A stretch of DNA of 64,000 nt from a virus (lineage: Duplodnaviria; Caudoviricetes). The notes beneath the pieces were generated by a model that saw nothing but the letters and a program-made list of their open reading frames with translations, did not search any database and had not been told where the DNA came from. Shown here in pieces: positions 1 through 64,000 of the stretch. Within the stretch, counting starts at the first letter, position 1; each line of letters starts with the position of its first letter. The DNA lies in IMG/VR virus record IMGVR_UViG_3300032270_001615, positions 22,852 through 86,851 of that record, one strand, 5' to 3'. The position numbers and the translations under genes are program-made.

Positions 1-124
1 CAGAGATCCTCGCTCATATCATTGCCTTCGCCAAGCAAACGCACGATCTAGGCGTACTGCACCAAGAGTTGTAATCCAAAGACGGCTGGCACGCCCCCCG
101 TGCTGGTCGTCGCTGGCTGTCCCG

Positions 125-340
125 CTATTTTTCTTCTAGCGGATACACAACCATCAAGTCTGGTTTGCGTGACCCATCAACTTGTTCGCCACCGCCCTGA
201 ATGACCCTGAGCGAAAGGCTGGGCTTCAGAATCGCAGCAATTTCTTCGTTCGCTTGCTGAACTTCCGTAATTCGCTCGTGAACTTCGTCCAACAACTTTT
301 GTAATTTTTTTGTTTTGTGTTGAAAGAGTTCGTTTTCCAT
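125..340 (-). CDS. hypothetical protein (~71 aa)
   Basis: C-terminal part of ORF 125..523 from ATG 340 (MENELFQ...) reads as a helical protein; start uncertain. Confidence 0.4.
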   Translation of the reverse strand: MENELFQHKTKKLQKLLDEVHERITEVQQANEEIAAILKPSLSLRVIQGGGEQVDGSRKPDLMVVYPLEEK

Positions 341-620
341 TGACGAGAATATATCATGGATCGCACGTCGCGCGCCGGCCCCGCAAATTGGAGATGCTAT
401 GAAACCAAAGAAAGAAACCCACGAGTGCCACATGAAGAGGTTCGTGAGGCATGAAGAAGATAGATGCGCTGGTTCGGTGAAGCCTCGCAGCGACACGCAC
501 CTTTGCGAGTACCACTTTGGCATTGAGCAAGAAGCCCGATACTTGGGGCGGATGGCGTAAACAGAAAGCTGGGCTGTCCTCCAGACACAGCCGTACTAAA
601 AACTTTTTCTTGTCACGAGG

Positions 621-649
621 TTGTGGTTATTAGTAATAACCGATAGAGT
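621..649 (+). promoter_or_regulatory. SigA-type promoter, leaderless
   Basis: TTGTGG-17nt-TAGAGT, ATG 6 nt downstream (656); contains ATAACCGATAGA also seen at 1559 and 1979. Confidence 0.7.
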
Positions 650-655
650 GAAATT

Positions 656-754
656 ATGACAGAAACAATTCTGTATGTTGAGGGACTTTTTCTCGGCGTA
701 CTTCACGGAATACTCATTGGCTACATGCTCGGGAGAAGGAGTAAAAAGAAATGA
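656..754 (+). CDS. small membrane protein (32 aa), not in ORF track
   Basis: MTETILYVEGLFLGVLHGILIGYMLGRRSKKK; hydrophobic helix plus basic tail; ATGA overlap with the LysM gene. Confidence 0.55.
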   Translation: MTETILYVEGLFLGVLHGILIGYMLGRRSKKK

Positions 755-1080
755 ACGAAAACACCTACCGAACAGCAAAGACCGTGCTTATCACGGCGAC
801 AGTGACCATTGCGTCAGTGCTTGCGTTCAGTTTCATGAAGGAACAGCAACGACAGTCCAATGAGTTCTTTTGCAACGGCGCATCTGTGACGATCAAAGAA
901 GGCGACACCCTGTACTGGATTGCACGGACAAACTGTGAGGGCAACACCATGAATGTCGTTGATCAGTTGGTCTCAGTTTACGGGACTACGCTGAACGTCG
1001 GCGACACGATCTACTTACCCACACACCCTAATTGCGAACTTCGCCTCACAGACGGCGGTCAGGTGATGGAAGACTGCTGA
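751..1080 (+). CDS. membrane-anchored LysM domain protein
   Basis: N-terminal TM helix; VTIKEGDTLYWIA...LNVGDTIYLP is a LysM pattern. Confidence 0.8.
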   Translation: MNENTYRTAKTVLITATVTIASVLAFSFMKEQQRQSNEFFCNGASVTIKEGDTLYWIARTNCEGNTMNVVDQLVSVYGTTLNVGDTIYLPTHPNCELRLTDGGQVMEDC

Positions 1081-1454
1081 TGAGCATGGTGATTGTCGGC
1101 GTAGATGACGAACTCGGACACATCTGCGACGCGTGCGGCTCGGGAGTCCCGACTCAGGGTTGGCACGTTCCGTACGAGACCATTGGTTACTACGATGGTT
1201 TCACGGACAATTTAGAAGCACTCATGTCTGATGACGACCCGAAGTATTGGTTCTTGTGTCACGACTGCATTGTCAAGTTGCTCACATTCTTCCCACGACT
1301 AGGTTCTTTCTTTAGTCAGGGACAGCATCCGTGCGACGGAGACGCCCCGTGTTGCAAGTGGGCTTGGCGTTCACACGAAGGCGTAACACAAGTTGTTGGA
1401 GATGACGGTGGGTGGATTCCGCTTCCCAAAAAAGAGGATGAGTCACCTTTCTGA
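1080..1454 (+). CDS. hypothetical Cys-rich protein
   Basis: TGATG coupling; CDAC and CHDC pairs. Confidence 0.6.
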   Translation: MSMVIVGVDDELGHICDACGSGVPTQGWHVPYETIGYYDGFTDNLEALMSDDDPKYWFLCHDCIVKLLTFFPRLGSFFSQGQHPCDGDAPCCKWAWRSHEGVTQVVGDDGGWIPLPKKEDESPF

Positions 1455-1543
1455 GAGGTCGACATCGGCGGGGCTGCACAGCTTGCCGGCAGACGAACGG
1501 TAGCGTTTGAAGCGGACAAATGGAAGTGTTTGACACAAGCAGG

Positions 1544-1572
1544 TTGTGATTGACCTCTATAACCGATAGAGT
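1544..1572 (+). promoter_or_regulatory. SigA-type promoter
   Basis: TTGTGA-17nt-TAGAGT with shared ATAACCGA spacer. Confidence 0.7.
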
Positions 1573-1596
1573 GGTATCAACCAAGAAGGGGGCACT

Positions 1597-1761
1597 GTGC
1601 CAAAACAAAAAGCAACAGCAGTTGATCTGACCGAAGAGGAATATGCAGAGGTCATCAAGTGGGCTGACAAGTTCGGTCTACACCGTACGTACAATGCTTC
1701 GCAGGGTGGCATGCAGATCAACGGAGTTGTCTACCGCAAGCCAGTATTCAGTCTGATCTAA
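1597..1761 (+). CDS. hypothetical protein (54 aa), not in ORF track
   Basis: GTG start after GAAGGGGG RBS and a promoter; VPKQKATAVDLTEEEY... Confidence 0.55.
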   Translation: MPKQKATAVDLTEEEYAEVIKWADKFGLHRTYNASQGGMQINGVVYRKPVFSLI

Positions 1762-1963
1762 CAAAGTCCCAGAGCAGTTCCGGTTGCCGGCTGTCCCGCT
1801 TTAAAGCTTGTCCTTGAAGTCCTTTCCGCCACCGTTGTTCTTAGACGAATAAGTGTGTGTCCGTGTCCTTCCCGGGGCTACCTGTTTCTACATCTACTGT
1901 GGAAAAACTGAATTGTAACTTTTGTGTAACTTTGTTGCAATCGTGTAACTTTTTCAATAAAGG

Positions 1964-1992
1964 TTGTCATTGAGCCTAATAACCGATAGATT
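1964..1992 (+). promoter_or_regulatory. SigA-type promoter of whiB-like gene, leaderless
   Basis: TTGTCA-17nt-TAGATT, ATG 6 nt downstream. Confidence 0.7.
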
Positions 1993-1998
1993 GAAGTT

Positions 1999-2298
1999 AT
2001 GGAACTAAGAGCAACTATGGAAACTCAACCAACAAACGTATTGCGTAACTCTGATTTCAAGTGGCAAGACCAAGCAGGGTGCGTGGGAATGGATACAAAT
2101 ATCTTTTTCTACGACAGAAACGCAAAAGCCCAAATCATCAAGGCTCGCAAAATCTGTGGAAACTGCCCAGTGGCAAATGACTGCCTAGAGTTCGCTCTCG
2201 CCAACAACATTGAAGATGGAATGTGGGGCGGTAAATCAGGTCGTGAGCGCAGGAACATTCGCCAAGTCAGAGCCCGAAGCCGAAAGGTAGCGGTGTGA
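1999..2298 (+). CDS. whiB: WhiB family transcription factor
   Basis: WQDQAGC...ICGNCPVANDCLEFAL...GMWGG: four-Cys WhiB signature. Confidence 0.9.
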   Translation: MELRATMETQPTNVLRNSDFKWQDQAGCVGMDTNIFFYDRNAKAQIIKARKICGNCPVANDCLEFALANNIEDGMWGGKSGRERRNIRQVRARSRKVAV

Positions 2299-2393
2299 TG
2301 GCGACGTGGTGGCCCCGCTTTGTATACAGACTTATGCTCAGGTACGGAAAGGGGATTATAAAATGAATAAGCGTTTGGCGTTCGCCATTTTAG

Positions 2394-2672
2394 TTACTTG
2401 CTTTGCGTTGGTTTATTACTATCAGAACTCACTGTTATGACGTTTGTGTAGAACGTGTCAAGAAGTGCGTTCACACTCGGTGTTTGGTCGCCAATAACAC
2501 CCTGAAGTTCTCTGATGCTCTTCAGGAGCGTCGGCGCAGTCCCGACTTTATTCGCATTGTCGTGTTCCATCTCAAGAATTCTTCGTTCCATCGCACGCAG
2601 GCGTTTCTCAAAGCCCTCAAATTTATAACTCAGCGCCTCAATGCGCTGTAGGATTTGGTTATCTTCAATCAT
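2394..2672 (-). CDS. hypothetical coiled-coil protein
   Basis: MIEDNQILQRIEAL...; TATAGT -10 six nt upstream of ATG. Confidence 0.55.
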   Translation of the reverse strand: MIEDNQILQRIEALSYKFEGFEKRLRAMERRILEMEHDNANKVGTAPTLLKSIRELQGVIGDQTPSVNALLDTFYTNVITVSSDSNKPTQSK

Positions 2673-4622
2673 ATGACAACTATACATAACAACTCTTCTC
2701 TCAGACTTGACACTGACCATTTAGTTTTGGATTTCCCGTACGACCGAGAACTCGTTGAAGACGTCAAACGGATAGACGGGGCAAAATGGGACAAGGTTGC
2801 ACGTGTCTGGAGAGCGCCGATGAAAAGCCTCGCTGCCGTTCGTGAATTTGCGTCCACAAACAACTTCAGCATTGACAATGATGTGCTCTTGTTCTCTTCA
2901 CCCAAGCGTGTGGTTTCAGAAGCAAAGCGTGGTGTGTACTTAGAGGAAGACTTCGTATACCTCGCATTTGATTACGACCCTGTGATGGTTCGGTCGGTCA
3001 AGCAGGTTGCAGGAATAACTTGGCATCCCAGCTCGAAAGCTTGGCGAGCCCCGCTGACATCCCTCGAAGACGTGATCCGTTGGGCAGAAACATTCAATCA
3101 AAATGTTGATGAGGAAGCCACCCGTAGGGTTGGTCAAATCCAAAGTTCGCTGTCAGAACTGAGAGACGCCTCCCGTGCCGTAGACGCAGCTGTAGACATT
3201 CCGGGGCTAGTTGGAACGTTGATGCCGTATCAAAAAGCAGGAGTTGCTTATGCTGTTGAGGCACGCAAATGTTTTATCGCCGATGAGATGGGATTAGGCA
3301 AAACGGTTCAGGCAATGGCGGCTCTACATCTGGCCGGCCGCAGCGCGGGAGCCCCGTGTTACCCAGCTGTCGTCTCATGTCCAGCGAACCTCGTGTTGAA
3401 CTGGAAAGCGGAATACAACAGGTTCTTGCCCGATGTTCGTGTCGCTGTCGTCAAAGACCGAAAGACTTTTCCTGATGAAGGAACATACGATGTGGTTGTA
3501 GTCGGCTATTCCAATATTACCTCTTGGGAGAAGCGCTTGTCAAATCACAATGCTTACGTGTTTGATGAAAGTCATTACTGCAAGACACCAACCGCTCAGA
3601 GAACAAAGTCCGCAAAGAAGATTGCCGGCTCAGCCCCGAAAGGCGCGATGATCCTGTGCTTGACTGGAACTCCCGTAACCAACCGACCAGCAGAATACGC
3701 ATCTCAACTAGACATACTCGGACAACTAAATAAGTTCGGTGGTCTGTGGGGTTTCTACCGTAGATACTGTGATGCATTCAAAGACAAGTGGGGGCAGTGG
3801 CATCTTGAAGGTCATTCTCATCTTGACGAACTCAACGATAAACTTCGTAGCGTTTGTTACATAAGGCGCACAAAAGACCAAGTGCTTACTGATTTGCCAC
3901 CCGTCATTCACAACCCGTACGTCGTCGACGGGACTCCAGAGCTCGCAGCTGAGTACAAGAAGGCAGAGGAAGACATCATTGCCTACCTAGTAAACAGGGC
4001 GAAGGAGATAGCCATGGAGATGGGTAAGAGCCCGCACTCGGCAGGTGTAGTGGCACGCATCAGGGCTGAGTCCAATGAACACCTCGTAAAACTGTCCGTG
4101 CTTCGCAGGATCGCTGCCAAGGGGAAGATGCAGGAGGCCCAGGACTGGGTACAGTCCCGAGTTGACGCCGGCAAAAAAGTCGTTATTGCGGCTCACCATA
4201 GAGATGTGGTTGATGAACTTGCTAAAAAGTTTAATGCTTGCAAGATTCAGGGTGGTATGAAGATTGAGGACGTTGAAGAGGCAAAACGAAAGTTTCAGAA
4301 TGACTCATCCGCCACCGTAATGGTTTTGAGCATCCAAGCTGCAAAGACGGGGCATACTCTTACTGCTGCACAAGACATACTCTTTGTTGAACTGCCTTGG
4401 TCGCCAGCAGACATTGACCAGACTTATAGTCGTTTGCACAGGCATGGGCAGAAAGGTTCTGTTACTGCTACGTACATGTTGATGAGCGGGACTATTGACG
4501 AAGCCATCTACAAACTCACCGAGAAGAAACGCAAGGTAATGAACTCGGCTGTTGATGGCGATGTCTTTGATGATGACGATGCCAGCACGGCGCAACTTGT
4601 TCTAAGTTTCTTGCCTCAATAG
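2673..4622 (+). CDS. SNF2-family helicase with two N-terminal HARP-like repeats
   Basis: DEMGLGKT, DESH, LTGTP, QTYSRLHRHGQ motifs; two FxYD...VK...W...W repeats. Confidence 0.9.
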   Translation: MTTIHNNSSLRLDTDHLVLDFPYDRELVEDVKRIDGAKWDKVARVWRAPMKSLAAVREFASTNNFSIDNDVLLFSSPKRVVSEAKRGVYLEEDFVYLAFDYDPVMVRSVKQVAGITWHPSSKAWRAPLTSLEDVIRWAETFNQNVDEEATRRVGQIQSSLSELRDASRAVDAAVDIPGLVGTLMPYQKAGVAYAVEARKCFIADEMGLGKTVQAMAALHLAGRSAGAPCYPAVVSCPANLVLNWKAEYNRFLPDVRVAVVKDRKTFPDEGTYDVVVVGYSNITSWEKRLSNHNAYVFDESHYCKTPTAQRTKSAKKIAGSAPKGAMILCLTGTPVTNRPAEYASQLDILGQLNKFGGLWGFYRRYCDAFKDKWGQWHLEGHSHLDELNDKLRSVCYIRRTKDQVLTDLPPVIHNPYVVDGTPELAAEYKKAEEDIIAYLVNRAKEIAMEMGKSPHSAGVVARIRAESNEHLVKLSVLRRIAAKGKMQEAQDWVQSRVDAGKKVVIAAHHRDVVDELAKKFNACKIQGGMKIEDVEEAKRKFQNDSSATVMVLSIQAAKTGHTLTAAQDILFVELPWSPADIDQTYSRLHRHGQKGSVTATYMLMSGTIDEAIYKLTEKKRKVMNSAVDGDVFDDDDASTAQLVLSFLPQ

Positions 4623-4651
4623 TTGCAATTGCCCCCTATAGGGGATATACT
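4623..4651 (+). promoter_or_regulatory. SigA-type promoter with palindromic spacer, leaderless
   Basis: TTGCAA-17nt-TATACT; CCCCTATAGGGG palindrome 4633-4644; ATG 6 nt downstream. Confidence 0.65.
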
Positions 4652-4657
4652 GAAATT

Positions 4658-4882
4658 ATGACAACAAGAATCACCCAAATCAAAGTAGACCTAGAACTTG
4701 TTCCACTGAACGAACGCAAAGGAATGCCTTGTGCAGTTCTCGTGCATGGAACAACTGTAGAGATTTGGTTTCGCTCGCCTACTGGCGACAGTAGCGACAG
4801 CCACATCTTCAGAATGCCTTGCCTCTCAGAGAATCAGGCAGAAGTCATTGCGGAAACTTACAGATTAGTCTTCGCCCTGTAA
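4658..4882 (+). CDS. hypothetical protein
   Basis: 74 aa ORF directly after a promoter. Confidence 0.65.
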   Translation: MTTRITQIKVDLELVPLNERKGMPCAVLVHGTTVEIWFRSPTGDSSDSHIFRMPCLSENQAEVIAETYRLVFAL

Positions 4883-5056
4883 AGGTTGTCCCATGGGCTT
4901 GGGATGCGCCCCCCGCTCCCAAGTCCTCGGGTCAGAATTCTCGTCCCATTCCTCAATTGGTATTAGCCGATTCGGGTCAGGTGGTGGGATGTTTCTAACT
5001 TTCTTGTCCCCGCTGCACTTGAAGCCCCGTATTCGGTCAGGCTTTTGGTTTGGCAT
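4865..5056 (-). CDS. hypothetical protein
   Basis: 63 aa ORF continuing the minus-strand operon. Confidence 0.45.
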   Translation of the reverse strand: MPNQKPDRIRGFKCSGDKKVRNIPPPDPNRLIPIEEWDENSDPRTWERGAHPKPMGQPLQGED

Positions 5057-5534
5057 TAGCCATCAACTCATCAACAATCAAGCGAGAGTACTTTCTACGC
5101 AGTCGCCAGATCTTTCCGTTGAGGTCTTGCATCGCAACCGTATCTCGTGCTTTGCTCGCAATGTCATCATCGTAGATGTTGTACTTCTTGAAGAGGATCT
5201 CGTCCAAGTCGGGGCTCTCTATCAAGATGTCTGATATCCAACCCGCACGTTTGTCCATCGTGATCATCAGTTCACACAAGCCTTCGTACCCGAATTCGCT
5301 ATGAATCTTGTTCACAACCATTTGACAGTAGTGTTTACGGTAGGTTGCTTCGGCGTCGTTTGCGCCTTCCATGAAGTTAGCGACAAACTCCGATAGTTGA
5401 GCCCGTGTTAGGTCGTCCATTTCCTCGTTGTCAGGATTGTTTGGATCAAAGAAGTCGCTCACAATATCAACCCATTTCTGAATGCGTTTACTGCTTTCAT
5501 TGTCTTTCTCCATTATTCCACTCTTGTCTGTCAA
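5037..5534 (-). CDS. hypothetical protein
   Basis: 165 aa acidic ORF coupled to the DUF932-like gene. Confidence 0.65.
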   Translation of the reverse strand: MTDKSGIMEKDNESSKRIQKWVDIVSDFFDPNNPDNEEMDDLTRAQLSEFVANFMEGANDAEATYRKHYCQMVVNKIHSEFGYEGLCELMITMDKRAGWISDILIESPDLDEILFKKYNIYDDDIASKARDTVAMQDLNGKIWRLRRKYSRLIVDELMANAKPKA

Positions 5535-6550
5535 ACCAAGGACAGAATAATCTCCTGTGCAGTTGCTTTCTTACGAGTTACCCACGAGTTGTAGTCCATT
5601 GATGCGATAGCGCGCTCCTCTGGCTTGGCGTCCCGATAATGATCCAGGTACTCAACAACGGTGTTGTATGCAGACCAGCCATTGAAACCAAACCCGCCAG
5701 CATTCTTTTCGTTCAAGAACAGGGAGCGGATGACTGTGTGGATTTCCTCACGGTTTTCTTTTTGACGCTGTGATTCGCCATTGCGCTCAGGGAAAGTTCC
5801 TTCAATAATCTTTGTCAGCCGCTGAGAAGATTGCGGGACATTGATTGCCAGCAGAGCTTCGGCGTTTGCTTTGAAAGCGTTAGCCCACTCTGTTGATAAG
5901 TTCAAAACTGTCTGTGCATCTTCAATTGCTGAATCAGCATTACGAGTATGCCGTGCTGTGAACGTGGATCTGGCTGCCGATAGCCCCGCCATGACCGTGT
6001 TCTTGCAGACCGCACGGATTGATGTATTCGCATAGGTGATTGGGGTGCGACCATCATGTCCGTTTCGCACAAGCATGTAACGCTCAATCTTGTCGTTGAT
6101 ACCAGTTGGGTCAATAATCAAACCGCCCAAATCAAGGCAGGCAAAGAACTCACGACCTTCGTCAAGAACGCCACATGTGTCTACGACTGCGTCGCCTTTG
6201 GAAGCGCCAACTACATCCAACGCACGGTTTAGGCACTCACGGTTCTGCTGAACCACGAATCGTGTGCCAACCGTAGAGAGCCCGTCAAAGGTTCCATCAG
6301 GATTGCATCTCACCGTAGCTCGGGAGTCTGAGATGATGACGGGGCTTCCGTCCGGGTTCCGGATGAAGTTCCCCTCCGCATCTATGGCTGCGACCGATGT
6401 AAGTGCAACATCGAAGTCCGCTTCTGCGGCAGCAAGCATCGCCTCTGCTGTTTGAAGCCCATTCATTTTTGTTCCGAGTCTGTGCCAAGGCACCTCGTTG
6501 GCGTAAGCCATCTTTGCTTTTCCGCCCTTTATTTCAATTTGGTGTGCCAT
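5531..6550 (-). CDS. DUF932 / phage-plasmid-like protein
   Basis: MAY..EVPWHRLG, VRNGHDG..PI...TSIRAVCKNT, W.AYN.V.EYLDH patterns; strong RBS. Confidence 0.8.
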   Translation of the reverse strand: MAHQIEIKGGKAKMAYANEVPWHRLGTKMNGLQTAEAMLAAAEADFDVALTSVAAIDAEGNFIRNPDGSPVIISDSRATVRCNPDGTFDGLSTVGTRFVVQQNRECLNRALDVVGASKGDAVVDTCGVLDEGREFFACLDLGGLIIDPTGINDKIERYMLVRNGHDGRTPITYANTSIRAVCKNTVMAGLSAARSTFTARHTRNADSAIEDAQTVLNLSTEWANAFKANAEALLAINVPQSSQRLTKIIEGTFPERNGESQRQKENREEIHTVIRSLFLNEKNAGGFGFNGWSAYNTVVEYLDHYRDAKPEERAIASMDYNSWVTRKKATAQEIILSLV

Positions 6551-6578
6551 TGTTTTCTCCTCTGTATGGATTTATCCA

Positions 6579-6607
6579 AGTCTACAGATAAATCCGTACG
6601 AGAACAA
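6579..6607 (-). promoter_or_regulatory. SigA-type promoter overlapped by a 13-bp inverted repeat
   Basis: TTGTTC-17nt-TAGACT on minus strand; IR arms 6564-6576 and 6587-6599. Confidence 0.6.
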
Positions 6608-6638
6608 CTGCTTCTTGCAGCTAAGTCTTGGGCGGGGC

Positions 6639-6660
6639 AACTGGATCGCCTGATCCAGTT
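6639..6660 (-). terminator. hairpin, probable terminator after SLT gene
   Basis: perfect IR AACTGGATC-gcct-GATCCAGTT; no U-tract. Confidence 0.45.
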
Positions 6661-6726
6661 GAACCGACCGACCGAGCGCAGCGAGGTGGGAGGCGGGGCT
6701 GAAGTCTTCTCCAGGCCCTGAAGGGA

Positions 6727-7446
6727 TTAGTTTGCGTAGACTCGCCAGTTGGCTAGCTTGCCCTTGGAGTTGTCCATGATGTACTTAGCCACCCGAACGT
6801 TGCATACAGGGTCTTTAAGACCTGCCATACGCCCGTTGACCGCATCGTCTCCACACACAAGCTTCGTAACCGAGAACCAACTTGAGTTGATTTGTAGTAA
6901 GCCCGTGTCGTATGACTTGTCCTTGTTCAGGTGGTAGGTCATGTTCCCGTTTGCATCCCACTTGGCATTTTGCGCCTCAGGTCGGCAACCGCTCTCACGC
7001 CAAGCAATATAAGAGAAAACCTCGACTGGCTCAAGCCCATGTTCTTTGAACAACGGAATCCATTGAGGACAGCGCTTTGATAGGTCATTGGGAATGTTGT
7101 ACCCATTAGAACTTTGTTTCGTCACGGTGTCAGGAACGTGCTGGGTTGGGAGGTTCATCGCTTCAAGCTTCTCCAGATGCTCCCGCCGCGTGATAGCCCC
7201 GTAGTTGCCGTCGACACGTACCGTGCCAATGACCTGTTGAAGCTTTTTCACCCTTGCACTCGTTTCGTTGAAAGAGTACGAAGCAAGTAGAACCGATTTT
7301 GGGGTCGACTCAGACCTCTCGGCGACCATCGCTACCACTGCTAGCGGCTGAGCGAAGACAAATGTTTCGGCATTTGTTTGGACTGGAATTACTGTGCCAG
7401 TTCCAAGCGTAACTAAAGATGCAAGCCATCCAAAAATGGGTTTCAA
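6727..7446 (-). CDS. secreted lysozyme-like / lytic transglycosylase with a peptidoglycan-binding-like region
   Basis: signal peptide; LQQVIG..VDGNYG; IAWRESGC catalytic Glu; DTGLLQIN. Confidence 0.8.
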   Translation of the reverse strand: MKPIFGWLASLVTLGTGTVIPVQTNAETFVFAQPLAVVAMVAERSESTPKSVLLASYSFNETSARVKKLQQVIGTVRVDGNYGAITRREHLEKLEAMNLPTQHVPDTVTKQSSNGYNIPNDLSKRCPQWIPLFKEHGLEPVEVFSYIAWRESGCRPEAQNAKWDANGNMTYHLNKDKSYDTGLLQINSSWFSVTKLVCGDDAVNGRMAGLKDPVCNVRVAKYIMDNSKGKLANWRVYAN

Positions 7447-7593
7447 TATTCTCTCCTGTGTTTGACGGATAGGGCAACAGGTATTTAGTACTTACCTGCC
7501 TATGGCATTCACTCGTTATGAGATGTATCTATATTACCAAATGATTACACCGAGATCAACTCTTGTTGAACGACGCCGGCTAAAGCCCCGTAT

Positions 7594-7833
7594 TTACGCG
7601 GTTTCCTCATCAAAAATGTTTGTTGGAATACCCAAAATAATGAGTCCAGTGACGTCGCTGACATCTGTAACCCGTAATGAAAGAGATTCCCAAATAACTT
7701 CCATAATTTCACGAGATGCTTCTTTTTCGTCTTGAGTTGGAACGTCATCCTCAGACCCAAGTTCAACCAACACATCTGTAATGAATTGTTTCACAGCAAG
7801 TGTTGCTTCCGCTTTGCTCAATTTCTTAGCCAT
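7594..7833 (-). CDS. hypothetical protein
   Basis: 79 aa, RBS GAGGAG. Confidence 0.6.
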   Translation of the reverse strand: MAKKLSKAEATLAVKQFITDVLVELGSEDDVPTQDEKEASREIMEVIWESLSLRVTDVSDVTGLIILGIPTNIFDEETA

Positions 7834-8011
7834 TGTTCTCCTCTTTTCTGTTCATGTACTCTGCTCGTTCCAAGGACGTAAGTATATTCTTGTACTCGGT
7901 CTTCGACACCGCATCGCAGTCCCGTTGTGCTCGAAGCTGCTTGATGCCTTCACGCAATATCTGTAATTGGAAGTCAGTCAAATTGATTTTATATTCCTTG
8001 CGTAGGGACAT
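7826..8011 (-). CDS. hypothetical protein
   Basis: MSLRKEY...; TAGGAT -10 seven nt upstream. Confidence 0.55.
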   Translation of the reverse strand: MSLRKEYKINLTDFQLQILREGIKQLRAQRDCDAVSKTEYKNILTSLERAEYMNRKEENNG

Positions 8012-8013
8012 GC

Positions 8014-8041
8014 TTGACATCCTAGCGTGTACTGATAGAGT
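8014..8041 (+). promoter_or_regulatory. SigA-type promoter of ssb
   Basis: TTGACA-16nt-TAGAGT, extended -10 TG. Confidence 0.7.
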
Positions 8042-8074
8042 GTCGGCGTACCCAATTACGAGAGTAGGAGAAAT

Positions 8075-8521
8075 ATGAATAATTCACCAATTACTATCAG
8101 CGGAAACGTTGTTAGAGATCCTGAGTTACTAACTCTGTCAAACGGATCACAAAAACTGTCATTCGCAGTTGCCGTTAACCACAGTTACACAGGTAAGGAT
8201 GGCGAGAAAGTTGAGAACACCTCATTCTTTGATGTGCAGGCTTGGCGTTACCTCGCAGAGAACAGTGCAAATGTCCTTGAAAAAGGCATGGGCGTAATCG
8301 TTAGCGGTCGCCTTGAACAGCGCTCATGGAAAGATGAGAAGACGCAAGAGAATCGCTACAAGATTGAACTTGTTGCAGATGAAATCGGCATCCTCACACG
8401 ATCAGTTGAATCAGTTGAACGTCGTCGTGCTGCCGCTGGGACACCGAACGCCGGAGCTGTTGTAGCCCCGAAACGTACGAAGCCATCAGCACCACAAGTA
8501 CCTGCTGACGAACCATTCTGA
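8075..8521 (+). CDS. ssb: single-stranded DNA-binding protein
   Basis: ITISGNVVRDPEL, FFDVQAWRYLAEN, GRLEQRSW; acidic C-terminus DEPF. Confidence 0.95.
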   Translation: MNNSPITISGNVVRDPELLTLSNGSQKLSFAVAVNHSYTGKDGEKVENTSFFDVQAWRYLAENSANVLEKGMGVIVSGRLEQRSWKDEKTQENRYKIELVADEIGILTRSVESVERRRAAAGTPNAGAVVAPKRTKPSAPQVPADEPF

Positions 8522-8544
8522 TTCGTTAACAACTAATTAGTTAG

Positions 8545-8589
8545 AAGCCCCCATTAAGTTCTGGCAGAGACCCGAACATGGGGGCTTTT
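8545..8589 (+). terminator. rho-independent terminator
   Basis: AAGCCCCCAT...ATGGGGGCTTTT. Confidence 0.65.
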
Positions 8590-8661
8590 GATTATTATGC
8601 TCGCTTCGCTCGCACCCCCGCGTCCCCAGGACGCGAGGGCCCCGTTATTTTGGATCAATAG

Positions 8662-9078
8662 ATGAGTACAGAACACAGAAAAGCTCCAAGAAAGAAAATC
8701 TTAGAGATACGCAAAACTGGCACATGGGGAAATGTGCAGTACGTTCATATACTTGAGTGCGGGCATTCAGAGAACAGAGCCCGTGCTTCATCTGCAAAAG
8801 AACTTGCTTGCGTGATGTGTCTGCGCATGAAAGCAAAAGAGATAGAGATGACTTCTCTCTCAAACCCATCGGTATTCGATGAAAGCTATGACACAAATGT
8901 AAACATAAAAGAAACTCGTGCACAAATGATTCGTGCAGGGATTGCATCAAGTTTAAAAATATCTCACGAAGCGATAGATGTTGTCATGAGAGATGTAAAT
9001 GGAAATTTAGAAATTTCTTCTGTTGTCCTCTTTCTTTCTGCAACTGAAGCCTCTAGGATTGCGGGACTCGCGAAGTGA
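8662..9078 (+). CDS. hypothetical protein
   Basis: 138 aa; H..ECGH...CVMC possible metal site. Confidence 0.7.
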   Translation: MSTEHRKAPRKKILEIRKTGTWGNVQYVHILECGHSENRARASSAKELACVMCLRMKAKEIEMTSLSNPSVFDESYDTNVNIKETRAQMIRAGIASSLKISHEAIDVVMRDVNGNLEISSVVLFLSATEASRIAGLAK

Positions 9079-9090
9079 AAGGACCTCTCG

Positions 9091-9453
9091 ATGACCGAAG
9101 GAATAATGCCACCAGAAGGTGGAGCCTGCAAAGGAAAGCCCGTTGAATGGTGGTTTCCAGTAAAGCTTCCATCAATGAACAGAGCACAAGTTGCCGGCTT
9201 GAAAGCATCTACTGCAGAAGCATTGAAGATTTGTGAAGGATGCTCAGTAAAAGATCCTTGTCTCGACTACTCACTTGAGTGGGAGCCCATGGGAATTTGG
9301 GGTGGTTACGCAGAAGGCGAACGACACTACATACGTAAAGAACGAAACCTAAAACTCATGCGCGACGCCCGTGTGCTATTTGAGGGACAAACAATTCGTC
9401 AGATCCGCAAAGAGGTTGAGCAGCAAAAGAAAATGATGCAGGCGAATGGCTAA
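9091..9453 (+). CDS. WhiB-like protein (second copy)
   Basis: GACKG...WWFP...ICEGCSVKDPCLDYSL...GIWGG. Confidence 0.8.
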   Translation: MTEGIMPPEGGACKGKPVEWWFPVKLPSMNRAQVAGLKASTAEALKICEGCSVKDPCLDYSLEWEPMGIWGGYAEGERHYIRKERNLKLMRDARVLFEGQTIRQIRKEVEQQKKMMQANG

Positions 9454-11275
9454 TCACGTTCCCATTCACGTAGACAATGTGCTCGGTCGTCTTGACGGCG
9501 TGCGCCCAAACGGATCCGGATGGCAAGCTCAATGCCCGTGTCGTAATGATGATGACAACCCGTCACTGTCTGTGGGTATAGGCCAAGAGGGTCAAGTGCT
9601 TTTCTTCTGCCAACGAGCAGGTGGATGCGATGCACAAGAGGTCTGTTCGTCTCTCAGCCTACGCATGAAAGATTTGTGGCCAGAATCCGGTGCTGATGCA
9701 TATGTCCCGCCTTTGCGGCCAAAGACCAATAGGGTAGATGTCGACATGCCTTCTGAACCCAAAGAGCCCGATAAGTGGAAAGAGGTTGAGACCTACGACT
9801 ACACGGACAGATATGGCACATTGCTTTTTCAGAAAGTGCGCCTCGTAAATCAACACGGAAAGAAATCGTTCCGTCAGAGGAAGCCCGATGGCAATGGCGG
9901 TTGGGACTACAAAGTATGGACCTACGAAGATGGAGAAAAAACTGGTCCACCTCAGGTTTTGTACAACTTCCCTGCTGTGGTACAGGCTGTAAATAACAAC
10001 ATACCCGTATGGGTTGTTGAGGGCGAGAAAGACGCAAACACTCTCATCCGTTTGGGTTACGTAGCGACAACCATGACTGGTGGCGCTGGTAATGGAAAGT
10101 GGCTTGAGATACACACGCTCGCACTTATGGGTGCAACGGTAGAAGTAATTGCAGATAACGACGAACCTGGTCGGCTTCACGCAGACAACATTAAGAACGA
10201 CCTTGAAAAAGCGGGATGCGATGTGCAGGTCTGGATTTCTGAAACACACAAGGACATTACGGACCACTTGAGCGCTGGTAATGCGATGGACGACTTGGTC
10301 CCGATTGAGGAGTACGGCAGCGGAATGGTTCCAGTTGCAGAGGCTTCCGTTGAAGAGGTTGAAGCACAGTCCCCGTCAACCCGTGCCATTACTGACCTAC
10401 GTGCCTTATTGGAAGATGAGACGCTTTCTGATGCACAAAAGATTGCCAAGTCAAACAGGTTGCTGTCAAACGCATTTACTGACATACCACTTGACGCTGG
10501 TCGCTTGGTTGTTTGGGAAGAATTCCTTAAAGAAGCAGAGTCTGATACCTATGACTGGGCAATACCGGGACTTCTTGAACGTGGTGAGCGCGTGATCGTG
10601 GTCGCCGCTGAAGGTGTTGGTAAAACAATGCTTGCACGACAAGTCGCAATCCTTGCATCTGCCGGAATGCACCCGTTTACCTTTCAGAAGATTGAACCAG
10701 TAAAGACACTTACGATCGACCTTGAAAACCCTGAGCGAATTATTAGGCGCGCATCACGCAAGATCATGAGCGAAGCAATGAAGGCTGGTTACATACGCAA
10801 CCCACAAGCGCACCTATTAACCAAACCATCAGGACTTGATTTGATGAAGCAAGAGGACCGTGCAATCCTTGAGCGAGCGATAGATGAAGTCAGACCGCAA
10901 TTGCTGTGTATCGGACCTTTGTATAAAGCGTTCGTTGACCCAGGTGGTAGAACATCAGAATCTATTGCGGTGGAAGTTGCTAAGTACTTGGACTCGCTGC
11001 GAACCATCTACAACTGTGCGATGTGGATTGAACACCACGCCCCACTCGGCACTTCGATTACTTCTCGTGACTTGCGCCCATTCGGTTCTGCAGTATGGTC
11101 TCGCTGGCCTGAATTCGGAATCTCTTTACAGCCAGACCCAACAGCAGGTGGTGCCTATGTGTACGATGTGCGTCACTTCCGTGGTGCCCGTGATGAACGC
11201 CCGTGGCCTACGAAAATGCGACGTGGGCTTAGATTCCCGTTTGAGGTGTTAGATTATATGAAGGTAACAACATGA
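9446..11275 (+). CDS. primase-helicase (Zn finger, TOPRIM, RecA/AAA_25-type helicase)
   Basis: AQCPCRNDD..PSL; VEGEKD, IADND..G; AAEGVGKT Walker A. Confidence 0.9.
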   Translation: MANHVPIHVDNVLGRLDGVRPNGSGWQAQCPCRNDDDNPSLSVGIGQEGQVLFFCQRAGGCDAQEVCSSLSLRMKDLWPESGADAYVPPLRPKTNRVDVDMPSEPKEPDKWKEVETYDYTDRYGTLLFQKVRLVNQHGKKSFRQRKPDGNGGWDYKVWTYEDGEKTGPPQVLYNFPAVVQAVNNNIPVWVVEGEKDANTLIRLGYVATTMTGGAGNGKWLEIHTLALMGATVEVIADNDEPGRLHADNIKNDLEKAGCDVQVWISETHKDITDHLSAGNAMDDLVPIEEYGSGMVPVAEASVEEVEAQSPSTRAITDLRALLEDETLSDAQKIAKSNRLLSNAFTDIPLDAGRLVVWEEFLKEAESDTYDWAIPGLLERGERVIVVAAEGVGKTMLARQVAILASAGMHPFTFQKIEPVKTLTIDLENPERIIRRASRKIMSEAMKAGYIRNPQAHLLTKPSGLDLMKQEDRAILERAIDEVRPQLLCIGPLYKAFVDPGGRTSESIAVEVAKYLDSLRTIYNCAMWIEHHAPLGTSITSRDLRPFGSAVWSRWPEFGISLQPDPTAGGAYVYDVRHFRGARDERPWPTKMRRGLRFPFEVLDYMKVTT

Positions 11276-11910
11276 GCGACGCTGGCGGAAAAGCCCTAAC
11301 AAGAGAGTTTCTCTCTGAACGAGATATGCGCATATTCAAGATGCGGCAATCTGGCGTGTCAGTGGCGGAGATTGCCAGAAGATTCAGCCTGTCTACCAGC
11401 GTTGTCAACAAGGCCGTACAGCGCACTTTAGAGAAGATGAACCGCGAAGCCCTACTCGCGTACCCAGAGGTCCTTAGAATGGAACTGGAGCGCTTAGACG
11501 CCCTTCAGGCAGCCATCTGGCCTATGACTCAGCACAGAAGAGAAGTAATGGATGACGGAACCGAAGTTCTGCATGAACCAGACCTCAAAGCAATCCAACA
11601 AGTTCTATTAATTGGTGACAGGCGATCCAAGCTTTTGGGCATGGAGCAGCAAAGCGTGAACGTAAAGGTGAACGTTGAAGGCGAAGTAGGCGTGAAAGCG
11701 ACACTTGCAGGTGCTCCTGGACTGACACCCGTATCCGCATTTAGCCCTGAAACGGAAGCCCGCAAGCTTCTTGAACTAATGGGCATATCCGGAGTGTTGC
11801 CAGCGGCAACGGTAAAAGAACTACTAGGTGAAGAAGACATTGTCGATGCTGAAGTAGTATCTGAGAACGCTATTGCAATCGAACAGGAGGCAAAAGAAAA
11901 TGGAATCTGA
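11272..11910 (+). CDS. HTH protein, putative terminase small subunit
   Basis: N-terminal HTH then ELERLDALQAAIWP...DRRSKLLG, like actinophage terS-type proteins as I recall them. Confidence 0.55.
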   Translation: MSDAGGKALTREFLSERDMRIFKMRQSGVSVAEIARRFSLSTSVVNKAVQRTLEKMNREALLAYPEVLRMELERLDALQAAIWPMTQHRREVMDDGTEVLHEPDLKAIQQVLLIGDRRSKLLGMEQQSVNVKVNVEGEVGVKATLAGAPGLTPVSAFSPETEARKLLELMGISGVLPAATVKELLGEEDIVDAEVVSENAIAIEQEAKENGI

Positions 11911-12226
11911 AACAAACATGGAAGGCAACTGCAACATTCGTGCTGCCATGGATAAAGCTGCTGAGACGATGACTCCAACCCGTAGAACGATTGCCAAAGA
12001 GGGTGATGCTCCCGTAGGCGCACAACAGTTGATCCGTTGCACCGAAGAAGAGAAGGACAACTGGAAGACTGTCGCTGCCAATGAAGGAATCTCCGTATCT
12101 GAATGGATACGTAACCTCTTGAATAAGGAAGCACACAAGAAGCTCAAGTGTCAACACCCAGCGGAAATGCGAAAGACCTACGCGTGGTCGGACAAGTGCA
12201 CCGCTTGCGGTGAGAGACTCAGATAG
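11900..12226 (+). CDS. ribbon-helix-helix-like DNA-binding protein
   Basis: LIRCTEEEKDNWKTVAANEGISVSEWIR; RBS AGGAGG; C-terminal Cys cluster. Confidence 0.6.
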   Translation: MESETNMEGNCNIRAAMDKAAETMTPTRRTIAKEGDAPVGAQQLIRCTEEEKDNWKTVAANEGISVSEWIRNLLNKEAHKKLKCQHPAEMRKTYAWSDKCTACGERLR

Positions 12227-12295
12227 GGCCCATCTAATTTAGAGATACATGCACAACTAGCAATCTCTTAATAAGTTTGCTGGCATACTGATTGA

Positions 12296-12475
12296 ATGAA
12301 AGCACTAATCACACTCTTTGTAGCAGTTATACCCGTAGTCGCCCTTATGCATCGCTTCGTTATGAAGTCAGTAGAGAGTTACGACAATTACGGTGACATC
12401 TCGCATCAGGCTCGCAGGCTAGATCAGATCAGGTTTGAAACATACGTGCGCGACCAAGCACAGCGCGTAAGTTAA
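12296..12475 (+). CDS. small protein with hydrophobic N-terminus (59 aa), not in ORF track
   Basis: MKALITLFVAVIPVVALM...; CATACT -10 six nt upstream. Confidence 0.5.
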   Translation: MKALITLFVAVIPVVALMHRFVMKSVESYDNYGDISHQARRLDQIRFETYVRDQAQRVS

Positions 12476-12972
12476 TCGTTCTTTTTTTGGTTTCTATACC
12501 TATCAAGTAGTCTTCTACCCTTAGCAGCCAAAGCCGCTGCATCTTCTGCATTTTGCGGAACTGGTTCACCCCAAGCAGCCGCTGATAAAGCAAGTCTTGT
12601 GGCTTTGCCATTTTCGTCCTTCATAGGGCCCGATGGGTTTGTGAAGAACCTTGTCAAGAACGAACCCTTGCGACGCATCTTTTCTGGTGTGTCAGCAGGA
12701 CCCATGACACCCGGTTTGAGATTTGATCCTTGAGTGCGCTTAAAGTACTTGCGACCCGCAGCAGTAAGACCGCCATCTGGATCCTTGAGTGGTTTGCCTT
12801 CCTTTTTCTCAATTGGCACGCAATTTGGAACGAGCTTTCCATTCTTGCCCTTCTTCATGCCGATCATTTCATAACCTTCCCAGCAAGGGGCTACTTTGCT
12901 TTGCATGTCATCAAGCTCTAACTGCTGTTCCACCAATTGAAGGTACTCGTAGTCGAATTCTTCGTTATTCAT
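12472..12972 (-). CDS. conserved phage protein, putative head-associated
   Basis: PCWEGYEMIG..KNGKLVPNCVP motif plus GGLTAAGRKYF...RRKGSF region (DUF6321-like from memory). Confidence 0.7.
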   Translation of the reverse strand: MNNEEFDYEYLQLVEQQLELDDMQSKVAPCWEGYEMIGMKKGKNGKLVPNCVPIEKKEGKPLKDPDGGLTAAGRKYFKRTQGSNLKPGVMGPADTPEKMRRKGSFLTRFFTNPSGPMKDENGKATRLALSAAAWGEPVPQNAEDAAALAAKGRRLLDRYRNQKKND

Positions 12973-15383
12973 TCTGGATCCTTAACTGAAATATTGATTG
13001 GATAAGCGCTTCCTAATTCTCGCATTGCAATTTGGCCCTGAGTAGGAACTGTTTTGAACGCATTGTCACGTGGACTGTAAACGTCAATTTGTTCCATCTC
13101 AATAACCTTGTTTCCTCTGTCATTTACATAAATTCTCTTTATACGGAAGTTTCCTTGCGTAACACTCTCCGTACCATTGCCTCCAGAGTAATGAGGACCA
13201 ACAATCTTGAGAATTGCACTTCCTTTGCCTAATTCTCCGCCCATAACAAGGAAGTCCTCGCCTGCAGTTGGAATTCTTATGTCATCAACACGATCCGCAA
13301 CATTTGTAAGTGGAATTGGAATTACGTCTCCAACAGCCATGCCTTCTGGATCTTTTACAAGACGCCATTTTGGTTCTTCGCTGATCTTTGAATCGGCAAC
13401 ACCCTGCATTACACTCACTGCTCTTTCGATAGCAAACTGAATACTCTCTCTGTCGTATTCGTCATACTTAGCAACTTCACCGGTGATAATTGCATCAAAC
13501 TCTGGGTTTACCTCTTTATCCCACTGTCCAAGACGCCAATCGTAGTGCCTAAATTCTGCTGGTGCAATCTGGTAACCAAACAAGAGTGCTGATACCTGTC
13601 TGTTGAACCAAGCATCGCCCTCATGGATAACTGCACCATTAAATGAAGAGGTATCTAAATGCTCCAGTATCGCTTTGGCTGCTTTTTGTCGATAATCCTT
13701 ATCTGCAGGATCGAACTCATCAGTCCACTCAAAAGAGTAATCACCTAAAGTAAAACGATGGACTGTTTCTCCAAACTCATTAGCTCCAACCTGATGCTTT
13801 ACTGGTCTATCCCAATCCATGATCGACATCTCTTTTGGTGCAATTTCAGACCTTGACACAACATCATCTGCTGCACGCTGAGCATTTCTTCTGCTTGAGA
13901 AACCAACGCTTGGCTTTTTGGCTGAAGGAATCAGTGGATCCATAGATGATTCGCTCTTCCATGGTCTTGATTTCGGGTCAACACCTACTACTGCATCAAG
14001 CATCTTCTCCAATTGAGGAGAAAGAAGGGAGCGCAATCTGTCTTTTGGTTCGGTGTATGCAGTAAAGCCTTCGGCCCACATCTCCTGCATGTTCTGCTGT
14101 CCATAGGCTGAGTCAACATAGGGCTGATTGGTATCTGTTGCGAAACGCATATCTCTACCGGAAACTGGTGAGGTGAAGTTGTTGGCAATATCTACTGCAT
14201 TGAATCGATAGTCATAGTCAGCAAACATGTCCATGTCTTCTCTGTCTGCATACAACCCGTCTAGGTGTTTTGCTGCCATATAAGCCAGGTAATGTCCATA
14301 CTCATGCCTGATAGTTCCAGTGGCTGTTCCATCAACAAGCCACTTGCGACCTCTCTCATCAAGCTTGCTTCTGGATTGGAGAGTAATTCTGTCTTTACCT
14401 TTGATGTCCTCAAAGTATGGTCTTGAGAGAAGCATGGTTCCTTGTGATGACCTGAAGTATCCACCAAACCTGTATTCAATTACCTTTCCATCAACGGTCT
14501 TATCTTGAATGCTGAACACTGTGGGTGGGAAACCGAAGTTATCAACTATCCACCTGAATGATGGTGACTCATTGAGTGTTTCCTCAATGTACTTACGTGC
14601 TGCTTCCTTGGCTTCCTCGGAGTAGTCATACAGTACAAGGTGCTTAGCTTCTACTTCTTGCTTGAACTCATCATCTGTTATCTGTCCTGACCTGTACCTA
14701 GCACGCAATGCAAGGGCTTCTGCATTGATCTCGCTGTAACGATCTTCAAGTGTTGCTCTGAATCTCTTCCTTACCTCTTCATACTTAGACCTAGGCTCAT
14801 CAGGATTGCGTATGCTCCATACCTCATAGCTACCTACGTTGTACTCAACCATCATGTCTAGGTGTGCTTCAGGACTGTCAGGTACTGATGCTTCTGCTAT
14901 CTCTCTAGCAGTCATACCCTTGAATCGTTGAGGGTGACCATACTTACCCTTGAACTTATTGACACCCGATGGCCTCTGACGCAACCTTGATGTAATCGGT
15001 ATACGTGCTCTTGTTGTAGTGGTAGCTGTACGTGGCTTCACTGGCTTCACACTGATGACTGGCCTAGGTATGCCATATGGTGGAGCGTTATCTGATCTTG
15101 CTACATCACCCGTAGTCGAACCCGTACGACCTGCGTTAATTGCACTAGGCATAGAACCTAAGGTCGTTACATCTCTAGTGCTAGGGGTAGCAGGCCTTTC
15201 GAATGCAGTACCTTCTTGCACAATGCCATCACCATCACCATCTTGTGCATCAGGATCATATGACTCATTCAATCCACCAAGAGTTAATCCTTTAATGGAT
15301 ACATCATCATCATGATCATTTGATTTGACATGACGAACGCCTCTATCTGTATAGTCATATTCAGGCTGATAAGAGAAAGGCAT
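12969..15383 (-). CDS. large tagged protein: DPDA tag, HExxH metallopeptidase-like, ADP-ribosyltransferase-like
   Basis: YDPDAQDGDGDGIVQEGTAFERP; HEYGH...EMWAEGF; KWRL..GDVIPIPLT..ESVTQG; start placed at ATG 15383 (TACAAT 6 nt upstream). Confidence 0.75.
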   Translation of the reverse strand: MPFSYQPEYDYTDRGVRHVKSNDHDDDVSIKGLTLGGLNESYDPDAQDGDGDGIVQEGTAFERPATPSTRDVTTLGSMPSAINAGRTGSTTGDVARSDNAPPYGIPRPVISVKPVKPRTATTTTRARIPITSRLRQRPSGVNKFKGKYGHPQRFKGMTAREIAEASVPDSPEAHLDMMVEYNVGSYEVWSIRNPDEPRSKYEEVRKRFRATLEDRYSEINAEALALRARYRSGQITDDEFKQEVEAKHLVLYDYSEEAKEAARKYIEETLNESPSFRWIVDNFGFPPTVFSIQDKTVDGKVIEYRFGGYFRSSQGTMLLSRPYFEDIKGKDRITLQSRSKLDERGRKWLVDGTATGTIRHEYGHYLAYMAAKHLDGLYADREDMDMFADYDYRFNAVDIANNFTSPVSGRDMRFATDTNQPYVDSAYGQQNMQEMWAEGFTAYTEPKDRLRSLLSPQLEKMLDAVVGVDPKSRPWKSESSMDPLIPSAKKPSVGFSSRRNAQRAADDVVSRSEIAPKEMSIMDWDRPVKHQVGANEFGETVHRFTLGDYSFEWTDEFDPADKDYRQKAAKAILEHLDTSSFNGAVIHEGDAWFNRQVSALLFGYQIAPAEFRHYDWRLGQWDKEVNPEFDAIITGEVAKYDEYDRESIQFAIERAVSVMQGVADSKISEEPKWRLVKDPEGMAVGDVIPIPLTNVADRVDDIRIPTAGEDFLVMGGELGKGSAILKIVGPHYSGGNGTESVTQGNFRIKRIYVNDRGNKVIEMEQIDVYSPRDNAFKTVPTQGQIAMRELGSAYPINISVKDPE

Positions 15384-15454
15384 GTGACTATTGTATGTCA
15401 ATGCTTATAGGCAGGACGCTAAGTATTCATACACATATGAGGTGTATGCAACGA

Positions 15455-15661
15455 TTATGAGTGTGGAAACTCTATAGTCTTTGATTCATCTGTAAAGGGA
15501 TTATCAGAAGCTGTACTGTTCTTCTTGTTATATGAGTTCTCAATATCACTTAGTTGTTTACGAAGCTTCTTGAGACTATCTAGTACATCTCTACTGTGAT
15601 TTGGATTACTAGATGATCCTCTATGCGAATGAGCATGGCTATCACTGTTTTGATCTGTCAT
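15455..15661 (-). CDS. hypothetical low-complexity protein
   Basis: 68 aa Ser/His/Asn-rich; may be non-coding. Confidence 0.3.
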   Translation of the reverse strand: MTDQNSDSHAHSHRGSSSNPNHSRDVLDSLKKLRKQLSDIENSYNKKNSTASDNPFTDESKTIEFPHS

Positions 15662-15944
15662 ACGAACATACTATGCATCAAGATGTATGGAATATACGAA
15701 CTATGCAATAAGCAATACATGCAGATAAGTACTATGGATTCGACGAAAGACTATGTGTATTGAATGTGCATAGATACACTGCATACATAGCAATACTCAT
15801 CAATAACCTGGTGCAGGGATGGGTACGATCTACCCCCTGGTGCACAAGTGGTGATACGGGACTTCTTGTAAACTTTTCCGCATGGGTGGGTATGCCCGGG
15901 CACGCGTACGAAACTAAATGAGGTTTCTCAATCTTTAGTTTGAT

Positions 15945-16334
15945 TTATCCAACCCAGTCGTCTCTGCCCCAGAACTTTGGGTTTGGGTGGCGGTTTGCAA
16001 ACATGTCTTTGTTTTCCAGGATTGGTGGTATTTCACCTGTTTCTGCGTATTGTCCGAGTATGTCATTTGGGTCTTCTGGTTCTTGCCCTGTATATGTGTT
16101 GATGATTTCTCTTGCAGCATCTCTGAATATCGAGTTAAGGCCGGCTTGTGTTAGTCCGAAGTTTAATGCGATTGATCTGTTTGCAATATGTTGCATGTTG
16201 ATGGTGTTGTTCATGACTGTGCCTTTGTATATGCGCAGTATGAGTGATCCATCCCAGTAGGCATGCCAGACTGATGAGCCGTCTCCGAACTCGTCTAATA
16301 CGTATACCCGTTCGTTTGACTCTTTTGATTGCAT
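15945..16334 (-). CDS. hypothetical protein
   Basis: 129 aa, RBS AGGAG. Confidence 0.65.
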   Translation of the reverse strand: MQSKESNERVYVLDEFGDGSSVWHAYWDGSLILRIYKGTVMNNTINMQHIANRSIALNFGLTQAGLNSIFRDAAREIINTYTGQEPEDPNDILGQYAETGEIPPILENKDMFANRHPNPKFWGRDDWVG

Positions 16335-16417
16335 GTTGCTCCTATAGTTTTATTTAATGCTGCATAAGCATATAACTATAAAAATATAGAGAGCGAAACT
16401 ACTCCGGATAGATTTAT

Positions 16418-16600
16418 CTAAGGATTGCGTTTTCCAAAGTACTTCCGGAAAGCATCTCCGTCGATAATTATCTCTGGTTCATAGACGCTTATAGAGGTGA
16501 GAGCATCTATTACTTCCATCACAGTTATTTCAACAGTTGGATCTTTATAAATCAAACTATTGAGATAGTTCAAGTAAGCACCAACCGTTGCAAAACTCAT
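16418..16600 (-). CDS. hypothetical protein
   Basis: ATGA-coupled to the HicA-like gene. Confidence 0.55.
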   Translation of the reverse strand: MSFATVGAYLNYLNSLIYKDPTVEITVMEVIDALTSISVYEPEIIIDGDAFRKYFGKRNP

Positions 16601-16827
16601 TGCGCGCGCCATTTTGGATCCAATTCCACACCATAAATCTTGCGGAAATCTGAATAGATCGCCTTCACAGCCTGGGGTGTTCCGTGCGTTTTGTATTTAG
16701 GCTTATCGGGCATGCTGTCGGGTGGGAAGATGACGAAAGTCCTCTTGGCCCGCTCAACCCTGAAGCCGAGTCTTTGTAGCTCTTTGAACAGCTTGTTGAC
16801 TTCAGCTGAACCATGTTTCCTTGCCAT
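16597..16827 (-). CDS. HicA-like small protein
   Basis: LFKELQRLGFRVER...F.I.PP...THGTP; RBS AGGAG; canonical GSH His absent. Confidence 0.5.
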   Translation of the reverse strand: MARKHGSAEVNKLFKELQRLGFRVERAKRTFVIFPPDSMPDKPKYKTHGTPQAVKAIYSDFRKIYGVELDPKWRAQ

Positions 16828-16857
16828 ATTTACTCCTGTTAGTAGTAGGTGACAAGC

Positions 16858-16886
16858 ACGCTATCCAAAAAGGACATAAATACCAA
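16858..16886 (-). promoter_or_regulatory. SigA-type promoter
   Basis: (AGG)TTGGTA-17nt-TAGCGT on minus strand. Confidence 0.55.
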
Positions 16887-16991
16887 CCTGAAAATAAAAA
16901 ATTTTTTTGGGTCTCTAGGGTTGTTTGTCTTATTTATTATCTGTAAATTAAGGACTGTTCATTTACTACACATAGAACAGGATTACTTATT

Positions 16992-17195
16992 ATGTCTGAA
17001 TATGCCAAACTTAAGAAAAACGGTTTACCTAAAGGTCGTCGTCCTCTTCCAGCTGAAGAAAAAGAGCGCCGTAATGTCCTCAATCAGAAAAAGCAGGAGT
17101 CTCGCCGCCGTGCTGGCATTGTTTTGCAGCATAAATACGCAGAAGAATTTGCTGAACTTTGCGAAGCAGAATTTAAGGCTCTTTTGTCCCAATAG
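16992..17195 (+). CDS. hypothetical basic helical protein
   Basis: 67 aa; PKGRRP AT-hook-like motif. Confidence 0.6.
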   Translation: MSEYAKLKKNGLPKGRRPLPAEEKERRNVLNQKKQESRRRAGIVLQHKYAEEFAELCEAEFKALLSQ

Positions 17196-17233
17196 TTAAA
17201 ACGGACAGACTTCGATGTGCTAAATTATTTGCG

Positions 17234-17301
17234 TCCGGGGTTGTGCTAGCCGCAGGGAATCCCGCCGGAGATCCTGAGGCTGGGTGCTCCATGACCCCGG
17301 A
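17234..17301. other. long GC-rich hairpin between convergent genes (terminator or ncRNA)
   Basis: TCCGGGGTTGTG / CATGACCCCGGA outer stem; CTAGCC/GGCTGG and CAGG/CCTG inner stems. Confidence 0.5.
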
Positions 17302-17313
17302 TAACTAAGTTGA

Positions 17314-17769
17314 CTACTTCTTCTCTTTTTTGTCAGTAGTTGTAGGGCCACCAACAACCCATGCTCTGCATGTGCGCTTTGCTGCACACTTGAAATCAAA
17401 TGCTTCGCAATATCCTAATTGTCCAGCGTCGACAATGTCCATAGCGTCGTTGCCTTTTTCATTGCCAAGCGAATCCTTGATGCACGAGACCATGCGAGGA
17501 GAGCGAACAAACATAATGCAATTACCACAACGCTGTTTTTTGGCTTCATTTGGATCTATCTTCCATTCATCGGCTAGTTTTTTCCAGTAATCAGTGTTTG
17601 GCTCGTTTGGATTAACAGGGCCATACATTGCCTTGTCAATAGCGCTTTTGCGGTTCTTGAGGTTTAAGGCAATATCTTGTGTTGCCGGTGGGCACGAAGG
17701 CTTGTCGGCTTTGCTCTCAAATTTGAAGCCTTTGATTTCACCCGAGTATGTTCCCCATGTGTGTTCCAC
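17314..17769 (-). CDS. conserved Cys-rich phage protein
   Basis: CPPATQD...YGP.NP...RCGNC..F...GYC..F.FKCAAKRTC.AW; GTG 17769 has AGGAG RBS. Confidence 0.7.
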   Translation of the reverse strand: MEHTWGTYSGEIKGFKFESKADKPSCPPATQDIALNLKNRKSAIDKAMYGPVNPNEPNTDYWKKLADEWKIDPNEAKKQRCGNCIMFVRSPRMVSCIKDSLGNEKGNDAMDIVDAGQLGYCEAFDFKCAAKRTCRAWVVGGPTTTDKKEKK

Positions 17770-17770
17770 G

Positions 17771-17929
17771 CTAGCTCCTGCTCTTTTTAGAGTCTTTGGC
17801 TCGCGTGATTGTGAAATCACTTGCATTCAAGACTAGGTTCTTGAGAATGTGATAAGCGTGCGCAGGCGTCACCTCTTCAGGATCGACGCCAATCACCTTT
17901 GCGGCTTGCTCTATGTATTGCTTTCTCAC
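17771..17929 (-). CDS. hypothetical protein (52 aa), not in ORF track
   Basis: GTG six nt after TACAAT; VRKQYIEQAAKVIGVDPEEVTP... Confidence 0.5.
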   Translation of the reverse strand: MRKQYIEQAAKVIGVDPEEVTPAHAYHILKNLVLNASDFTITRAKDSKKSRS

Positions 17930-17956
17930 GGGTCAATTGTATATGACCAGAAGGAT

Positions 17957-18211
17957 TTACTTAGCAGCTTGACCCTTGAGCCAGCCAACAATGCGCTTTC
18001 CGAGTGATGTCTTCTGGATGGCGCTAGCCACTTCCTTGACCTCTTCAACGGTAGCGATATTCGCAATAGCCTCAGCTACTTCTGATGCAGGACTCTTCTT
18101 CTTTACAACGGTTGTTGTCTTTGAGGAGATCTTGCGACCAGTTGCCTTTTTAGGAGCAGCCTTCTTTGGGGCTGCCTTCTTCTTTGCTGTAGTTTTCTTT
18201 TTAGTTGCCAT
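17957..18211 (-). CDS. histone-like Lys/Ala-rich protein
   Basis: MATKKKTTAKKKAAPKKAAPKKAT... Confidence 0.65.
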   Translation of the reverse strand: MATKKKTTAKKKAAPKKAAPKKATGRKISSKTTTVVKKKSPASEVAEAIANIATVEEVKEVASAIQKTSLGKRIVGWLKGQAAK

Positions 18212-18290
18212 TCCAAGAAGGTTAGTAAATTGTTTATGCAGATATTGCAACTATTCCCGAAAGTTGAGTTTTCCGTACTAATCTCTTCAC

Positions 18291-18932
18291 GTGGAAGACA
18301 TATATGACGACTCAATGGGCAAGATAGCCCTTTGTGCAACGTCGGCTCAACTGGCCAAAACCGTTTGCGTAAAGGAGTTTGGCATAGGCGAAGAGTTATC
18401 TTTCAATTTCTTTGGCTGGCAAGGCGAACACCTAGCTGTGGTCTGTCAACTAGATAAACAATTTATGCGTGATTTGCCTATTGAAAGATTTCAAAGATCT
18501 AGCGCCCTGTGCGTTGCATTGAGGCAGTACTGGGGAGTGACAGCACTTACATTCCTGGCGGAAGGATTCCATTCATTTGATCCAGTAGCCACAAAGAACA
18601 AAGATTTATCTAAAGCCTTTATAGATAATCCTGAAAACGTGAGCGAATGTCTAGCGATCGTTCACTCTGAGATCAACCCTCTAAACGATCTAATCGAAAC
18701 TTCGCTTGTATCTATGCCTTACAAAACAGGAATTGGAAGATCGATTGAGTGGTCGGATCTCAAGCCCTGTACCAGTGGTGCCGATTCGCAAATACGTGAA
18801 TCTCTGTATGTGAAGATGTTTGAAAACATTCTCTCTCAAAGCGCAGAAGAGTCAAACGATGTTTCTGATGAACAGTTTGACTGGCTAATTGAGGTTATTA
18901 CAAAGAACGGATTCCACGTTCAAGAACTTTGA
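18291..18932 (+). CDS. hypothetical protein
   Basis: 213 aa open frame. Confidence 0.7.
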   Translation: MEDIYDDSMGKIALCATSAQLAKTVCVKEFGIGEELSFNFFGWQGEHLAVVCQLDKQFMRDLPIERFQRSSALCVALRQYWGVTALTFLAEGFHSFDPVATKNKDLSKAFIDNPENVSECLAIVHSEINPLNDLIETSLVSMPYKTGIGRSIEWSDLKPCTSGADSQIRESLYVKMFENILSQSAEESNDVSDEQFDWLIEVITKNGFHVQEL

Positions 18933-18933
18933 G

Positions 18934-19006
<73 letters not shown>

Positions 19007-19018
19007 TAATTTTTAGTA

Positions 19019-19609
19019 TTACTTCTTTCCAAGCAAATAGTTGGCAACTGACTCAGCTAAAACCCTGTCGTCGCTTGGCGTGTCGTAAAAATTTGAACCT
19101 GTTTCTGCGGCAAAATTAATAGCATTGCTAATTACTTTATTTAACTGAGATCTGGTGAGCCAATCCAAACCGACACGATTCTCATTGAAGTCTTTCATTG
19201 CCCTGAAACATGCTTCAGGCGTCCATGAGTCAACATTTTCAACTTCTTTTCTCGTGTAGTACGGATTTGGTGGATAGCCAGTTGCGTAATCGGCATAATG
19301 TATTTTTTGTTTTAAAATTTTTGTTGGATATACTTTTCTGTAAGCTTGATAGACAGGGTTGTTGCTCATTCCTTCGTGAGTATTGCAACCAGAACAAAGC
19401 AGACCTCTTATCAGACCACTTTCATGGCAGTGGTCTTTAACCCAACGGACAGTGCGATAACCGCAGATGGCGCATACGATGTCTTTGTCTTGATCGTTCT
19501 CGATACTTTGAAACTTGTAAAGAGCAGTAATGTCTCGATCGTAGATATCGTCGTCAACTTTTGTCTCGTAGCGATGCCAATTAAGCCACAATTTATATTG
19601 ATCAGCCAT
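19019..19609 (-). CDS. endonuclease VII domain protein
   Basis: CAICG...DHCHESGLIRGLLCSGCN; TAATG coupling. Confidence 0.8.
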   Translation of the reverse strand: MADQYKLWLNWHRYETKVDDDIYDRDITALYKFQSIENDQDKDIVCAICGYRTVRWVKDHCHESGLIRGLLCSGCNTHEGMSNNPVYQAYRKVYPTKILKQKIHYADYATGYPPNPYYTRKEVENVDSWTPEACFRAMKDFNENRVGLDWLTRSQLNKVISNAINFAAETGSNFYDTPSDDRVLAESVANYLLGKK

Positions 19610-19920
19610 TACAGTGCCAATATTCCTTCGGTTGTTATCTTGCAAACCATAGCAAGTGAGCCAGTTGAGGTTTGCTTCCTGCCCCCAGTGTCGGCTATGT
19701 ATCCAAGTTTGCGTAAATCTGCGCATCGCTTCCAGCCGTGATTTATACCAGCATTAAGGGACGCTTCTTCGTCAGTTATGCCTTCTTGCTGATTTTGAGC
19801 GTAAATAGCAAGCAACCTGTACACCTGTGTCTTGCGTCGTTTCTCAACATCTTTTGCCCCAAGCGAAGAAGTCGATGGATCTGATGACCTATTTATTTTA
19901 ATTGAATCTAGCTTTTCCAT
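19609..19920 (-). CDS. winged-HTH-like phage protein
   Basis: RSSDPSTS...GITDEEAS...WKRCADLRKLGYI..TG. Confidence 0.6.
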   Translation of the reverse strand: MEKLDSIKINRSSDPSTSSLGAKDVEKRRKTQVYRLLAIYAQNQQEGITDEEASLNAGINHGWKRCADLRKLGYIADTGGRKQTSTGSLAMVCKITTEGILAL

Positions 19921-19940
19921 TTTTTCCTTTCGATAGTTCT

Positions 19941-20513
19941 TTATTCGATATTTTTTTGTTGTTTAGCGCAGTATGGTCCTATGCCAGCAGCAATGCTTTT
20001 TGGGTTATCCAAGGTTTTTCCGCAAACAGCACAGATACCTGTGTCTTTGCCAATCTGCACCATCTGCTCTTCTGTAAGTTTATAAAAATCTCCAGACTTC
20101 ACTGATTGGAAAAATCCGTCACGATCATTTGATCTGTAACCGTTTTTCACCTCTCTCCAATTTGGTGAATCAACATCTCGTTTGCGCAAAGAACGTGACT
20201 TATAGTCGTTTTTGGTTACCCAAGAAAGTTTGTAAATTTCCTTATTCTCAGGATCGTAATATGCGCCATTCTCAACCGACAGACCGTATATGTCGTATGA
20301 ATCATCAAGCTTGTATCGCATCTTCCTAGCGGACTCATACTGCGCTGAAGAAAAGCCGTCATTCTTGTCATAGTAAGCAACAAGGCTTTGCGCAAAATCT
20401 GACCAATCTTGCTGCTCCAGCCAGTCACGCATCGATTGGTCAGTTTTTAAATCTGACTTGAATTTTCTAGAAACGTAATGATTACTTAATCGTGGCGTAG
20501 GTCTGTATCCCAT
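19941..20513 (-). CDS. hypothetical protein with C-terminal Zn ribbon (DUF6011-like)
   Basis: GICAVCGKTLDNPKSIAAGIGPYC. Confidence 0.7.
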   Translation of the reverse strand: MGYRPTPRLSNHYVSRKFKSDLKTDQSMRDWLEQQDWSDFAQSLVAYYDKNDGFSSAQYESARKMRYKLDDSYDIYGLSVENGAYYDPENKEIYKLSWVTKNDYKSRSLRKRDVDSPNWREVKNGYRSNDRDGFFQSVKSGDFYKLTEEQMVQIGKDTGICAVCGKTLDNPKSIAAGIGPYCAKQQKNIE

Positions 20514-20532
20514 TGTTCTTCTTCCTCTTCAG

Positions 20533-20607
20533 TGCCCCTGGTTGGAATTGAACCAACGTGGACCGCTACGGTTTCTACACCTTATAAGAGTGAGCCGATA
20601 CAGGGGC
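20533..20607 (-). tRNA. atypical tRNA-like gene: UAU anticodon, no D arm, long variable arm
   Basis: acceptor GCCCCTG/CAGGGGC+A; T arm GTTGG-TTCAATT-CCAAC; loop CTTATAA; only 7 nt where the D arm should be. Confidence 0.65.
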
Positions 20608-20741
20608 GTTTTCATGCCCTGCGTATTCGCTTCTGGTCGGTGTTTTTCAGTAAGTGCTTGCTCACGCGTCAAACTTTAGTGCCTGTGGATAACAAAAACA
20701 ACACATGCATATCTGTAAATTATTTAGGTATACAATTAGGC

Positions 20742-21038
20742 GTGGTTTTTTACAATAACGCAATAAACTCGCTTGGAGTTACATTCTCTAGTGCTGACAG
20801 ACAGCCTTGCCCTGTGTGCGGACACGCAACTGGCGACTGCGTTGGTTCAGAAAAAGCACCAGAAAAAATTGCTGGATTCAAAATTGACGAAGATCCAAAA
20901 GAAGTCAAGTCATATCAGATTTTAGAAAACATCGTGGTTGAGCGTGAGATTGCTCCTGGCGTTATGACAAAAATCATCTCGCATCACAAAGGAAAATTTA
21001 TATCAATTGCTGAAGCAGAAAAGTTAGGTCTACTTTAG
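20742..21038 (+). CDS. hypothetical protein
   Basis: CPVCGHATGDC; GTG five nt after TACAAT. Confidence 0.6.
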   Translation: MVFYNNAINSLGVTFSSADRQPCPVCGHATGDCVGSEKAPEKIAGFKIDEDPKEVKSYQILENIVVEREIAPGVMTKIISHHKGKFISIAEAEKLGLL

Positions 21039-21104
21039 ACGCTTTCTGTATTTTCCGCTAGGGTACAATTACCTACTCAATAATTACACCTGAAACGGGA
21101 AATC

Positions 21105-23030
21105 ATGACAATTTTAGATCAAGCATTTGTGGACTCCTATTCCCTAAAGCAGGCTCCATGGGGTTTTAACGGCCTTGGAGAAATAGTTTTTCTTCGTACC
21201 TATAGCCGCAAAAAGGAAAACGGCAACACGGAGACATGGGTGGAAACTCTTCAGCGCGTGATTAACGGTGCTCACGAAGTCGGTGTCGATTACACAAAAG
21301 AAGAAGCCGAGGCGCTTTTTGACCATTGCTTCAATCTCCGCTGCTCGTTCTCTGGTCGTTCATTGTGGCAACTAGGAACGCCTCTTGTTCAGAAGTTCAA
21401 CGCAACGTCTCTGAATAACTGCTACTTCACAAACATTGAAAAGATTGAAGACTTTGAACTTTTGTTTGAGTACTTGATGCTTGGCGGAGGAGTTGGTTTC
21501 TCTGTAGAGCGTTCTAAGATTCACGAACTTCCAAAGGTCAAGACTGGCGTAACAATTACGCACGAACGTAGTAACGACGCAGACATTATTGTCCCTGATT
21601 CACGTCAAGGTTGGAAGCGTCTTCTTCACGCAGTATTAAAGTCGTACTTCGATACGGGCAAATCGTTTAGTTACTCAACTGTTCTCATCCGTGAATACGG
21701 TGCACCGCTAAAGACTTTTGGTGGTACCGCATCGGGCCCTGGAGCACTCATTGACGGGATCGCGGATATTTGCAAAGTGATGCAGAATCGCGAAGGAAAG
21801 AAACTTCGCTCGATAGATGTTCTCGACATTTGTAATATTATCGGTCGAATAGTTGTCTCTGGATCTTCGCGCCGCTCCGCGCAAATCGCGATGGGTGATC
21901 CGGATGACGTTCTGTTCATTCGTGCGAAGAATTGGGCTTCAGGAAACGTTCCAGCATGGCGTGCTAATTCAAACAACTCTATCTACGCGGATTACTACGA
22001 CGAAATCATGCCTGAACTGTGGAAGGGTTATGACGGAACTGGCGAGCCCTACGGCCTTCTCAACCGTCGCCTTGCACGCAAGTTCGGCAGAATTGGCGAA
22101 CCAAAGCCAGACAATTCGATTGAAGGTTTCAATCCATGTGCGGAGATTGCGCTTGCTGATGGGGAGTCTTGCAACTTGGCAACAATCTTTTTGCCAAATG
22201 TTGAGTCTCTTGAGCAGTTTAAGGAAATTTCTCGCTTGCTATACAAGACGCAGAAGCAGATTACTCGCATGGCATACCCTTACGAGAAGACAACAAACAT
22301 TGTCAACAAGAACGCTCGACTTGGTCAGTCTGTCACTGGGATTCTTCAGTGTTCAGAAGAACAGGTTTCTTGGCTTTCACCTGCGTATGAGCATTTGCAA
22401 GAATTTGATAAGCAATACTCAGCAGAGCGTGGATGGCCAGCATCGGTTCGTTTGACAACTGTTCAGCCATCAGGAACGCTTTCCCTTCTCCCAGGAGTAA
22501 CACCAGGTATTCACCCTGCTTACGCTCAGTACTATGTTCGTCGTGTTCGATTTGGTTCATCAGACCCGTTGGTAGAGGCTTGTCGCAAGCGTGGTTACAA
22601 GATTCAGTGGGATATCGGAATTGACGGGAGAGAGGATCACACTCGATACGTAATCGACTTCCCGTGCATGTCTCCAGAGGGATCAACCCTTGCCGCAGAC
22701 ATGACCGCTGTTCAACAGTTGGAACTGGTTGGATCAATGCAGAAACTTTGGGCTGATAACGCCGTTTCGGTAACTGTGTATTACAGAAAAGAAGAGCTTC
22801 CAGCTATTCAAGAGTGGCTATCAGAGAATTACGACAAGAGCGTTAAGTCGGTTTCTTTCCTTCTTCACGTAGACCATAACTTTTCTTTGCCTCCATACGA
22901 AGAGATCACAAAAGCAGAGTACGAAAAAATGCTCGGCAAGATTGATAGTTCGATACCTTTGCAGGAAGTAGTTTTTGGTGGAGAATTAGATCTTGATAAT
23001 TGTGCTACTGGCGCATGTCCAATCAAATGA
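21105..23030 (+). CDS. nrdJ: class II (adenosylcobalamin) ribonucleotide reductase, monomeric RTPR type
   Basis: RTYSR, LNNC, RRSAQI, GFNPCAEI, CNLA, TTVQPSGT, C-terminal C..GACP. Confidence 0.92.
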   Translation: MTILDQAFVDSYSLKQAPWGFNGLGEIVFLRTYSRKKENGNTETWVETLQRVINGAHEVGVDYTKEEAEALFDHCFNLRCSFSGRSLWQLGTPLVQKFNATSLNNCYFTNIEKIEDFELLFEYLMLGGGVGFSVERSKIHELPKVKTGVTITHERSNDADIIVPDSRQGWKRLLHAVLKSYFDTGKSFSYSTVLIREYGAPLKTFGGTASGPGALIDGIADICKVMQNREGKKLRSIDVLDICNIIGRIVVSGSSRRSAQIAMGDPDDVLFIRAKNWASGNVPAWRANSNNSIYADYYDEIMPELWKGYDGTGEPYGLLNRRLARKFGRIGEPKPDNSIEGFNPCAEIALADGESCNLATIFLPNVESLEQFKEISRLLYKTQKQITRMAYPYEKTTNIVNKNARLGQSVTGILQCSEEQVSWLSPAYEHLQEFDKQYSAERGWPASVRLTTVQPSGTLSLLPGVTPGIHPAYAQYYVRRVRFGSSDPLVEACRKRGYKIQWDIGIDGREDHTRYVIDFPCMSPEGSTLAADMTAVQQLELVGSMQKLWADNAVSVTVYYRKEELPAIQEWLSENYDKSVKSVSFLLHVDHNFSLPPYEEITKAEYEKMLGKIDSSIPLQEVVFGGELDLDNCATGACPIK

Positions 23031-23347
23031 CAGATACCACACACTCTGAAGATAAATGTGAAACATGCAACAGTTTTTGTTGTACGTGTGAACTTTGTGA
23101 ATGTTGTAAAAAACACTTGGCGACATCTAGCGCTGTCGAGCGAGTGATGGAGTCATACGCACCATCTCCTTTTGAGTTGAATATGGCTAACGAAATTTTA
23201 GAATTGCAAAAACTTTTGCAAAACGAAAAAGAAATTAGCGATTTACTATTTGTTTCTCTGGTAAATCATGGATACAATGACGAAGACGAAATTTTTAGAA
23301 AATCTAAAGCGATTAATAATTACAAAAAATCACGTCAGAAAGATTGA
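23027..23347 (+). CDS. hypothetical protein, Cys-rich N-terminus
   Basis: ATGA coupling to nrdJ. Confidence 0.55.
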   Translation: MTDTTHSEDKCETCNSFCCTCELCECCKKHLATSSAVERVMESYAPSPFELNMANEILELQKLLQNEKEISDLLFVSLVNHGYNDEDEIFRKSKAINNYKKSRQKD

Positions 23348-23699
23348 GGTTTTCTTGTCTAAGCAAGATATTGTAAGTGTTGGTTTTGGCGGAAAACCTT
23401 ATGTGATTCTTTGTTACGCTAGAATGCGTGGCGGATATATAACTAAGAGCGAGTACAGGAAATTTCAACTAGACAATAGACAAAAGACGATTAACATCCA
23501 TACGGAATTTTCGTTCTTGGCTTCAGTTGGATACCTGGAACGAAATAACGATCTTGGCTATCCTCGATTTAAACTGACCATGGAAGGTCAGAAAGCTCTG
23601 AGTGAAGTATCTCGCCGCAAGATACAGAAAGAACGAAAGTATTTAAAGTCTGGGAAACTAAAACGCGAAGACGCATGCTATGTACACGACAATTTCTGA
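23268..23699 (+). CDS. hypothetical wHTH-like protein
   Basis: LASVGYLE...FKLTMEGQKAL; start uncertain. Confidence 0.5.
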   Translation: MDTMTKTKFLENLKRLIITKNHVRKIEVFLSKQDIVSVGFGGKPYVILCYARMRGGYITKSEYRKFQLDNRQKTINIHTEFSFLASVGYLERNNDLGYPRFKLTMEGQKALSEVSRRKIQKERKYLKSGKLKREDACYVHDNF

Positions 23700-23937
23700 C
23701 CTCTACCCAGTGATGATCAGGCAGGCTCGCTATAGCGGTGTCTATGAGGGTGGTCAATGGATCGCAATTGGCAACTACGAGGACGTTGAACTGGACGATT
23801 ATTTCCACGGTGATGACAGTGATGCTCTTGACTTGTTCGAATCTGAGGCAGGGCAGCTCATAGGGGTGGGAAATACTCCAAACGAAGCACTTGATAACAT
23901 GTTGTCAAAATACAGGGAAAAAACTGTTATAGATTAG
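23680..23937 (+). CDS. hypothetical protein
   Basis: 85 aa; RYSGVYEGG.W, GVGNTPNEAL. Confidence 0.65.
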   Translation: MYTTISDLYPVMIRQARYSGVYEGGQWIAIGNYEDVELDDYFHGDDSDALDLFESEAGQLIGVGNTPNEALDNMLSKYREKTVID

Positions 23938-23944
23938 TGGTCAT

Positions 23945-24018
23945 GCGTCGGTAGCTCAATCGGATAGAGCAACAGACTTCTAATCTGTAGGTTGTAGGTT
24001 CAAGTCCTGCCCGACGCG
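23945..24018 (+). tRNA. tRNA-Arg(UCU)
   Basis: cloverleaf; ACAGA-CTTCTAA-TCTGT anticodon arm. Confidence 0.92.
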
Positions 24019-24047
24019 CAAATTAGCCACTAAATGAAAGGAATATT

Positions 24048-24239
24048 ATGAAGAGACTTCATCCTAAACACATTCTTCGGTTGTACAGAATGAATCGCCT
24101 ATGGGGCGACAACACGCTTGAAGCGTTGTATTGGGCGCTTCGCGGCAAGGCATTCCTTGCTTCCTTTGAAGGACGCCTCATAGAGCATCAACTGACTCAA
24201 AGCGACGTTGAGGATGCTTGGCGGCAGGCAATAAAATGA
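24048..24239 (+). CDS. hypothetical protein
   Basis: 63 aa, RBS AAGGA. Confidence 0.55.
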   Translation: MKRLHPKHILRLYRMNRLWGDNTLEALYWALRGKAFLASFEGRLIEHQLTQSDVEDAWRQAIK

Positions 24240-24658
24240 ACGAGCTACAAATACAGATAGAGGAGCTAAAGAAGAAGATAGTTCCTGAATATTGGAAGTC
24301 AATAGATGTTGGTGAGGGCTGGTATCAGTTGGTCATTGACTGTGACAAGGAATTGACCGGAGTAGACCCGAAGTATCAGATTTACCAAGTTAAGGAAAAG
24401 TTTGGCCGTCTTCGCTTTTACACAAAACCATCAAATATCGACGATAAACACACCATGATACGAATCGGGGATATCATCTCCAAGTATGAAGACATTGCAT
24501 CTAGAACATGTAGCGCCACAGGTGGTCCTGGAGTCCTTATGAAGTCAATCGGCGGATGGCTTAAAACCCTAAACCCAGAGTATGCAGCAGAGTCTCTGCA
24601 TCGTGGAAAATACTCAGTTGTTGAAAACAAACTTGCGCAGAACCAGGAAATGATTTAA
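24236..24658 (+). CDS. conserved phage hypothetical protein
   Basis: GEGWYQL...QVKEKFGRLRFY...RTC..TG.PG. Confidence 0.7.
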   Translation: MNELQIQIEELKKKIVPEYWKSIDVGEGWYQLVIDCDKELTGVDPKYQIYQVKEKFGRLRFYTKPSNIDDKHTMIRIGDIISKYEDIASRTCSATGGPGVLMKSIGGWLKTLNPEYAAESLHRGKYSVVENKLAQNQEMI

Positions 24659-24719
24659 GATAACCCCGAGGGGGCATTCATCTAGGTGATGCTGAAACTG
24701 ACTCTGTCTACCCTCACTT

Positions 24720-24795
24720 TGGCGAGTAGCTCAGTTGGCAGAGCAAGGGACTGTTAATCCCTGGGTCGTAGGTTCGAGCCCTACCTCGCCAGCCA
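24720..24795 (+). tRNA. tRNA-Asn(GUU)
   Basis: cloverleaf; AGGGA-CTGTTAA-TCCCT; U1-A72; encoded CCA. Confidence 0.92.
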
Positions 24796-24849
24796 TATGT
24801 TTGAAGTTCACGAATAGGCGTATATGCTTTCAATACCTACGTACTAAGG

Positions 24850-25608
24850 ATGGAAAAAATGCGACTTTTAAGCAAATTGGTAATCTGTGCAAGTGTTTTT
24901 AGTTTTGGAGCAGTAGCTGCTCCTTCGTCAGCTTTAGCTGAAAGCTGCGAGTCTTATTCCGAAGCGCCATCTTCTTCATCTGCCACAACATTTACAATCA
25001 TTGATACAGAGGTTGGAACCGATGCCTACCAGCGACTTGTCGGGTATGGCAAGGGCGGACACAAGGCACTTGGTATTGCGATTGCTGGTTCTTATGACTA
25101 CTTCGGCAAATGCCAATACGTCGGCATTGGGGTGATGGATGGTAGCGGTGGAAATGGTTATCGTCCAAACTTCACTTTGGCTATTTGGCATGAAGGCGTA
25201 GACGCGTCGAAAGCGAGAGGAGTCATTTACGCGCTTATAGGCGCAGAGTCAAACCCAACAGTGACAAACGGTGATTGCAACATCTCTTGCGATGGATCAA
25301 ATGGTCGTCAATTTGACGGGTCTACGACAACAACTGAAGTTACCACTACTACCACGGTTGCCCCTGAGCAAGTTCAGGATGCGGTAGGTTCACCTGAACC
25401 ACAAGAAGAGCCTCCTGTACAGGTTGCAACTCAAGAGCCGTATGCAGAGCCACTCCCCCCAGTCCAGGAGCAAAAGGTAGAGGTTGTTGAAGTGGCAATA
25501 TCGTCATCACCATTCGTAAATAGTTACGTGAATAAAAAGGTTCCTGTAAAGAATAAGTCAATTAAACGCAAAAAAGCCTTGTCTCATAAAAAAATTCTGA
25601 ATAAATAA
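24850..25608 (+). CDS. secreted protein with Thr/Pro/Glu-rich stalk
   Basis: signal peptide ending ALAE; TTTTEVTTTTT; basic C-terminus. Confidence 0.65.
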   Translation: MEKMRLLSKLVICASVFSFGAVAAPSSALAESCESYSEAPSSSSATTFTIIDTEVGTDAYQRLVGYGKGGHKALGIAIAGSYDYFGKCQYVGIGVMDGSGGNGYRPNFTLAIWHEGVDASKARGVIYALIGAESNPTVTNGDCNISCDGSNGRQFDGSTTTTEVTTTTTVAPEQVQDAVGSPEPQEEPPVQVATQEPYAEPLPPVQEQKVEVVEVAISSSPFVNSYVNKKVPVKNKSIKRKKALSHKKILNK

Positions 25609-25639
25609 TCCAAACTCAGACTGCGCTAGTATCTGGTGT

Positions 25640-26404
25640 ATGTCTGTGCAAATAATCGACAATGTAAACATTGGTGAAATACCTGCTACGCCAACCGCCC
25701 TTGACCACGGTCTGGATGTTGGGGTAGCTAAATCATCGCTGATTGAAATCGCCAAAGATTACGGACATCCGGTTGCTTACATACAAGAGCAATACGGAAG
25801 ACTTATTCAGCATGTTTTCCCTATACAGAAAACAGAAAAAGAGCAAATGTCAACTTCCTCGAAGGTGGAGTTGGAGCTTCATACAGAAACAGCTTTTCAC
25901 CCATATAAACCAGATTATGTAATGCTTTTGTGTCTTCGCGGAGACGAAAATGCAGCCACAACATACGTATGTCTAGAGGATTTGCTGGGTGAGACAGATC
26001 CAGAAGTGCTCTATGAGCTAACAAAAGAAAACTTCGTAACCTCAATTGATAAAAGTTTCAGGATGAATGGCGAAGAAGACAAGTTGATTAAGACATCAAT
26101 TATTCAACGGCGTGAAGATGGTTATGTTCGTCTCAATTACGACAGTTCGGTAATGTACGGTTTGGAAACAACTGCTCAGTTAGCTTTAGAGGAGTTTAAG
26201 AAAATTATTGCAAAGAACGTAAAAGAATTTACTCTTTCTCAGGGCCAGCTGGCGATAATCGACAATTCAGCAACCATACATGGAAGAAAAGATTTTGTTC
26301 CTAGATACGACGGAACCGATAGATGGCTTCTGCGTTGTCTTGTTAGGGAAAAACTCCCCCCATCTGACCACATAGATGGAAATGTTATTACAACAAAGTT
26401 TTAA
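25640..26404 (+). CDS. Fe(II)/2OG dioxygenase, clavaminate synthase / TauD family
   Basis: LHTE metal motif, PDYVMLLCLR, IIDN...HGR...RWLLR. Confidence 0.85.
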   Translation: MSVQIIDNVNIGEIPATPTALDHGLDVGVAKSSLIEIAKDYGHPVAYIQEQYGRLIQHVFPIQKTEKEQMSTSSKVELELHTETAFHPYKPDYVMLLCLRGDENAATTYVCLEDLLGETDPEVLYELTKENFVTSIDKSFRMNGEEDKLIKTSIIQRREDGYVRLNYDSSVMYGLETTAQLALEEFKKIIAKNVKEFTLSQGQLAIIDNSATIHGRKDFVPRYDGTDRWLLRCLVREKLPPSDHIDGNVITTKF

Positions 26405-26412
26405 TCACCGAT

Positions 26413-26694
26413 TTACTCTTCGCTGTCAGGTATTCCGTTGCCATTCTTGTCTTCGGCGTTTCTTCCTGTAGAAATCATTAATCCAGCAAGTGTTCCGGTA
26501 ATGAATGTTGCTACCGACGAAAGAACCCCAAAGAACATCTTGTCATTTTCGGCTTGAGCACCAATCGGCTGTGTCACGAATACGAGCGCCCAAAGGACTC
26601 CGACGGTTGTAATAAGAAGAACAAATCCGAGCATGCATCCAATAACAAACTTAAGGCGAGCATCTAACTCTGCAGGGGTTAAACGTGGTTTCAT
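26413..26694 (-). CDS. two-TM membrane protein (holin-like)
   Basis: two hydrophobic helices; ATGA coupling. Confidence 0.6.
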   Translation of the reverse strand: MKPRLTPAELDARLKFVIGCMLGFVLLITTVGVLWALVFVTQPIGAQAENDKMFFGVLSSVATFITGTLAGLMISTGRNAEDKNGNGIPDSEE

Positions 26695-26909
26695 GGTGCG
26701 ACTGTCTCCTCGATTGTTGTTTCTGTTGCTGCGTTCGGGTCCCATCCAAGCAGCGTCTCTGTGCACGCGCCATCTACCTTGCATATCGGAGGCTGACATT
26801 CTGTTGATTCCCAGTTTTCAGGGTCTTGACATGGGTAGCGATACTTGCCGTCATAGCCACAAGAAGCAAGAGCGAGTATGGACAAGAAAACAAGACTAAG
26901 CCTTTTCAT
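26691..26909 (-). CDS. small lipoprotein
   Basis: MKRLSLVFLSILALAS-C lipobox; further Cys residues. Confidence 0.65.
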   Translation of the reverse strand: MKRLSLVFLSILALASCGYDGKYRYPCQDPENWESTECQPPICKVDGACTETLLGWDPNAATETTIEETVAP

Positions 26910-27168
26910 TTGTTTTCTCTTTGGTTGGTGCTTTTTTATCAACCTTGTTAAATACGTCATTTATTTCTGAGCTTGAAAGTTTTCCATCCTCGAGAAACGC
27001 TCTTGATAGGCCTTCGACTACGACTGCAACCCCTGCAATTCCAGCCATGAAGACAGCTTTAAGTACTGGAACACCAGCAATAGTTCCTGCGCCGATAACG
27101 CCAAGACCAGATGCGGCGAAAGTAGCAAGAATTCTAAGTATGACATTTACGAATAGATCCTTTTTCAT
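26896..27168 (-). CDS. membrane protein (holin-like)
   Basis: two hydrophobic segments, charged C-terminus. Confidence 0.55.
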   Translation of the reverse strand: MKKDLFVNVILRILATFAASGLGVIGAGTIAGVPVLKAVFMAGIAGVAVVVEGLSRAFLEDGKLSSSEINDVFNKVDKKAPTKEKTNEKA

Positions 27169-27572
27169 TTTGTTTTAAATTCCTCCCACGTCTTATCTCC
27201 AACGCCAAAATACTCCCTGGCGTATCCAGCCTGGATAATGTCCTTGTTCAGACAGGCTGTAGACGGGTCTTGAATGTTGTCTGAACTGAATATTCTTGCA
27301 AGAATTCGACCGTATTTGTCGTTCTTGTCTGGGATGGTATTTACGAAAACCCATTTGTGGCTTGTTAGCCAATCCTGCGTAAAGCTCTTAGCTTTTAGGC
27401 CCATCTCTTTTTCTGCAATATCTTTGGTTCTTGATTCTGGAGTGTTTACACCATAAAGTCTTACTCTTATTTTGTGGTGTATGTTGAATCCAAGGTCGAT
27501 CATAAGCTCGATAGTGTCGCCATCGATTACTTTGAGGACAGTAGCTCCATACCAGAATCTTTGATTTTCCAT
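27165..27572 (-). CDS. thermonuclease (SNase-like) family protein
   Basis: VIDGDTI...RVRLYGVNTPE...DKYGRILA. Confidence 0.85.
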   Translation of the reverse strand: MENQRFWYGATVLKVIDGDTIELMIDLGFNIHHKIRVRLYGVNTPESRTKDIAEKEMGLKAKSFTQDWLTSHKWVFVNTIPDKNDKYGRILARIFSSDNIQDPSTACLNKDIIQAGYAREYFGVGDKTWEEFKTK

Positions 27573-27728
27573 TTATTTTGCAGAGCCTTCAGATAAAACT
27601 TCTTTTTCTATTTTACGTAGGCGTGCATCTTCCATCATTGCTTCTTCAGCCATCTTGTCGTAGCGTTCCATGAGCAAACGCAACTTCTCGGCGTTCTCTG
27701 GCAAAAACATGTCGTCTGTTGGAGTCAT
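27573..27728 (-). CDS. hypothetical protein (51 aa), not in ORF track
   Basis: MTPTDDMFLPENAEKLRLLM...; ATGA coupling. Confidence 0.5.
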   Translation of the reverse strand: MTPTDDMFLPENAEKLRLLMERYDKMAEEAMMEDARLRKIEKEVLSEGSAK

Positions 27729-27898
27729 TCTTGTTCCTCGTCTATTGTCGGTTTTGTCTTGTCTCTTTTTTTCTTCTTCTTGATTGCGCTACCGTGCAGG
27801 TCTTGTACCCACGTTTGAAAATCTTCCGGAACGCCACGAGAGTTCTTCAAAAACCTTGTGTATTCGCTAACGTATTCGTCGTCTTCTTCTGGCTTCAT
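27725..27898 (-). CDS. hypothetical protein (57 aa), not in ORF track
   Basis: MKPEEDDEYVSEYTRFLK... Confidence 0.5.
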   Translation of the reverse strand: MKPEEDDEYVSEYTRFLKNSRGVPEDFQTWVQDLHGSAIKKKKKRDKTKPTIDEEQE

Positions 27899-27920
27899 AT
27901 GTAATAGATATTATCCCACA

Positions 27921-28418
27921 TTACATGGCATCTACGATTAGATGGACCCTATCTTCGATCCCATCATTTCGTAGGCTATGGAGTCTTCCGACGTTGTCTA
28001 TAACCCATATTTGACCAGGTTTTAGGTTCATGGACTCACGCCCAATGGTGAATATGCATTCCGTATTGGTTATGACCGGTACGTGAATTCTGTGAGTTAC
28101 CCTAGTTACTCGACCCTCGTCCGTATGTTCGGGAATCACTACTCCGGCTTTGAGCCGAGTAAGCATTGCTTGTTGAATTTTTACTTCACCAAAGTGTTCC
28201 CTTGCGGCCAAAACGACTTCATCTACATAGGAACTGAATCTTTCATGGTTTTTGTGCGGTATTGCTGAATCAACCCTCTGTTTTACGTCGTAAAACAAGG
28301 GGATAGTGTCAGTTATCGCCGACGCTGCACCGCGCCTTTTCTTTCTGCCTTCATATTCGGTCCAGTCTTCATCCGTTAACGACAGTACCTCGCCGAGAAG
28401 GTTATCAAATAGAGACAT
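27921..28418 (-). CDS. Asp/Asn beta-hydroxylase-like Fe(II)/2OG oxygenase
   Basis: LTRLKAG..IPEHTD, RIHVPVITN, DN...HS..N...RVHLIVD; RBS AGGAGA. Confidence 0.85.
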   Translation of the reverse strand: MSLFDNLLGEVLSLTDEDWTEYEGRKKRRGAASAITDTIPLFYDVKQRVDSAIPHKNHERFSSYVDEVVLAAREHFGEVKIQQAMLTRLKAGVVIPEHTDEGRVTRVTHRIHVPVITNTECIFTIGRESMNLKPGQIWVIDNVGRLHSLRNDGIEDRVHLIVDAM

Positions 28419-28476
28419 TTCTCCTAAAAACAGAAATGGTTCATTTTCCCTCATACACAATCTTTCCGTATATAGC

Positions 28477-28515
28477 AAAAACCCCGCTCACCCCCGAAGG
28501 AATGAGCGGGGTTTT
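28477..28515 (-). terminator. rho-independent terminator after major capsid gene
   Basis: AAAACCCCGCTCA...TGAGCGGGGTTTT. Confidence 0.8.
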
Positions 28516-28528
28516 CACTTAATGCTTA

Positions 28529-29860
28529 TTAGTCTTCTGCACCTGGAGCGTTGTCGAAGGTTACTGCGACGAATGACTCTGGACGCTTGACAGCAAGGGC
28601 GAGACGCTGCTCGGCCAAGATGACAATTGCGTTGCGGATAAAGAAGTCTGCATGCTGTTCCGAGATACGGATGCTTGCTTGTTCACGGTCATAGATTTGT
28701 GCTCCTTGACCGAACGAACCGACGAGAGCAGTGCCTTCTGGCATTGCTGGGGTCTCGACGATTGGCAAACGCCATACCTTTGGCTCACCACCGAGAGCAA
28801 CCGAGACGGCAACGAGGTACTGACCGTACTCGTCTTTTGCCAATTCGATGTCTTCCCAATCGTTTGGATGCATTACGACACCAGATGGCTCGTAGTATGC
28901 AAGGAACGAAAGGGTTGCTGCACGACGGATTGCATCAGCCTTGTTGTCTGGAACTGGTGTAAGTGCACCAGACGACCAGTCGTAAGTCTGAATTCCGGCT
29001 GTCTCAAGGATACCTGTCAAGTTCTCACCAGTGCCATCGCCCTGGAGAATTTGATAGTCTTCCTGCAAACGAAGGCCGTACATCAGTTCGTTGTCGATGA
29101 TTGAGCGCAGTTGTGGCTCATCAGCAAGAACGTTTCTGTGTGCTGCTTCCCAGTGAGCAAGAGTCTTCGTCGATGTCTGAACACCTTCGAAGGTCATGCT
29201 TGACTGTGGCTTAACACCAAAGGTTGCTGAAGCTGAACGCTCTGCAACCATTGCTGCGTTACGGGTAAAGCCGCTTACGCGGAAGTACTCGATGATTGCA
29301 GAAGTGGTAGTGCGGGTTGGGAACAAGTCACGAACTCTCTTCGTACGCATTGGAGGTACGATGATTGGATCGCGCTGAACCGAACCGAACTGTGTTGGGA
29401 AGCCGCTTGGCATTGCAGTGTAAATGTCCTTGACGTTGTAACCGCCAGTGAACGATGCTTTTACCTCGAAAGGTGATGGCATGTTTGCACCATTGCGGCC
29501 GCCGTTAAGGGCCTTGAACTCTGCTGAGTCAAGGAACTGCTCACCGATGGTGCGGAGTTCCTTCTGGCTGTAACCGAATGCTGGCTGGCCTGCTGCAGCT
29601 GCTGCAACTTCTGCTGCAACTGAATCATGTGCCTGCTCAGAACCCCAGCTAGCAACCTTTTCGAACGACTCGAGGCCTTCGATCAAGGACTTGATTTCCT
29701 TGATGTCTGACATGTTGCGATCGAATGCTGACTTTTGTTCTGCGTTAACTACGACTGTGCCGTCTTCAACTTTGAATGAATCTGCGATTGCCTTGTTGTC
29801 CGCCATCTTCTGACGAAGCGCACCCTGCAGTTCGTTTACTCTTGATTTGTCTACTGACAT
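28529..29860 (-). CDS. major capsid protein, HK97 fold, with N-terminal delta domain
   Basis: coiled-coil N-terminus; KTLAHW, GDGTGENLTGIL, VMHPNDW, FIRNAIVILAEQRLALAVKRPESF. Confidence 0.95.
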   Translation of the reverse strand: MSVDKSRVNELQGALRQKMADNKAIADSFKVEDGTVVVNAEQKSAFDRNMSDIKEIKSLIEGLESFEKVASWGSEQAHDSVAAEVAAAAAGQPAFGYSQKELRTIGEQFLDSAEFKALNGGRNGANMPSPFEVKASFTGGYNVKDIYTAMPSGFPTQFGSVQRDPIIVPPMRTKRVRDLFPTRTTTSAIIEYFRVSGFTRNAAMVAERSASATFGVKPQSSMTFEGVQTSTKTLAHWEAAHRNVLADEPQLRSIIDNELMYGLRLQEDYQILQGDGTGENLTGILETAGIQTYDWSSGALTPVPDNKADAIRRAATLSFLAYYEPSGVVMHPNDWEDIELAKDEYGQYLVAVSVALGGEPKVWRLPIVETPAMPEGTALVGSFGQGAQIYDREQASIRISEQHADFFIRNAIVILAEQRLALAVKRPESFVAVTFDNAPGAED

Positions 29861-29998
29861 GTTGGGTTTTTCTCCTGAATTGGAATTTTTATGGGATGAA
29901 GTGGCTTAGGTAAGCACCCAACCGCTAGATACAAAAGTATCACTGATTTACGTCTTTTAGTGGAACACCGATAGTTTCGTACAAAAGTGTGTAAATAT

Positions 29999-32158
29999 TT
30001 ATTGGTTTTTAGAAAATCTTCTCTGCCAGTAACTAAGGTTTTCTTTTCCGGATCTACCAAGTCCGCCTTCTGCCCACTGTATAAACTTGTCTTCATCGTA
30101 GAATTTTGCAACACCACCAATTACTTCTACGATTTTTTTAGGGTCAGAACCTTTAGGGACATCAGTATTCCAAAGGGTAAATTCATCTAACGTTCCGTCA
30201 TTAAGGTAACCATTTACAAGGCCGTATGTAGATGAGTGAACATTGGTCGTAATCTCTTCGGCTATAGATCTTCCATCTTCAGCTCTTCTTGCACGAAGCC
30301 TCTGTATTGCGGTATCCGTTGGAGTGAAAGCCCAGTGTCCAATGTTGCTGTATCCACGGTCGCGTATAGACCGGTAGTAGCGCATGCGCTGACCAGTTCC
30401 TTCTGTGATTATGTCCATTCCACCGCTTACAGCATCGTCGACAACCCTTGTGGCCGAGTTTGCTGATTCATAGTGAACAGCACCAGCACCACGACCACCA
30501 GCGTATCCAACCAAGCCTTGCTTGATGAAGTCTGGGTCTACGTGAGCAGCTTCGTCGTTTTTTGGAATCAGTCCTCTTTTTTGCAAGTAGTCAACAAGTG
30601 TTGATTTACCCATTCCTGGAGCTCCGGCTATTGCGAAATGACGCTTGTCTCCACTCTTCTTATTTCTGAATTGAGGTTTAACTCTATCCAGGATTATCTT
30701 GCCCATTTCCTTGCCGCCAACATTTGGTTTTCCAACATACCTTTCAGAACGCATTCCTCTTGTAGACCTTGAGCCACGACCTTTTCCTGGACCGTAATTA
30801 TTGTAGAAGCGCTCTAATTTCTTGTAATCTTTATCAGTAAGGCTTTCTTTGTCTTTCTTGTGTTTATCCACAATTGGACGAAGTGCATTGAAGCTTGGGT
30901 TTGCATACGCCCAATCCAAATGAGCCTTTCTTTTCATTCTCTTCAAGTGATCCTTCATTGGATCTTCGCCTCCAGTTGTTGAAGGCATTCCTGGTGCTTG
31001 AGGTTTCGCTACTGCAGGTGTTTGAATACGTGCACGTGGCGTTGCTGGTCTTTCAAATGGGGTTCCTTCTTGGACAACCATGTCTCCGTCAGCATCTATT
31101 GCGTTTGGGTCAAACCTTGCATTCACGTTGTTGAGTATTCTTCTGCCAAGGCTCTTCGAACCAATTTTTACGCAACCATTACTCATTTTTCCGTGACGAT
31201 TTCTCCTTTTACCGGTTGGAGCATATCCAGGCTCACAAGGGTTTATGAAATCCGGAAGTTTGTTAAAACTTCTTGTTGATTCAATAAATGATTCGTTATC
31301 TGACATCGAACCAGATTCATCAGACTTGTACTTTCCTTTTACTGCGTCTTCCATTGCTTGTCTGATGCTGTTTTGATCATTCTTTGGGCCACGCTTTGTG
31401 CCTTTTTTCTTCTTGCCGTTCATGTCAACACCAGTGGCTGTTGTTCCACCAAGAATAGCTTCTTTCACCAATGGGATAAACCCGTTGATTTCTTCAAACA
31501 AAGATTTTTTTCTTCTTAGTTTTGTCAGATCATCTCGGACGACTGTTCTTATTCTTCTGGTAAGAGCCTCTTGCTGATGTCTTCTTCCAAGTGCAGTTGT
31601 TCCGCTCAGTCTTGAATAGTCCGTCATGTTGGTGCATGGCATCCAAACGGTTCTTCCTGTTTTGGAAACTCTCCTGCTTACACCGATACAGCCAAGCTGT
31701 CTTGAGCGTGCTCTTGCAGACTCAATATCGCTAAAAACGTCAACGTCGTTGTCTCTTGGTGAAAATGGGTTTACTCCCTTTTCTTCAATTGACTCATAAG
31801 CAGCTTTCCCCATAGAAGAAGATTGCACACCACTTCCGACCCCAGAAGGAGTTGTGATTCTTGTTAATCCACCATCTTGTGATGTTTCAATTCCGTAGAC
31901 TCCTCTTTGTCCAAGACGAAGCCATTCTTTCTTCTTTTTCTTTCCTTTTATGGTTCTTGATTTTTGCCAGTCTTCAACTTCCGACAAAGCCGTTTTTCTT
32001 CTTGTTGGTTCAGCTGCATTCGAGATTCTGTCCAGCTCTTCTGGGGAGGCGCAGGGATTCCACTTTCCGTTTTTGTCTTGGTGTGCTCCAGAACAGCCGA
32101 TAATCTCAGCCATTCTTATTGCTCCAAGCTTCCCAGTGAGTGAAGGGTCTTTTTCCAT
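29999..32158 (-). CDS. tagged modular protein with C-terminal zeta-toxin-like P-loop kinase
   Basis: GAPGMGKST, VDPDFIK, HYES, ITEGT; DPNA tag; Cys-pair micro-motifs. Confidence 0.75.
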   Translation of the reverse strand: MEKDPSLTGKLGAIRMAEIIGCSGAHQDKNGKWNPCASPEELDRISNAAEPTRRKTALSEVEDWQKSRTIKGKKKKKEWLRLGQRGVYGIETSQDGGLTRITTPSGVGSGVQSSSMGKAAYESIEEKGVNPFSPRDNDVDVFSDIESARARSRQLGCIGVSRRVSKTGRTVWMPCTNMTDYSRLSGTTALGRRHQQEALTRRIRTVVRDDLTKLRRKKSLFEEINGFIPLVKEAILGGTTATGVDMNGKKKKGTKRGPKNDQNSIRQAMEDAVKGKYKSDESGSMSDNESFIESTRSFNKLPDFINPCEPGYAPTGKRRNRHGKMSNGCVKIGSKSLGRRILNNVNARFDPNAIDADGDMVVQEGTPFERPATPRARIQTPAVAKPQAPGMPSTTGGEDPMKDHLKRMKRKAHLDWAYANPSFNALRPIVDKHKKDKESLTDKDYKKLERFYNNYGPGKGRGSRSTRGMRSERYVGKPNVGGKEMGKIILDRVKPQFRNKKSGDKRHFAIAGAPGMGKSTLVDYLQKRGLIPKNDEAAHVDPDFIKQGLVGYAGGRGAGAVHYESANSATRVVDDAVSGGMDIITEGTGQRMRYYRSIRDRGYSNIGHWAFTPTDTAIQRLRARRAEDGRSIAEEITTNVHSSTYGLVNGYLNDGTLDEFTLWNTDVPKGSDPKKIVEVIGGVAKFYDEDKFIQWAEGGLGRSGKENLSYWQRRFSKNQ

Positions 32159-32160
32159 TC

Positions 32161-32547
32161 TTAATCTACAATTACAACTTCTTCGTTTACTGGCTTTAGC
32201 TTCTCTGATTCGATCAGCGCTTCTTCGCGATCTGGGTAGCGAGATCTAAACTGTCTAGCTTCTTCTAGGTCTGTTTCAAATTCTTTTTCAATTTTTGAGA
32301 AAGGGTCCGAAAACAGTTCAACACTTGGGTCCATGTTTGACTTGTAGTTAACCCTATTGATTTCTTTATCAAAAGCTTTTTCTAATTTTCTACCAAGTTC
32401 TGTCTTTGCGGGGAAGTTGTAATCATCTGGTCCACCGAACTTATCCTTAGGCATGAATGCAAACGGTGGATATAGAAGCAACTCTGCTATGTCTGCTTGT
32501 TTTTCAAGAAACAAGATATGTGCTGCGCGTATTTCTTCCATGATCAT
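32161..32547 (-). CDS. small acidic protein
   Basis: 128 aa, 4-nt overlap with upstream 1454-aa gene. Confidence 0.65.
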   Translation of the reverse strand: MIMEEIRAAHILFLEKQADIAELLLYPPFAFMPKDKFGGPDDYNFPAKTELGRKLEKAFDKEINRVNYKSNMDPSVELFSDPFSKIEKEFETDLEEARQFRSRYPDREEALIESEKLKPVNEEVVIVD

Positions 32548-35500
32548 CCAAATCTGTTAATAATGTCCTGTTGGCGAGCTATCAGTGTATCTGCTATTTT
32601 CTTACGCTCAACCATGTCGCTGATCATGGTATCTACGGTTTTCCTGATCTGATCAGATGTTATTAAGCGCAATCTAGCCACTTGAGTCTTGATCTGATCT
32701 GGAGTCAATTTGCCGAAGACTCTTGCTGCAGTCGGGTTTACAGATGGATCCCTGAGGGTATCCATTTCTCCTGCAACATCACCAAATGCCGTTGATCCTC
32801 CGGTGCCCTTGCGCCCTGCATTAGCTCTAAACAGTATTGCTCCGCCGGCATCTATTGTAACTGGATTGCCAGAGCTATCAACTTGAGTGTTGTTATTCAA
32901 TAGGGCGTCCCAGTTTCCAAGCCATGCGTGTGTAACGAAAGTGTCCGCGATGGCGTCGTTCTGAGATGAACTGGCAGGAGATATATCTGTCATTATCTTT
33001 GAGACAACTCTTGGTGATCCGTTTTCATCTCCAAGATTTATTTCTGGCGTCTTTACTCCAGCAAGATTGTAGAGCCTTGAAGCTAGAACTTCGTTCTCGG
33101 CCTGTATCTGAGAGTTCGGTTGCTTGACGTAGTGCTCCACACCATTTCCGTCCCTATAGGTTCCTCCAGCGTTTGATCCTCGCTGACCACCAGTCTTTGT
33201 CCAACTTGTAACGTCAACGACTCCCTGAGCCTTCTTTTGGGCCTTAGAAGCCTTTGTAGCCTTCCTCTCGCCCTTAGCAAGCTTCTGAGCCACTTCGTCT
33301 TCAAGAGGAACATGGACAGCAGCAATCGATGATCTGTCATGTAGAAGAATTACGTTTGAGTGACTGCGCTCAAGGCTGACGCCGATGATTGGTGCGAATC
33401 TTCCTTCTTCGTCCGTTCCAGCTGCTTTATTCAAGAACGATATTGCTTCTATGGCATCAGCTTTTGCTTTTACGCTATCTTTTCCGCTTCTGTCCATTTC
33501 TTCAAGTTGACTAATGATTGAATCCGCTATTGAGTAAGAGGCTGTTCCGCTGCGACTACTATGTGTTTCTGCCAAGCCTTTTCTTAATGCTGCAGCAATT
33601 TCTCCAGAAGTCAATTGCGAGGCTCCATCTTTTCCGCCCATTTCCTGGATTGCGGTCATCATGGTTTCAGTTATCTTGTGCATTGCCTGTTGCTCGTTTT
33701 TAAGCGTCTGCTTATCAACAACTGTTGCTGAAGGTGGAATAAGAGCAAGGATGGTGTGTCGGTCATCTCTACCACCTCTGTATCCGTTCCAGGATTCAGG
33801 TTTATCCGTAAAGTATTCGCCAAAGCCGTGAACTTGTCCACCTTGGCCAGGAACGAATCTGTCAGGGTTTGTTAAGAACTGCTCAACGTATGCTTCACCC
33901 TTGACTTTTTCATTTCCTGTTCCTCTGACGATTGGAGTCCATCCAGCGTCGATCAAATCCTGAACTTCGTCTTTAGATATAAGTACAGGTTCATTGGAGA
34001 AACCAGTGTTTTCCCAAAGGTTGGAAATTGCTTGTCTGCGTTGAGCTTCTCTTCCGAGTCCTGCATCCTTTGCGTATTCACGAGAAACGAACGCAAGAGC
34101 CGAGGTGAATCTTGGATTAACCGTAAATGTTCCGTCAGCGTTTCTTGTAACCATCTTGTGGTTATCGGACTTATTGCCCTTGACTTTTTCCTCAAGCTTG
34201 GAAGCACTTCTGTTTCTTCTGAGTCGAGCAGCGAGTTCGCGCTTCGCAGCCATGAATCTGAGCTTTTTCTGCTCAATTGCAAGTTCAGGGGACGTCTCAG
34301 TGAGTTGTCTACCTCGTCTGTTTCTTGTTGCAGACTTACGGGCAGCTTTTAGCTCACGCTTTCTCTTTCGTTCTGGATTGACTCGGAGGAAACGTTGACG
34401 AGTATCTGCCAACTTTTTGTCTTCGTCCGTTAGTGCGCTTAGTCCTGTATCCAATCCTCTTGCGCGACCCCAGAATGATGATTCTTCTCCGAGGCCAAGT
34501 TTCTTGATTTCTGAACCACGCATCTTTGTTTTTCCGGTAACTGCTTCAGCTACTTTTTTCTGCGATTCAGTATGCAGATGCTCAACCATTTCGTAAGAAT
34601 TGGAATCACGCATTTCAATCAAGGTCTGCATGTCGTCGAGCATTCTTTGAGCTTTTTCAGCTGGCGACAAAAGGGGATTGCCATCCTTGTCTACCTTTGG
34701 CTTTCCATCTTTATCTATTGCCACTGTGTCGATTCGTCCTGCCGCTATTTCAGCGTCTAGAACGAGTCGCATTTCGGTTATGTCGGAAGTGGTTAGCTTG
34801 TCGTCGTGATTTCTTGGTGCAAAAGTCCCACCTCTGCGAGTTTGTTTTTCTGCACCACGCATCTGTCCGCGCCACCAAGCAGCAAAGTATGATGTGCCAA
34901 ACTCGGAGTCACTAGGATTTGGGTTTCGTTTTGTTGGCTTTTTCTTTCCACCTTTGAGAGTGTTCGTCAGCTCTGTCTCAAGTTCCTGCATCGCCTTCGC
35001 AGCTTTGTCTTTATCGTTTGGAGCAAGACCCTCTACAAATCTGCCGTCGTTTGGACCAACCTTCTTCGATCCGGCACCAAAGACCGCCTTCTTTCCTTTT
35101 TCTGGTTTGGCATTTGGAACTGTTTGTACTCTTGCAATAGATGATTCAAGTCTTCTTGCGCGTCCTGGCATGGTTGAGCCAGATCTTCTTCTGCTTGGCA
35201 TGCCGCGAGCTTCTGTTGAAGTGATTTCTGGAGTTTTAGGAAGGGTACGCATGTGACGCTGCTCAGCTTGCCTCACTTCGCTTCTTGTCATTCCGAGTAT
35301 TTTTGCCATGTCTTCAAGGCTTATTACGCCAGTCATTCTTGCTGCGTATATTTGCTCGTCACTAAGTTTTTGCATTGGTTTTGGAACAGCCGATGCTTCG
35401 CTTGGTGTTATTCCAAGATATTCTGGTCTGATCGCAAATGGCAAACGGAGCCTGCTGCCCTTATGCATTTCGTTTATGTGAGCTTCCACGTCGTACATCG

Positions 35501-36908
35501 ACATGGTGAATTCTTGGGCTACACGCCTATATGTTTCAGCTGGATTTTCATTTGGCTTTTTAGTAAACGAATCGTACACTGCCTGAAGAGTGCTCTCTTC
35601 GAATTCCCTTCGAGGAAGCATTTCCCCGTTTGGACCACGTTGTCCTGGAAATCTTGCAAGTGTTGGCCCGCTTGAGGTTCTTGTGGATTTTGGTTTTGAT
35701 CCACCGACAGCAGCTCTCACCGCATTGGCTTGTCTATTGACCCTCTGCGACTGCATGCCTCGCGCTGGTTTTTTCTTTCTAGATACAACCGGCATGTCAG
35801 AAGGTACTGTGCCTTTGACATAATCAATAAGGTCAGTAAGTCTTCTGTCCCCGGCCAGCGATCCATTATTGAATTCGTCTTGCAAGTTTGATATTAGGTC
35901 GTTTTGCTCATTTCTTGTAAGTGAAGAAATGCTGTCTTTAGCCTTTTTTAGCAAAGGTGTGATTGCATCATTTGCACCATCTGCCTGTTCCAGTAAATCG
36001 TCAATGACTCCTTCTGGGTCTGTGTTCTTTATTGGTTTTGCATTATCTCTTGCTGAAGCCATTCCAGTAGCGCCTTGCGAGGCATTGTTTACGACACGCT
36101 TAACCGGCTTTGGGCTCGTATCAGGTCGCTCAAATGGAGTGCCTTCTTGAATTATCTTGTCAAGGTCGGCATCTATTGCATCTGGATCAAATCTTGCATT
36201 TGTTGCACGCAGCGTTCTTCTTCCTAGACGAGCTGCACCGCTGCCGAGCTTTGGTCCAATATCTTTTTTGCTCATTCCATCAAAAAATGAAGCTCCAACA
36301 GATTTTCTCTGAATTGGAAGAACCAACTTTTCTCTTGAGTCAACAATCAAATTTCCAAGTCTTCTTTCGAATCCGTTAGACATTTTTTCGCGCAACTCAG
36401 AATGAAATACGCTTCTCTCAATTCCTTTAGACTTGGAGTTAAAGCGATTGGTGTCTATATCAAATGCATGTTTCTGCGACTTGAATTCAGTAATAAAAGA
36501 AGAAAGTTTTTGATCGTTCTTGAATGCAAGTGCTTTGAAGTTTATTGATCTTGTCTTTTGCTGACCCTGCCCAAGTATCGGGGAATCGCTTACATTGATA
36601 AAATCTTTTTCAATATCGTGCTTTACTGATTTGGTTTTTACATTGAACTGGCTTGTGCTCTTTAGGTCTGCCTCGCTAATCCCGAGCGTTTGCGCTAGAT
36701 CCCTGTTTGGTATCTCAAATTCAGTTCCAGAAACACCAAATGGAAGGGAGAAGTCGTCCTGAGACTTTGCTTCACTGTTGGCCCATTTGGCCCACTCTCC
36801 AGAACTCTCATTAACGCCAAAATAGGTAATCGATTTTCCTGACTTGACTGCATAGCCGTATACTTCGCCGCCGATTTCGTCTTTAAGGATTGATACAAGC
36901 TTCATCAT
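32544..36908 (-). CDS. 1454-aa tagged modular protein (HTH, PARP-like ART, HipA/PI3K-like kinase)
   Basis: DPDA tag; SLEDMAKILGMTRSEVRQAE; IVRGTG...GFGEYFT; YVK..ENEVLA..WLGNWD..N..IDAGG. Confidence 0.75.
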   Translation of the reverse strand: MMKLVSILKDEIGGEVYGYAVKSGKSITYFGVNESSGEWAKWANSEAKSQDDFSLPFGVSGTEFEIPNRDLAQTLGISEADLKSTSQFNVKTKSVKHDIEKDFINVSDSPILGQGQQKTRSINFKALAFKNDQKLSSFITEFKSQKHAFDIDTNRFNSKSKGIERSVFHSELREKMSNGFERRLGNLIVDSREKLVLPIQRKSVGASFFDGMSKKDIGPKLGSGAARLGRRTLRATNARFDPDAIDADLDKIIQEGTPFERPDTSPKPVKRVVNNASQGATGMASARDNAKPIKNTDPEGVIDDLLEQADGANDAITPLLKKAKDSISSLTRNEQNDLISNLQDEFNNGSLAGDRRLTDLIDYVKGTVPSDMPVVSRKKKPARGMQSQRVNRQANAVRAAVGGSKPKSTRTSSGPTLARFPGQRGPNGEMLPRREFEESTLQAVYDSFTKKPNENPAETYRRVAQEFTMSMYDVEAHINEMHKGSRLRLPFAIRPEYLGITPSEASAVPKPMQKLSDEQIYAARMTGVISLEDMAKILGMTRSEVRQAEQRHMRTLPKTPEITSTEARGMPSRRRSGSTMPGRARRLESSIARVQTVPNAKPEKGKKAVFGAGSKKVGPNDGRFVEGLAPNDKDKAAKAMQELETELTNTLKGGKKKPTKRNPNPSDSEFGTSYFAAWWRGQMRGAEKQTRRGGTFAPRNHDDKLTTSDITEMRLVLDAEIAAGRIDTVAIDKDGKPKVDKDGNPLLSPAEKAQRMLDDMQTLIEMRDSNSYEMVEHLHTESQKKVAEAVTGKTKMRGSEIKKLGLGEESSFWGRARGLDTGLSALTDEDKKLADTRQRFLRVNPERKRKRELKAARKSATRNRRGRQLTETSPELAIEQKKLRFMAAKRELAARLRRNRSASKLEEKVKGNKSDNHKMVTRNADGTFTVNPRFTSALAFVSREYAKDAGLGREAQRRQAISNLWENTGFSNEPVLISKDEVQDLIDAGWTPIVRGTGNEKVKGEAYVEQFLTNPDRFVPGQGGQVHGFGEYFTDKPESWNGYRGGRDDRHTILALIPPSATVVDKQTLKNEQQAMHKITETMMTAIQEMGGKDGASQLTSGEIAAALRKGLAETHSSRSGTASYSIADSIISQLEEMDRSGKDSVKAKADAIEAISFLNKAAGTDEEGRFAPIIGVSLERSHSNVILLHDRSSIAAVHVPLEDEVAQKLAKGERKATKASKAQKKAQGVVDVTSWTKTGGQRGSNAGGTYRDGNGVEHYVKQPNSQIQAENEVLASRLYNLAGVKTPEINLGDENGSPRVVSKIMTDISPASSSQNDAIADTFVTHAWLGNWDALLNNNTQVDSSGNPVTIDAGGAILFRANAGRKGTGGSTAFGDVAGEMDTLRDPSVNPTAARVFGKLTPDQIKTQVARLRLITSDQIRKTVDTMISDMVERKKIADTLIARQQDIINRFG

Positions 36909-38920
36909 TCGCCCTTGCTGATAATTGTGCGAAGCATCTCTTCTGAGCCTTTTAGGGCAGAGATTCTTTGATTGAATATTTTAAGAACAATATTAAGGTG
37001 GATCTTTTCACCCTCCGAAAGAGCTCCGTCTCTATACAACTTGCTCTTAAAACCGCTTACGCTAAAGGATCTTGCTTTTTGAAGCAGCTGCTGGTATATC
37101 CCAATAAATTGTTGACGCTTTAACTCTTGCAAGGACTGCGCGTATGCAGATATCTGCGCGGCTCGTTTTTTATCCCAGAATTCATCGGCAGATATTTTTG
37201 AACGTTTTGCAATTTCAATATCGCTCAATGCAGTCAAACCAGATGTTGAGTTTGAAAGAACTGCAAGTTTGGTTGCTTCGTCTCTTGAAACGCCAACTAT
37301 TGAGCCTGGATCTCTAAGCCTTTGATCAGTAACCCAGTCGGATATCATCAGTCTGGCAACATCAGCTGCGCTAAAGTCGTTAAACTTCGCAGACCTATTC
37401 ATCGTTGATCCAGATAGGTAGCTGGTTGGATCTTGCTTCATAAACTTTCTTGAATCGCCAACCTCAATGCCTACTACGTCACCGGAAACGAGTCCCATGT
37501 GCTCTTGGAATGCGGCAGCAAGAGACTCTCCAATAAACTGGTACTTAGCAGGCTTTTCGTTGATTACAAATCGTTTTTTATCTTTCATTTCAATCAGTGA
37601 TTGATTATTGTTAATCTTCTTTATCTTTGAAGCGTTTGCTTTTCTTAGGGCTTCGCTTCTTATCTCCATCGAAATATTAGATAGATCACCACCGCTATTA
37701 ATTGACTGGATGGCGTTTTCCAGGTTCGTTATAAGCTTACCGCCAGTTTCCTCGGCAACTGTTTGGGTGTTAGGCATCTTTGGTTCAGTAGATCTTGAAG
37801 ATGGCTTTCCTGAAAATGCTTGTTCTACTGTTCTTGATCGCTTGAGAGATTCGCTGTAAAGAATTCCGTCGCCCGTCTGTGTCGCTACCTCTTTTAATCT
37901 TGCAGCGTAATCTGTAGAGTTTGATATATCAGCGGCCGAATTTACTGTTCTGCCAAGCTTTCTTCTTTCACCAACTGTCAATGGTCTCTTTTTTTCAAGA
38001 GAAAGAGTTGAACCATCTGGGAGAACGTACTTCAATGACGTAACACCTGTGTTAGAAAGCATTCCAAGTTCTTCACCGCCAAGCATGTTTCGCGAAGATA
38101 CATTCATCAAAAATGTTGCACCTTCCATGTCTCTGTTGTCTGGTATTGCGCGCAGAACGGAAGGCGGAACAACTGGCTCTAAAACATACCCGTCTCTTCT
38201 TACAAGTCTTGTGGTTGGTTCTTTTATTGAACCAAGTTTTGATACAAGAGCATCAACTTCGAGTTTTAGCTTTTTTGGATTTGCAAACGAAACCTTTGGT
38301 ATATCTGGCCTTCTTGATAAAACTGGATTCCCCTGCTGTGCTCCGCCAAGCGCAGTAACGTTTGTGTCAGGCGTAACGGCTCTGGCAACTCTTCTTAGTT
38401 TTCTAATAGCGCCTATTGCCAAACCAAGTGGTCCTGCGGTAACAAACAATTGCTGACCGCACGTTGAGTACTTGTTGTCAGTAAATCTTCCGCCATATTG
38501 ATAACCTTCTGGGCACCTTGATTGAGTTCTGTCGGATGTAACTGAACCGAGTGCGCCACCTATCGATGGTAATCCAGGTCTTCCTGGAGTTAGTATGCGC
38601 GACACCGCTGAGCGACCAGGACTGGCAATCGTGCTTATATTCCCGGGCAGAGCGGTGGTGCCGATTGTTTGTGCGGCCTGGCCGATTGGGTTATAGCTTC
38701 CCATTGACCCAACTTTTTTAACGTTGTAGTTTTTGGTGAATCCATTACGTTTAGCAAGGGCCTTGTACGAAATTATGTTTTCGCTTATAGCGCCACATCC
38801 GCGTATCAGTCTGTGATTTGATTTTGTAGAAAGATCAGCGACTATGACGCGAGCTTTTACTACAGTGGTTGATCCACAGCACTCGGATTTCTGTTCAAAA
38901 ACAACATACTTATGATTCAT
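36905..38920 (-). CDS. ~670-aa protein with RCPxG tag and degenerate kinase-like C-terminus
   Basis: RCPEGYQYGGRFTDNKYSTC; GESLAAAFQEHMGL...SDWVTDQRLRDPGS; start placed at ATG 38920. Confidence 0.7.
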   Translation of the reverse strand: MNHKYVVFEQKSECCGSTTVVKARVIVADLSTKSNHRLIRGCGAISENIISYKALAKRNGFTKNYNVKKVGSMGSYNPIGQAAQTIGTTALPGNISTIASPGRSAVSRILTPGRPGLPSIGGALGSVTSDRTQSRCPEGYQYGGRFTDNKYSTCGQQLFVTAGPLGLAIGAIRKLRRVARAVTPDTNVTALGGAQQGNPVLSRRPDIPKVSFANPKKLKLEVDALVSKLGSIKEPTTRLVRRDGYVLEPVVPPSVLRAIPDNRDMEGATFLMNVSSRNMLGGEELGMLSNTGVTSLKYVLPDGSTLSLEKKRPLTVGERRKLGRTVNSAADISNSTDYAARLKEVATQTGDGILYSESLKRSRTVEQAFSGKPSSRSTEPKMPNTQTVAEETGGKLITNLENAIQSINSGGDLSNISMEIRSEALRKANASKIKKINNNQSLIEMKDKKRFVINEKPAKYQFIGESLAAAFQEHMGLVSGDVVGIEVGDSRKFMKQDPTSYLSGSTMNRSAKFNDFSAADVARLMISDWVTDQRLRDPGSIVGVSRDEATKLAVLSNSTSGLTALSDIEIAKRSKISADEFWDKKRAAQISAYAQSLQELKRQQFIGIYQQLLQKARSFSVSGFKSKLYRDGALSEGEKIHLNIVLKIFNQRISALKGSEEMLRTIISKGE

Positions 38921-38921
38921 T

Positions 38922-39578
38922 TTATCCGCAGCAACCTTTAACATTTGGGTCAAAATCTACTGAAATCTCATTGCCGTCTTCGTCTTCTCCAACGTGTTCC
39001 CAGTTTGAATTGTCTCTCAAGTACGAGGCAAATTCTGGTTCCATTTCGATGAAGTCTTTCATTACCAACATTCCGTGAACGAAGTCATCATTTGTCACAA
39101 CTGGTCTTGTGTCTTCAATTTCTCGCCAGTTTTTAGTTGAAAAAAACATGTCGTCATCAAGGCTCTTCCCAGGAGACATGCTAGCAAGACGTGCATTTGG
39201 TGGATTGATTGGCCTATTTAGTCTTGCCGCAAACTCTCGGCCAGTCCATTCATTTTTTTTAAGCTTCTTCAATTTGTTGCGACAATTTTTCATCGTTGGA
39301 TGATGGCAACCTTCGTTTGGCCAAAGTCCGGTTGTTTCGTGATGAAGCCAAGCGCATATGTTCTCAAGGGGGTAAAGTTCTGGATGGTTAGCGAGAATGA
39401 CGCGACACCTTCTGAAACCTCCGTCTTTAAGCATGATTGGACGCCAGTAACGAAGAAGTCTTTCCAAGTTTCCTCTTCTCATTCCAGGACTACTACCGCC
39501 AGCTCCAGGCTTGTTTGGAGTCACGTCTCTTTGAGCAAGGCCTCTAGCGCTTGCTTTTTCTTCGAACATCTCATCCAT
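38922..39578 (-). CDS. conserved actinophage head-module protein
   Basis: LERLLRYW...GGFRRC...ICAWLHHETTGLWP motif, recalled from actinophage capsid-maturation regions. Confidence 0.65.
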   Translation of the reverse strand: MDEMFEEKASARGLAQRDVTPNKPGAGGSSPGMRRGNLERLLRYWRPIMLKDGGFRRCRVILANHPELYPLENICAWLHHETTGLWPNEGCHHPTMKNCRNKLKKLKKNEWTGREFAARLNRPINPPNARLASMSPGKSLDDDMFFSTKNWREIEDTRPVVTNDDFVHGMLVMKDFIEMEPEFASYLRDNSNWEHVGEDEDGNEISVDFDPNVKGCCG

Positions 39579-39915
39579 CTGATTTTTTCCTGTCTTTAGA
39601 TTCTTTTATGAATCTGTTGAGAACTTCTAGATCGCCATCCCTAAATGGATTGCCTGAAATGCTACCTAGCAAATATTTTTGCATTTCTTCAAACAAGTCG
39701 AGTCGCTTTTCGGCATACGGGTCTTTTCCGTAATACCATATTCGCAGGTTTCCAATGAACTGATCGGTAGAATCAGAAGATTTTTTTGCTGGATGCGGGA
39801 GTCCAAATATTTCTATCGACTTCTTTACATCTTCGTTGTTTTCAATAACAAAATCATTTATACCGCTGAGCATGGATTTAAGTTCTTCAACAGATTTTAC
39901 TGTTTCATTTGACAT
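39571..39915 (-). CDS. small hypothetical protein
   Basis: 114 aa abutting the stop of the 1050-aa gene. Confidence 0.65.
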   Translation of the reverse strand: MSNETVKSVEELKSMLSGINDFVIENNEDVKKSIEIFGLPHPAKKSSDSTDQFIGNLRIWYYGKDPYAEKRLDLFEEMQKYLLGSISGNPFRDGDLEVLNRFIKESKDRKKSDG

Positions 39916-42900
39916 TTATCTATCTTTCGGAAGATCAGCTGAACCAAGGTTTAGTTCTGCCCCTGGCTCATACCAGGATAACAGCTTTTTAAGAACTTCA
40001 ATTTCTCGCTTATTCAACTTCCGGGAAAGTATGGTTCCTGAAGAATCTCTTTCTGCTGAATAGAGAGAGAGCCTCAAGGCGGCTATCACCGCTAATTCAG
40101 AGAACAATTCCACCCTGTTTTCTCCCCATTCAGATCGCAGCCACTCTGCAATTGGGAAGTTTGTAAGGGTGGACATATAAGAAGCCTGAGGGGAGCCGCC
40201 TCCGTATTTGGCGATATTCTCCGCAATACGTATTTCTTCAGGTGTTAGGTCATCGTACGTGTGTCTACCTATTGCGGTGAGCGTGAATATCAAGCCAGCA
40301 TTTTTGCTTGTTGAATAATCCTGCCTATCTCCAGAAATTGAGATTATTGCTCTGGTTAGCGCTTGGTCAATGAGTTGAGCGGCAGCATTTGGGCTTGCGT
40401 CAAGCGGGTTTGGTACCTGCGTACCCGAGAATGTGTCGCTTATGGACAGCGAATCAAATAGATTGTTGACTCTCTCAAGCATGCTTTCGCTTGCCGCAAA
40501 TGGGTCAGGATGCCCAATCTGGTTTACCAGTCCAAGCCTCCTAATTGCCTCAACCATCTTCGCTCGTGTTTCAACGGAAGCAACATCAGAAATGAAAGAG
40601 AAATTGTTCTGAATCGCCATGTTTAGCAAGGAAAGATCTTCTCTCATTTTATTAAACTCAGGAGAGCCTTGATGCATGAACGAATTGACACCTACTTCTG
40701 GGTCAAATGAACCGTCCTTGAATACTCTTCTATTACCGTAGACCATTCCAAGTGCCACAAAGTCCAAAAGATCTCTTACCTTCATCGCGGAGCCAACTGG
40801 AGTTCTTGGGACTATTCCTTGATCCAGAGCATCGGCCATGTCCCTTGAGGAAATTGACTGATTTCTTAGGAGCTCAAGAGTTCTGAACATTTCTCTGCTC
40901 ATTGGTATTTCTTTACCGTTTTTGTCTAAAACGCTTTCTTTGAGTCTGTCTTGAGATTTGGACATAATCGCGTTCATGACTGAGTCCAGTGCTTGAAGCT
41001 GTGATTGTGCAGCGGCAACAAGTGCAAGGTCTCCGTTCGCTGCAGCTACTCTCGCAGCCTCTTTTATGTCCTCTTGTGTTATTTCGTAATAAGAAATAAG
41101 CCAACTTACAGGATTTATGTCAGGACCGGTAACTGGGTCAACCTGAAAAGATCCGTGCATTCCTGCCATTAAGTCGCTCAAGGTTCTTGCTGACTGCCTA
41201 TCCAGTAGTCCTTCAGCTATCTTCCTTTCAACGTTTTTTGAACCAGCACCATGGGCTAAGTGCCACGTGTAAAATGGGAACAGTTCGGGACCAGAATACT
41301 TTAATAATTTTTCTAAGTCTTTTTCTCCTGTGAAAAATGACCCACTTAATTCAGTTTGAATTTTAGTGAATTCATCCTGCAAAGCCCTAACAACATCCCT
41401 GTCTGATGGTCCTGCGGAGACAATGTCGGTTATTTCGCGCAACCTATCGTGCATTGCTTGATATTTTTTGACGTGTGCATCACGGGCTTTTGTTGCAGCT
41501 TTAATGGCGTCTTGGTAGGCCTTTTCCTGATGAGCAGCGTGACCGGTCTCGTGGATCATCACCGCGCGCATCATGGCTAGTTTTGCTTCTTCGACTCTTT
41601 CGTCTAAATCTTTTGGGTTTTGAGCAACAAGATTTGACATGCTTTTTTCAAAGAGCTCTCTCAATGTTTCGTATTCTTTTTGCAACTGCTCGGTGACCGT
41701 GTCGTTTATTTCTGCGGATTTTCTTCGATCAATCTGGTCTGCTAGTTCCGTGAACTTTTTGTAGTCCGGATCGTCCGATTGCTCAAAAAGATAGGCAGCG
41801 GCAACCCTGAGACTGGTCAGGTCGTATGCCGCAGAGTCAAACGTGCCCTGCTGGTACCTTCCGCCATTTCTAATTCTTCCACCGCGAACCCTGGCTGCTT
41901 TACTCATTTCATCTGCATACCGGATTGTGTGTCTTGCTGATCTTGTTCTTCTATCATCCATTCGCTGTGTGTTCGGATCAACGGCTGGAGGCCTTTCGCT
42001 TATCTCAAAAATCTTCCTTCCGCTGGCACCAAAAATTGGCGGCCTCATGCTCTGCGATCCTTGAGCGGTTTCGTTTATGTCTGATTTTTGGAAACTAATT
42101 TCAGCTTCTTTTAAGTGTGGTGCAACACGGAGTCCGTGTGCAATTCCGAGAAACAATGCGGATTCGTATGGTGAAAGATTGTCCGTGTCGTTCTTATTAT
42201 CCAAAAAGTCAATATTCGCTTTTGGTGCGATTTGTGAAAGAACCTTCTTGGCGTCTCCAACCGAAGATATTTTTTTGCCATCGTTATAAAGATTGTTTAT
42301 TTTGTCTTCTTGTTTTTTGAATTCGGCATCTATGACTGCACTGGACCTATCAATCCATCTTGTCTTTTTTCTAGAATCTCCAGCCGGATCAAAAAAATGA
42401 AATCTAGAAGAAAACGCTCTCGCTATTGAGCCTATTGACTGTCTTTTATTATTTTTTTTTTGACTTTCTAAAATGTCATTGCCAGATGATGCGTTTGTAG
42501 ATGGGACGTCTGGGACCTTGCCTGGGGCCGCTGGTCTTGCGAACTGCGTTCCTTCTTGAACAAAACCGTCCATATCAGCGTCAACCGCATCTGGATCAAA
42601 AGTCGCTCCTGCCCTGAATCCACGTATTCTGCCGGTTGCTCTTTCTGCACCGTCACCAATTCTTTGCCCCAGCTTCCTGAACACGCTTTTTTCGTCAGGA
42701 GTAGAAAGTGATGTTTTGAAATCTATGGCTCGGTTAGTTGTTTTTTCTATTTTTAATCTTCTATTAAAGATGTCGTTTCTTATTACGACGCCCTTGAGTA
42801 GTGATTCGTCAACTGAAAATCTTTTAGCAACAAAACAGCTGTGCCAATAGGCCTTATCCTGGCCGACACCCTCGCTCCACAGGGTTTCATGGAACTTCGT

Positions 42901-43068
42901 ATTTGTGATTTGTATCAACGATTCAGAAGACTTCACAGTAGGCCAAAAGTCCACCAGTTTAGATTCTCCGTTTTCGGAAGTAATCACGCCATCGTTAAAT
43001 CGCGTCGTTGAGTCGACTATGTAGTAGAGGCGTTTGCCTTCTAGATTTGCTACAAGTACGGCTTTCAT
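39916..43068 (-). CDS. 1050-aa tagged protein, HExxH metallopeptidase-like
   Basis: DPDA tag; MIHETGH; distal ELFSEL. Confidence 0.7.
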   Translation of the reverse strand: MKAVLVANLEGKRLYYIVDSTTRFNDGVITSENGESKLVDFWPTVKSSESLIQITNTKFHETLWSEGVGQDKAYWHSCFVAKRFSVDESLLKGVVIRNDIFNRRLKIEKTTNRAIDFKTSLSTPDEKSVFRKLGQRIGDGAERATGRIRGFRAGATFDPDAVDADMDGFVQEGTQFARPAAPGKVPDVPSTNASSGNDILESQKKNNKRQSIGSIARAFSSRFHFFDPAGDSRKKTRWIDRSSAVIDAEFKKQEDKINNLYNDGKKISSVGDAKKVLSQIAPKANIDFLDNKNDTDNLSPYESALFLGIAHGLRVAPHLKEAEISFQKSDINETAQGSQSMRPPIFGASGRKIFEISERPPAVDPNTQRMDDRRTRSARHTIRYADEMSKAARVRGGRIRNGGRYQQGTFDSAAYDLTSLRVAAAYLFEQSDDPDYKKFTELADQIDRRKSAEINDTVTEQLQKEYETLRELFEKSMSNLVAQNPKDLDERVEEAKLAMMRAVMIHETGHAAHQEKAYQDAIKAATKARDAHVKKYQAMHDRLREITDIVSAGPSDRDVVRALQDEFTKIQTELSGSFFTGEKDLEKLLKYSGPELFPFYTWHLAHGAGSKNVERKIAEGLLDRQSARTLSDLMAGMHGSFQVDPVTGPDINPVSWLISYYEITQEDIKEAARVAAANGDLALVAAAQSQLQALDSVMNAIMSKSQDRLKESVLDKNGKEIPMSREMFRTLELLRNQSISSRDMADALDQGIVPRTPVGSAMKVRDLLDFVALGMVYGNRRVFKDGSFDPEVGVNSFMHQGSPEFNKMREDLSLLNMAIQNNFSFISDVASVETRAKMVEAIRRLGLVNQIGHPDPFAASESMLERVNNLFDSLSISDTFSGTQVPNPLDASPNAAAQLIDQALTRAIISISGDRQDYSTSKNAGLIFTLTAIGRHTYDDLTPEEIRIAENIAKYGGGSPQASYMSTLTNFPIAEWLRSEWGENRVELFSELAVIAALRLSLYSAERDSSGTILSRKLNKREIEVLKKLLSWYEPGAELNLGSADLPKDR

Positions 43069-43481
43069 AGTTTATTAAACCCGATTTTCTTAGAGGGCTT
43101 TACAACCCCAGATCTACGTGCCCCACGGCGAGACATTTTGCTTATGTCAAGATTATCAGTCTTCTGTTCTGCCTGTTTGATGAGTTCAGCAACAGAGAGG
43201 GTGCTTGTGCCCTTCATTAGTTCTGGTTTGATATTTATTCGCTTGTTGAAAAACATGTCTGCCCAGTCTTCAGTGTCTTCCATATGCCATATGAGTTTCT
43301 GTAATTTACTGTTGGTCATACGGTCAATTCCAGGCTCCTTGGAGACATATCCATAGAATCCTGTTTTTTGACCAGACACAAGACAGTCAAGCGATTTGCC
43401 AATTGGGTTGAGAATGAAATATATGACGTGTCCGTCAGATGTCTTGCCCACGGGGACACAGAGCTCTTCTTCTTTTTTCAA
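43065..43481 (-). CDS. small hypothetical protein
   Basis: 138 aa, 4-nt overlaps at both ends. Confidence 0.65.
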   Translation of the reverse strand: MKKEEELCVPVGKTSDGHVIYFILNPIGKSLDCLVSGQKTGFYGYVSKEPGIDRMTNSKLQKLIWHMEDTEDWADMFFNKRINIKPELMKGTSTLSVAELIKQAEQKTDNLDISKMSRRGARRSGVVKPSKKIGFNKL

Positions 43482-46400
43482 AAGTCGATCCTCTCAAGTG
43501 GTTTATCTTTTGACTTTTGGCTATCAAGAAGTTTTTGTATTTCTTTTTTCATACCTTCAACAATTCGACCTCTAAGTATCTGTTCTACGGTCATGCCAGG
43601 CCTATAACCAGAATACAGGCTTGCGTCCATGAGGTCCACGCCATTCCTGTTTACTCTCATTATTCTTCCCTTGAATCCCTTTTCTTGTAGCTGTCTCAAC
43701 ATTCTCGTATGGTTTAGGTGAGCGGCCAAATCGCTTATGTCTTTCATCGGAAACATCATGATTCCTGAATCTCGGCGATACTGACTGGCTTCTCCTTTTT
43801 CCAGGAACGTTTCTAGGAAAGGAGCAACAATAGCCATCTCTGATTCGGAAAGATTCAATGCCTCGATAAGAGATTTATCAATGATTTGAGAACGTGTTTC
43901 TGGATTGTGGAATGACATGTCGCTATGACTGACTCTGATCTCAGAGACATCAGATGCATCGAAGCTTCCGGCGATAACTGCTTCGTGGTAAATGTTTCTT
44001 ATGTCGTTTTTTGCATGTTCAAGGCGGGCGGTGTATTTATAGTTTTGTTCCAACATTGATCTCAGCAAGGATATGTTTTGTGCCTGCATATTGGAGCTGT
44101 CGTGATGAATTGGTGCTGCCAATGACATCAGTATTCTTTCTGGGTCGGTTTCTTCAAGCATTGACGGGTTGTGCCAGCCGTTGAGACTGTCGCCACCGGT
44201 TATTGCTGTTCTATGAGCAACGTCATCATTGAGGATCATTTCTATGCCTCCGTACACGCCGACTCTATTGCCGAATTCACTGGATTGAGAGTAGCTGTCC
44301 CAGTCGAAGAATTCTCCCAGAATCGGGCTATCGCCGCTAGCTGCAATTTCGGATCTTCCATGTTCCTCAACAGATGCTATTGAGTCTTTGTGCAGTACGT
44401 AGCCACTTGCCGGCCTGAGTTCATCCGGGGTGCTTGATGGAATACCGAATTGCACCTCGGCATTTTTGCGATCATGGGATTGCGAGTGCTCTGAGCGTAT
44501 TCCCTCGTCGTGGGTTGTCTTGTAAACGCCAGACTCGGCAAACCTGCGTAGGTATGGGGACTTTACTCTAACCCTGACCCTTCTGTCGATCCCTGCATTG
44601 AACTGAAGAGCGGCAGTTTTAAGGTCTTCCATCAACTCCTCGTTTGTACGAGAATTTATGTGGTCAACCACTGATTGAGGTAGGACCGCAAAGAAATTGT
44701 TAAAACTTATTTGTCGGTTCGTGGCTTGCTTCATTCGCCATTGCCTGTCTTCGTCTGATCGAGGTGATTGAGCGGAAGAGTCGGCCACCCCTCCGTATAC
44801 CCTGTCTTCTTGTGTAAAAAATTCTTCGCCTCTGGATTTTGCGCGTATTGCATCAAATGTCTCAAACGTAGATTTTCTGTGTAATGCAACTCGTTTTTCA
44901 TAAGGTATTGAGACTCGACCAAAATTAACCTGATCTTCTGCATCTAGTGCTTCTTGTGATAACGGTTGAGCAAATTTTGCTCCAGCACTTTCTAGGCTCT
45001 GCATTATTCTTTTTGTCTTGTCTGATTCCGGTTGAATCTCAGACTGAGAAACAACATCATCTGCCTGTCTGTAGGAAGCAGCTTCTTCCTGGTACTTTTC
45101 GAATCCAGTTTTAGTTGATTTTGGTTTTTCTCTGGATGAGGAGAAACCTCTTATTCTTGTCTTTTTTTCTTTTTGGTGCTGCTGAAGGGCGGTTTTTGCT
45201 ACTGCAACCTCAGTCTTCTCAGCTTCATTGAGATTTTCTCCAACTCCTTCAATGAGTTCAGTCATTTGTTCTACTGGATCTACATGGTTTTGTTCGTCTA
45301 CTGAAACATAAACAGTTCCATCTTCGCCTATGTATTCAACCTTTAGTCTGGTTGGCGGCATTGTAATTGCCGTTGTGTGTATTGATGGGTCGTCTCCGAC
45401 AACATCAGGTATTCCCTTGTCTGTCTCATGAGCAAGAATTACTACTTTTGCAGATCCGTCTGTTCCAACGGGAACGGCCTCTTCTGGTGCCTGGGGGAGA
45501 CCGTCAAGAACATCCTTGTCGGCCTGAGTAAACATCTCAGGGTTCTTTGACCTGCTTCGCTCAACGGTTCTTCTCAAGGCATCCCATTGTTTTAGCGTGA
45601 GCGTTCCCCTATCGTCGAATTGACCAACAACGGATCGAACAAAGTCGTTGTCAATCTTGCGTGCATCACGTATCAAGTCGGTTGCATCGTCTGGCGCTTT
45701 TACGGAAGGTCGTCTTCTCTGCGGGTAGTACGGTTCATCGTCTACGGGCTCGTCCCATTCGATCCATGATCCGGAACGAGTCATTCGCCAGTATGTTCCG
45801 TTCGCATCGCGTTGCATGCCGCCCGCTCGCTGTTGTTCTATCCACTGGTCGCGAGGGATAAATCTTCTTGACGAGAAGCCGATTGCTGAATCCATGATTT
45901 CCGAATCAGAAGACAAAACATCAGACCTAAAGTGATTAGGGATATCAATTATGTCTCCCTCGTTGAGTGTGATTCCGTTCTCTGGAGATACTCGAAGGTT
46001 CATCTGTGTTCTGTATGATTGCCCAAGTTGATTTCTTGACAAAACATTGTTAAAAGGAATTATAAAATTATTTATAAGATTTTCTATTTCCTTTTTGTTG
46101 TCTGTTAAATCAGCATCTTTATTTTTGCCAAATTTTTTCTTGTAAACAGAGTTTCTTATCATTGTCTCTATTTGCTCTGTTGTGGTTGGTATTGAAACAG
46201 ATGAAATATTCTTGGTTGCTTCAATGACTGCTGCTCTCTCCGACTCTCCAAGCGAGCTAAGGAGCGTGTTTCTAGCGGATGTTAAGTGATTAATTGACTG
46301 TTGTCTTGTTTCTTTGACGAATCCTTCTTTCCCTAATACATCTCGCAATGGTCTTCTTCTGGAAGGAAATCCGGCAGCTTTCTGAATATCAACATCATCC

Positions 46401-49400
46401 ACAACGGTCTGTTTTACGCTCTTAACTCTTTCAAGTTCTTCGTCTATCATGGCGACAAGGTTTTGCGTGTTCTTTTCAGCGTTTCCTGGTTCATTGTCTG
46501 GGTGGTCAAAGATGGTATTTGCTTTTCCTGATCTGTGGTATTTAAGGAGTGCTTCGTATGGGGTTGTTGTCTCATCTTCTATTAATTCATCAGGAGAGAC
46601 ATCTTTCCATTTACCGCTCGCGATTTGTCTTTCAACCCACTTTCTTGTCATGCTTGGGTTAAATGGTTCGACTTCGTCTAATGGGAAATGTTCTGAATCT
46701 ATTACTGCATCAATCCCAGAATTTGAAAGTCTGTCGCGAGTCTTAGCAGCAGAAATGATCGAAGTTAGGTTTAGGCTTGATTCTGGATTAAGTCCTGTCA
46801 TGTTCATGGTTCCGAAATTTCCATCTTCACGCATGGAGAATGGGTCGGAAATGATCGCTTCAATATCTTGTGGTTCAAAAGAACCAAGAACCATAGCTTC
46901 GGAGTATGGGGTCCCTGTGTTGAGAGAAGGAGAAGCTACTCCCGTGCTGTCTCCAGTTCTGTCTTGATACAGAACGGAAAGCGGATGGAAGTACTGTGAT
47001 TGCAGTTCTTGTCCGCCCATGGTCGAAAGACGCATGGCTGGCGAATATGTTCCTTGATCACTTATGCTGTCGCCCCTAAAGACGAGTGAGCGCTGAGAAA
47101 CTTCTGGTTTTAGGACTATGGTCGAGTTGCCGTAAGCCTTAAGTCCTGCTCGGTTGTTAAACCCACCATTGTCTCTGATTTGTCTTGCATCACTGCCAAG
47201 GGAGTAATCGTGCTGTATTTCTACATCCTCGCCATAGATGTCTTTGAGTTTTTGTCTTCTTCCCTGAATTGTTGACACTCCGCTTACATAACCAGATGCT
47301 GGTCGCATGCGCATAGTTGCTTCACTTTGGTCTTCCGCATCTATCCCCAAGAATGTTTGCTCGTGTCCACGCCGTATTCTCGCAACTGAATCCGGATCAA
47401 AATTTCCGGCTCTTTCGCTAACCGACCTAGAACCAGTTCTTGCCATTGAGTCTCGGTCGTGAACAGTGTGATATCTGCCCTCGTTGATTACAGCAAGTGG
47501 ATCCGACACCGCAACTGAGACTCTGTCGTCAAATTGGGAATCCATTCGTCTTGCTGCTTCGTTAACAGCTGCATAGAGCTCTTCTGGGTCCATGGCGCTT
47601 ATTTCGTCTATGAAGTTGTCGATCTCGGCGACTCTTTCGTTATCGCCTCTACCTATTGCCATCTCTCTAGCAAAATACAGTCTTGCTCCAAAAGAATTTC
47701 TGTCTTGTGGCGATCCGAATTTAAGAAAGGCATCAAACTCTGAGCCCCCATCGGCAGCAAACTGTCTCAATAATTCAGACCGTTTGTCAAAAGAAAATCC
47801 TGTTCTCTTTTCAAATGCAGATTTTTCTTCATCTGTTGATGGAGCATTAAAATCTCCAAGCCAATCTGCTGCGTCCATCGTGCTTCCAGATGAAAACCTT
47901 ATTATTTTTTCACCGTTTGCTTTTTCATATGAATCTATTTCTATGCCCATTGATTTAGCTTCAGCAAGTATTGACTCGGTTCTGCTTTGTGGCACGTTTC
48001 CGCGTATTTCTCCTACGGACCTACCAACGCTTTCCTGCTTTACGGTTTCAACAGGTGGTTGGAATGATGAATCCATGCGGTCTGCTTCTTGCTTGGCGTT
48101 CATGAAAATCTCGGAAGTGCTCGAACCTCTTGGCGAATTAGAGATAGCCCTGGTAAGTCTTTCTAGTTTTTCGATGTCCCTAGGGGGCATTGCTCCGTCT
48201 GCTGATATCTTTTCGAGGGTTTGGTCGAGCACATCCGGACCTGACCCATCTGATGCTTCATCGGACAATACCGCTAAAGCTGCATGGGGCTCGTCGTTCT
48301 TTATAAATTCGTTAGCTTTTTCTAGTTCAACAACAGCACCAATTTCTTCTTCATTCATATTTCTGTTTTTTACAAATATGGAAAGCGAACGTTTTTTTAC
48401 ATCTGAAACTTTTGCTGGTTTTTCTTTTGATCTTCGTGAATTGAAGCCAGCAAGAATAGATCTTTCTAAAGATGAGTTTGTTCCTATCATCCGGTATACG
48501 GCAGCCTTCATTGCGTCATTAACCAACCATTTTTGTTCTGTAACTACAGCCGTAAACCCTTCTGCCCAAGCTTCCTGGGAACCACCATGTGCTCCGTATC
48601 GAGTTAGAACAATTGGTACGTCCGACGACCTCGCGTAGCTTTGCACGTTGTCAAAACCCTGTTCAAAAACTTTTTCAGCGATCGCAGCTGCATTTTTTCG
48701 CGTTACTTCTATCTCTTCCCTAAATGCCAGCCAGTGCAATTCTTCAAGCTGTTTAAATCTGAACCTGCTGAAAGTTCCATTTTTATTTTCATGTTGGGAA
48801 ACAACTGTTTTTAATGTTTCCTCATCTACTCCAGCATCGATAAAGTTTCTTACATCCGATTCGTCTCCGTCTTCCGCAAAATTTGCGGAAAAGCTAAGCC
48901 AATGACCGTATTCATGTATTGCTATACCGGAGAATAACGCACCGTTGTCAGTCAGTCCATCAGCAACTAGATTTCTGAAACCGTTTCTTTCGTCACCGCT
49001 TGTTTTGAATAAACCGAAAAGACCTTTCCCATACCCCGATGTTCCCACTGCCCCAGGATTCATCATTATCGACCTTGTCCCAGTTCCGTAGAAACCTCCA
49101 ACACCACTGGCTGATGAACCGACTGCACTTTCAAAAAAATCTTTTGGTACAACAAATGGTGGAGATCCAAATCTTTGAACAACTCCAGCAAATTCTGGGT
49201 ACGACCTGAAAGTCGCTGCCATTTTTTTTCTAAATTTGGCAATTGATTCTGGACTAAAATCTATATTGTCAATTCCACCCCACTCTTTTTTAATTCTTTT
49301 TTCAATTATATTTAATTGTTTTCTGTTTGGCTTTCTCGTTTTAAATCTGGACATTGACATCAACGCGATAAGAGATTCCTTGTTATCTGGAACTACCAAT

Positions 49401-51907
49401 TCAGCCATCTCTTCAGGGTTTTTACCATATAGCCAGCCAGGTGATCCGGCATTCAATCCTTTTTTGGATTTTTCCAATATTTTTCGTATTCGCCTACTAG
49501 ACATTCCGCGGATATCCTCAGCCGAGTCTTCTGCTTCTTTGGCCAGCTTCCTTGCGGATTTTCCTGCAGCAATTTCTGCCTCTTTTATGTCGATTGCTCT
49601 TAACGATCTAGTGACTGCAGCATCTGTTGCGTTTACCAAACCAAATTGACGAGCACCCCTAAGTTCTGAGATCAATTCTGCTACAACCGCTTGTTGCTGA
49701 ACTTTCCAATCCTTCATGAACTGGGTGGCTTCTTTGTCTGTGCCGGCAATAAGCGATTCTGAACGATCAATCCACATGTCAACGTCTCTGTCTGGTATCA
49801 AGCCAGATGAGTAGAGTGAATCAAGCACTCTTTGCATTTCGTCAACGCCACCCTTGTTGAATGCATCTGACAGTTGACTAAATATCTTAAGTTCCCTCAT
49901 GTAGTCAAGCGGCATCTTTCCGCCTAGACCATTCTCGGAAATAAGGTTCATTACATCTCTAGTGGCTTGATTCTCAAATAGTTCAAGAATGTCTGGGAGC
50001 AGACCGCTTACTTCGCCTCCGAAGAGCACGTCATAAAGAGCTTCTTCAACGTTCTCAAATTCCCCATCAACTGCAGTGTTGTTTATGACATCCATTGCAA
50101 TATCGAATGTCAGGTGATGGCCAACCTCGTGGGACACCGCGTACATGGATTGTGCTCTTTCGCCACCAAACTCGTCGACAAGTTCACCCCAGTACCCAGC
50201 TCCTGATTTTGTTTTATCGTACTTATAATTAAAGAGTTTGTTTATTGCCAGTCTTCGCGCATCGGAGTCTGCAGCATTTGCTATTTCGTCCAATATTGCA
50301 GATTCCATTGCATCTGCGGAGTCGTCTGCTGGCTCAAAAAGTCTGTACTCGCCGTCGGCTATTAGTGGTCTTCCATAACCCCTGCCTTGTCGCATGAGTA
50401 GCATTGGGTTCCAGTACATAACAAAGTTGCCAGCCTCATCAACCCAGGCTTTTGCTTCGACTTCTGAAAAGTCCGACTCATTGCTATCTGGGTTGAGGGC
50501 GATTATCTGTGAGAATTTAGAAAAAAGTTCAGGACTTGTATTTGCCATATCAAGCATTCCGTAAAGAAATCCTTGCTCTTTGGCTATATACCCAGCTAGC
50601 GCCCGATTGAACAATCCGCTGTCTCCAACAAAAGTTGATCCAGTGTTCGCCTGAAAGTTCAAAGCATATTCGATCATTTTTGTCTTGCGGCTGAGTTGAT
50701 CTTTTGTCAGATCCTTGAATACCGGGGATCCGTCTGGTCCAATTACTGTTTCTCCAAACAGCTGATCCCAAATATGTCCGGCAACAGCACGCATGTGCGT
50801 GTCAATCGCTTCTTCAAGGTCCGCTGGAGTTATCCCTGCCCGACTGCCTGTTCCAGTCCAAAGTATTCCACTTAGATCAAGATCAGGATTTGCATCTTGC
50901 AGAGCGAGGATTGCTGATTTCGCTACCTTGAGTGGATCGTTGTCAAACGTAATACCGTTTGGACTTCTGGTCATTTCTGTGAAATTGGGATCAGATTTTC
51001 TTATCTGCTCAATTGCAGAATTCTCTATTCTTGCAACTTCTTCTAGAATCGCTCTTCTTCTTGCAGCTATCTCTACGATGTTTTGGGCTTGTTCTTCTGG
51101 AAGGTCCAATTCTCTTACAGCATTTTCTATAGCCTCTGGAGATGGATCCTCTGGCAGAGAGTCTTCAACAGTATTTGCGATCTGTATATCTGACAGTAGG
51201 CCAGCAGCTTTTCTAACTGCCTCCTCAATCGATCTTCTTTTGTTTTGAGGAGTTATATCGAAACAGTTCGACCCGAATCTGTCGGTAAATTGGTTTGCCG
51301 CAGGAACACCAGGTGGACACCTAAACCTGCCGGCGGCATCAACCAGAACACCAGACCTAGCTGCTGCACGAACACCCACACCTGCGAGTGGCTGTATTTC
51401 ATCTAGCGAGTCACCAAGCGACTTGACTGAAATACTTCCTGTTCTTGGGTCTGCTTTTATATCTCTGTATTTGAGGTTGATTTTTTGCTTGCCATCACCA
51501 AAATGAATTCTGGCCAGATGTTTTTTAGTTTCTTCTGGGGACAGACCGATTGGAGCGTTGACCCAACCTATGTTCGGCTTGCCTGACTGGCTTCGTAATT
51601 CCTGTGCTGTTACATACGGCTTAAAACGCATGCCAAGGATCCCTCTGCGGTTCTTGTTTATGCGCACTCCACCAACAGACCAAATTGCTTTGCCAAGTTT
51701 TTTTCTTGGTGCCTTTTTGGGTTTTGCTTTTTTTGTTTTTGGTGCAGCTTTTATGGATATATCCAAATCAAGTTGATTTGACTTGATCTGCATTTCCATT
51801 GAAGAAGTAAAGTTTTTGGCGATCTCGTTAAAATCAGGGCGAGTTTTTCTATCGTCCATCGCACGTTTAGACGTGATTGTACGTGTGCGCTTAAACCTAC
51901 CCGTCAT
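43478..51907 (-). CDS. 2809-aa giant modular protein (2 HExxH, 2 DUF3626-like, degenerate ART-like)
   Basis: RCPPG tag; HEVGH; HEYGH..EAWAEGF; two RPASGYV..YG..GDS..EA domains. Confidence 0.75.
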   Translation of the reverse strand: MTGRFKRTRTITSKRAMDDRKTRPDFNEIAKNFTSSMEMQIKSNQLDLDISIKAAPKTKKAKPKKAPRKKLGKAIWSVGGVRINKNRRGILGMRFKPYVTAQELRSQSGKPNIGWVNAPIGLSPEETKKHLARIHFGDGKQKINLKYRDIKADPRTGSISVKSLGDSLDEIQPLAGVGVRAAARSGVLVDAAGRFRCPPGVPAANQFTDRFGSNCFDITPQNKRRSIEEAVRKAAGLLSDIQIANTVEDSLPEDPSPEAIENAVRELDLPEEQAQNIVEIAARRRAILEEVARIENSAIEQIRKSDPNFTEMTRSPNGITFDNDPLKVAKSAILALQDANPDLDLSGILWTGTGSRAGITPADLEEAIDTHMRAVAGHIWDQLFGETVIGPDGSPVFKDLTKDQLSRKTKMIEYALNFQANTGSTFVGDSGLFNRALAGYIAKEQGFLYGMLDMANTSPELFSKFSQIIALNPDSNESDFSEVEAKAWVDEAGNFVMYWNPMLLMRQGRGYGRPLIADGEYRLFEPADDSADAMESAILDEIANAADSDARRLAINKLFNYKYDKTKSGAGYWGELVDEFGGERAQSMYAVSHEVGHHLTFDIAMDVINNTAVDGEFENVEEALYDVLFGGEVSGLLPDILELFENQATRDVMNLISENGLGGKMPLDYMRELKIFSQLSDAFNKGGVDEMQRVLDSLYSSGLIPDRDVDMWIDRSESLIAGTDKEATQFMKDWKVQQQAVVAELISELRGARQFGLVNATDAAVTRSLRAIDIKEAEIAAGKSARKLAKEAEDSAEDIRGMSSRRIRKILEKSKKGLNAGSPGWLYGKNPEEMAELVVPDNKESLIALMSMSRFKTRKPNRKQLNIIEKRIKKEWGGIDNIDFSPESIAKFRKKMAATFRSYPEFAGVVQRFGSPPFVVPKDFFESAVGSSASGVGGFYGTGTRSIMMNPGAVGTSGYGKGLFGLFKTSGDERNGFRNLVADGLTDNGALFSGIAIHEYGHWLSFSANFAEDGDESDVRNFIDAGVDEETLKTVVSQHENKNGTFSRFRFKQLEELHWLAFREEIEVTRKNAAAIAEKVFEQGFDNVQSYARSSDVPIVLTRYGAHGGSQEAWAEGFTAVVTEQKWLVNDAMKAAVYRMIGTNSSLERSILAGFNSRRSKEKPAKVSDVKKRSLSIFVKNRNMNEEEIGAVVELEKANEFIKNDEPHAALAVLSDEASDGSGPDVLDQTLEKISADGAMPPRDIEKLERLTRAISNSPRGSSTSEIFMNAKQEADRMDSSFQPPVETVKQESVGRSVGEIRGNVPQSRTESILAEAKSMGIEIDSYEKANGEKIIRFSSGSTMDAADWLGDFNAPSTDEEKSAFEKRTGFSFDKRSELLRQFAADGGSEFDAFLKFGSPQDRNSFGARLYFAREMAIGRGDNERVAEIDNFIDEISAMDPEELYAAVNEAARRMDSQFDDRVSVAVSDPLAVINEGRYHTVHDRDSMARTGSRSVSERAGNFDPDSVARIRRGHEQTFLGIDAEDQSEATMRMRPASGYVSGVSTIQGRRQKLKDIYGEDVEIQHDYSLGSDARQIRDNGGFNNRAGLKAYGNSTIVLKPEVSQRSLVFRGDSISDQGTYSPAMRLSTMGGQELQSQYFHPLSVLYQDRTGDSTGVASPSLNTGTPYSEAMVLGSFEPQDIEAIISDPFSMREDGNFGTMNMTGLNPESSLNLTSIISAAKTRDRLSNSGIDAVIDSEHFPLDEVEPFNPSMTRKWVERQIASGKWKDVSPDELIEDETTTPYEALLKYHRSGKANTIFDHPDNEPGNAEKNTQNLVAMIDEELERVKSVKQTVVDDVDIQKAAGFPSRRRPLRDVLGKEGFVKETRQQSINHLTSARNTLLSSLGESERAAVIEATKNISSVSIPTTTEQIETMIRNSVYKKKFGKNKDADLTDNKKEIENLINNFIIPFNNVLSRNQLGQSYRTQMNLRVSPENGITLNEGDIIDIPNHFRSDVLSSDSEIMDSAIGFSSRRFIPRDQWIEQQRAGGMQRDANGTYWRMTRSGSWIEWDEPVDDEPYYPQRRRPSVKAPDDATDLIRDARKIDNDFVRSVVGQFDDRGTLTLKQWDALRRTVERSRSKNPEMFTQADKDVLDGLPQAPEEAVPVGTDGSAKVVILAHETDKGIPDVVGDDPSIHTTAITMPPTRLKVEYIGEDGTVYVSVDEQNHVDPVEQMTELIEGVGENLNEAEKTEVAVAKTALQQHQKEKKTRIRGFSSSREKPKSTKTGFEKYQEEAASYRQADDVVSQSEIQPESDKTKRIMQSLESAGAKFAQPLSQEALDAEDQVNFGRVSIPYEKRVALHRKSTFETFDAIRAKSRGEEFFTQEDRVYGGVADSSAQSPRSDEDRQWRMKQATNRQISFNNFFAVLPQSVVDHINSRTNEELMEDLKTAALQFNAGIDRRVRVRVKSPYLRRFAESGVYKTTHDEGIRSEHSQSHDRKNAEVQFGIPSSTPDELRPASGYVLHKDSIASVEEHGRSEIAASGDSPILGEFFDWDSYSQSSEFGNRVGVYGGIEMILNDDVAHRTAITGGDSLNGWHNPSMLEETDPERILMSLAAPIHHDSSNMQAQNISLLRSMLEQNYKYTARLEHAKNDIRNIYHEAVIAGSFDASDVSEIRVSHSDMSFHNPETRSQIIDKSLIEALNLSESEMAIVAPFLETFLEKGEASQYRRDSGIMMFPMKDISDLAAHLNHTRMLRQLQEKGFKGRIMRVNRNGVDLMDASLYSGYRPGMTVEQILRGRIVEGMKKEIQKLLDSQKSKDKPLERIDF

Positions 51908-51942
51908 GGCGGGTCCTTCTTTTCAGAATGTTTTTAAAGTTG

Positions 51943-53376
51943 TTATTCTTGTTCGTCGACTTCGGCGGCAAGAAGTTCAAACTCAAGCAACGATGCGATG
52001 AAATCATCAGATTCAAGTGACTTTGATTCGCCATCTTGTCCTCCTGCGACCCATGACGTTGGAATAAGTGATTCAGCGCCAAGAGCCTGTGCGCGCTTCA
52101 TGATATGCAGTTTAGCTGCTTTCTTATCACTCGCGCGACCATATGCTTGAATTGCATTTTCCAAGTCAGCTTTTGTTGCAATTGGGAAAGAACCGTCTGG
52201 AAGAGCAGTTCCTTCTTTTGCCATTGCGTTTCTCATGTCCTCGCTGAAAGCTCTTTTAAGTGCAATCTCAGCTGCTTCTGCTTCGATATCTTCTGCTTCT
52301 TCTGGCTCGTAAACGTCGTAACCCATTACTTCGCCATCAAGCGAAACAAAAACGTCGTAAGACTTTCCATTGATGCCTTCAATTTCTACTGCGTAAGTAT
52401 CAAAACCTTCAAACACATCTGGCTCAACAGCAACCACGTTTCCTTCAATTGACTTGACAGCAATTTCTGCTGCTTCAGACATGTCGATCACCATCATGTT
52501 TTCAAAAGCAGACTTCTGTTCAAATGAGTCACTGTCTAGCTTGTGCCAGCCGAGAACTTCTGCTGTGGTTCCGTCAACGAACATCTCAACTGCTCTTCCG
52601 TCTTTAACTTGTACGTCAACAACGAACATGTCAGCGTCAGATGAGTAACCAGAGTCAATGACCTTGCCGTCGAACATGTCTTCGGCAATTCCTTCTACGT
52701 GGAGAAGTCCTGGCATTCCCTTTTCTGCCATGCAACCGCCTGGACAGTCATCGCAAACAGATGACCCACCAGGGTAAACCTTGCGATCAATTCCGCATAG
52801 GTAAGCTGTCTTACCAACTGCAGCAAGATCCATGCCCATGCTTGCGAGTCTTCTTTTGCGCATTTTTTCCATGTCTGAAGTAGGCATCATTCCTTCTTCT
52901 TCCTCTTCATCCTCTTCGGGCATTTCTTCTTCGCCCTCTTTCATGCGAAGCGCTCTTCTGGCAGCGCCCATTCCCCAGCCTTTTTCCATTTCGTCTTCTT
53001 CTACCGCCATAGGCTTTCGCGGCTTTACGATGCCCTCTTCTTCTTCTTCGTCTTCTTCGTATTCCATTTCGGAACCGTCAGTAGCGTCTCCCTTTGTGTA
53101 TCCCATCTCGTCTACAGACATCTTCTTCTTTTTCTTCTTTAATGGCTTTTGATTTTCGTCGACACCGTAGCTGTTTTCTGGCATGCCGTCGGTCAGGTTG
53201 CCCATCATCTCTTGTTCAAGCGGCGAACCCTTTATCTGCACAGGCATCGCTCCGCACTTGCCACAAACTTTTGCACCTGCTTCAAAGCCGCACTCACTAG
53301 AGCCAAGACCCTTTGCGCATTTGGTGACATTTCCGTCACTGTCAATCTTGACAACTGCTTTTTCGTCGTAACTCAT
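51943..53376 (-). CDS. acidic head-assembly / scaffold-like protein with two PepSY-like repeats
   Basis: Cys clusters, poly-E tracts, A.EIAVKSIEG.VV.VE..Y.VEI; ALPDGSFPI..DLENAIQAYGRA. Confidence 0.6.
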   Translation of the reverse strand: MSYDEKAVVKIDSDGNVTKCAKGLGSSECGFEAGAKVCGKCGAMPVQIKGSPLEQEMMGNLTDGMPENSYGVDENQKPLKKKKKKMSVDEMGYTKGDATDGSEMEYEEDEEEEEGIVKPRKPMAVEEDEMEKGWGMGAARRALRMKEGEEEMPEEDEEEEEGMMPTSDMEKMRKRRLASMGMDLAAVGKTAYLCGIDRKVYPGGSSVCDDCPGGCMAEKGMPGLLHVEGIAEDMFDGKVIDSGYSSDADMFVVDVQVKDGRAVEMFVDGTTAEVLGWHKLDSDSFEQKSAFENMMVIDMSEAAEIAVKSIEGNVVAVEPDVFEGFDTYAVEIEGINGKSYDVFVSLDGEVMGYDVYEPEEAEDIEAEAAEIALKRAFSEDMRNAMAKEGTALPDGSFPIATKADLENAIQAYGRASDKKAAKLHIMKRAQALGAESLIPTSWVAGGQDGESKSLESDDFIASLLEFELLAAEVDEQE

Positions 53377-53519
53377 TTTTATGTGGCTCCTTGTTTAATA
53401 TTGCTCGTTGTTGAGCAACATAAATTCGTGCTTGTAAAACTCTGGTTGTAAAATTATACGCCATATGGCTGTTGCCATTGGAAGTATTGATAAATAACTG
53501 AACACTGTTAACACTTAAT

Positions 53520-56500
53520 TTAATTTTTATTTCTTGATGAAACAGGTTCGGTTGTTTTGTCTATGAAGGTTGACATTGCTGCTTGCGCCATCTTGTCCAT
53601 TAGTTGTGCAAATATTTCCGCACGTGAACCACCAGTTTCCACTTGTCTGTCTACAACAGCCATTACTGCTTCAAGTATTTTGTCTGTCTCTTCTTGTGTG
53701 GTTAGCAACACTCCAGCGTTTGTTCTTCTGGATCCAGTCTTTCCTGACTCTTGACGCTTCATGATTGTTTGAAGCAGAGAAAGAGAGTCTGCGGTCTTTC
53801 TGTCCCCGGCTTTTTGAGCTTCGGTTATTTCTTTTGGCAATGAATCTTCTATTTGCTTGAACCAAGTTGCTTCTGCGTTTATTTGAGTTCTTCCTGCTTT
53901 TTCGCCATCTGCGCTTCTACTGGAAGCAAACCCTCTGGCCATCTTCTTGCGTTTTGATGAGTCAAGGTATGACTGGGCCAATTTTCTCTTTGAATCAAAA
54001 CCTTCAACTGGTGGCCTTGGAGCGTTTGATTCACCTCGTACAAGAGAGGCACCTATTGCTGATGGACCTAAATCATCTACTTCTGGGTCTTCTGATGATG
54101 CAAGTCTCGATGCGTCTACTGCGTCAAGTTCACCCCTTGATCCCCTGTCTATAAATTTGTCTTTTGCGTAGAAACCGTCAAGGGCTGCGAGTCTTCCGTC
54201 CAGTATTTCGATACCGCGTTGCACGTTTCTATCTGCCGGAGTCATGTTTCTCGTGTCCATTGTGGAGGAGTGCTTTTCAATTGCGTCCCTCATCTCCGTT
54301 ATTCCATCAAGAGTAAGGTCGTCTTCAAGCGTTATTGAAAGGGCGTCAATCAATTTCGCATGATCTTTCTTGTTGCCACGTGAATTTCGCTCGTTCAATT
54401 TCTCAATATAAGAAATTGCGTTCTGAAGGGACTCAACGTCGTTGGCTCGCATCTCTGCAGCCTCTTGTTCGGTTTTTGGAACATCCCTACTCAAGCGTTT
54501 GACGACTTTTCCAGGCTTTTCTTCCGTCTGTGGAGTCTGTCTTTCCGTGCGAGGTTTTTTAGGCAAAGATGATCTGCGTTTTTGCTTTTCTTTTGCTTCC
54601 TCAAGTGCTGTTTGTTCGTCGAAAACTCTTTGCATTTGTGCAACCCAGACCTCGCGATTCATTCCGCTATTTTCTGGTTTTAGATCAGTTGCAAGTCTTT
54701 CTTCTTTTTCGTAAGGATCTAGTGAGTCCCAGTTTTTAGGTTTTATCTCAAAGAAACTCTTACCGGTATCGGTTGTTGATCCAACTGTCCTTGAAGGCAT
54801 TCCTCTACCGGAGCCAGGACTGTGAAGAGCCTGTATTTCTTCTTCGCTAAATCCGAGATCTCGCAAACGCTTAAAACGATTTTCTTCAAGACGCTTCAAC
54901 ATCTCTTTGGCTGGAGTTGCGTCGATCTGACCTTTGTCGTCACGAACAACCATTCCTGGTCTACCTTGAGCTCCAGAAGCTATTTTTGGTGTGCGAGGAG
55001 TTGCCGGACGCTCAAACGCCGTACCCTCTTGAACTAATTTGTCACCATCTGCGTCTATCGCATCTGGATCAAATCTGCCGGTGAGTACGCGACCGGCACG
55101 CCTAGCTTTTCCCGGGCCACCGCCCCCGATTGAGCCGCCTAATGATTTAAACGCCGTGTCAATTGCATCAGTGAATCCGTCAGGAAGTCCTGAGGTGATT
55201 ACGATCCCATCCTCTGCGACATAAGTTTCAACTCTGTAGTAATCCAAGATTGGATCAATTGCCTGCTTGACGCGGAAAGCATCTTTTGTGTCCACCGGGA
55301 TTAAGTGCTCTTCGGTTTTTTCTTGCATTTCTTTTTCTGCAGATGAAAGAACTTCCTGAAGTGACTCAACGGCAGATCTAAGTTTTGAAAGATTTCTAGA
55401 GCTAAGAACTCGTCCTGCTTTGTATTCAATCTCTCCACCAAGGAGTTCATCTAGCGTCTCTAGCTCAATGTCGTCTGACTTGCGACGCTTCTTTGCTCTT
55501 CTGAAAACACCACCCAGAATGTTATCCCAGATTGCCTTTTCATCAGCACCACCCTCGACCAAGCCTGATTGTTCGCCGTCGTCAAATTCTTCTTCGTCTT
55601 CGACATCTGAGGAGTAAGCCTGTTCCGTGACGGAGGCTTTAATTCCAGGACGATTCATATCCATAGCTGGAACATACATCGTCTGCTTGATAACTCTTTC
55701 TGGTCTGGAGAACATGAATACTCGTCCGCCATCAGGTGTATGGTATCCAACCCTGAAGAACGAGCTCTCTCCGTCACTTGTCATTCTTTCAAACAAAACC
55801 ATATTGTCGGTGGCTTTGATAATCCTGACTCTTGATCCAGTCCTCTTCATCAGTTCAACAAGAAGTTTTGCTTTTCTGGAATCTTCTGCCGAAGTGGCGA
55901 CTCCCTCTGCAAACAGATTTGTGTCTTGCGCGTCATCGTCTTGATTATAGGTAGAAGGAATTCCTGCAACTATGGATGTTCTTCTCATATCCATTATCGG
56001 CATGTGATTTTTTTCTTCGCTCTTTACAGAAATTGTTCCAGTCAACTGATTTGCGCCGTGCAGAACAGGGCTAACTTCGTAAAGCTCAACTTCCTTGAGG
56101 ATATTTGCCTTCATGTTTTGATCATAAACAGCGTCAAGAGTTTTGTAGCCGATCGACCACTCTTGTTCAACACCAAAAAACGCTACGTTGGCAAATGCTT
56201 CTTTTCCTTTTTCTGATTGCAGATTAAACTGCACTCTTGCATAGAGTCCGCCAATTCCAGCAGCCTTCATTTTCTGAGGAAGACGTGGATCGCTTGCTGG
56301 AACTTCGTACATTTCAAGAACTTTGCCAATTGGCTCATTCCAGTTGTGGCCCCAAACCACTCGTGGCTTACGGCGCAGCAGACTCTTTGAGAATGCTCCA
56401 GATATAACTACGTCGCCAACAGAGTCCTTATTGCCAATTCCGGCAACGAAACACTCAACAATTCCTTCGGCTTGGTCTACGTTTATCTGACCAGCGTTAC

Positions 56501-56528
56501 CGGCCTTGTATTGAATGTCTTGTGTCAC
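53520..56528 (-). CDS. HK97-family prohead protease with ~830-aa C-terminal extension
   Basis: DSVGDVV..GAF, WGHNWNEPIG, WSIGY, LYEVSPV..GAN; GTG start with GAGGAG RBS. Confidence 0.9.
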   Translation of the reverse strand: MTQDIQYKAGNAGQINVDQAEGIVECFVAGIGNKDSVGDVVISGAFSKSLLRRKPRVVWGHNWNEPIGKVLEMYEVPASDPRLPQKMKAAGIGGLYARVQFNLQSEKGKEAFANVAFFGVEQEWSIGYKTLDAVYDQNMKANILKEVELYEVSPVLHGANQLTGTISVKSEEKNHMPIMDMRRTSIVAGIPSTYNQDDDAQDTNLFAEGVATSAEDSRKAKLLVELMKRTGSRVRIIKATDNMVLFERMTSDGESSFFRVGYHTPDGGRVFMFSRPERVIKQTMYVPAMDMNRPGIKASVTEQAYSSDVEDEEEFDDGEQSGLVEGGADEKAIWDNILGGVFRRAKKRRKSDDIELETLDELLGGEIEYKAGRVLSSRNLSKLRSAVESLQEVLSSAEKEMQEKTEEHLIPVDTKDAFRVKQAIDPILDYYRVETYVAEDGIVITSGLPDGFTDAIDTAFKSLGGSIGGGGPGKARRAGRVLTGRFDPDAIDADGDKLVQEGTAFERPATPRTPKIASGAQGRPGMVVRDDKGQIDATPAKEMLKRLEENRFKRLRDLGFSEEEIQALHSPGSGRGMPSRTVGSTTDTGKSFFEIKPKNWDSLDPYEKEERLATDLKPENSGMNREVWVAQMQRVFDEQTALEEAKEKQKRRSSLPKKPRTERQTPQTEEKPGKVVKRLSRDVPKTEQEAAEMRANDVESLQNAISYIEKLNERNSRGNKKDHAKLIDALSITLEDDLTLDGITEMRDAIEKHSSTMDTRNMTPADRNVQRGIEILDGRLAALDGFYAKDKFIDRGSRGELDAVDASRLASSEDPEVDDLGPSAIGASLVRGESNAPRPPVEGFDSKRKLAQSYLDSSKRKKMARGFASSRSADGEKAGRTQINAEATWFKQIEDSLPKEITEAQKAGDRKTADSLSLLQTIMKRQESGKTGSRRTNAGVLLTTQEETDKILEAVMAVVDRQVETGGSRAEIFAQLMDKMAQAAMSTFIDKTTEPVSSRNKN

Positions 56529-56631
56529 TGTGAGATCTCCTCTTGTACATAGAAATGATAAACCACTTCATGTATGTATGCAGGAAACAAAACCAATTAA
56601 ACGATTAAATTACAGAAATAATTTAAGTAAA

Positions 56632-58653
56632 TTACTTTTTAAGTGTAGAGCCGAATCTCCAGGCCCTAACAGTCTCTGCTTCGGCAATTTCAAATCTCTT
56701 CTTAGCAAGGAGGTTTGTAAAGGCGCTTACTGTGTAAGCCCTAAAGGCAGTACTGCGATCATCTTCGTTCTGAATATGAACAACATCTCTAACGGCTTGT
56801 TTTATTTCTGCTGAAGTCTCTTCGTTTATTTTCTTTATTCGTTCCATTTGTGATTCAAGTTGAACAAATATCTCTTCCTGAGGAAGGGATTTAACTTTTC
56901 TAGATCCAACCCCGTCTGATTTGGCTGCGTCAAGAATGATTGCCGACAAGACGGGTCTGATGTCTTCGTCCATTTGTCTTGCCCATGTTTCAGGGCTAAG
57001 TATTGACTCAACATCTAAAGAACCACTTGACAGTTGTTTCTTGGACTTTGCGCCAGCGGCTTTTTCAAGCACAACTCTCTGCTGTCTATCGAAAACTCGC
57101 TCAAGAGCCCTGTTTAGTATCTCGGTCCATCTATCCATTTCTATGGATTGCAAATGTTCTGATTTGTATTGCATTTCTGACTCATACAAAGAAGCTTGAC
57201 CAGCTGGAATTGGGGCTGCCGCTGTTTCTGGCGACATTGGTGCCTCTGCTCCTGCTGCCGCAAGAGCGCCAGACATCGTTGTTGGATCAAGCGGGTTGGC
57301 TGGTTGACCATCTGGGGTCATCATTCCACCAGCTTGTTCTGCCCCAGGAGCCGCTGGTGCTCCAGGCATTCCAGGTACTCCAGCGCCAGGAACCTGTGCT
57401 TGCGGCGAAGGCATCGGTTTCTCTGTGTTTCCAATTGGTGTCAAATTTGGATTCTGCAACATTGAGTCAGCAAGATCACTCTCTACTGTTTTCTTGCCAG
57501 TTGCTTTTCTGTATTCGTTTGCGCTAATAAGACCGTTCTGGAATTCATCCATCACGTATCTCTCTCGCTCTTGCTTATACAAAATAAGAATTGGAACTTC
57601 ACTTAAATCAAAGTCAACATAGTTTTCGTCATCAAGTTCATCGAAAGCTCTTGCAATCGGCTCAAGATGAGGAAGCATTGTTTCGTTCCAGAAAACTCTG
57701 TGTTCTTCTGCTGCGTTTGAAAAAGTTCTTCCTGCAGCATTTCCTATTACCGACTCTGGAACACCAAACGAAGCAAGTATTTCTTCTTTTGTTATTTGGC
57801 GCATCTGTATGTATGCAGCGTCGCGAGGATTTGATGCAGTATCAACGAAGTCAACACCATCATCAGACGAAACTACTGAAGTAGAGCCGCTTCTACTCAA
57901 ATTACCCCTGAATCTACTACGTAATTCTTCTTTGTCTTCGTCGTCGATCTCTCCGCGCAGAACAAGCAATCCACCCGGTCTCCCATCGTTCATGAGGAAG
58001 TTTCTGTTGTACAACTTCGCCATGTTTTCAATCTCTATAGCAACGCCAGCTGCTTCCATTGGCGTCATTGACAGATATGGGTCAAGAGGGTGAGGCTTTC
58101 TAACCCAAACAACATCTTCTGGCTTCATGATTATTTTTTGACCATGAGGCAACATAACTTCATACCCAGAAACGAATGTCTTTGGATCCGGGATTGGAGA
58201 AGTTGATTGAGGTGGTAGTAGGTTTAGGCCTATTATTTCGCCATTTCTAGAGCGTACTTTTTCTATGAACACGCCTCTCGTGCTGATCAGCAACTGAGAA
58301 GAAAGTCTGTACCTAAATATAAAGGAGTTCTCTCCAATGTTTGATTTCGTATTCAGGACTTGCAGCAGTGTTGATTTGTCAGCTTTTGTACCGACAATGA
58401 TTTCACCGTGGTTAGAGTTTCCTTTTCGCAAGATCATTGGAAGTCTTGCCTGATTGCCGGCAATAGCATCGACGCATCTTGAAACCCAAGTAACACGCTG
58501 CATGCCTTCTCTGTACGCACGCTCTATGTCCCATGAGTCTTTGTATCCCCTTGTGGTAAAGCCAGGGTTATTTGCTACTGGTGCACCAGGACCCAGAGCC
58601 TTTTCGCTCTGATTTCCAAAAAGAGATTTGTTTGTCGTTTTATTCCAAGCCAT
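56632..58653 (-). CDS. HK97-family portal protein with C-terminal extension
   Basis: WVSRCVDAIA, P.DP..G..P, NFLMNDGRPGGLL, EEILASFGVP; P/A/G-rich linker then helical tail. Confidence 0.9.
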   Translation of the reverse strand: MAWNKTTNKSLFGNQSEKALGPGAPVANNPGFTTRGYKDSWDIERAYREGMQRVTWVSRCVDAIAGNQARLPMILRKGNSNHGEIIVGTKADKSTLLQVLNTKSNIGENSFIFRYRLSSQLLISTRGVFIEKVRSRNGEIIGLNLLPPQSTSPIPDPKTFVSGYEVMLPHGQKIIMKPEDVVWVRKPHPLDPYLSMTPMEAAGVAIEIENMAKLYNRNFLMNDGRPGGLLVLRGEIDDEDKEELRSRFRGNLSRSGSTSVVSSDDGVDFVDTASNPRDAAYIQMRQITKEEILASFGVPESVIGNAAGRTFSNAAEEHRVFWNETMLPHLEPIARAFDELDDENYVDFDLSEVPILILYKQERERYVMDEFQNGLISANEYRKATGKKTVESDLADSMLQNPNLTPIGNTEKPMPSPQAQVPGAGVPGMPGAPAAPGAEQAGGMMTPDGQPANPLDPTTMSGALAAAGAEAPMSPETAAAPIPAGQASLYESEMQYKSEHLQSIEMDRWTEILNRALERVFDRQQRVVLEKAAGAKSKKQLSSGSLDVESILSPETWARQMDEDIRPVLSAIILDAAKSDGVGSRKVKSLPQEEIFVQLESQMERIKKINEETSAEIKQAVRDVVHIQNEDDRSTAFRAYTVSAFTNLLAKKRFEIAEAETVRAWRFGSTLKK

Positions 58654-58655
58654 AG

Positions 58656-58838
58656 TTACTCAACTTGGCCTAACAAGAATCCGAATATGCCACACGTTAT
58701 ACCCGCCACAATTAGTCCTAGGGGTGGGGAGATTAAAGCCGCACCAATGCTTGTAAACAGTATAAATGAACACATAAACAAATTGGCGAAGGTAGAACGG
58801 TTAAATCTGCTAAACGCCTTGCGAACAAAATTAAGCAT
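58656..58838 (-). CDS. small membrane protein upstream of portal
   Basis: 60 aa with two hydrophobic helices. Confidence 0.6.
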   Translation of the reverse strand: MLNFVRKAFSRFNRSTFANLFMCSFILFTSIGAALISPPLGLIVAGITCGIFGFLLGQVE

Positions 58839-58904
58839 ATGCACTAACGTAGCGCATAACTGTGCTCTAATCTGAATAGTGGACAATAAATCTGAAAGCG
58901 CTAT

Positions 58905-60209
58905 ATGACCGATTGGCAAAAAGTTCTTGACTACCTCGAGCCAAAGATGCCTCCGTTCGTACCAGAACAACCATCTTTAAACCAAAAAGTTTTTTTAAGA
59001 ACCTATGGGATTGAGGCTCTTTTCGGTGGGGCGGCTGGCGGAGGAAAGTCTTCAGCCTTATTGATGGCTGCTATGCAATATGTAGATGTCCCTGGATATT
59101 CGGCCATTCTTTTTCGTAGAACATTTGCAGACTTGTCTCTTCCTGGAGCCTTGATGGACCGATTCAGGACATGGATCGCCCCAAATGACGAGATCCACTG
59201 GAACAACAACAGCTTTATCGCCACATTCCCGTCTGGGGCAAGAATTTCGTTTGGTTACTTGAACAACCAAAGTGACTATCTTCGTTATAAGGGTTCGGAA
59301 TTTCAATTTATAGGAATGGACGAGGTCACGGAAATCAGAGAGAGCGACTATAGGTATCTGTTCTCACGTTTGCGCAGACCAGCAACAGGTCCGTTATCGC
59401 AAGTTCCGCTGCGAATGAGGGCTGCCTCAAACCCTGCCCCTAATTGGGTGAGGCAACGGTTCATTGTTGAAGGAATTGAAAAGGGACGCATCTTTGTGCC
59501 GTCCAAGTTGGCAGACAACCCTGGGGTTGATGCCGCCTCGTATCGTCAAGCCCTACAGGCTCTTGACCCAGTAGAGCGAAGAAGGCTGGAAGAAGGCGAC
59601 TGGTGGAGCACTACCTTGGGCTCTCTTTTTGAAAGAACATCGCTTGTAATTGTTGATGGAAACGAAATTCCACAAATTACATCTTCTGCTCGGGTGGTTA
59701 GGTTTTGGGACCTTGCGGCCACGGAACCATCAGAAAAGACACCGAACCCTGACTGGACGGTTGGCACTTTGATGCTCTTTGATCAGGGCGTGGCTTATGT
59801 TCTTGATGTCAAAAAAGCCCGAGTGAAGGGCGACAAGGTCGAACAGCTGATAGCGCAGACAGCGTACGAAGACGGGCGCACTGTTCCGATACGCATGGAA
59901 CAAGAACCAGGGTCCTCTGGAAAAGCACTTATGGATCAGTATGCAAGATACGTTGTTCCAGGTTATGATTTTTCTGCATTACGGGCTACAGGGGATAAAG
60001 TCACAAGAGCAAGACCTTTCGCCGCCGCAGTCGCCAACGGAAATGTCCGTGTCGTACGCGGACCTTGGCTAAGTGAGTGGCTAGACGAATTTGCTTCATT
60101 CCCGGAAGCATGCGATCACGACGACCAAGTCGACTCTGCCGTTGGGGCATTTACGTTTTTAACTGGATTGGGGTTGCCTCAAAGGAATCGTGTCGCTATC
60201 ATCGTTTAG
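58905..60209 (+). CDS. terL: terminase large subunit
   Basis: GGAAGGGKS, FIGMDE, RAASNP, RFWDLAAT, HDDQVDS. Confidence 0.93.
   Translation: MTDWQKVLDYLEPKMPPFVPEQPSLNQKVFLRTYGIEALFGGAAGGGKSSALLMAAMQYVDVPGYSAILFRRTFADLSLPGALMDRFRTWIAPNDEIHWNNNSFIATFPSGARISFGYLNNQSDYLRYKGSEFQFIGMDEVTEIRESDYRYLFSRLRRPATGPLSQVPLRMRAASNPAPNWVRQRFIVEGIEKGRIFVPSKLADNPGVDAASYRQALQALDPVERRRLEEGDWWSTTLGSLFERTSLVIVDGNEIPQITSSARVVRFWDLAATEPSEKTPNPDWTVGTLMLFDQGVAYVLDVKKARVKGDKVEQLIAQTAYEDGRTVPIRMEQEPGSSGKALMDQYARYVVPGYDFSALRATGDKVTRARPFAAAVANGNVRVVRGPWLSEWLDEFASFPEACDHDDQVDSAVGAFTFLTGLGLPQRNRVAIIV
60174..60202 (+). promoter_or_regulatory. SigA-type promoter inside the 3' end of terL
   Basis: (GG)TTGCCT-17nt-TATCAT upstream of 60242. 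Confidence 0.5.
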
Positions 60210-60241
60210 GAAATTACTAACCCACTACTAAAGGTGACAAA

Positions 60242-60754
60242 ATGACTCTCATTGAAGAGGTGTCCAATTTCCGTAAGTTGATATTTGACCTAGAAAACAA
60301 GATTCAAACAGAGTTTGCTTTACTAGAGGTCAATCAAGAAAACCTAGAAGCGATGTGCAACTTGCTTGTTCAAATGAACCTTGTTAAGCGAGACATTGGT
60401 TTCGTTTACGACGGTGTATCAAAAACAGTGGCTCACGCAATGGGCGACAAGAACATGCTCAATGCTAACGATGGGGCAACGGTTGAGAAGAAAATGTCAT
60501 ACGACCGTAAGGGTTGGCAACATAAAGACCTTGGTCGCGCCGTCGCTCAGAAAATTAGCGAGATGTCCGTAGACATGGATACTGGCGAAATAGTGCTTTC
60601 CCCTGAGGACATGGTGGTGAAACTCCTCGATTACATGCAACCTTCGTATTGGCGAACAACAGAACTATCAAAAGTGGGGATTAACGCAGATAACTACTGT
60701 GAAACAGGCGATCTAAAAACCAGCATTATCGTACGAAAGGGAAATGCAGAATGA
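60242..60754 (+). CDS. hypothetical protein
   Basis: 170 aa, first gene of the recombination operon. Confidence 0.7.
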   Translation: MTLIEEVSNFRKLIFDLENKIQTEFALLEVNQENLEAMCNLLVQMNLVKRDIGFVYDGVSKTVAHAMGDKNMLNANDGATVEKKMSYDRKGWQHKDLGRAVAQKISEMSVDMDTGEIVLSPEDMVVKLLDYMQPSYWRTTELSKVGINADNYCETGDLKTSIIVRKGNAE

Positions 60755-61392
60755 ACATTTATCAACAACTTACAGAACCGTTCCCGCAAGAGATGGAGCG
60801 AAGCCTCAATAAGGGCGGAGCAAACCTCACCTACATTCCGGTAAGCGAAGTTATAAACAGGCTCAACAAAGTCATTGGTGTTGACAAATGGTCATACTCG
60901 GTCAAGTCGTGGCAACAACTAGGGAACTCAATTGTTGCTCACGTGACACTGACTGCCGATATTGACGGGAACACAATCAGTAGAGATGGTGTTGGTGGTC
61001 AAAAAATCAAGATGACAAAGCAGGGTGAGCCTGTAGACATTGGCGATGAAGTAAAGGGCGCTGTCTCTGACGCACTAAAGAAAGCCGCTCAGGCTTTTGG
61101 TATTGGTTTGTATTTGGCACGAAGCGAAGATGCAATGGAGATTGAACAAGTGATTGAAGCAGCAGCAAACGTTGACCCTGAAGCAGAAAAAGTTTGGGTG
61201 GATTTCGTTGCAATCAGCAAAAAGTTAAGCGCAGAACAGCGTGATGCTTTGACTTCATTTTGGTCAACCTATAGCAACAACAGCCCAAAGCCAAAGTCGC
61301 CTAGCGATGCGAGCATCACTGATCTTAGGGCTTTGCATGGCGAGGCTGTGAGACTCTCATTTGGCGGAGAGTATGTCGTCATTGGAAACTGA
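60751..61392 (+). CDS. Rad52/Rad22-family ssDNA annealing protein (Sak-like)
   Basis: LTYIPVSEVINRLNKVIG..W...RDGVG...KGAVSDALKKAAQAFGIGLYL. Confidence 0.85.
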   Translation: MNIYQQLTEPFPQEMERSLNKGGANLTYIPVSEVINRLNKVIGVDKWSYSVKSWQQLGNSIVAHVTLTADIDGNTISRDGVGGQKIKMTKQGEPVDIGDEVKGAVSDALKKAAQAFGIGLYLARSEDAMEIEQVIEAAANVDPEAEKVWVDFVAISKKLSAEQRDALTSFWSTYSNNSPKPKSPSDASITDLRALHGEAVRLSFGGEYVVIGN

Positions 61393-62179
61393 CCTCACCC
61401 CTCCTCCATACCTGTCTCCATCATCAATAGGTACATTCCAAAACTGTCAACTTAAATTTAAATACAACAAAATAGATTTAATTCCTGACAAACCAACACA
61501 AGAGACAATGCTCGGAAACTTTGTCCATGAAACGCTTGAGCTTTTTTATGCTTATGACAAACAGGACAGAACATTGCCACTTGCAAAAACTCTTATGTCA
61601 CAAACCTGGAATGGGTATGGTGATGTTGAGGGTTGGAAAGACAAGATTTCAACACTGATCCAGGGGGAGGAAAAGCTCAGGGCTTTCAGGTGGCAGGCTT
61701 GGTGGTGTATTGAGAACTTGTGGAAAATAGAAGATCCAAATGTCGTTGAGGTTTCTGAAATAGAGCACGAGTTAAATGGTTCAATCGGTGGAGTCAAGAT
61801 GAAGGGCTTCATTGACAGATATCTTTTTGATGGAAACAACATAACGATTAGTGACTACAAAACTGGCAAGACACCAAAAAAGCAGTATGTAGACGATAAG
61901 TTTACTCAGTTAATAATCTATAGCAGTTTGCTATTAGACGAGATGGCAGACAGGTTTATCGTCAGGCCTGACCCGACTATTGAGTTGTTATACCTGAAAG
62001 ACGGTGTCAGATTCTCTAAAAAAGTAAAACCAGATGACATTGAAGAAATGACTGAAGGAATACAGAAAACAAAAAAACAGATAGATCATGCCTGCAAAAC
62101 AGGTGTGTTTAGCATAAATCCGACTATGTTGTGCAACTGGTGCGGATACAAAACCATATGTCCAGCGTGGGTGAAGTAA
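61373..62179 (+). CDS. RecB-like / Cas4-like PD-(D/E)xK exonuclease
   Basis: LSPSSI..FQNC, GNFVHETLE, GFIDR..DYKTG, QL..Y, CNWCGY...C. Confidence 0.85.
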   Translation: MSSLETDLTPPPYLSPSSIGTFQNCQLKFKYNKIDLIPDKPTQETMLGNFVHETLELFYAYDKQDRTLPLAKTLMSQTWNGYGDVEGWKDKISTLIQGEEKLRAFRWQAWWCIENLWKIEDPNVVEVSEIEHELNGSIGGVKMKGFIDRYLFDGNNITISDYKTGKTPKKQYVDDKFTQLIIYSSLLLDEMADRFIVRPDPTIELLYLKDGVRFSKKVKPDDIEEMTEGIQKTKKQIDHACKTGVFSINPTMLCNWCGYKTICPAWVK

Positions 62180-62685
62180 TGATTAATGATGATGAATTCG
62201 TTAGATTGGTAGCAGAGGAAGTAAAAAACAGACTTTCTCCAAGTCAGCGCAAAGTCCTTCTTGAAGTTGAAAATTTAGAACGCTGGAAAGAGGCTTTGAT
62301 TGCCTTGATCGACAATCTAGACAGACAGCTAGACGATATTGCAGCAGATGACTTAGCAGACGAAGAGCGATACTCTGCCTTGGGGCGTGAAGGAAAAGTG
62401 TTGATTGCTCAAGCGCAGCTTGCATATAAAAATAAAATGGACAAGATATCTAGGTTTAGATTCCATGTTGTCAGGCGCTTAGATGACGTTGTTTCGATGA
62501 TTGAAAGTGGTGACGTAGAGCAAAACGACGGATGGGAAGAAGCAGTGTTCCTTCGCAAATCCATCTCAACGCACAGGCGTCTCATGGACGAGTTTGACCT
62601 TGAAGAGACAGCACTTGACAGAGCCCTTTACATGTCGCTAGACGGCAAGTGGGAATTTGACACAATCAATATTGACAATCTTTAG
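62179..62685 (+). CDS. hypothetical helical protein
   Basis: TAATG coupling. Confidence 0.7.
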   Translation: MINDDEFVRLVAEEVKNRLSPSQRKVLLEVENLERWKEALIALIDNLDRQLDDIAADDLADEERYSALGREGKVLIAQAQLAYKNKMDKISRFRFHVVRRLDDVVSMIESGDVEQNDGWEEAVFLRKSISTHRRLMDEFDLEETALDRALYMSLDGKWEFDTINIDNL

Positions 62686-62703
62686 TATTGATATTATGGC
62701 TTT

Positions 62704-63078
62704 GTGCAAAATAGGAAGAAACCATTAAAGAGAACTCCGCTCAAGCGTGGAGCTCCTCCAAAACGGAAAACAAAACCTAAAAACAGAAGCAAAAAAACAG
62801 AAGAAAAATATAAAGAACGCCGTCCTTTTGTTGAGAAAATACTCTCCGAGCGTCCTGCTTGCCAAGCGTGTAAAGTTTTTGCTCTACACGATGAAAAAAC
62901 TATTTTTGTTCAATTACCAAGTCAAGATGTGCACGAGTTAATTCGTAGATCACAGGGTGGTTCGATACTTGACGAAGACAATGTTCTGGCTGTCTGCAGG
63001 CCATGTCACACGAGAATTGGGAACTATCCACAGTTGGCTTTTGACCTAGGTCTAGCCAAACATGGCTGGGAGCGTTAG
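62704..63078 (+). CDS. HNH endonuclease
   Basis: CQAC...DVHELIRRSQGG...NVLAVCRPCH. Confidence 0.85.
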   Translation: MQNRKKPLKRTPLKRGAPPKRKTKPKNRSKKTEEKYKERRPFVEKILSERPACQACKVFALHDEKTIFVQLPSQDVHELIRRSQGGSILDEDNVLAVCRPCHTRIGNYPQLAFDLGLAKHGWER

Positions 63079-63695
63079 TTTCCTACAGAACCAATTCGCT
63101 TGTTTACCCGCTTACTCCCAGACCAAGCACCCCTAAGGGTCTCTCCGTCGGATGTGGTCACGTCTCCGCCGTTTAGGTATGGTCCGTAATTACCGGAAAC
63201 GATAACTAAATCGGCAACACCAAAAAGAGCCAGTGTGACTCGCTTTCGTCGCCATTTTTCTTCTACAAAAATCTGTTGTATTTTTGAGTCTTGCTTGAAC
63301 CACTGGATGAATCCGACTCGCTCGGAACGGCCGACAAATTTGTTCTTGATTAAATCTGCTTCCATGACTATCGTTCCAGATGGAAAGTCTTCACCATACA
63401 AAGCATAAATAAACATCATTGGAATGTCTGGTCCATTCGGATGTGGGCGCGGTGCATCTTTAACCACATACCAAAGTGGTGGTGCAATACCCATTACATC
63501 TTTGTCTCTCCAGTTTATGAAAAGATTCTCGTCTTCATCAACAGAACCAAACCAGATTACGTCTGAATCGGTTGGTTTATCTTCAGAAACGACAATGGAC
63601 GGACGCTCAAACTCCTCCGTAGAGAAAGCATGAACTTCCGCCCATCTGTCTGTTAACTGTTTTGGTTTCCAGAACCAGAGTTGCTTAAAAGCCAT
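63075..63695 (-). CDS. hypothetical protein, possible GNAT-like C-terminus
   Basis: IQQIFVEEKWRRKRV resembles an acetyl-CoA-binding motif A. Confidence 0.55.
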   Translation of the reverse strand: MAFKQLWFWKPKQLTDRWAEVHAFSTEEFERPSIVVSEDKPTDSDVIWFGSVDEDENLFINWRDKDVMGIAPPLWYVVKDAPRPHPNGPDIPMMFIYALYGEDFPSGTIVMEADLIKNKFVGRSERVGFIQWFKQDSKIQQIFVEEKWRRKRVTLALFGVADLVIVSGNYGPYLNGGDVTTSDGETLRGAWSGSKRVNKRIGSVGN

Positions 63696-63704
63696 CCGGC
63701 TATA

Positions 63705-63935
63705 TTAGTCGTTCCACCATTCAACCCATGGCTTTTGTGTAGCAGAAACTGCATCTTCACCAGACATACCAGTGTAAGCAACCGAGATGGTGACCTTTGC
63801 GTCATTCTCGTAGCCATTCCAGCCACCCTCATAGTCGTAGACAAACATCTGAAGGATTTCGTCTGTGTTCATAACTGCAGCATCCGCGGCGTATGTCCGT
63901 GCATTCCACTCTTCTTCGCTCCAGCTTGAGTTCAT
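63705..63935 (-). CDS. hypothetical acidic protein
   Basis: 76 aa. Confidence 0.55.
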   Translation of the reverse strand: MNSSWSEEEWNARTYAADAAVMNTDEILQMFVYDYEGGWNGYENDAKVTISVAYTGMSGEDAVSATQKPWVEWWND

Positions 63936-64000
63936 AGCGCGTGATTTTTCAATAGGTTATGCAGCGGTGCTTCTAAGGTTCATTACATTGCCCCCGTAAC

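What the first reader, a model, noticed from the sequence alone, without database searches (positions are those of the whole stretch)
15183..55073. One 26-aa tag, [FY]DP[DN]AxDxDxDxxVQEGTxFxRP, in five otherwise unrelated proteins including the prohead protease
Seen: YDPDAQDGDGDGIVQEGTAFERPATP (15183-15260), FDPNAIDADGDMVVQEGTPFERPATP (31037-31114), FDPDAIDADLDKIIQEGTPFERPDTS (36114-36191), FDPDAVDADMDGFVQEGTQFARPAAP (42523-42600), FDPDAIDADGDKLVQEGTAFERPATP (54996-55073). There is one copy per protein, each about 10-45 aa after a K-[SG] site (SIK-GL, GSK-SL, QRK-SV, DEK-SV, AFK-SL), usually across a Gly/Arg-rich stretch, and followed by a Pro-rich linker. Synonymous codons differ between copies, which suggests selection on the peptide rather than a DNA repeat. 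DxDxDG resembles a Ca2+-binding loop. Inference: a docking tag for the procapsid interior or scaffold.
Basis: partly seen in the sequence, partly recalled or inferred. Interest (0 to 1): 0.85.

Follow-up and report, generated by a model that had tools for sequence, protein, structure and literature searches.

The report
Shared peptide tag on phage cargo
Five otherwise unrelated proteins of an uncultured ~150-kb phage, including its capsid-maturation protease, carry one strongly conserved ~26-residue peptide that probably addresses enzyme "cargo" into the virus head, so injected proteins might be read from sequence, but neither loading nor cutting has been measured.

Summary
Five copies of [FY]DP[DN]AxDxDxDxx[VI][VI]QEGTxFxRP lie at the stated coordinates, all on the minus strand, one per ORF. 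Shuffled genomes gave none.

After masking the tag, the five proteins show no BLAST similarity to each other.

A profile of the tag finds 763 protein clusters among 1.84 billion. It also finds hundreds of IMG/VR loci, but only 2 loci (both MAG bins) in 185,579 prokaryote genomes. No Pfam, NCBIfam, PDB or paper match exists.

Most carriers belong to one uncultured phage lineage with a shared head module. The tag heads shuffled units that carry effector-like enzymes such as Zeta-toxin kinase, NUDIX, ADP-ribosyltransferase and HipA/PI3K kinases. It is usually 8-30 residues after a K-[AGS] motif, or right at the N-terminus.

The tag also sits at the C-terminus of small proteins in contigs of which two carry a T4-type head protease.

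My best reading (about 0.5) is a capsid-loading address next to prohead-protease cut sites. It resembles the T4 capsid-targeting sequence in function but not in sequence.

The scan had already reported what looks like the same tag system on other genomes (e1-5768971, e1-5782797).

The parts
54996..55073 (-). Tag copy in protein E (aa 486-511), FDPDAIDADGDKLVQEGTAFERPATP
54855..55073 (-). Extended form of the tag domain in E (aa 486-558). A second hairpin-like element, MVVRDDKGQIDATP, follows the core tag.
   Evidence: A profile of the extended type aligns positions 11-94 to E 486-558. The extended type folds with pLDDT about 95.
42523..42600 (-). Tag copy in protein D (aa 157-182)
36114..36191 (-). 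Tag copy in protein C (aa 240-265)
31037..31114 (-). Tag copy in protein B (aa 349-374)
15183..15260 (-). Tag copy in protein A (aa 48-73)
55143..55148 (-). K461-S462 of E (AFK-SLGG), candidate protease cut site 24 aa before the tag
   Evidence: family-wide enrichment
42685..42690 (-). K127-S128 of D (DEK-SV), candidate cut site
36300..36305 (-). K202-S203 of C (QRK-SVG), candidate cut site
31151..31156 (-). K335-S336 of B (GSK-SLGRR), candidate cut site
15288..15293 (-). K37-G38 of A (SIK-GLTLGG), candidate cut site
53520..56528 (-). Protein E, 1002 aa: HK97-type prohead serine protease (Peptidase_S78, aa 20-173), then a conserved 190-470 region, the tag, and about 490 aa of unknown function
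39916..43068 (-). Protein D, 1050 aa, tagged, no family match
32544..36908 (-). Protein C, 1454 aa, tagged, no Pfam or PHROG match
29999..32158 (-). Protein B, 719 aa: DUF3721 near the N-terminus, the tag, then a Zeta-toxin/AAA_33-type P-loop kinase domain (aa 503-642)
12969..15401 (-). Protein A, 810 aa, tag near the N-terminus. It lies outside the head module, next to a DUF6321 gene (12472-12972).
56632..58653 (-). Portal protein (Phage_portal)
51943..53376 (-). 477-aa acidic protein g477: Cys-rich N-terminus, low-complexity acidic linker, and a conserved C-terminal DGSFPI...KRAxALG module. That module is 57% identical to the C-terminus of the untagged protease of Gordonia phage GMA6. Candidate scaffold or adaptor.
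43478..51907 (-). 2809-aa untagged giant protein with an HExxH motif and five G[MF]xSxR junction motifs
28529..29860 (-). Major capsid protein: HK97 fold (Phage_capsid, aa 163-435) with a delta-like N-terminal region

Best explanation
The tag is a small, autonomously folding address module: a basic helix, an acidic DxDxD(G) loop and a beta-hairpin. It marks the start of each 'cargo unit' destined for the inside of the phage head.

Proposed steps:
1. Late in infection the tagged proteins and polyproteins, together with the prohead protease fused in front of one such unit, are carried into the assembling procapsid. The tag binds an internal head component. The best candidates are the acidic 477-aa protein next to the protease, or the inner face or delta region of the capsid protein.
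2. The S78 protease then cuts at the K-[AGS] motif just upstream of each tag. In this sub-lineage it probably also cuts at G[MF]xSxR junctions. This frees the protease domain and separates the units.
3. The enzyme domains (kinases, NUDIX, ADP-ribosyltransferase and others) stay in the head and are delivered with the DNA.

Shown: the tag, its conservation, its phage-only distribution, its position rules and the range of fused domains.
Inferred: docking, cleavage, packaging, injection and metal binding.
For: 1. Conservation is at the peptide level, with synonymous codon divergence.

2. Distribution. There are 763 clusters at E<=1e-3 in 1.84 billion proteins and 192 plus 185 IMG/VR matches. Only 2 loci, both in MAG bins, appear in 185,579 species genomes.

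3. Context. In the lineage's loci the tagged ORFs lie with homologues of this window's portal, protease, g477 and capsid protein. They are almost always on the same strand, often 2-4 per locus. Capsid proteins in these loci are 60-80% identical to the window's.

4. Link to the protease. 31 of 38 distinct protease ORFs carry the tag at about aa 420-670.

5. Unit boundaries.
- 85% of 162 internal tags have K-[SAG] 8-30 aa upstream, against 22% of control positions. The context is [ILV]-[ED]-[ETV]-K-[AGS]-[LI]-G-R-R.
- 23 of 185 tags start within 22 aa of Met1.
- In two-tag polyproteins the native N-terminus (MAPRLRQEPY...) parallels the sequence after the internal K (AAKLKLEPY...).
- Orthologues of B exist as tag plus kinase alone, and protease-plus-tag is fused to other cargo in relatives.
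- In L071, L077 and L078 the protease frame ends exactly at this K, on an A8 run.

6. Cargo types are effector-like. Among 40 diverse carriers: Zeta_toxin 6, NUDIX 3, and DUF3626, PI3_PI4_kinase, HipA_2, RNase_T, ADPrib_exo_Tox and Sigma70_r4, plus PG_binding_1. This resembles virion-delivered polyvalent proteins (PMC5512222).

7. Fold. AF2 gives helix, loop and hairpin with pLDDT 70-80 over the tag and disordered flanks. An extended variant, which E also has, reaches pLDDT about 95 over some 60 residues.

8. In contigs carrying a T4-type S77 protease the tag is C-terminal on small proteins. It is preceded by LEE or LPE in 5 of 6 sequences inspected, which fits the T4 gp21 L-x-E rule known from the literature. 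This would be a mirror image of CTS-LxE-cargo.
Against: - No binding partner has been identified and no complex could be predicted.
- The tag occurs in two head lineages with unrelated capsid and scaffold sequences (S78/HK97-type and S77/T4-type). A single conserved receptor patch is therefore unlikely. Near-invariance of 13 residues fits an intrinsic metal-binding fold at least as well as a docking interface.
- 7 of 38 proteases lack the tag, so the protease does not need it to enter the head.
- Protein A and the small proteins in the S77 contigs lie outside head gene clusters.
- The largest head-module protein, 2809 aa, has no tag.
- The nearest cultured relatives, Gordonia phage GMA6 and Brevibacterium phage Cantare, have the same portal-...-protease-capsid layout with large genes in between, including an annotated ADP-ribosyltransferase toxin, but no tag.
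- Whether the tag stays on the cargo or is cut off cannot be told.
- K-[AGS] may simply be part of the domain rather than a cut site. The capsid protein offers no conserved K site for comparison.
Confidence: 0.5

Rival explanations
1. Exit leader or portal-docking peptide. The tag is a terminal handle that positions each processed cargo protein at the portal or tail channel, or threads it in, so that it leaves the head first during infection. It would not be the signal that loads it.
For: The tag lies at or near a terminus of the unit: the N-terminus in 54 of 180 tags in the representatives, just after a candidate cut site in most others, and the C-terminus in the small proteins of the S77 contigs. 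Its flanks are predicted disordered. Both phage lineages that carry it have homologous portal and tail-channel architecture (established knowledge), which could explain one tag in two lineages.
Against: A folded beta-domain with pLDDT about 95 in the extended form is an odd threading leader. A portal offers only 12 sites for at least 5 cargo types, some probably in many copies. There is no direct evidence, and the portal complex could not be modelled.
Confidence: 0.15
2. Autonomous metal-binding mini-domain with a structural role only. It would act as a Ca2+/Mg2+-stabilised cap, spacer or folding nucleus at module boundaries of long flexible polyproteins, with no specific receptor.
For: 153 of 185 tags contain D-x-[DN]-x-[DN]-G followed by a hydrophobic residue and an acidic residue. 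Conservation falls on the loop and hairpin residues in every lineage. The module folds alone in AF2. It occurs in two unrelated head systems and with any neighbouring domain.
Against: This does not explain one copy per unit at unit starts, the fusion to the protease in 31 of 38 relatives, or the near-total restriction to phages. In this window 3 of 5 copies lack the Gly of DxDxDG. Metal binding is untested.
Confidence: 0.15
3. Protease exosite. The tag binds the prohead protease itself and directs it to cut about 10-30 residues upstream.
For: There is tight coupling between tag and upstream K-[AGS]. In the S77 contigs the upstream motif is LxE-like instead. S77 and S78 proteases share a fold (established knowledge), so one exosite could serve both.
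Against: 23 of 185 tags start within 22 aa of Met1, most with nothing to cut upstream. Putative junctions G[MF]xSxR occur far from any tag, including five in the untagged 2809-aa protein. A tag on the protease itself would be self-binding.
Confidence: 0.08
4. Substrate motif of the phage Asp/Asn beta-hydroxylase encoded next to the capsid gene, by analogy with hydroxylated Ca-binding EGF domains.
For: A PF05118 gene lies at 27921-28478. The tag has alternating D/N positions next to a Ca-type loop.
Against: The hydroxylase accompanies the capsid gene in only 6 of 34 related loci. It was not found in five tag-bearing contigs, two of which carry the T4-type S77 protease and all of which are incomplete.
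Confidence: 0.03

Closest known systems
Phage T4 capsid targeting sequence (CTS) of IPI-III and Alt, removed by the gp21 prohead protease (reviewed in PMC3012670, PMC9958956)
   Same: A short shared peptide on otherwise unrelated proteins, one of them an ADP-ribosyltransferase. It sits next to a prohead-protease-type cut site, and the cargo is delivered with the DNA. In contigs with the S77 protease the tag here even sits beside LxE-like motifs.
   Different: There is no sequence similarity. The T4 CTS is about 10 residues, strictly N-terminal and not a folded domain. This tag is 26-70 residues with a DxDxD loop and hairpin, occurs N-terminally, internally or C-terminally, is repeated inside polyproteins, and is found mainly with an HK97-type S78 protease. 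Function here is untested.
C-terminal encapsidation region of the HK97 maturation protease gp4 (Duda, Oh, Hendrix 2013, J Mol Biol 425:2765; cited in PMC12749128; paper not held, details from my own knowledge)
   Same: An S78 protease must be carried into a procapsid built from a capsid protein with a delta domain. A short region outside the catalytic domain does this and can carry foreign proteins in.
   Different: In HK97 the signal is the protease's own C-terminal tail and is not shared with other proteins. Here the related untagged phage GMA6 keeps a C-terminal DGSFPI module on its protease, whereas in this window's phage and the related loci I examined that module sits on a separate protein (g477) and most proteases carry the tag instead.
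Polyvalent proteins of phages and conjugative elements (Iyer, Burroughs, Anand, de Souza, Aravind 2017, PMC5512222)
   Same: Very large multi-domain proteins encoded near portal and terminase genes. They are predicted to be packaged, processed by peptidases and delivered early, with kinases, ARTs and nucleases. The 2809-aa neighbour has an HExxH motif like their zincin domains.
   Different: That work describes no shared address tag. No Pfam match of any kind was found on A, C, D or the 2809-aa protein, and none of the 14 families seen in 40 carriers was an LPD family. Processing here is attributed to the prohead serine protease.
MuF polymorphic toxins of temperate phages (Jamet et al. 2017, PMC5576092)
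   Same: A conserved head-associated N-terminal trafficking part joined to variable C-terminal toxin-like domains.
   Different: MuF is a ~250-aa portal-associated domain found in prophages with immunity genes. This tag is a 26-70-aa peptide in phages that are essentially absent from bacterial genomes. No MuF match was found.
Encapsulin cargo-loading peptides
   Same: Short peptides that dock diverse enzymes to the inner face of an HK97-fold shell (established knowledge).
   Different: Different sequence, usually C-terminal, no proteolysis and no DNA. Docking here is not shown.
DxDxDG calcium-binding loops (Rigden and Galperin 2004), for example Excalibur and dockerin
   Same: The D-x-D-x-D-G core followed by a hydrophobic residue and an acidic residue, in 153 of 185 tags.
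   Different: No significant match to Excalibur (E 0.39), EF-hand (0 of 185 match PS00018) or any PDB chain. Three of the window's five copies have K or M in place of the Gly.

Membership tests
T4-type capsid targeting system (CTS plus gp21 processing) | Shared short peptide on several unrelated virion-internal proteins of one phage | tested here: met
   Five proteins share the tag and show no other similarity. That they are virion-internal is inferred only.
T4-type capsid targeting system (CTS plus gp21 processing) | Sequence similarity to the T4 CTS, and a strictly N-terminal position ending in L/I-x-E | tested here: not met
   The tag is internal in four window proteins and starts at residue 48 in A. 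It is preceded by K-[SG], not followed by LxE. The protease is S78, not S77.
T4-type capsid targeting system (CTS plus gp21 processing) | The peptide is necessary and sufficient for incorporation into proheads, and is cleaved by the prohead protease | not testable with these tools
Polyvalent proteins (Iyer et al. 2017) | Two to 15 conflict-related domains in one polypeptide, encoded by a phage with a portal-terminase system | tested here: met
   For the wider family of tag carriers: Zeta_toxin, NUDIX, kinases, ART and RNase_T. P0044 combines HipA_2 and PI3_PI4_kinase. Portal and TerL are adjacent in the window.
Polyvalent proteins (Iyer et al. 2017) | Presence of their signature domains (zincin-like MPTase, LPD domains, MuF, DarB-type helicase-methylase) | tested here: inconclusive
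   No Pfam hit for these in the tagged proteins. Only an HExxH string in the untagged 2809-aa protein.
DxDxDG calcium-binding motif | D-x-[DN]-x-[DN]-G loop followed by a hydrophobic residue and a distal acidic ligand | tested here: inconclusive
   Met by 153 of 185 family tags but by only 2 of 5 window copies. V and E follow in all.
DxDxDG calcium-binding motif | Binds Ca2+ | not testable with these tools
   Needs ITC, NMR or a crystal structure.
EF-hand | PROSITE PS00018 loop with Asp/Glu at position 12 | tested here: not met
   0 of 185 tags match; position 12 is Thr.
Excalibur domain (PF05901) | Profile match above the Pfam cut-off, with the conserved Cys pair | tested here: not met
   Best E 0.39, 11.6 bits against a cut-off of 22, in one extended-type sequence only. 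There are no Cys residues in the tag.
Caudovirus prohead serine protease (Peptidase_S78), for protein E | Profile match above the Pfam cut-off over the catalytic domain | tested here: met
   PF04586, 45.4 bits against a cut-off of 21, aa 20-173. phrog_80, E 4e-29. 36-40% identity to annotated actinophage proteases.
Encapsulin cargo-loading peptide | Terminal peptide that binds the lumenal face of an HK97-fold shell protein | not testable with these tools
   No complex prediction was available, and there is no sequence resemblance.

The most novel reading that the evidence does not exclude
The tag is a portable, sequence-readable 'load into the head' code shared by a large uncultured phage lineage (probably infecting aquatic Actinobacteria) and borrowed by phages with a T4-type head protease. 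It would bind an adaptor, the acidic 477-aa protein that inherited the protease's ancestral capsid-binding module, possibly in a Ca2+-dependent way. Together with flanking protease sites it would form a plug-in grammar (cut, address, cargo) that lets these phages shuffle and inject whole arsenals of enzymes. If so, the virion-delivered effector repertoire of uncultured phages could be listed from sequence alone, and the tag could be used to package foreign proteins.
Probability: 0.3. Interest if true: 0.85.

Novelty: new variant of a known kind. Interest (0 to 1): 0.7.

Why it matters
Proteins that phages carry in the head and inject with their DNA decide the first minutes of infection, including host take-over and counter-defence. 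For uncultured phages they are almost impossible to recognise.

A conserved tag would give a direct sequence handle on that hidden cargo. This one marks such proteins in hundreds of protein clusters (763 at 50% identity) and has no entry in Pfam, NCBIfam or PDB and no exact-sequence match in the searched literature. It would also show how modular cargo evolves, as units swapped at tag boundaries, and offer a candidate tag for loading foreign proteins into HK97-type capsids.

It also raises an open question. One peptide appears to serve two head-assembly systems with unrelated shell and scaffold sequences, and how it does so is unknown.

Tried and rejected
- **Complex prediction.** No test of docking was possible.
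- **tblastn of the tag against 50,697 phage records.** The 45-aa window form and a 32-aa variant gave no match even at E 10. This is weak evidence, because the queries are short and low-complexity masking is on. The two nearest cultured relatives were instead scanned directly with a profile and lack the tag.
- **Capsid protein cut site.** I expected a conserved K-[AS] at the delta/N-arm boundary as support for protease specificity. FEVK-AS in this phage is QLG-AS, VLN-AS and so on in orthologues. I dropped this argument.
- **Hydroxylase idea.** Linkage holds in only 6 of 34 loci, and none was found in five tag-bearing contigs, two of them with the T4-type S77 protease. I kept it only as a minor rival.
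- **Complementary pattern 'protease has either the tag or its own DGSFPI module'.** Not upheld inside the lineage: the 7 untagged proteases also lack that module.
- **Fold searches of the extended tag domain.** Foldseek PDB best E 0.73, BFVD best E 0.27, VIA-align wide best Z 3.3 (MCU N-terminal domain). No usable neighbour.
- **Other searches with no result.** ESM Atlas look-up of the tag region gave no usable hit. PDB sequence searches with the tag profile returned only chance DPNAxDxDG strings in designed ankyrins, and with the g477 profile nothing. A full-text search for four tag strings found 0 papers.
- **Word-based protein search on the tag region.** It returned only close protease orthologues.
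- **C and D.** Their apparent N-terminal similarity vanished once the tag was masked.

Full report
**Observation**

The five peptides exist exactly where stated, but on the minus strand. Each lies in a separate long ORF:

| Protein | Window coordinates | Length | Tag position |
|---|---|---|---|
| A | 12969-15401 | 810 aa | aa 48-73 |
| B | 29999-32158 | 719 aa | aa 349-374 |
| C | 32544-36908 | 1454 aa | aa 240-265 |
| D | 39916-43068 | 1050 aa | aa 157-182 |
| E | 53520-56528 | 1002 aa | aa 486-511 |

- The whole 86,851-bp contig has no sixth copy.
- The core pattern occurs 5 times, against 0 in 100 shuffles.
- Thirteen of 45 aligned columns are invariant.
- Pairs share 16-22 of 26 residues, yet 7-15 of the identical residues use different codons. 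Nucleotide identity is only 62-72%. Selection therefore acts on the peptide.
- With the tag masked, no parts of A-E are similar at BLASTP E<=0.01.
- The 'Pro-rich' linker is only weakly so, at 4-11% Pro.

**Surroundings**

On the minus strand the order is as follows:
1. Portal (56632-58653).
2. E, an HK97-type S78 prohead protease at its N-terminus.
3. An acidic 477-aa protein (g477).
4. A 2809-aa protein.
5. D, then several small ORFs, a 682-aa protein and C.
6. B, with a Zeta-toxin-type kinase domain.
7. The major capsid protein (28529-29860, HK97 fold with a delta-like N-terminus).
8. An Asp/Asn hydroxylase.

TerL is divergent at 58905-60209. A lies apart, among replication genes, next to a DUF6321 gene.

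The nearest cultured relatives are actinophages: Brevibacterium phage Cantare and Gordonia phages GMA6, DalanDe and others. Capsid identity is 45-47%, portal about 41-43% and protease 36-40%. Close relatives of this phage sit on contigs of 148-156 kb, so this contig is a fragment.

**Distribution of the tag**

- A 45-column profile finds 763 cluster representatives (E<=1e-3; 116 at <=1e-10) among 1.84 billion proteins. The 150 best hits listed range from 96 to 4637 aa.
- IMG/VR holds 192 matches to the window form and 185 to a variant form.
- Only 2 loci, both in metagenome bins, were found in one genome each of 185,579 prokaryote species. The scan patterns would miss the Trp variant.
- No model exists in Pfam or NCBIfam, even at E 10.
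- There is no PDB sequence match and no paper containing the motif strings.
- GMA6 and Cantare lack the tag, although they have the same layout with large genes, including an ADP-ribosyltransferase toxin, between portal and protease.

**Who carries it**

Where neighbours are visible in the loci, they are homologues of this window's portal (50-58% identity), protease, g477, 2809-aa protein and capsid protein (60-80%). Most carriers are therefore one broad uncultured lineage with a shared head module.
- Tagged ORFs are almost always co-oriented, often 2-4 per 20-kb locus.
- In 31 of 38 distinct relatives the protease ORF itself carries the tag at about aa 420-670. Seven do not.
- Orthologues of each of A-E exist elsewhere, and the parts are recombined. 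Protease plus tag is fused to much longer cargo. The tag-plus-kinase half of B also occurs alone. Pieces of C and E occur in one 2363-aa protein.

**Fused domains**

Among 40 diverse carriers Pfam finds Zeta_toxin (6), NUDIX (3), Peptidase_S78 (3), DUF3721 (3), DUF6321 (2), DUF3626 (2), AAA_33 (2), and single cases of PI3_PI4_kinase, RNase_T, DUF7178, HipA_2, ADPrib_exo_Tox, DUF5824 and Sigma70_r4. PG_binding_1 and DUF7936 also occur. Most length is unannotated. This is the repertoire expected of proteins delivered into the host, as in the polyvalent proteins of Iyer et al. (PMC5512222) and T4 Alt.

**Position rules**

- Of 185 tags (150 representatives plus the window), 23 start within 22 residues of Met1.
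- Of the 162 internal ones, 85% have K-[SAG] 8-30 residues upstream, against 22% of random positions in the same proteins. The context is conserved: [ILV]-[ED]-[ETV]-K-[AGS]-[LI]-G-R-R-[IL].
- In two-tag polyproteins the native start (for example MAPRLRQEPY) matches in length and character the sequence after the internal K (AAKLKLEPY).
- In one phage seen in three samples the protease frame ends ...ETEKKV-stop on an A8 run. The -1 frame continues K-SLRGR...tag. So a gene boundary, or a programmed frameshift, falls exactly at this K.
- Together these make 'K-[AGS] plus basic stretch plus tag' the head of an independent unit.
- HK97 gp5 is matured at K103-S104 (SLGS...). This is from my own knowledge and was not checked here. 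It makes K-S a plausible S78 site, but the capsid protein of this lineage offers no conserved K for comparison.

**A second motif**

G[MF]xSx[RK] occurs 12 times in A, B, C, E and the 2809-aa protein, against about 0.3 expected. In B and C it lies 16-17 residues after the tag. The tag may therefore be flanked by cut sites on both sides in this sub-lineage. Whether the tag stays on the cargo or is excised cannot be told.

**Fold**

- AF2 on a 74-aa segment of E with 75 homologous segments gives a basic helix, the acidic loop and a hairpin (LVQ / FER). pLDDT is 70-80 over the tag, with floppy flanks.
- A longer variant, EPYDPDAxDADGDGIVQEGTAWERP plus a second DG hairpin, folds as a compact beta domain. 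pLDDT is about 95 over some 60 residues. It has no structural neighbour.
- E has this extended form at aa 486-558.
- The loop matches DxDxDG in 153 of 185 tags but in only 2 of the 5 window copies. It never matches the EF-hand pattern. Ca2+ binding is plausible but untested.

**Beyond the lineage**

- In five contigs the tag is the C-terminal about 35 residues of small proteins of 147-230 aa. One family of these carries DUF7936.
- There is one tag per contig.
- The two longest contigs (120 and 138 kb, 56-64% complete) encode a T4-type S77 prohead protease.
- The tag is preceded by LEE or LPE in 5 of 6 sequences inspected, which fits T4 gp21's L-x-E rule. The sample is small, so this is a lead only.
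- The presence of the tag in a second head-assembly system argues against a receptor patch specific to one capsid protein.

**A receptor candidate**

The C-terminal module of g477 (DGSFPI...AIQAYGRA...KRAxALG) is 57% identical to the C-terminus of the untagged GMA6 protease. In this window's phage and the related loci I examined, that module is never on the protease; it is on g477-like proteins. One reading is that the protease's ancestral head-binding part became a separate protein, and most proteases now ride in by the tag. That makes g477 the first partner to test. The untagged proteases inside the lineage lack both, so the pattern is not clean.

**Verdict**

The best explanation, at about 0.5, is a head-loading address module at protease-cut unit boundaries of injected cargo. 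It works like the T4 CTS, the HK97 protease tail or encapsulin loading peptides, but belongs to none of those families.

The rivals are:
- An exit or portal leader (0.15).
- A purely structural metal-binding cap (0.15).
- A protease exosite (0.08).
- A hydroxylase substrate (0.03).

Earlier reports of this scan, on other genomes, describe what appears to be the same system. I did not use their conclusions as evidence.

Noticed in passing
window minus strand: A aa 500; B aa 468 (and GMPS at 390); C aa 282, 384, 569; E aa 576, 843, 866; 2809-aa protein aa 801, 1154, 1846, 2010, 2254: A second recurrent motif, [RA]-G-[MF]-x-S-x-[RK]. The strict form G[MF]xSx[RK] occurs 12 times in the cargo proteins against about 0.3 expected; the list here also holds two looser sites (B 390 GMPS, E 576 GMPSRT). 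It is present in only some related lineages. It lies 16-17 residues after the tag in B and C. It is probably a module junction or protease site.
   Followed up: partly
L078:7370-7420 (identical in L071 and L077): In a related phage the protease ORF ends ...ETEKKV-stop on a run of eight A. The -1 frame continues K-SLRGRAQSFDPNA... (tag plus cargo). This is either a programmed -1 frameshift or transcriptional slippage site exactly at the K-S boundary, or a homopolymer assembly error. The same sequence is seen in three samples.
   Followed up: partly
window 51943-53376 (-), and L079 (GMA6) 15534-17036: The C-terminal module of the 477-aa protein (DGSFPI...KRAxALG) is 57% identical to the C-terminus of the Gordonia phage GMA6 prohead protease. 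In this window's phage and the related loci I examined, the module is on a separate protein with a Cys-rich N-terminus, a hypervariable acidic/Pro linker and a conserved middle domain with a weak, sub-threshold PepSY hit.
   Followed up: partly
L137, L144, L146, L148, L150, L152 (contigs G001-G005): Small proteins of 147-230 aa with the tag at the extreme C-terminus. One family is DUF7936, and some have VEEP-type repeats. Two of the five contigs carry a T4-type S77 protease. LEE or LPE precedes the tag in 5 of 6 sequences.
   Followed up: partly
window 27921-28478 (-): An Asp/Asn beta-hydroxylase-family gene (PF05118) lies directly after the capsid gene. It is present at that place in only 6 of 34 related loci.
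   Followed up: partly
window 43478-51907 (-): The 2809-aa protein has no family match, but it has an HExxH string (VSHEVGHH) near aa 590 and a K-SLG site at aa 162 without a tag. Parts are weakly similar to A (23% over 350 aa) and to tagged proteins of other phages.
   Followed up: no
window 29999-32158 (-), aa 1-200 of B: Two DUF3721 matches (CSGAH...W..C-type motif) in the untagged N-terminal part of B. DUF3721 recurs in 3 of 40 other tag carriers.
   Followed up: no
window 56632-58653 (-), aa 18: The portal has SEK-ALG near its N-terminus, and the 477-aa protein has AK-GLG at aa 22. These are the same K-[AG]-L-G form as the sites before tags. The overall count of such strings (6) is close to the chance expectation (about 5).
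   Followed up: partly
whole contig: No tail genes were recognised among the ORFs searched, which all lie in the window. The upstream 22.8 kb of the contig was not searched. Near-identical proteins sit on contigs of 148-156 kb, so this record is probably about 55-60% of the genome.
   Followed up: partly

Follow-up and report, generated by a model that had tools for sequence, protein, structure and literature searches.

The window analysed here, a stretch of 64,000 nucleotides, belongs to an uncultured phage of freshwater Actinobacteria, the record of which is 58% complete. Its head operon is encoded on the minus strand in the order portal, protease, p477, p2809, p138, p1050, p114, p218, p682, p1454, p128, p719 and major capsid protein (MCP). 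The portal gene (673 aa, 56632-58653; PF04860, E 1.1e-49) is the first of the operon and lies beside the divergent TerL gene (58905-60209). Since the cargo genes are found between portal/protease and capsid gene with TerL adjoining, a portal-terminase packaging context is present. From the end of the S78 protease gene (53520-56528) to the start of the HK97 capsid gene (28529-29860) the distance is 23,659 bp, in agreement with the ~23.7 kb given in a preliminary description of this DNA. The ten genes inside the gap are, as also described there, co-oriented and mostly coupled, most neighbours abutting or sharing overlaps of 4-8 nt, and the gene reported with '~670' aa is p682. Promoter- or terminator-like sites within the block did not exceed the number expected by chance. 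Two short elements recur in the encoded proteins and are referred to below as the tag (~30 residues, [FY]DPxAxDxDxDxxxQEGTxFxRP) and the joint (G[MF]xSxR).

The prohead protease (1002 aa, minus strand) possesses a long C-terminal extension. Its residues 20-173 (56010-56471) match Peptidase_S78 (PF04586) with 45.4 bits versus a cut-off of 21 and comprise the His and Ser motifs WGHNW (59) and EWSIGY (123); the protein also matches the head maturation protease family phrog_80 (E 4e-29). Further downstream, it carries a tag at residue 486 (55005-55073), the joint-like sequences GMVVRD (54939-54956) and GMPSRT (54786-54803), and the joints GFDSKR and GFASSR (53916-54002). The conserved C-domain (residues 570-1002 here) is separated from the protease tag by inserted cargo, up to ~2000 aa long, in about 35 tag-bearing relatives. 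The HK97-type MCP (443 aa, minus strand; PF05065, E 8.6e-46) is 46-47% identical to capsid proteins of Gordonia and Brevibacterium phages and starts with a delta-like region of ~125 residues. A canonical joint is absent from the capsid protein, which has only GANMPSPF at residues 124-131 (29468-29491); this sequence is kept in the complete relatives G001 and G002 and is a candidate maturation site. The acidic protein p477 (51943-53376, minus strand) belongs to a family in which 12 of 16 members match PepSY (PF03413, best E 1.8e-6), while its own score of 16.8 bits is below the cut-off of 24. A p477-like gene directly follows the protease in nearly all protease-anchored loci, and p477 is a candidate scaffold or peptidase regulator.

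The cargo genes are all encoded on the minus strand. The polyprotein p2809 (2809 aa, 43478-51907) comprises five joints (residues 801, 1154, 1846, 2010 and 2254) and two HExxH zincin-like modules (HEVGH at 593, HEYGH at 998), together with other modules; only its N-terminal region ~164-237 (RCPPG...FTD...C) and its C-terminal region ~2400-2800 are kept in relatives. Next to it, p1050 (39916-43068) consists of an N-terminal carrier domain (residues 1-130), a tag (42532-42600, residue 157) and an HETGH module (506), the carrier being homologous to ~132-aa proteins of relatives and to the neighbouring p138 (43065-43481), a stand-alone carrier homologue. The conserved Cys-rich protein p218 (38922-39578) is, in most relatives, fused to the C-terminus of a ~700-aa protease; both proteins are recognisable in single protease ORFs of 665-840 aa. 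The conserved core protein p682 (36905-38953) is untagged and ends in a kinase-like domain (36908-37741). Its N-terminal ~220 residues are predicted to be disordered, yet they are conserved, include a hydrophobic stretch and contain an invariant RCPEGYQYGGRFTD...C motif (38477-38518; alignment A4). In p1454 (32544-36908), a carrier (36204-36908) and a tag (36123-36191, residue 240) precede the joints GMASAR (36048-36065), GMQSQR (35742-35759) and GMPSRR (35187-35204), a conserved middle domain (33264-34121) and a kinase-like domain (32547-33224); an HTH-like segment is also found, so that several disparate domains share one chain. The same applies to p719 (29999-32158), where a carrier with two DUF3721-like Cys motifs (31481-32131; DUF3721, 36.2 bits) is combined with a CxxGY...C motif, a tag (31046-31114, residue 349), the joint-like GMPSTT (30974-30991), the joint GMRSER (30740-30757) and a zeta-toxin P-loop kinase (30233-30652). 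Outside the head block, p810 (12969-15401) carries an N-terminal tag (15192-15260, residue 48), followed by the joint-like GSMPSA (15141-15158), a zincin module (13842-14699, HEYGH at 366) with the joint GFSSRR (13887-13904), and a C-terminal module. The next protein, p166 (12472-12972), is a DUF6321 protein, and in relatives' protease polyproteins DUF6321 is inserted directly behind the S78 domain.

The enzyme domains postulated previously received different degrees of support. The zeta toxin of p719 was confirmed by a Pfam match above cut-off (PF06414, residues 503-642, E 4.6e-10, 39.7 bits versus 22.3) with the Walker A motif GAPGMGKST at residue 512; its toxicity is putative. The HipA/PI3K-like kinase proposed for the C-terminus of p1454 agrees with the predicted fold: AlphaFold2 modelled residues 1229-1454 as a kinase (pLDDT 76), Foldseek matched this model to CtkA (E 3.6e-5), and VIA gave Z-scores of 15.2 to CtkA (rmsd 3.2, 199 aligned), 14.2 to CotH, 13.6 to PI4KII and 12.1 to HipA. 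The motifs YVKQ, GNWD..N and IDAGG are present. Residues 405-682 of p682 were likewise modelled with a CotH/CtkA/HipA-like kinase fold (pLDDT 72; Z 13.7 to CotH 5jda, rmsd 3.5, 227 aligned; Z 13.4 to CtkA 3akj), and the BFVD structures matching p682 include a 'minor capsid protein' as well as portal-fused and ART proteins. Neither kinase-like domain has a HipA_C Pfam match. Because the conserved DxG-type Asp is absent from the p682 domain (alignment A4), it may be a pseudokinase. HExxH zincin-like modules occur in four copies (two in p2809, one each in p1050 and p810). Module b of p2809 aligns with p810 and ten relatives, and H-E-x-x-H plus a downstream Glu are invariant or nearly so in 12 divergent sequences. 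This bears out the peptidase motif that had been described, while the Pfam matches are sub-threshold (SprT-like 0.0044, Peptidase_Mx 0.0071) and the best solved-structure sequence match among peptidases is myroilysin at 0.047; judged from their sequences, the modules are probable zincin peptidases. For the ADP-ribosyltransferase that had been proposed, a language model gave a lead to ART-PolyVal at 0.90 for the p1454 middle domain, whereas profile comparisons (HMM, hhalign) of this domain were negative.

The repeated G[MF]xSxR junctions reported before proved to be far from accidental. Twelve copies, 11 in block proteins and one in p810, compare with 0.28 expected from shuffles (maximum of 3 in 2000), and the non-coding frames hold only two chance matches. 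The joints have polar flanks. Among relatives, they are homogenised in a lineage-specific manner (GLAS 11-13 times, RLSSG 14 times, GMRS ten times, GPVGxM 11 times, PSGSM eight times). The family-wide form reads G-Φ-x-S, with GPVGxM and PSGSM in other lineages, and at the homologous site ahead of the zeta domain the motif differs by lineage. The motif specific to G002 recurs in its protease polyprotein, at the C-terminus of its portal and in two further proteins of 852 and 5345 aa. Such a distribution suggests that the joints behave like protease cleavage sites.

The cutting enzyme might be the S78 prohead protease or an encoded zincin, and we consider both about equally probable. The S78 protease is disfavoured as reader of the joints because GANMPSPF is retained unchanged across lineages that differ in joint code and have S78 domains 72-78% identical. 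Within the same architecture, the zincin-like metallopeptidases would then cut their own C-terminal joint in cis and other joints in trans, while S78 would mature the capsid protein only and p477 would regulate the zincins. We rate this arrangement as a serious contender, if somewhat short of an even chance. It would account for the GF.S joint at a fixed distance behind the zincin module in several lineages, for zincins of G002 without BLAST similarity to those of this phage, and for a candidate capsid-protein site that departs from the joint code. The conservation of p477 fits as well, since PepSY domains are propeptide-type partners of zincin peptidases. Furthermore, zincin processing is a theme of polyvalent proteins (PMC5512222). 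However, an HExxH zincin in cis is missing from most protease-headed polyproteins, in which up to 14 joints occur, and this disfavours a purely cis model. In addition, no repeated joint was detectable in the giant multi-module genes of the relative G003, though G003 keeps a zincin, and the zincin assignment itself is based on the sub-threshold matches given above.

The tag was found in five in-frame copies, in the protease, p1050, p1454, p719 and p810, with BLAST E-values of 1e-7 to 1e-14 between otherwise unrelated proteins. The preliminary description had assigned shared, N-proximal tags to the block proteins and the protease. Sharing holds for the latter and for p1050, p1454 and p719, but p477, p2809 and p682 lack the tag. 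Moreover, the position is N-proximal only in p810, while the other copies (residues 157-486) sit behind an N-terminal domain of 130-480 residues. A search at E<=1e-3 detected the tag in 958 protein clusters, often at residues 3-50, and several tags per protein may occur, tandem or internal. The anticipated link to head modules was recovered in relatives: about 35 S78 fusions are among the best 150 of these tag-bearing clusters, five of them with the p1454 kinase module. However, the complete relative G001 holds a block of similar size without tags, repeated joint or HExxH, and the likewise complete G002 has essentially no tags, at most one weak. Therefore, the tag cannot be required for loading, and the earlier proposal that it serves as the address is not supported. 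It might instead be a small calcium-binding or linker mini-domain of the DxDxDG type that accompanies the modules in a structural or regulatory role, loading being achieved via carriers or covalent fusion only. Tag-free relatives keep the same cargo on the same carriers, tandem and internal copies would suit a mini-domain, and the core D-x-D-x-D-G-x-[VI]-Q-E appears to resemble an EF-hand or DxDxDG loop. Nevertheless, we regard this explanation as possible rather than probable: in many unrelated proteins the tag is found at residues 3-50 without a preceding carrier, like a targeting leader; a G-Φ-x-S joint follows the tag within 40 residues in 24% of cases (upstream 7%, expected 11%); and the protease itself is tagged, as is a portal fusion with three copies (P0171).

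Comparison with relatives provides the link between cargo and head. We found 283 IMG/VR relatives by MCP, and all 80 loci examined have large ORFs upstream of it; the protease-capsid gap of complete relatives spans 18 kb (G001), 35 kb (G002) and 36 kb (G005). The S78 protease is fused to polyproteins of up to 3352 aa (3190 aa in L158, 2758 aa in L125). The N-terminal domains of the cargo proteins also exist as stand-alone carriers, with 207-245 aa for p719, 247 aa for p1454 and ~132 aa for p1050. The p719 carrier is found alone, as carrier plus tag plus zeta toxin (534-865 aa) or in giant proteins (2281-5345 aa; alignment A3), and in any form it is encoded directly upstream of the capsid gene. 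Thus, the C-terminal domain swapping proposed earlier is real, as modules are exchanged on conserved carriers, and the suggested head association of the cargo is supported by comparison, since the same modules are fused to S78 protease and portal in relatives. The conserved N-terminal carrier domains are a more general predicted head link than the tag. Phage_Mu_F (PF04233) had no match at E<=0.01 in any of the 14 block proteins, consistent with the non-MuF system postulated before, and a MuF domain was encountered only in a distant homologue (P0036). Giant proteins bearing MuF, portal, NUDIX or ART domains contain modules with 37% identity to the p1454 kinase module; proteins sharing it carry Phage_Mu_F, Phage_portal_3, ADPrib_exo_Tox, NUDIX and LPD38.

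These observations bear on two further explanations. First, the proteins might not be packaged at all, but act as late cytoplasmic polyproteins, for example as toxins freed at lysis against grazers or competitors, with the joints as uncut linkers or recombination seams. A 'Trojan horse' role has been put forward for ART toxins of freshwater actinophages (PMC6802176), and p810 is encoded outside the head operon. However, the covalent fusion of cargo to prohead protease and portal, the retention of the cargo genes inside the portal-to-capsid operon of every relative examined, and a homogenised lineage-specific joint code, which is hard to explain without a reader, make this very improbable. Second, the block could be largely structural and form an ejectosome, a trans-envelope channel or a tail-associated assembly, comparable to T7 internal core proteins and tape-measure-like proteins, with enzyme-like domains serving entry rather than takeover or toxicity. 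Some block proteins could indeed be structural, because tail genes were recognised neither in the 58%-complete record nor in complete relatives. Moreover, p2809-like and p682-like proteins belong to the core of the family, and the p682 N-terminus, being long, conserved, disordered and partly hydrophobic, might serve such a function. For the block as a whole we nevertheless consider this unlikely: modules of the zeta-toxin, kinase-like and HTH types are usual for effectors, variable modules are freely swapped between lineages, which structural cores normally are not, and the same modules are found in MuF and portal polyvalent proteins.

The architecture, homologies, fusions, motif statistics and two folds are established here. 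From these we infer packaging, cleavage, a role of the tag and injection, and we consider it rather probable that the head-morphogenesis operon encodes non-MuF polyvalent proteins that are loaded into the head via carriers and/or the tag, cut at joints and injected. The carriers inside the procapsid would be the S78 protease and three small conserved proteins, each C-terminally extended by exchangeable enzyme modules: zeta-type P-loop kinase, CtkA/HipA-like kinase, zincin-like peptidases, an HTH segment and possibly ART-PolyVal. The untagged core protein p682 would contribute a second kinase-like domain. Carriers, and perhaps also the tag between carrier and first joint, may co-assemble the cargo into the procapsid. 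During maturation, the chains would be cut at exposed [RA]-G-[MF]-x-S-[RS]-R joints, p477 with its PepSY domain might restrain the zincins, and the freed enzymes would be retained in the head and pass into the host along with the DNA.

The concept as such is already described, as polyvalent proteins (PMC5512222), T4 capsid-targeting sequences and giant-phage propeptides (PMC5694885) cover its logic. Polyvalent proteins are giant, combine disparate enzyme domains, are encoded beside portal-terminase genes and were predicted to be packaged, injected and processed by zincins (Iyer, Burroughs, Anand, de Souza, Aravind 2017, PMC5512222). The proteins studied here share with them at least two disparate domains per chain, and homologues of the p1454 kinase module are located beside LPD38, ART-PolyVal, MuF and portal domains. 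In contrast, the role of carrier falls here not to MuF but to the S78 protease and three small head-operon proteins specific to the family, a distinct ~30-residue tag and a short, homogenised, lineage-specific joint code are present, and 18-36 kb of such genes lie between protease and capsid genes. In T4, capsid-targeting sequences on IPI-III, Alt and gp24 are removed by the prohead protease gp21; the leader is N-terminal, comprises 10-20 residues and ends in the gp21 site [LI]-x-E. Both systems have a short peptide N-terminal of a protease site that is common to unrelated and head proteins, and p810 and many tag-bearing proteins show an extreme N-terminal tag followed by a joint. Unlike in T4, however, the protease is of the S78 (HK97) type, the cleavage motif is unrelated to [LI]-x-E, and the tag, with its putative targeting role, is ~30 residues long, usually internal, without sequence likeness to that of T4 and free of L-x-E. 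Ejection and inner-body proteins of giant phages (phiKZ, 201phi2-1, SPN3US) have propeptides of 100-130 residues that are cut at a consensus motif (PMC5694885). There, too, N-terminal propeptides are thought to target the prohead, head proteins and portal are cut at one motif, and the cargo is expected to be ejected. However, the giant phages use A/S/G-x-E, a T4 gp21-like protease and separate cargo proteins rather than multi-module polyproteins, and their cleavage was verified by mass spectrometry, whereas ours is predicted. Finally, MuF polymorphic toxins and the 'capsid maturation protease and MuF-like fusion proteins' of actinophages also place an effector on a head-morphogenesis carrier in the head module with variable C-terminal domains, but here Phage_Mu_F is missing from the block, several carriers exist and many modules share one chain.

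One might speculate, tentatively, that DxDxD-QEGTxFERP and an adjacent G-Φ-x-S joint form a portable 'address plus release' cassette of a large, abundant freshwater/marine phage clade. Any protein encoded behind this cassette would be packaged into the HK97-type head and released inside it, and each lineage would rewrite the joint code together with the protease that reads it. This would represent a second, independent programmable packaging code besides that of T4, delivering kinases, zeta toxins and peptidases into Actinobacteria. If the favoured reading of packaged, joint-cut and injected polyvalent proteins is true, abundant phages of freshwater Actinobacteria devote 20-45 kb, up to a quarter of their genome, to injected enzymes. 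Carriers, tag and cleavage code would then make phage-injected proteins readable from sequence, with joint-bounded modules as candidate early effectors or anti-defence proteins. The pair of tag and joint might be developed into a means of packaging foreign proteins in HK97-type capsids, and the lineage-specific joint codes would be a natural experiment in protease-substrate co-evolution. The largest single genes of this kind comprise 5345 codons. When 185,579 species genomes were searched with the tag, five matches were obtained, all on metagenome-bin contigs, four of which contain recognisable pieces of the block.

In the linear record of 86,851 bp (CheckV completeness 58%, G+C ~44%), of which the window is the final 64 kb, a single string of co-oriented minus-strand genes leads from the portal (56632-58653) via the S78 prohead protease, which bears a long extension (1002 aa, 53520-56528), to the HK97-type major capsid protein (MCP, 28529-29860). 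The preliminary description had placed protease and capsid genes ~23.7 kb apart with co-oriented, mostly coupled genes between them, and this was confirmed: the MCP start lies 23,659 bp from the protease end and neighbouring genes mostly abut or overlap by 4-8 nt, while promoter- or terminator-like matches within the string were at or below chance. From protease to MCP, the intervening block encodes p477, p2809, p138, p1050, p114, p218, p682, p1454, p128 and p719 (named by their length in residues). As claimed for simple modules, protease and MCP genes are neighbours in Gordonia phages Chidiebere and GMA6 and in Brevibacterium phage Cantare, the nearest cultured relatives (MCP 46-47% identical). 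Chidiebere was rejected as a carrier of the same block, since only portal, protease and MCP are in common; its own 12-kb accessory block sits between portal and protease.

IMG/VR contains 283 relatives of the MCP (~70-79% identity), and large ORFs were found upstream of the MCP gene in all 80 loci fetched. The gap between protease and MCP amounts to 18 kb in G001, 35 kb in G002 (a complete genome of 174 kb with terminal repeats) and 36 kb in G005. The core of the block comprises p477, a p2809-like protein, p218 (mostly fused to the protease), p682 and three small proteins that correspond to the N-terminal domains, hereafter carriers, of p1050, p1454 and p719. Directly upstream of the MCP, the gene encodes either the carrier alone (207-245 aa), the carrier with a ~30-residue peptide, the tag, and a zeta toxin (534-865 aa), or giants of 2281, 3915 and 5345 aa with the carrier at the start and zeta near the end. 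This graded series indicates that the cargo consists of C-terminal extensions of conserved head-operon proteins. In G002, the longest giant is one ORF of 5345 codons (contig C1, ~50,217-66,254) that begins with the p719 carrier, comprises seven lineage-specific joints and has its zeta toxin near the end, with the MCP gene (48553-49872) directly downstream. The S78 protease heads a polyprotein of 3190 aa in G002 (locus L158) and one of 2758 aa in G005 (L125). Protease and portal are procapsid proteins by definition, and in relatives, judged from the predicted proteins, cargo is covalently fused to such procapsid proteins.

The preliminary description further reported repeated G[MF]xSxR junctions. 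This holds: of 12 such joints, in fuller form [RA]-G-[MF]-x-S-[RS]-R, block proteins account for 11 and the remaining one lies in p810, which is encoded outside the head string (12969-15401), whereas 2000 shuffling trials gave a mean of 0.28 and a maximum of 3. Their flanks are polar with few hydrophobic residues, and degenerate joints (GMPSRT, GMPSTT, GSMPSA) are located 5-60 residues past the tags. Among relatives, each lineage possesses a homogenised version of its own (GLAS 11-13 times, RLSSG 14, RGMxS 12, GMRS 10, GLSSG 9, GPVGxM 11, PSGSM 8 and ISGRM 8 times), while one homologous site just before the zeta domain reads GMRSER, GLRSQQ, GFRSGR, GLKSS or LRSSG, depending on the lineage. Within G002, its own code recurs on proteins of 852 and 5345 aa, at the C-terminus of the portal and on the protease polyprotein. 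In protease fusions, the insertion points of the cargo are the GMPSRT joint and the position immediately following the tag. From such sequence patterns, the joints look like cleavage sites, and since so short a motif changes in concert in many proteins encoded by the same genome, a single reader is implied. The co-occurrence of tag, joint and HExxH motif was compared among five complete or large genomes. This record comprises five tags, 12 G[MF]xSxR joints and four HExxH motifs; G004 three tags, joints of the same class and two HExxH; G002 no clear tag (one weak match), 22 matches to [PS]-[VIAF]-G-x-[ML] and two HExxH; G003 one tag, no detectable repeated joint and one HExxH; and G001 has zero tags, no repeated joint and zero HExxH.

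A protease is the obvious candidate for the joint reader, and two candidate enzymes appear about equally likely. The first is the prohead protease: S78 heads the polyproteins, and most S78-headed polyproteins are devoid of a zincin in cis. The second candidate is a zincin encoded by the phage itself. Four HExxH modules (p2809 has two, p1050 and p810 have one apiece) resemble zincins: across 12 aligned sequences, the H, E and H of the motif and a Glu downstream of it vary hardly or not at all. The HExxH peptidase proposed earlier is probable, although matches to Pfam and solved structures (SprT-like, Peptidase_Mx, myroilysin) remained below threshold. In favor of the zincin, a GF.S joint is found at a fixed distance behind the zincin module, the S78 domains are 72-78% identical despite different joint codes, and the candidate MCP site GANMPSPF is unchanged when the code changes. 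The constancy of this site also ruled out a lineage-specific motif common to MCP and joints. In addition, the block has a conserved PepSY protein: 12 of 16 members of the p477 family match PepSY (best E 1.8e-6). PepSY domains are known to partner zincin peptidases in the manner of propeptides, and p477 may accordingly regulate the zincin modules of the block. The p477 protein (51943-53376, minus strand) is acidic and its gene directly follows the protease.

The tag (consensus [FY]DP[DN]AxDxDxDxx[VI]QEGTxFxRP) occurs in five in-frame copies, at residue 486 of the protease, 157 of p1050, 240 of p1454, 349 of p719 and 48 of p810, and is the sole similarity among these five proteins (BLAST E 1e-7 to 1e-14). 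It had been described as an N-proximal feature shared by the block proteins and the protease. While the sharing is real, only the copy in p810 is N-proximal, the others being located behind an N-terminal domain, and p477, p2809 and p682 lack the tag. A tag profile searched against 1.84 billion representatives yielded 958 clusters at E<=1e-3. Among the best 150 of these, ~35 are S78 fusions, five of them with a p1454-type kinase, in which the inserted cargo is flanked by the tag on one side and, on the other, by a conserved C-domain matching residues 570-1002 of our protease; one is fused to a portal and has three tags, ~40 contain p719 or p1454 carriers, and 42 are unrelated to the block, with the tag often at residues 3-20. 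A scan of viral contigs for the genomic context of one such unrelated tag protein (P0046) gave no match. A DNA pattern search of 185,579 prokaryotic species genomes delivered five matches, all on contigs of metagenome bins, and four of these five hold recognisable pieces of the same phage block. As these contigs (L170-L174) probably derive from phages and were mis-binned, the taxonomy of their bins (Phycisphaerae, Gammaproteobacteria, Acidimicrobiia and Actinobacteria) is no evidence for a host.

Within 40 residues of the tag, G-Φ-x-S was found downstream in 24% and upstream in 7% of cases (11% expected). Since the tag mostly precedes a joint, cleavage would part it from the cargo, as in T4 capsid-targeting sequences. 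This usual place, its presence on the protease itself and on the portal fusion, and its location at the very N-terminus of many proteins that are unrelated in other respects would fit an address or leader. However, G001 and G002 do without it and internal or tandem copies occur, which argues against a required address. That the tag itself is an address appears rather doubtful to us. At the sequence level, its core D-x-D-x-D-G-x-[VI]-Q-E resembles a DxDxDG/EF-hand calcium loop, and the Asp-Pro bond is strictly conserved.

Pfam and PHROGs searches with whole block proteins returned only S78, Zeta_toxin, DUF3721 and weak PepSY; p1454, p2809 and p1050 gave no match in sequence searches against solved structures, and a profile of the C-terminal half of p1454 retrieved nothing useful from Pfam or solved structures. 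Of the enzymes named beforehand, the zeta toxin was recovered as a Zeta_toxin P-loop kinase at the p719 C-terminus (39.7 bits, cut-off 22.3). The HipA/PI3K-like kinase finds support in an AlphaFold2 model of p1454 residues 701-1454 (pLDDT 76), in which residues 1229-1454 are predicted to adopt a protein-kinase-like fold with H. pylori CtkA as best match (VIA Z 15.2, rmsd 3.2, 199 aligned), followed by CotH (14.2), PI4KII-alpha (13.6) and HipA (12.1). This module is 37% identical to modules of giant proteins with Phage_Mu_F, Phage_portal_3, ADPrib_exo_Tox, NUDIX or LPD38. An unexpected kinase-like fold is predicted for p682 residues 405-682 as well (Z 13.7 to CotH, 13.4 to CtkA), and predicted viral structures matching p682 in BFVD include a 'minor capsid protein' and portal-fused proteins; a language-model atlas search with p682 was uninformative. 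For the suggested ADP-ribosyltransferase (ART), the atlas places p1454 residues 930-1215 nearest to ART-PolyVal clusters (0.90), but HMM searches were negative, as was hhalign against PF03496-type ARTs and the ART-PolyVal region of P0033, which leaves this assignment a lead only. ART toxins of freshwater actinophages were interpreted as 'Trojan horse' toxins (PMC6802176), and we consider such a reading of the block a minor alternative.

Taken together, we favor with moderate confidence that the block proteins are head-loaded, proteolytically processed polyvalent proteins. Phage polyvalent proteins are a described class (PMC5512222). The logic of tag and joint, here read from sequence alone, is that of T4 capsid-targeting sequences and of giant-phage ejection proteins, whose long propeptides are cut at a consensus motif (PMC5694885). 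In agreement with the proposed non-MuF system, no PF04233 domain was found in the block proteins, so the block is not a MuF system. The observations of the preliminary description hold with corrections, and its interpretation is supported in part. Regarding novelty, literature searches gave no account of the block of this clade, of its tag or of its joint code, while class and logic are already known.

Some further features deserve mention. The most conserved part of p682 (residues ~100-220, window 38300-38660) reads RCPEGYQYGGRFTD..STCG followed by a hydrophobic run, and AlphaFold2 predicts disorder there. In the manner of a second tag, this p682-type Cys motif recurs close to the N-terminus in four large block proteins of G001 (572, 890, 955 and 931 aa). 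A corresponding region in p2809 was dismissed, as the HMM gave no match and the likeness exists at regex level only. The DUF6321 protein p166 (12472-12972, minus strand) adjoins p810, far from the head operon, while several relatives have DUF6321 as an insert immediately behind S78 in their protease polyproteins (L158:9968-19540). TerL (58905-60209, plus strand) diverges from the portal-to-capsid operon, with Erf-like and exonuclease recombination genes behind it instead of structural genes. Tail-sheath and tape-measure Pfam families gave no match either here or in four large relatives; lack of tail genes was set aside as evidence because the record is only 58% complete. Directly downstream of the MCP gene lies an Asp/Asn beta-hydroxylase-like 2OG oxygenase (PF05118, E 2e-14, 27921-28478, minus strand), a position kept in G002, G003 and a further 17 relatives; a head protein is its possible substrate. 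Finally, an actinobacterial host fits the G+C content and is supported by the presence of three WhiB-family genes in this single record (G000:C1, 24913-25107, 7244-7435 and 31972-32178), two of them within the window (2062-2256 and 9121-9327).
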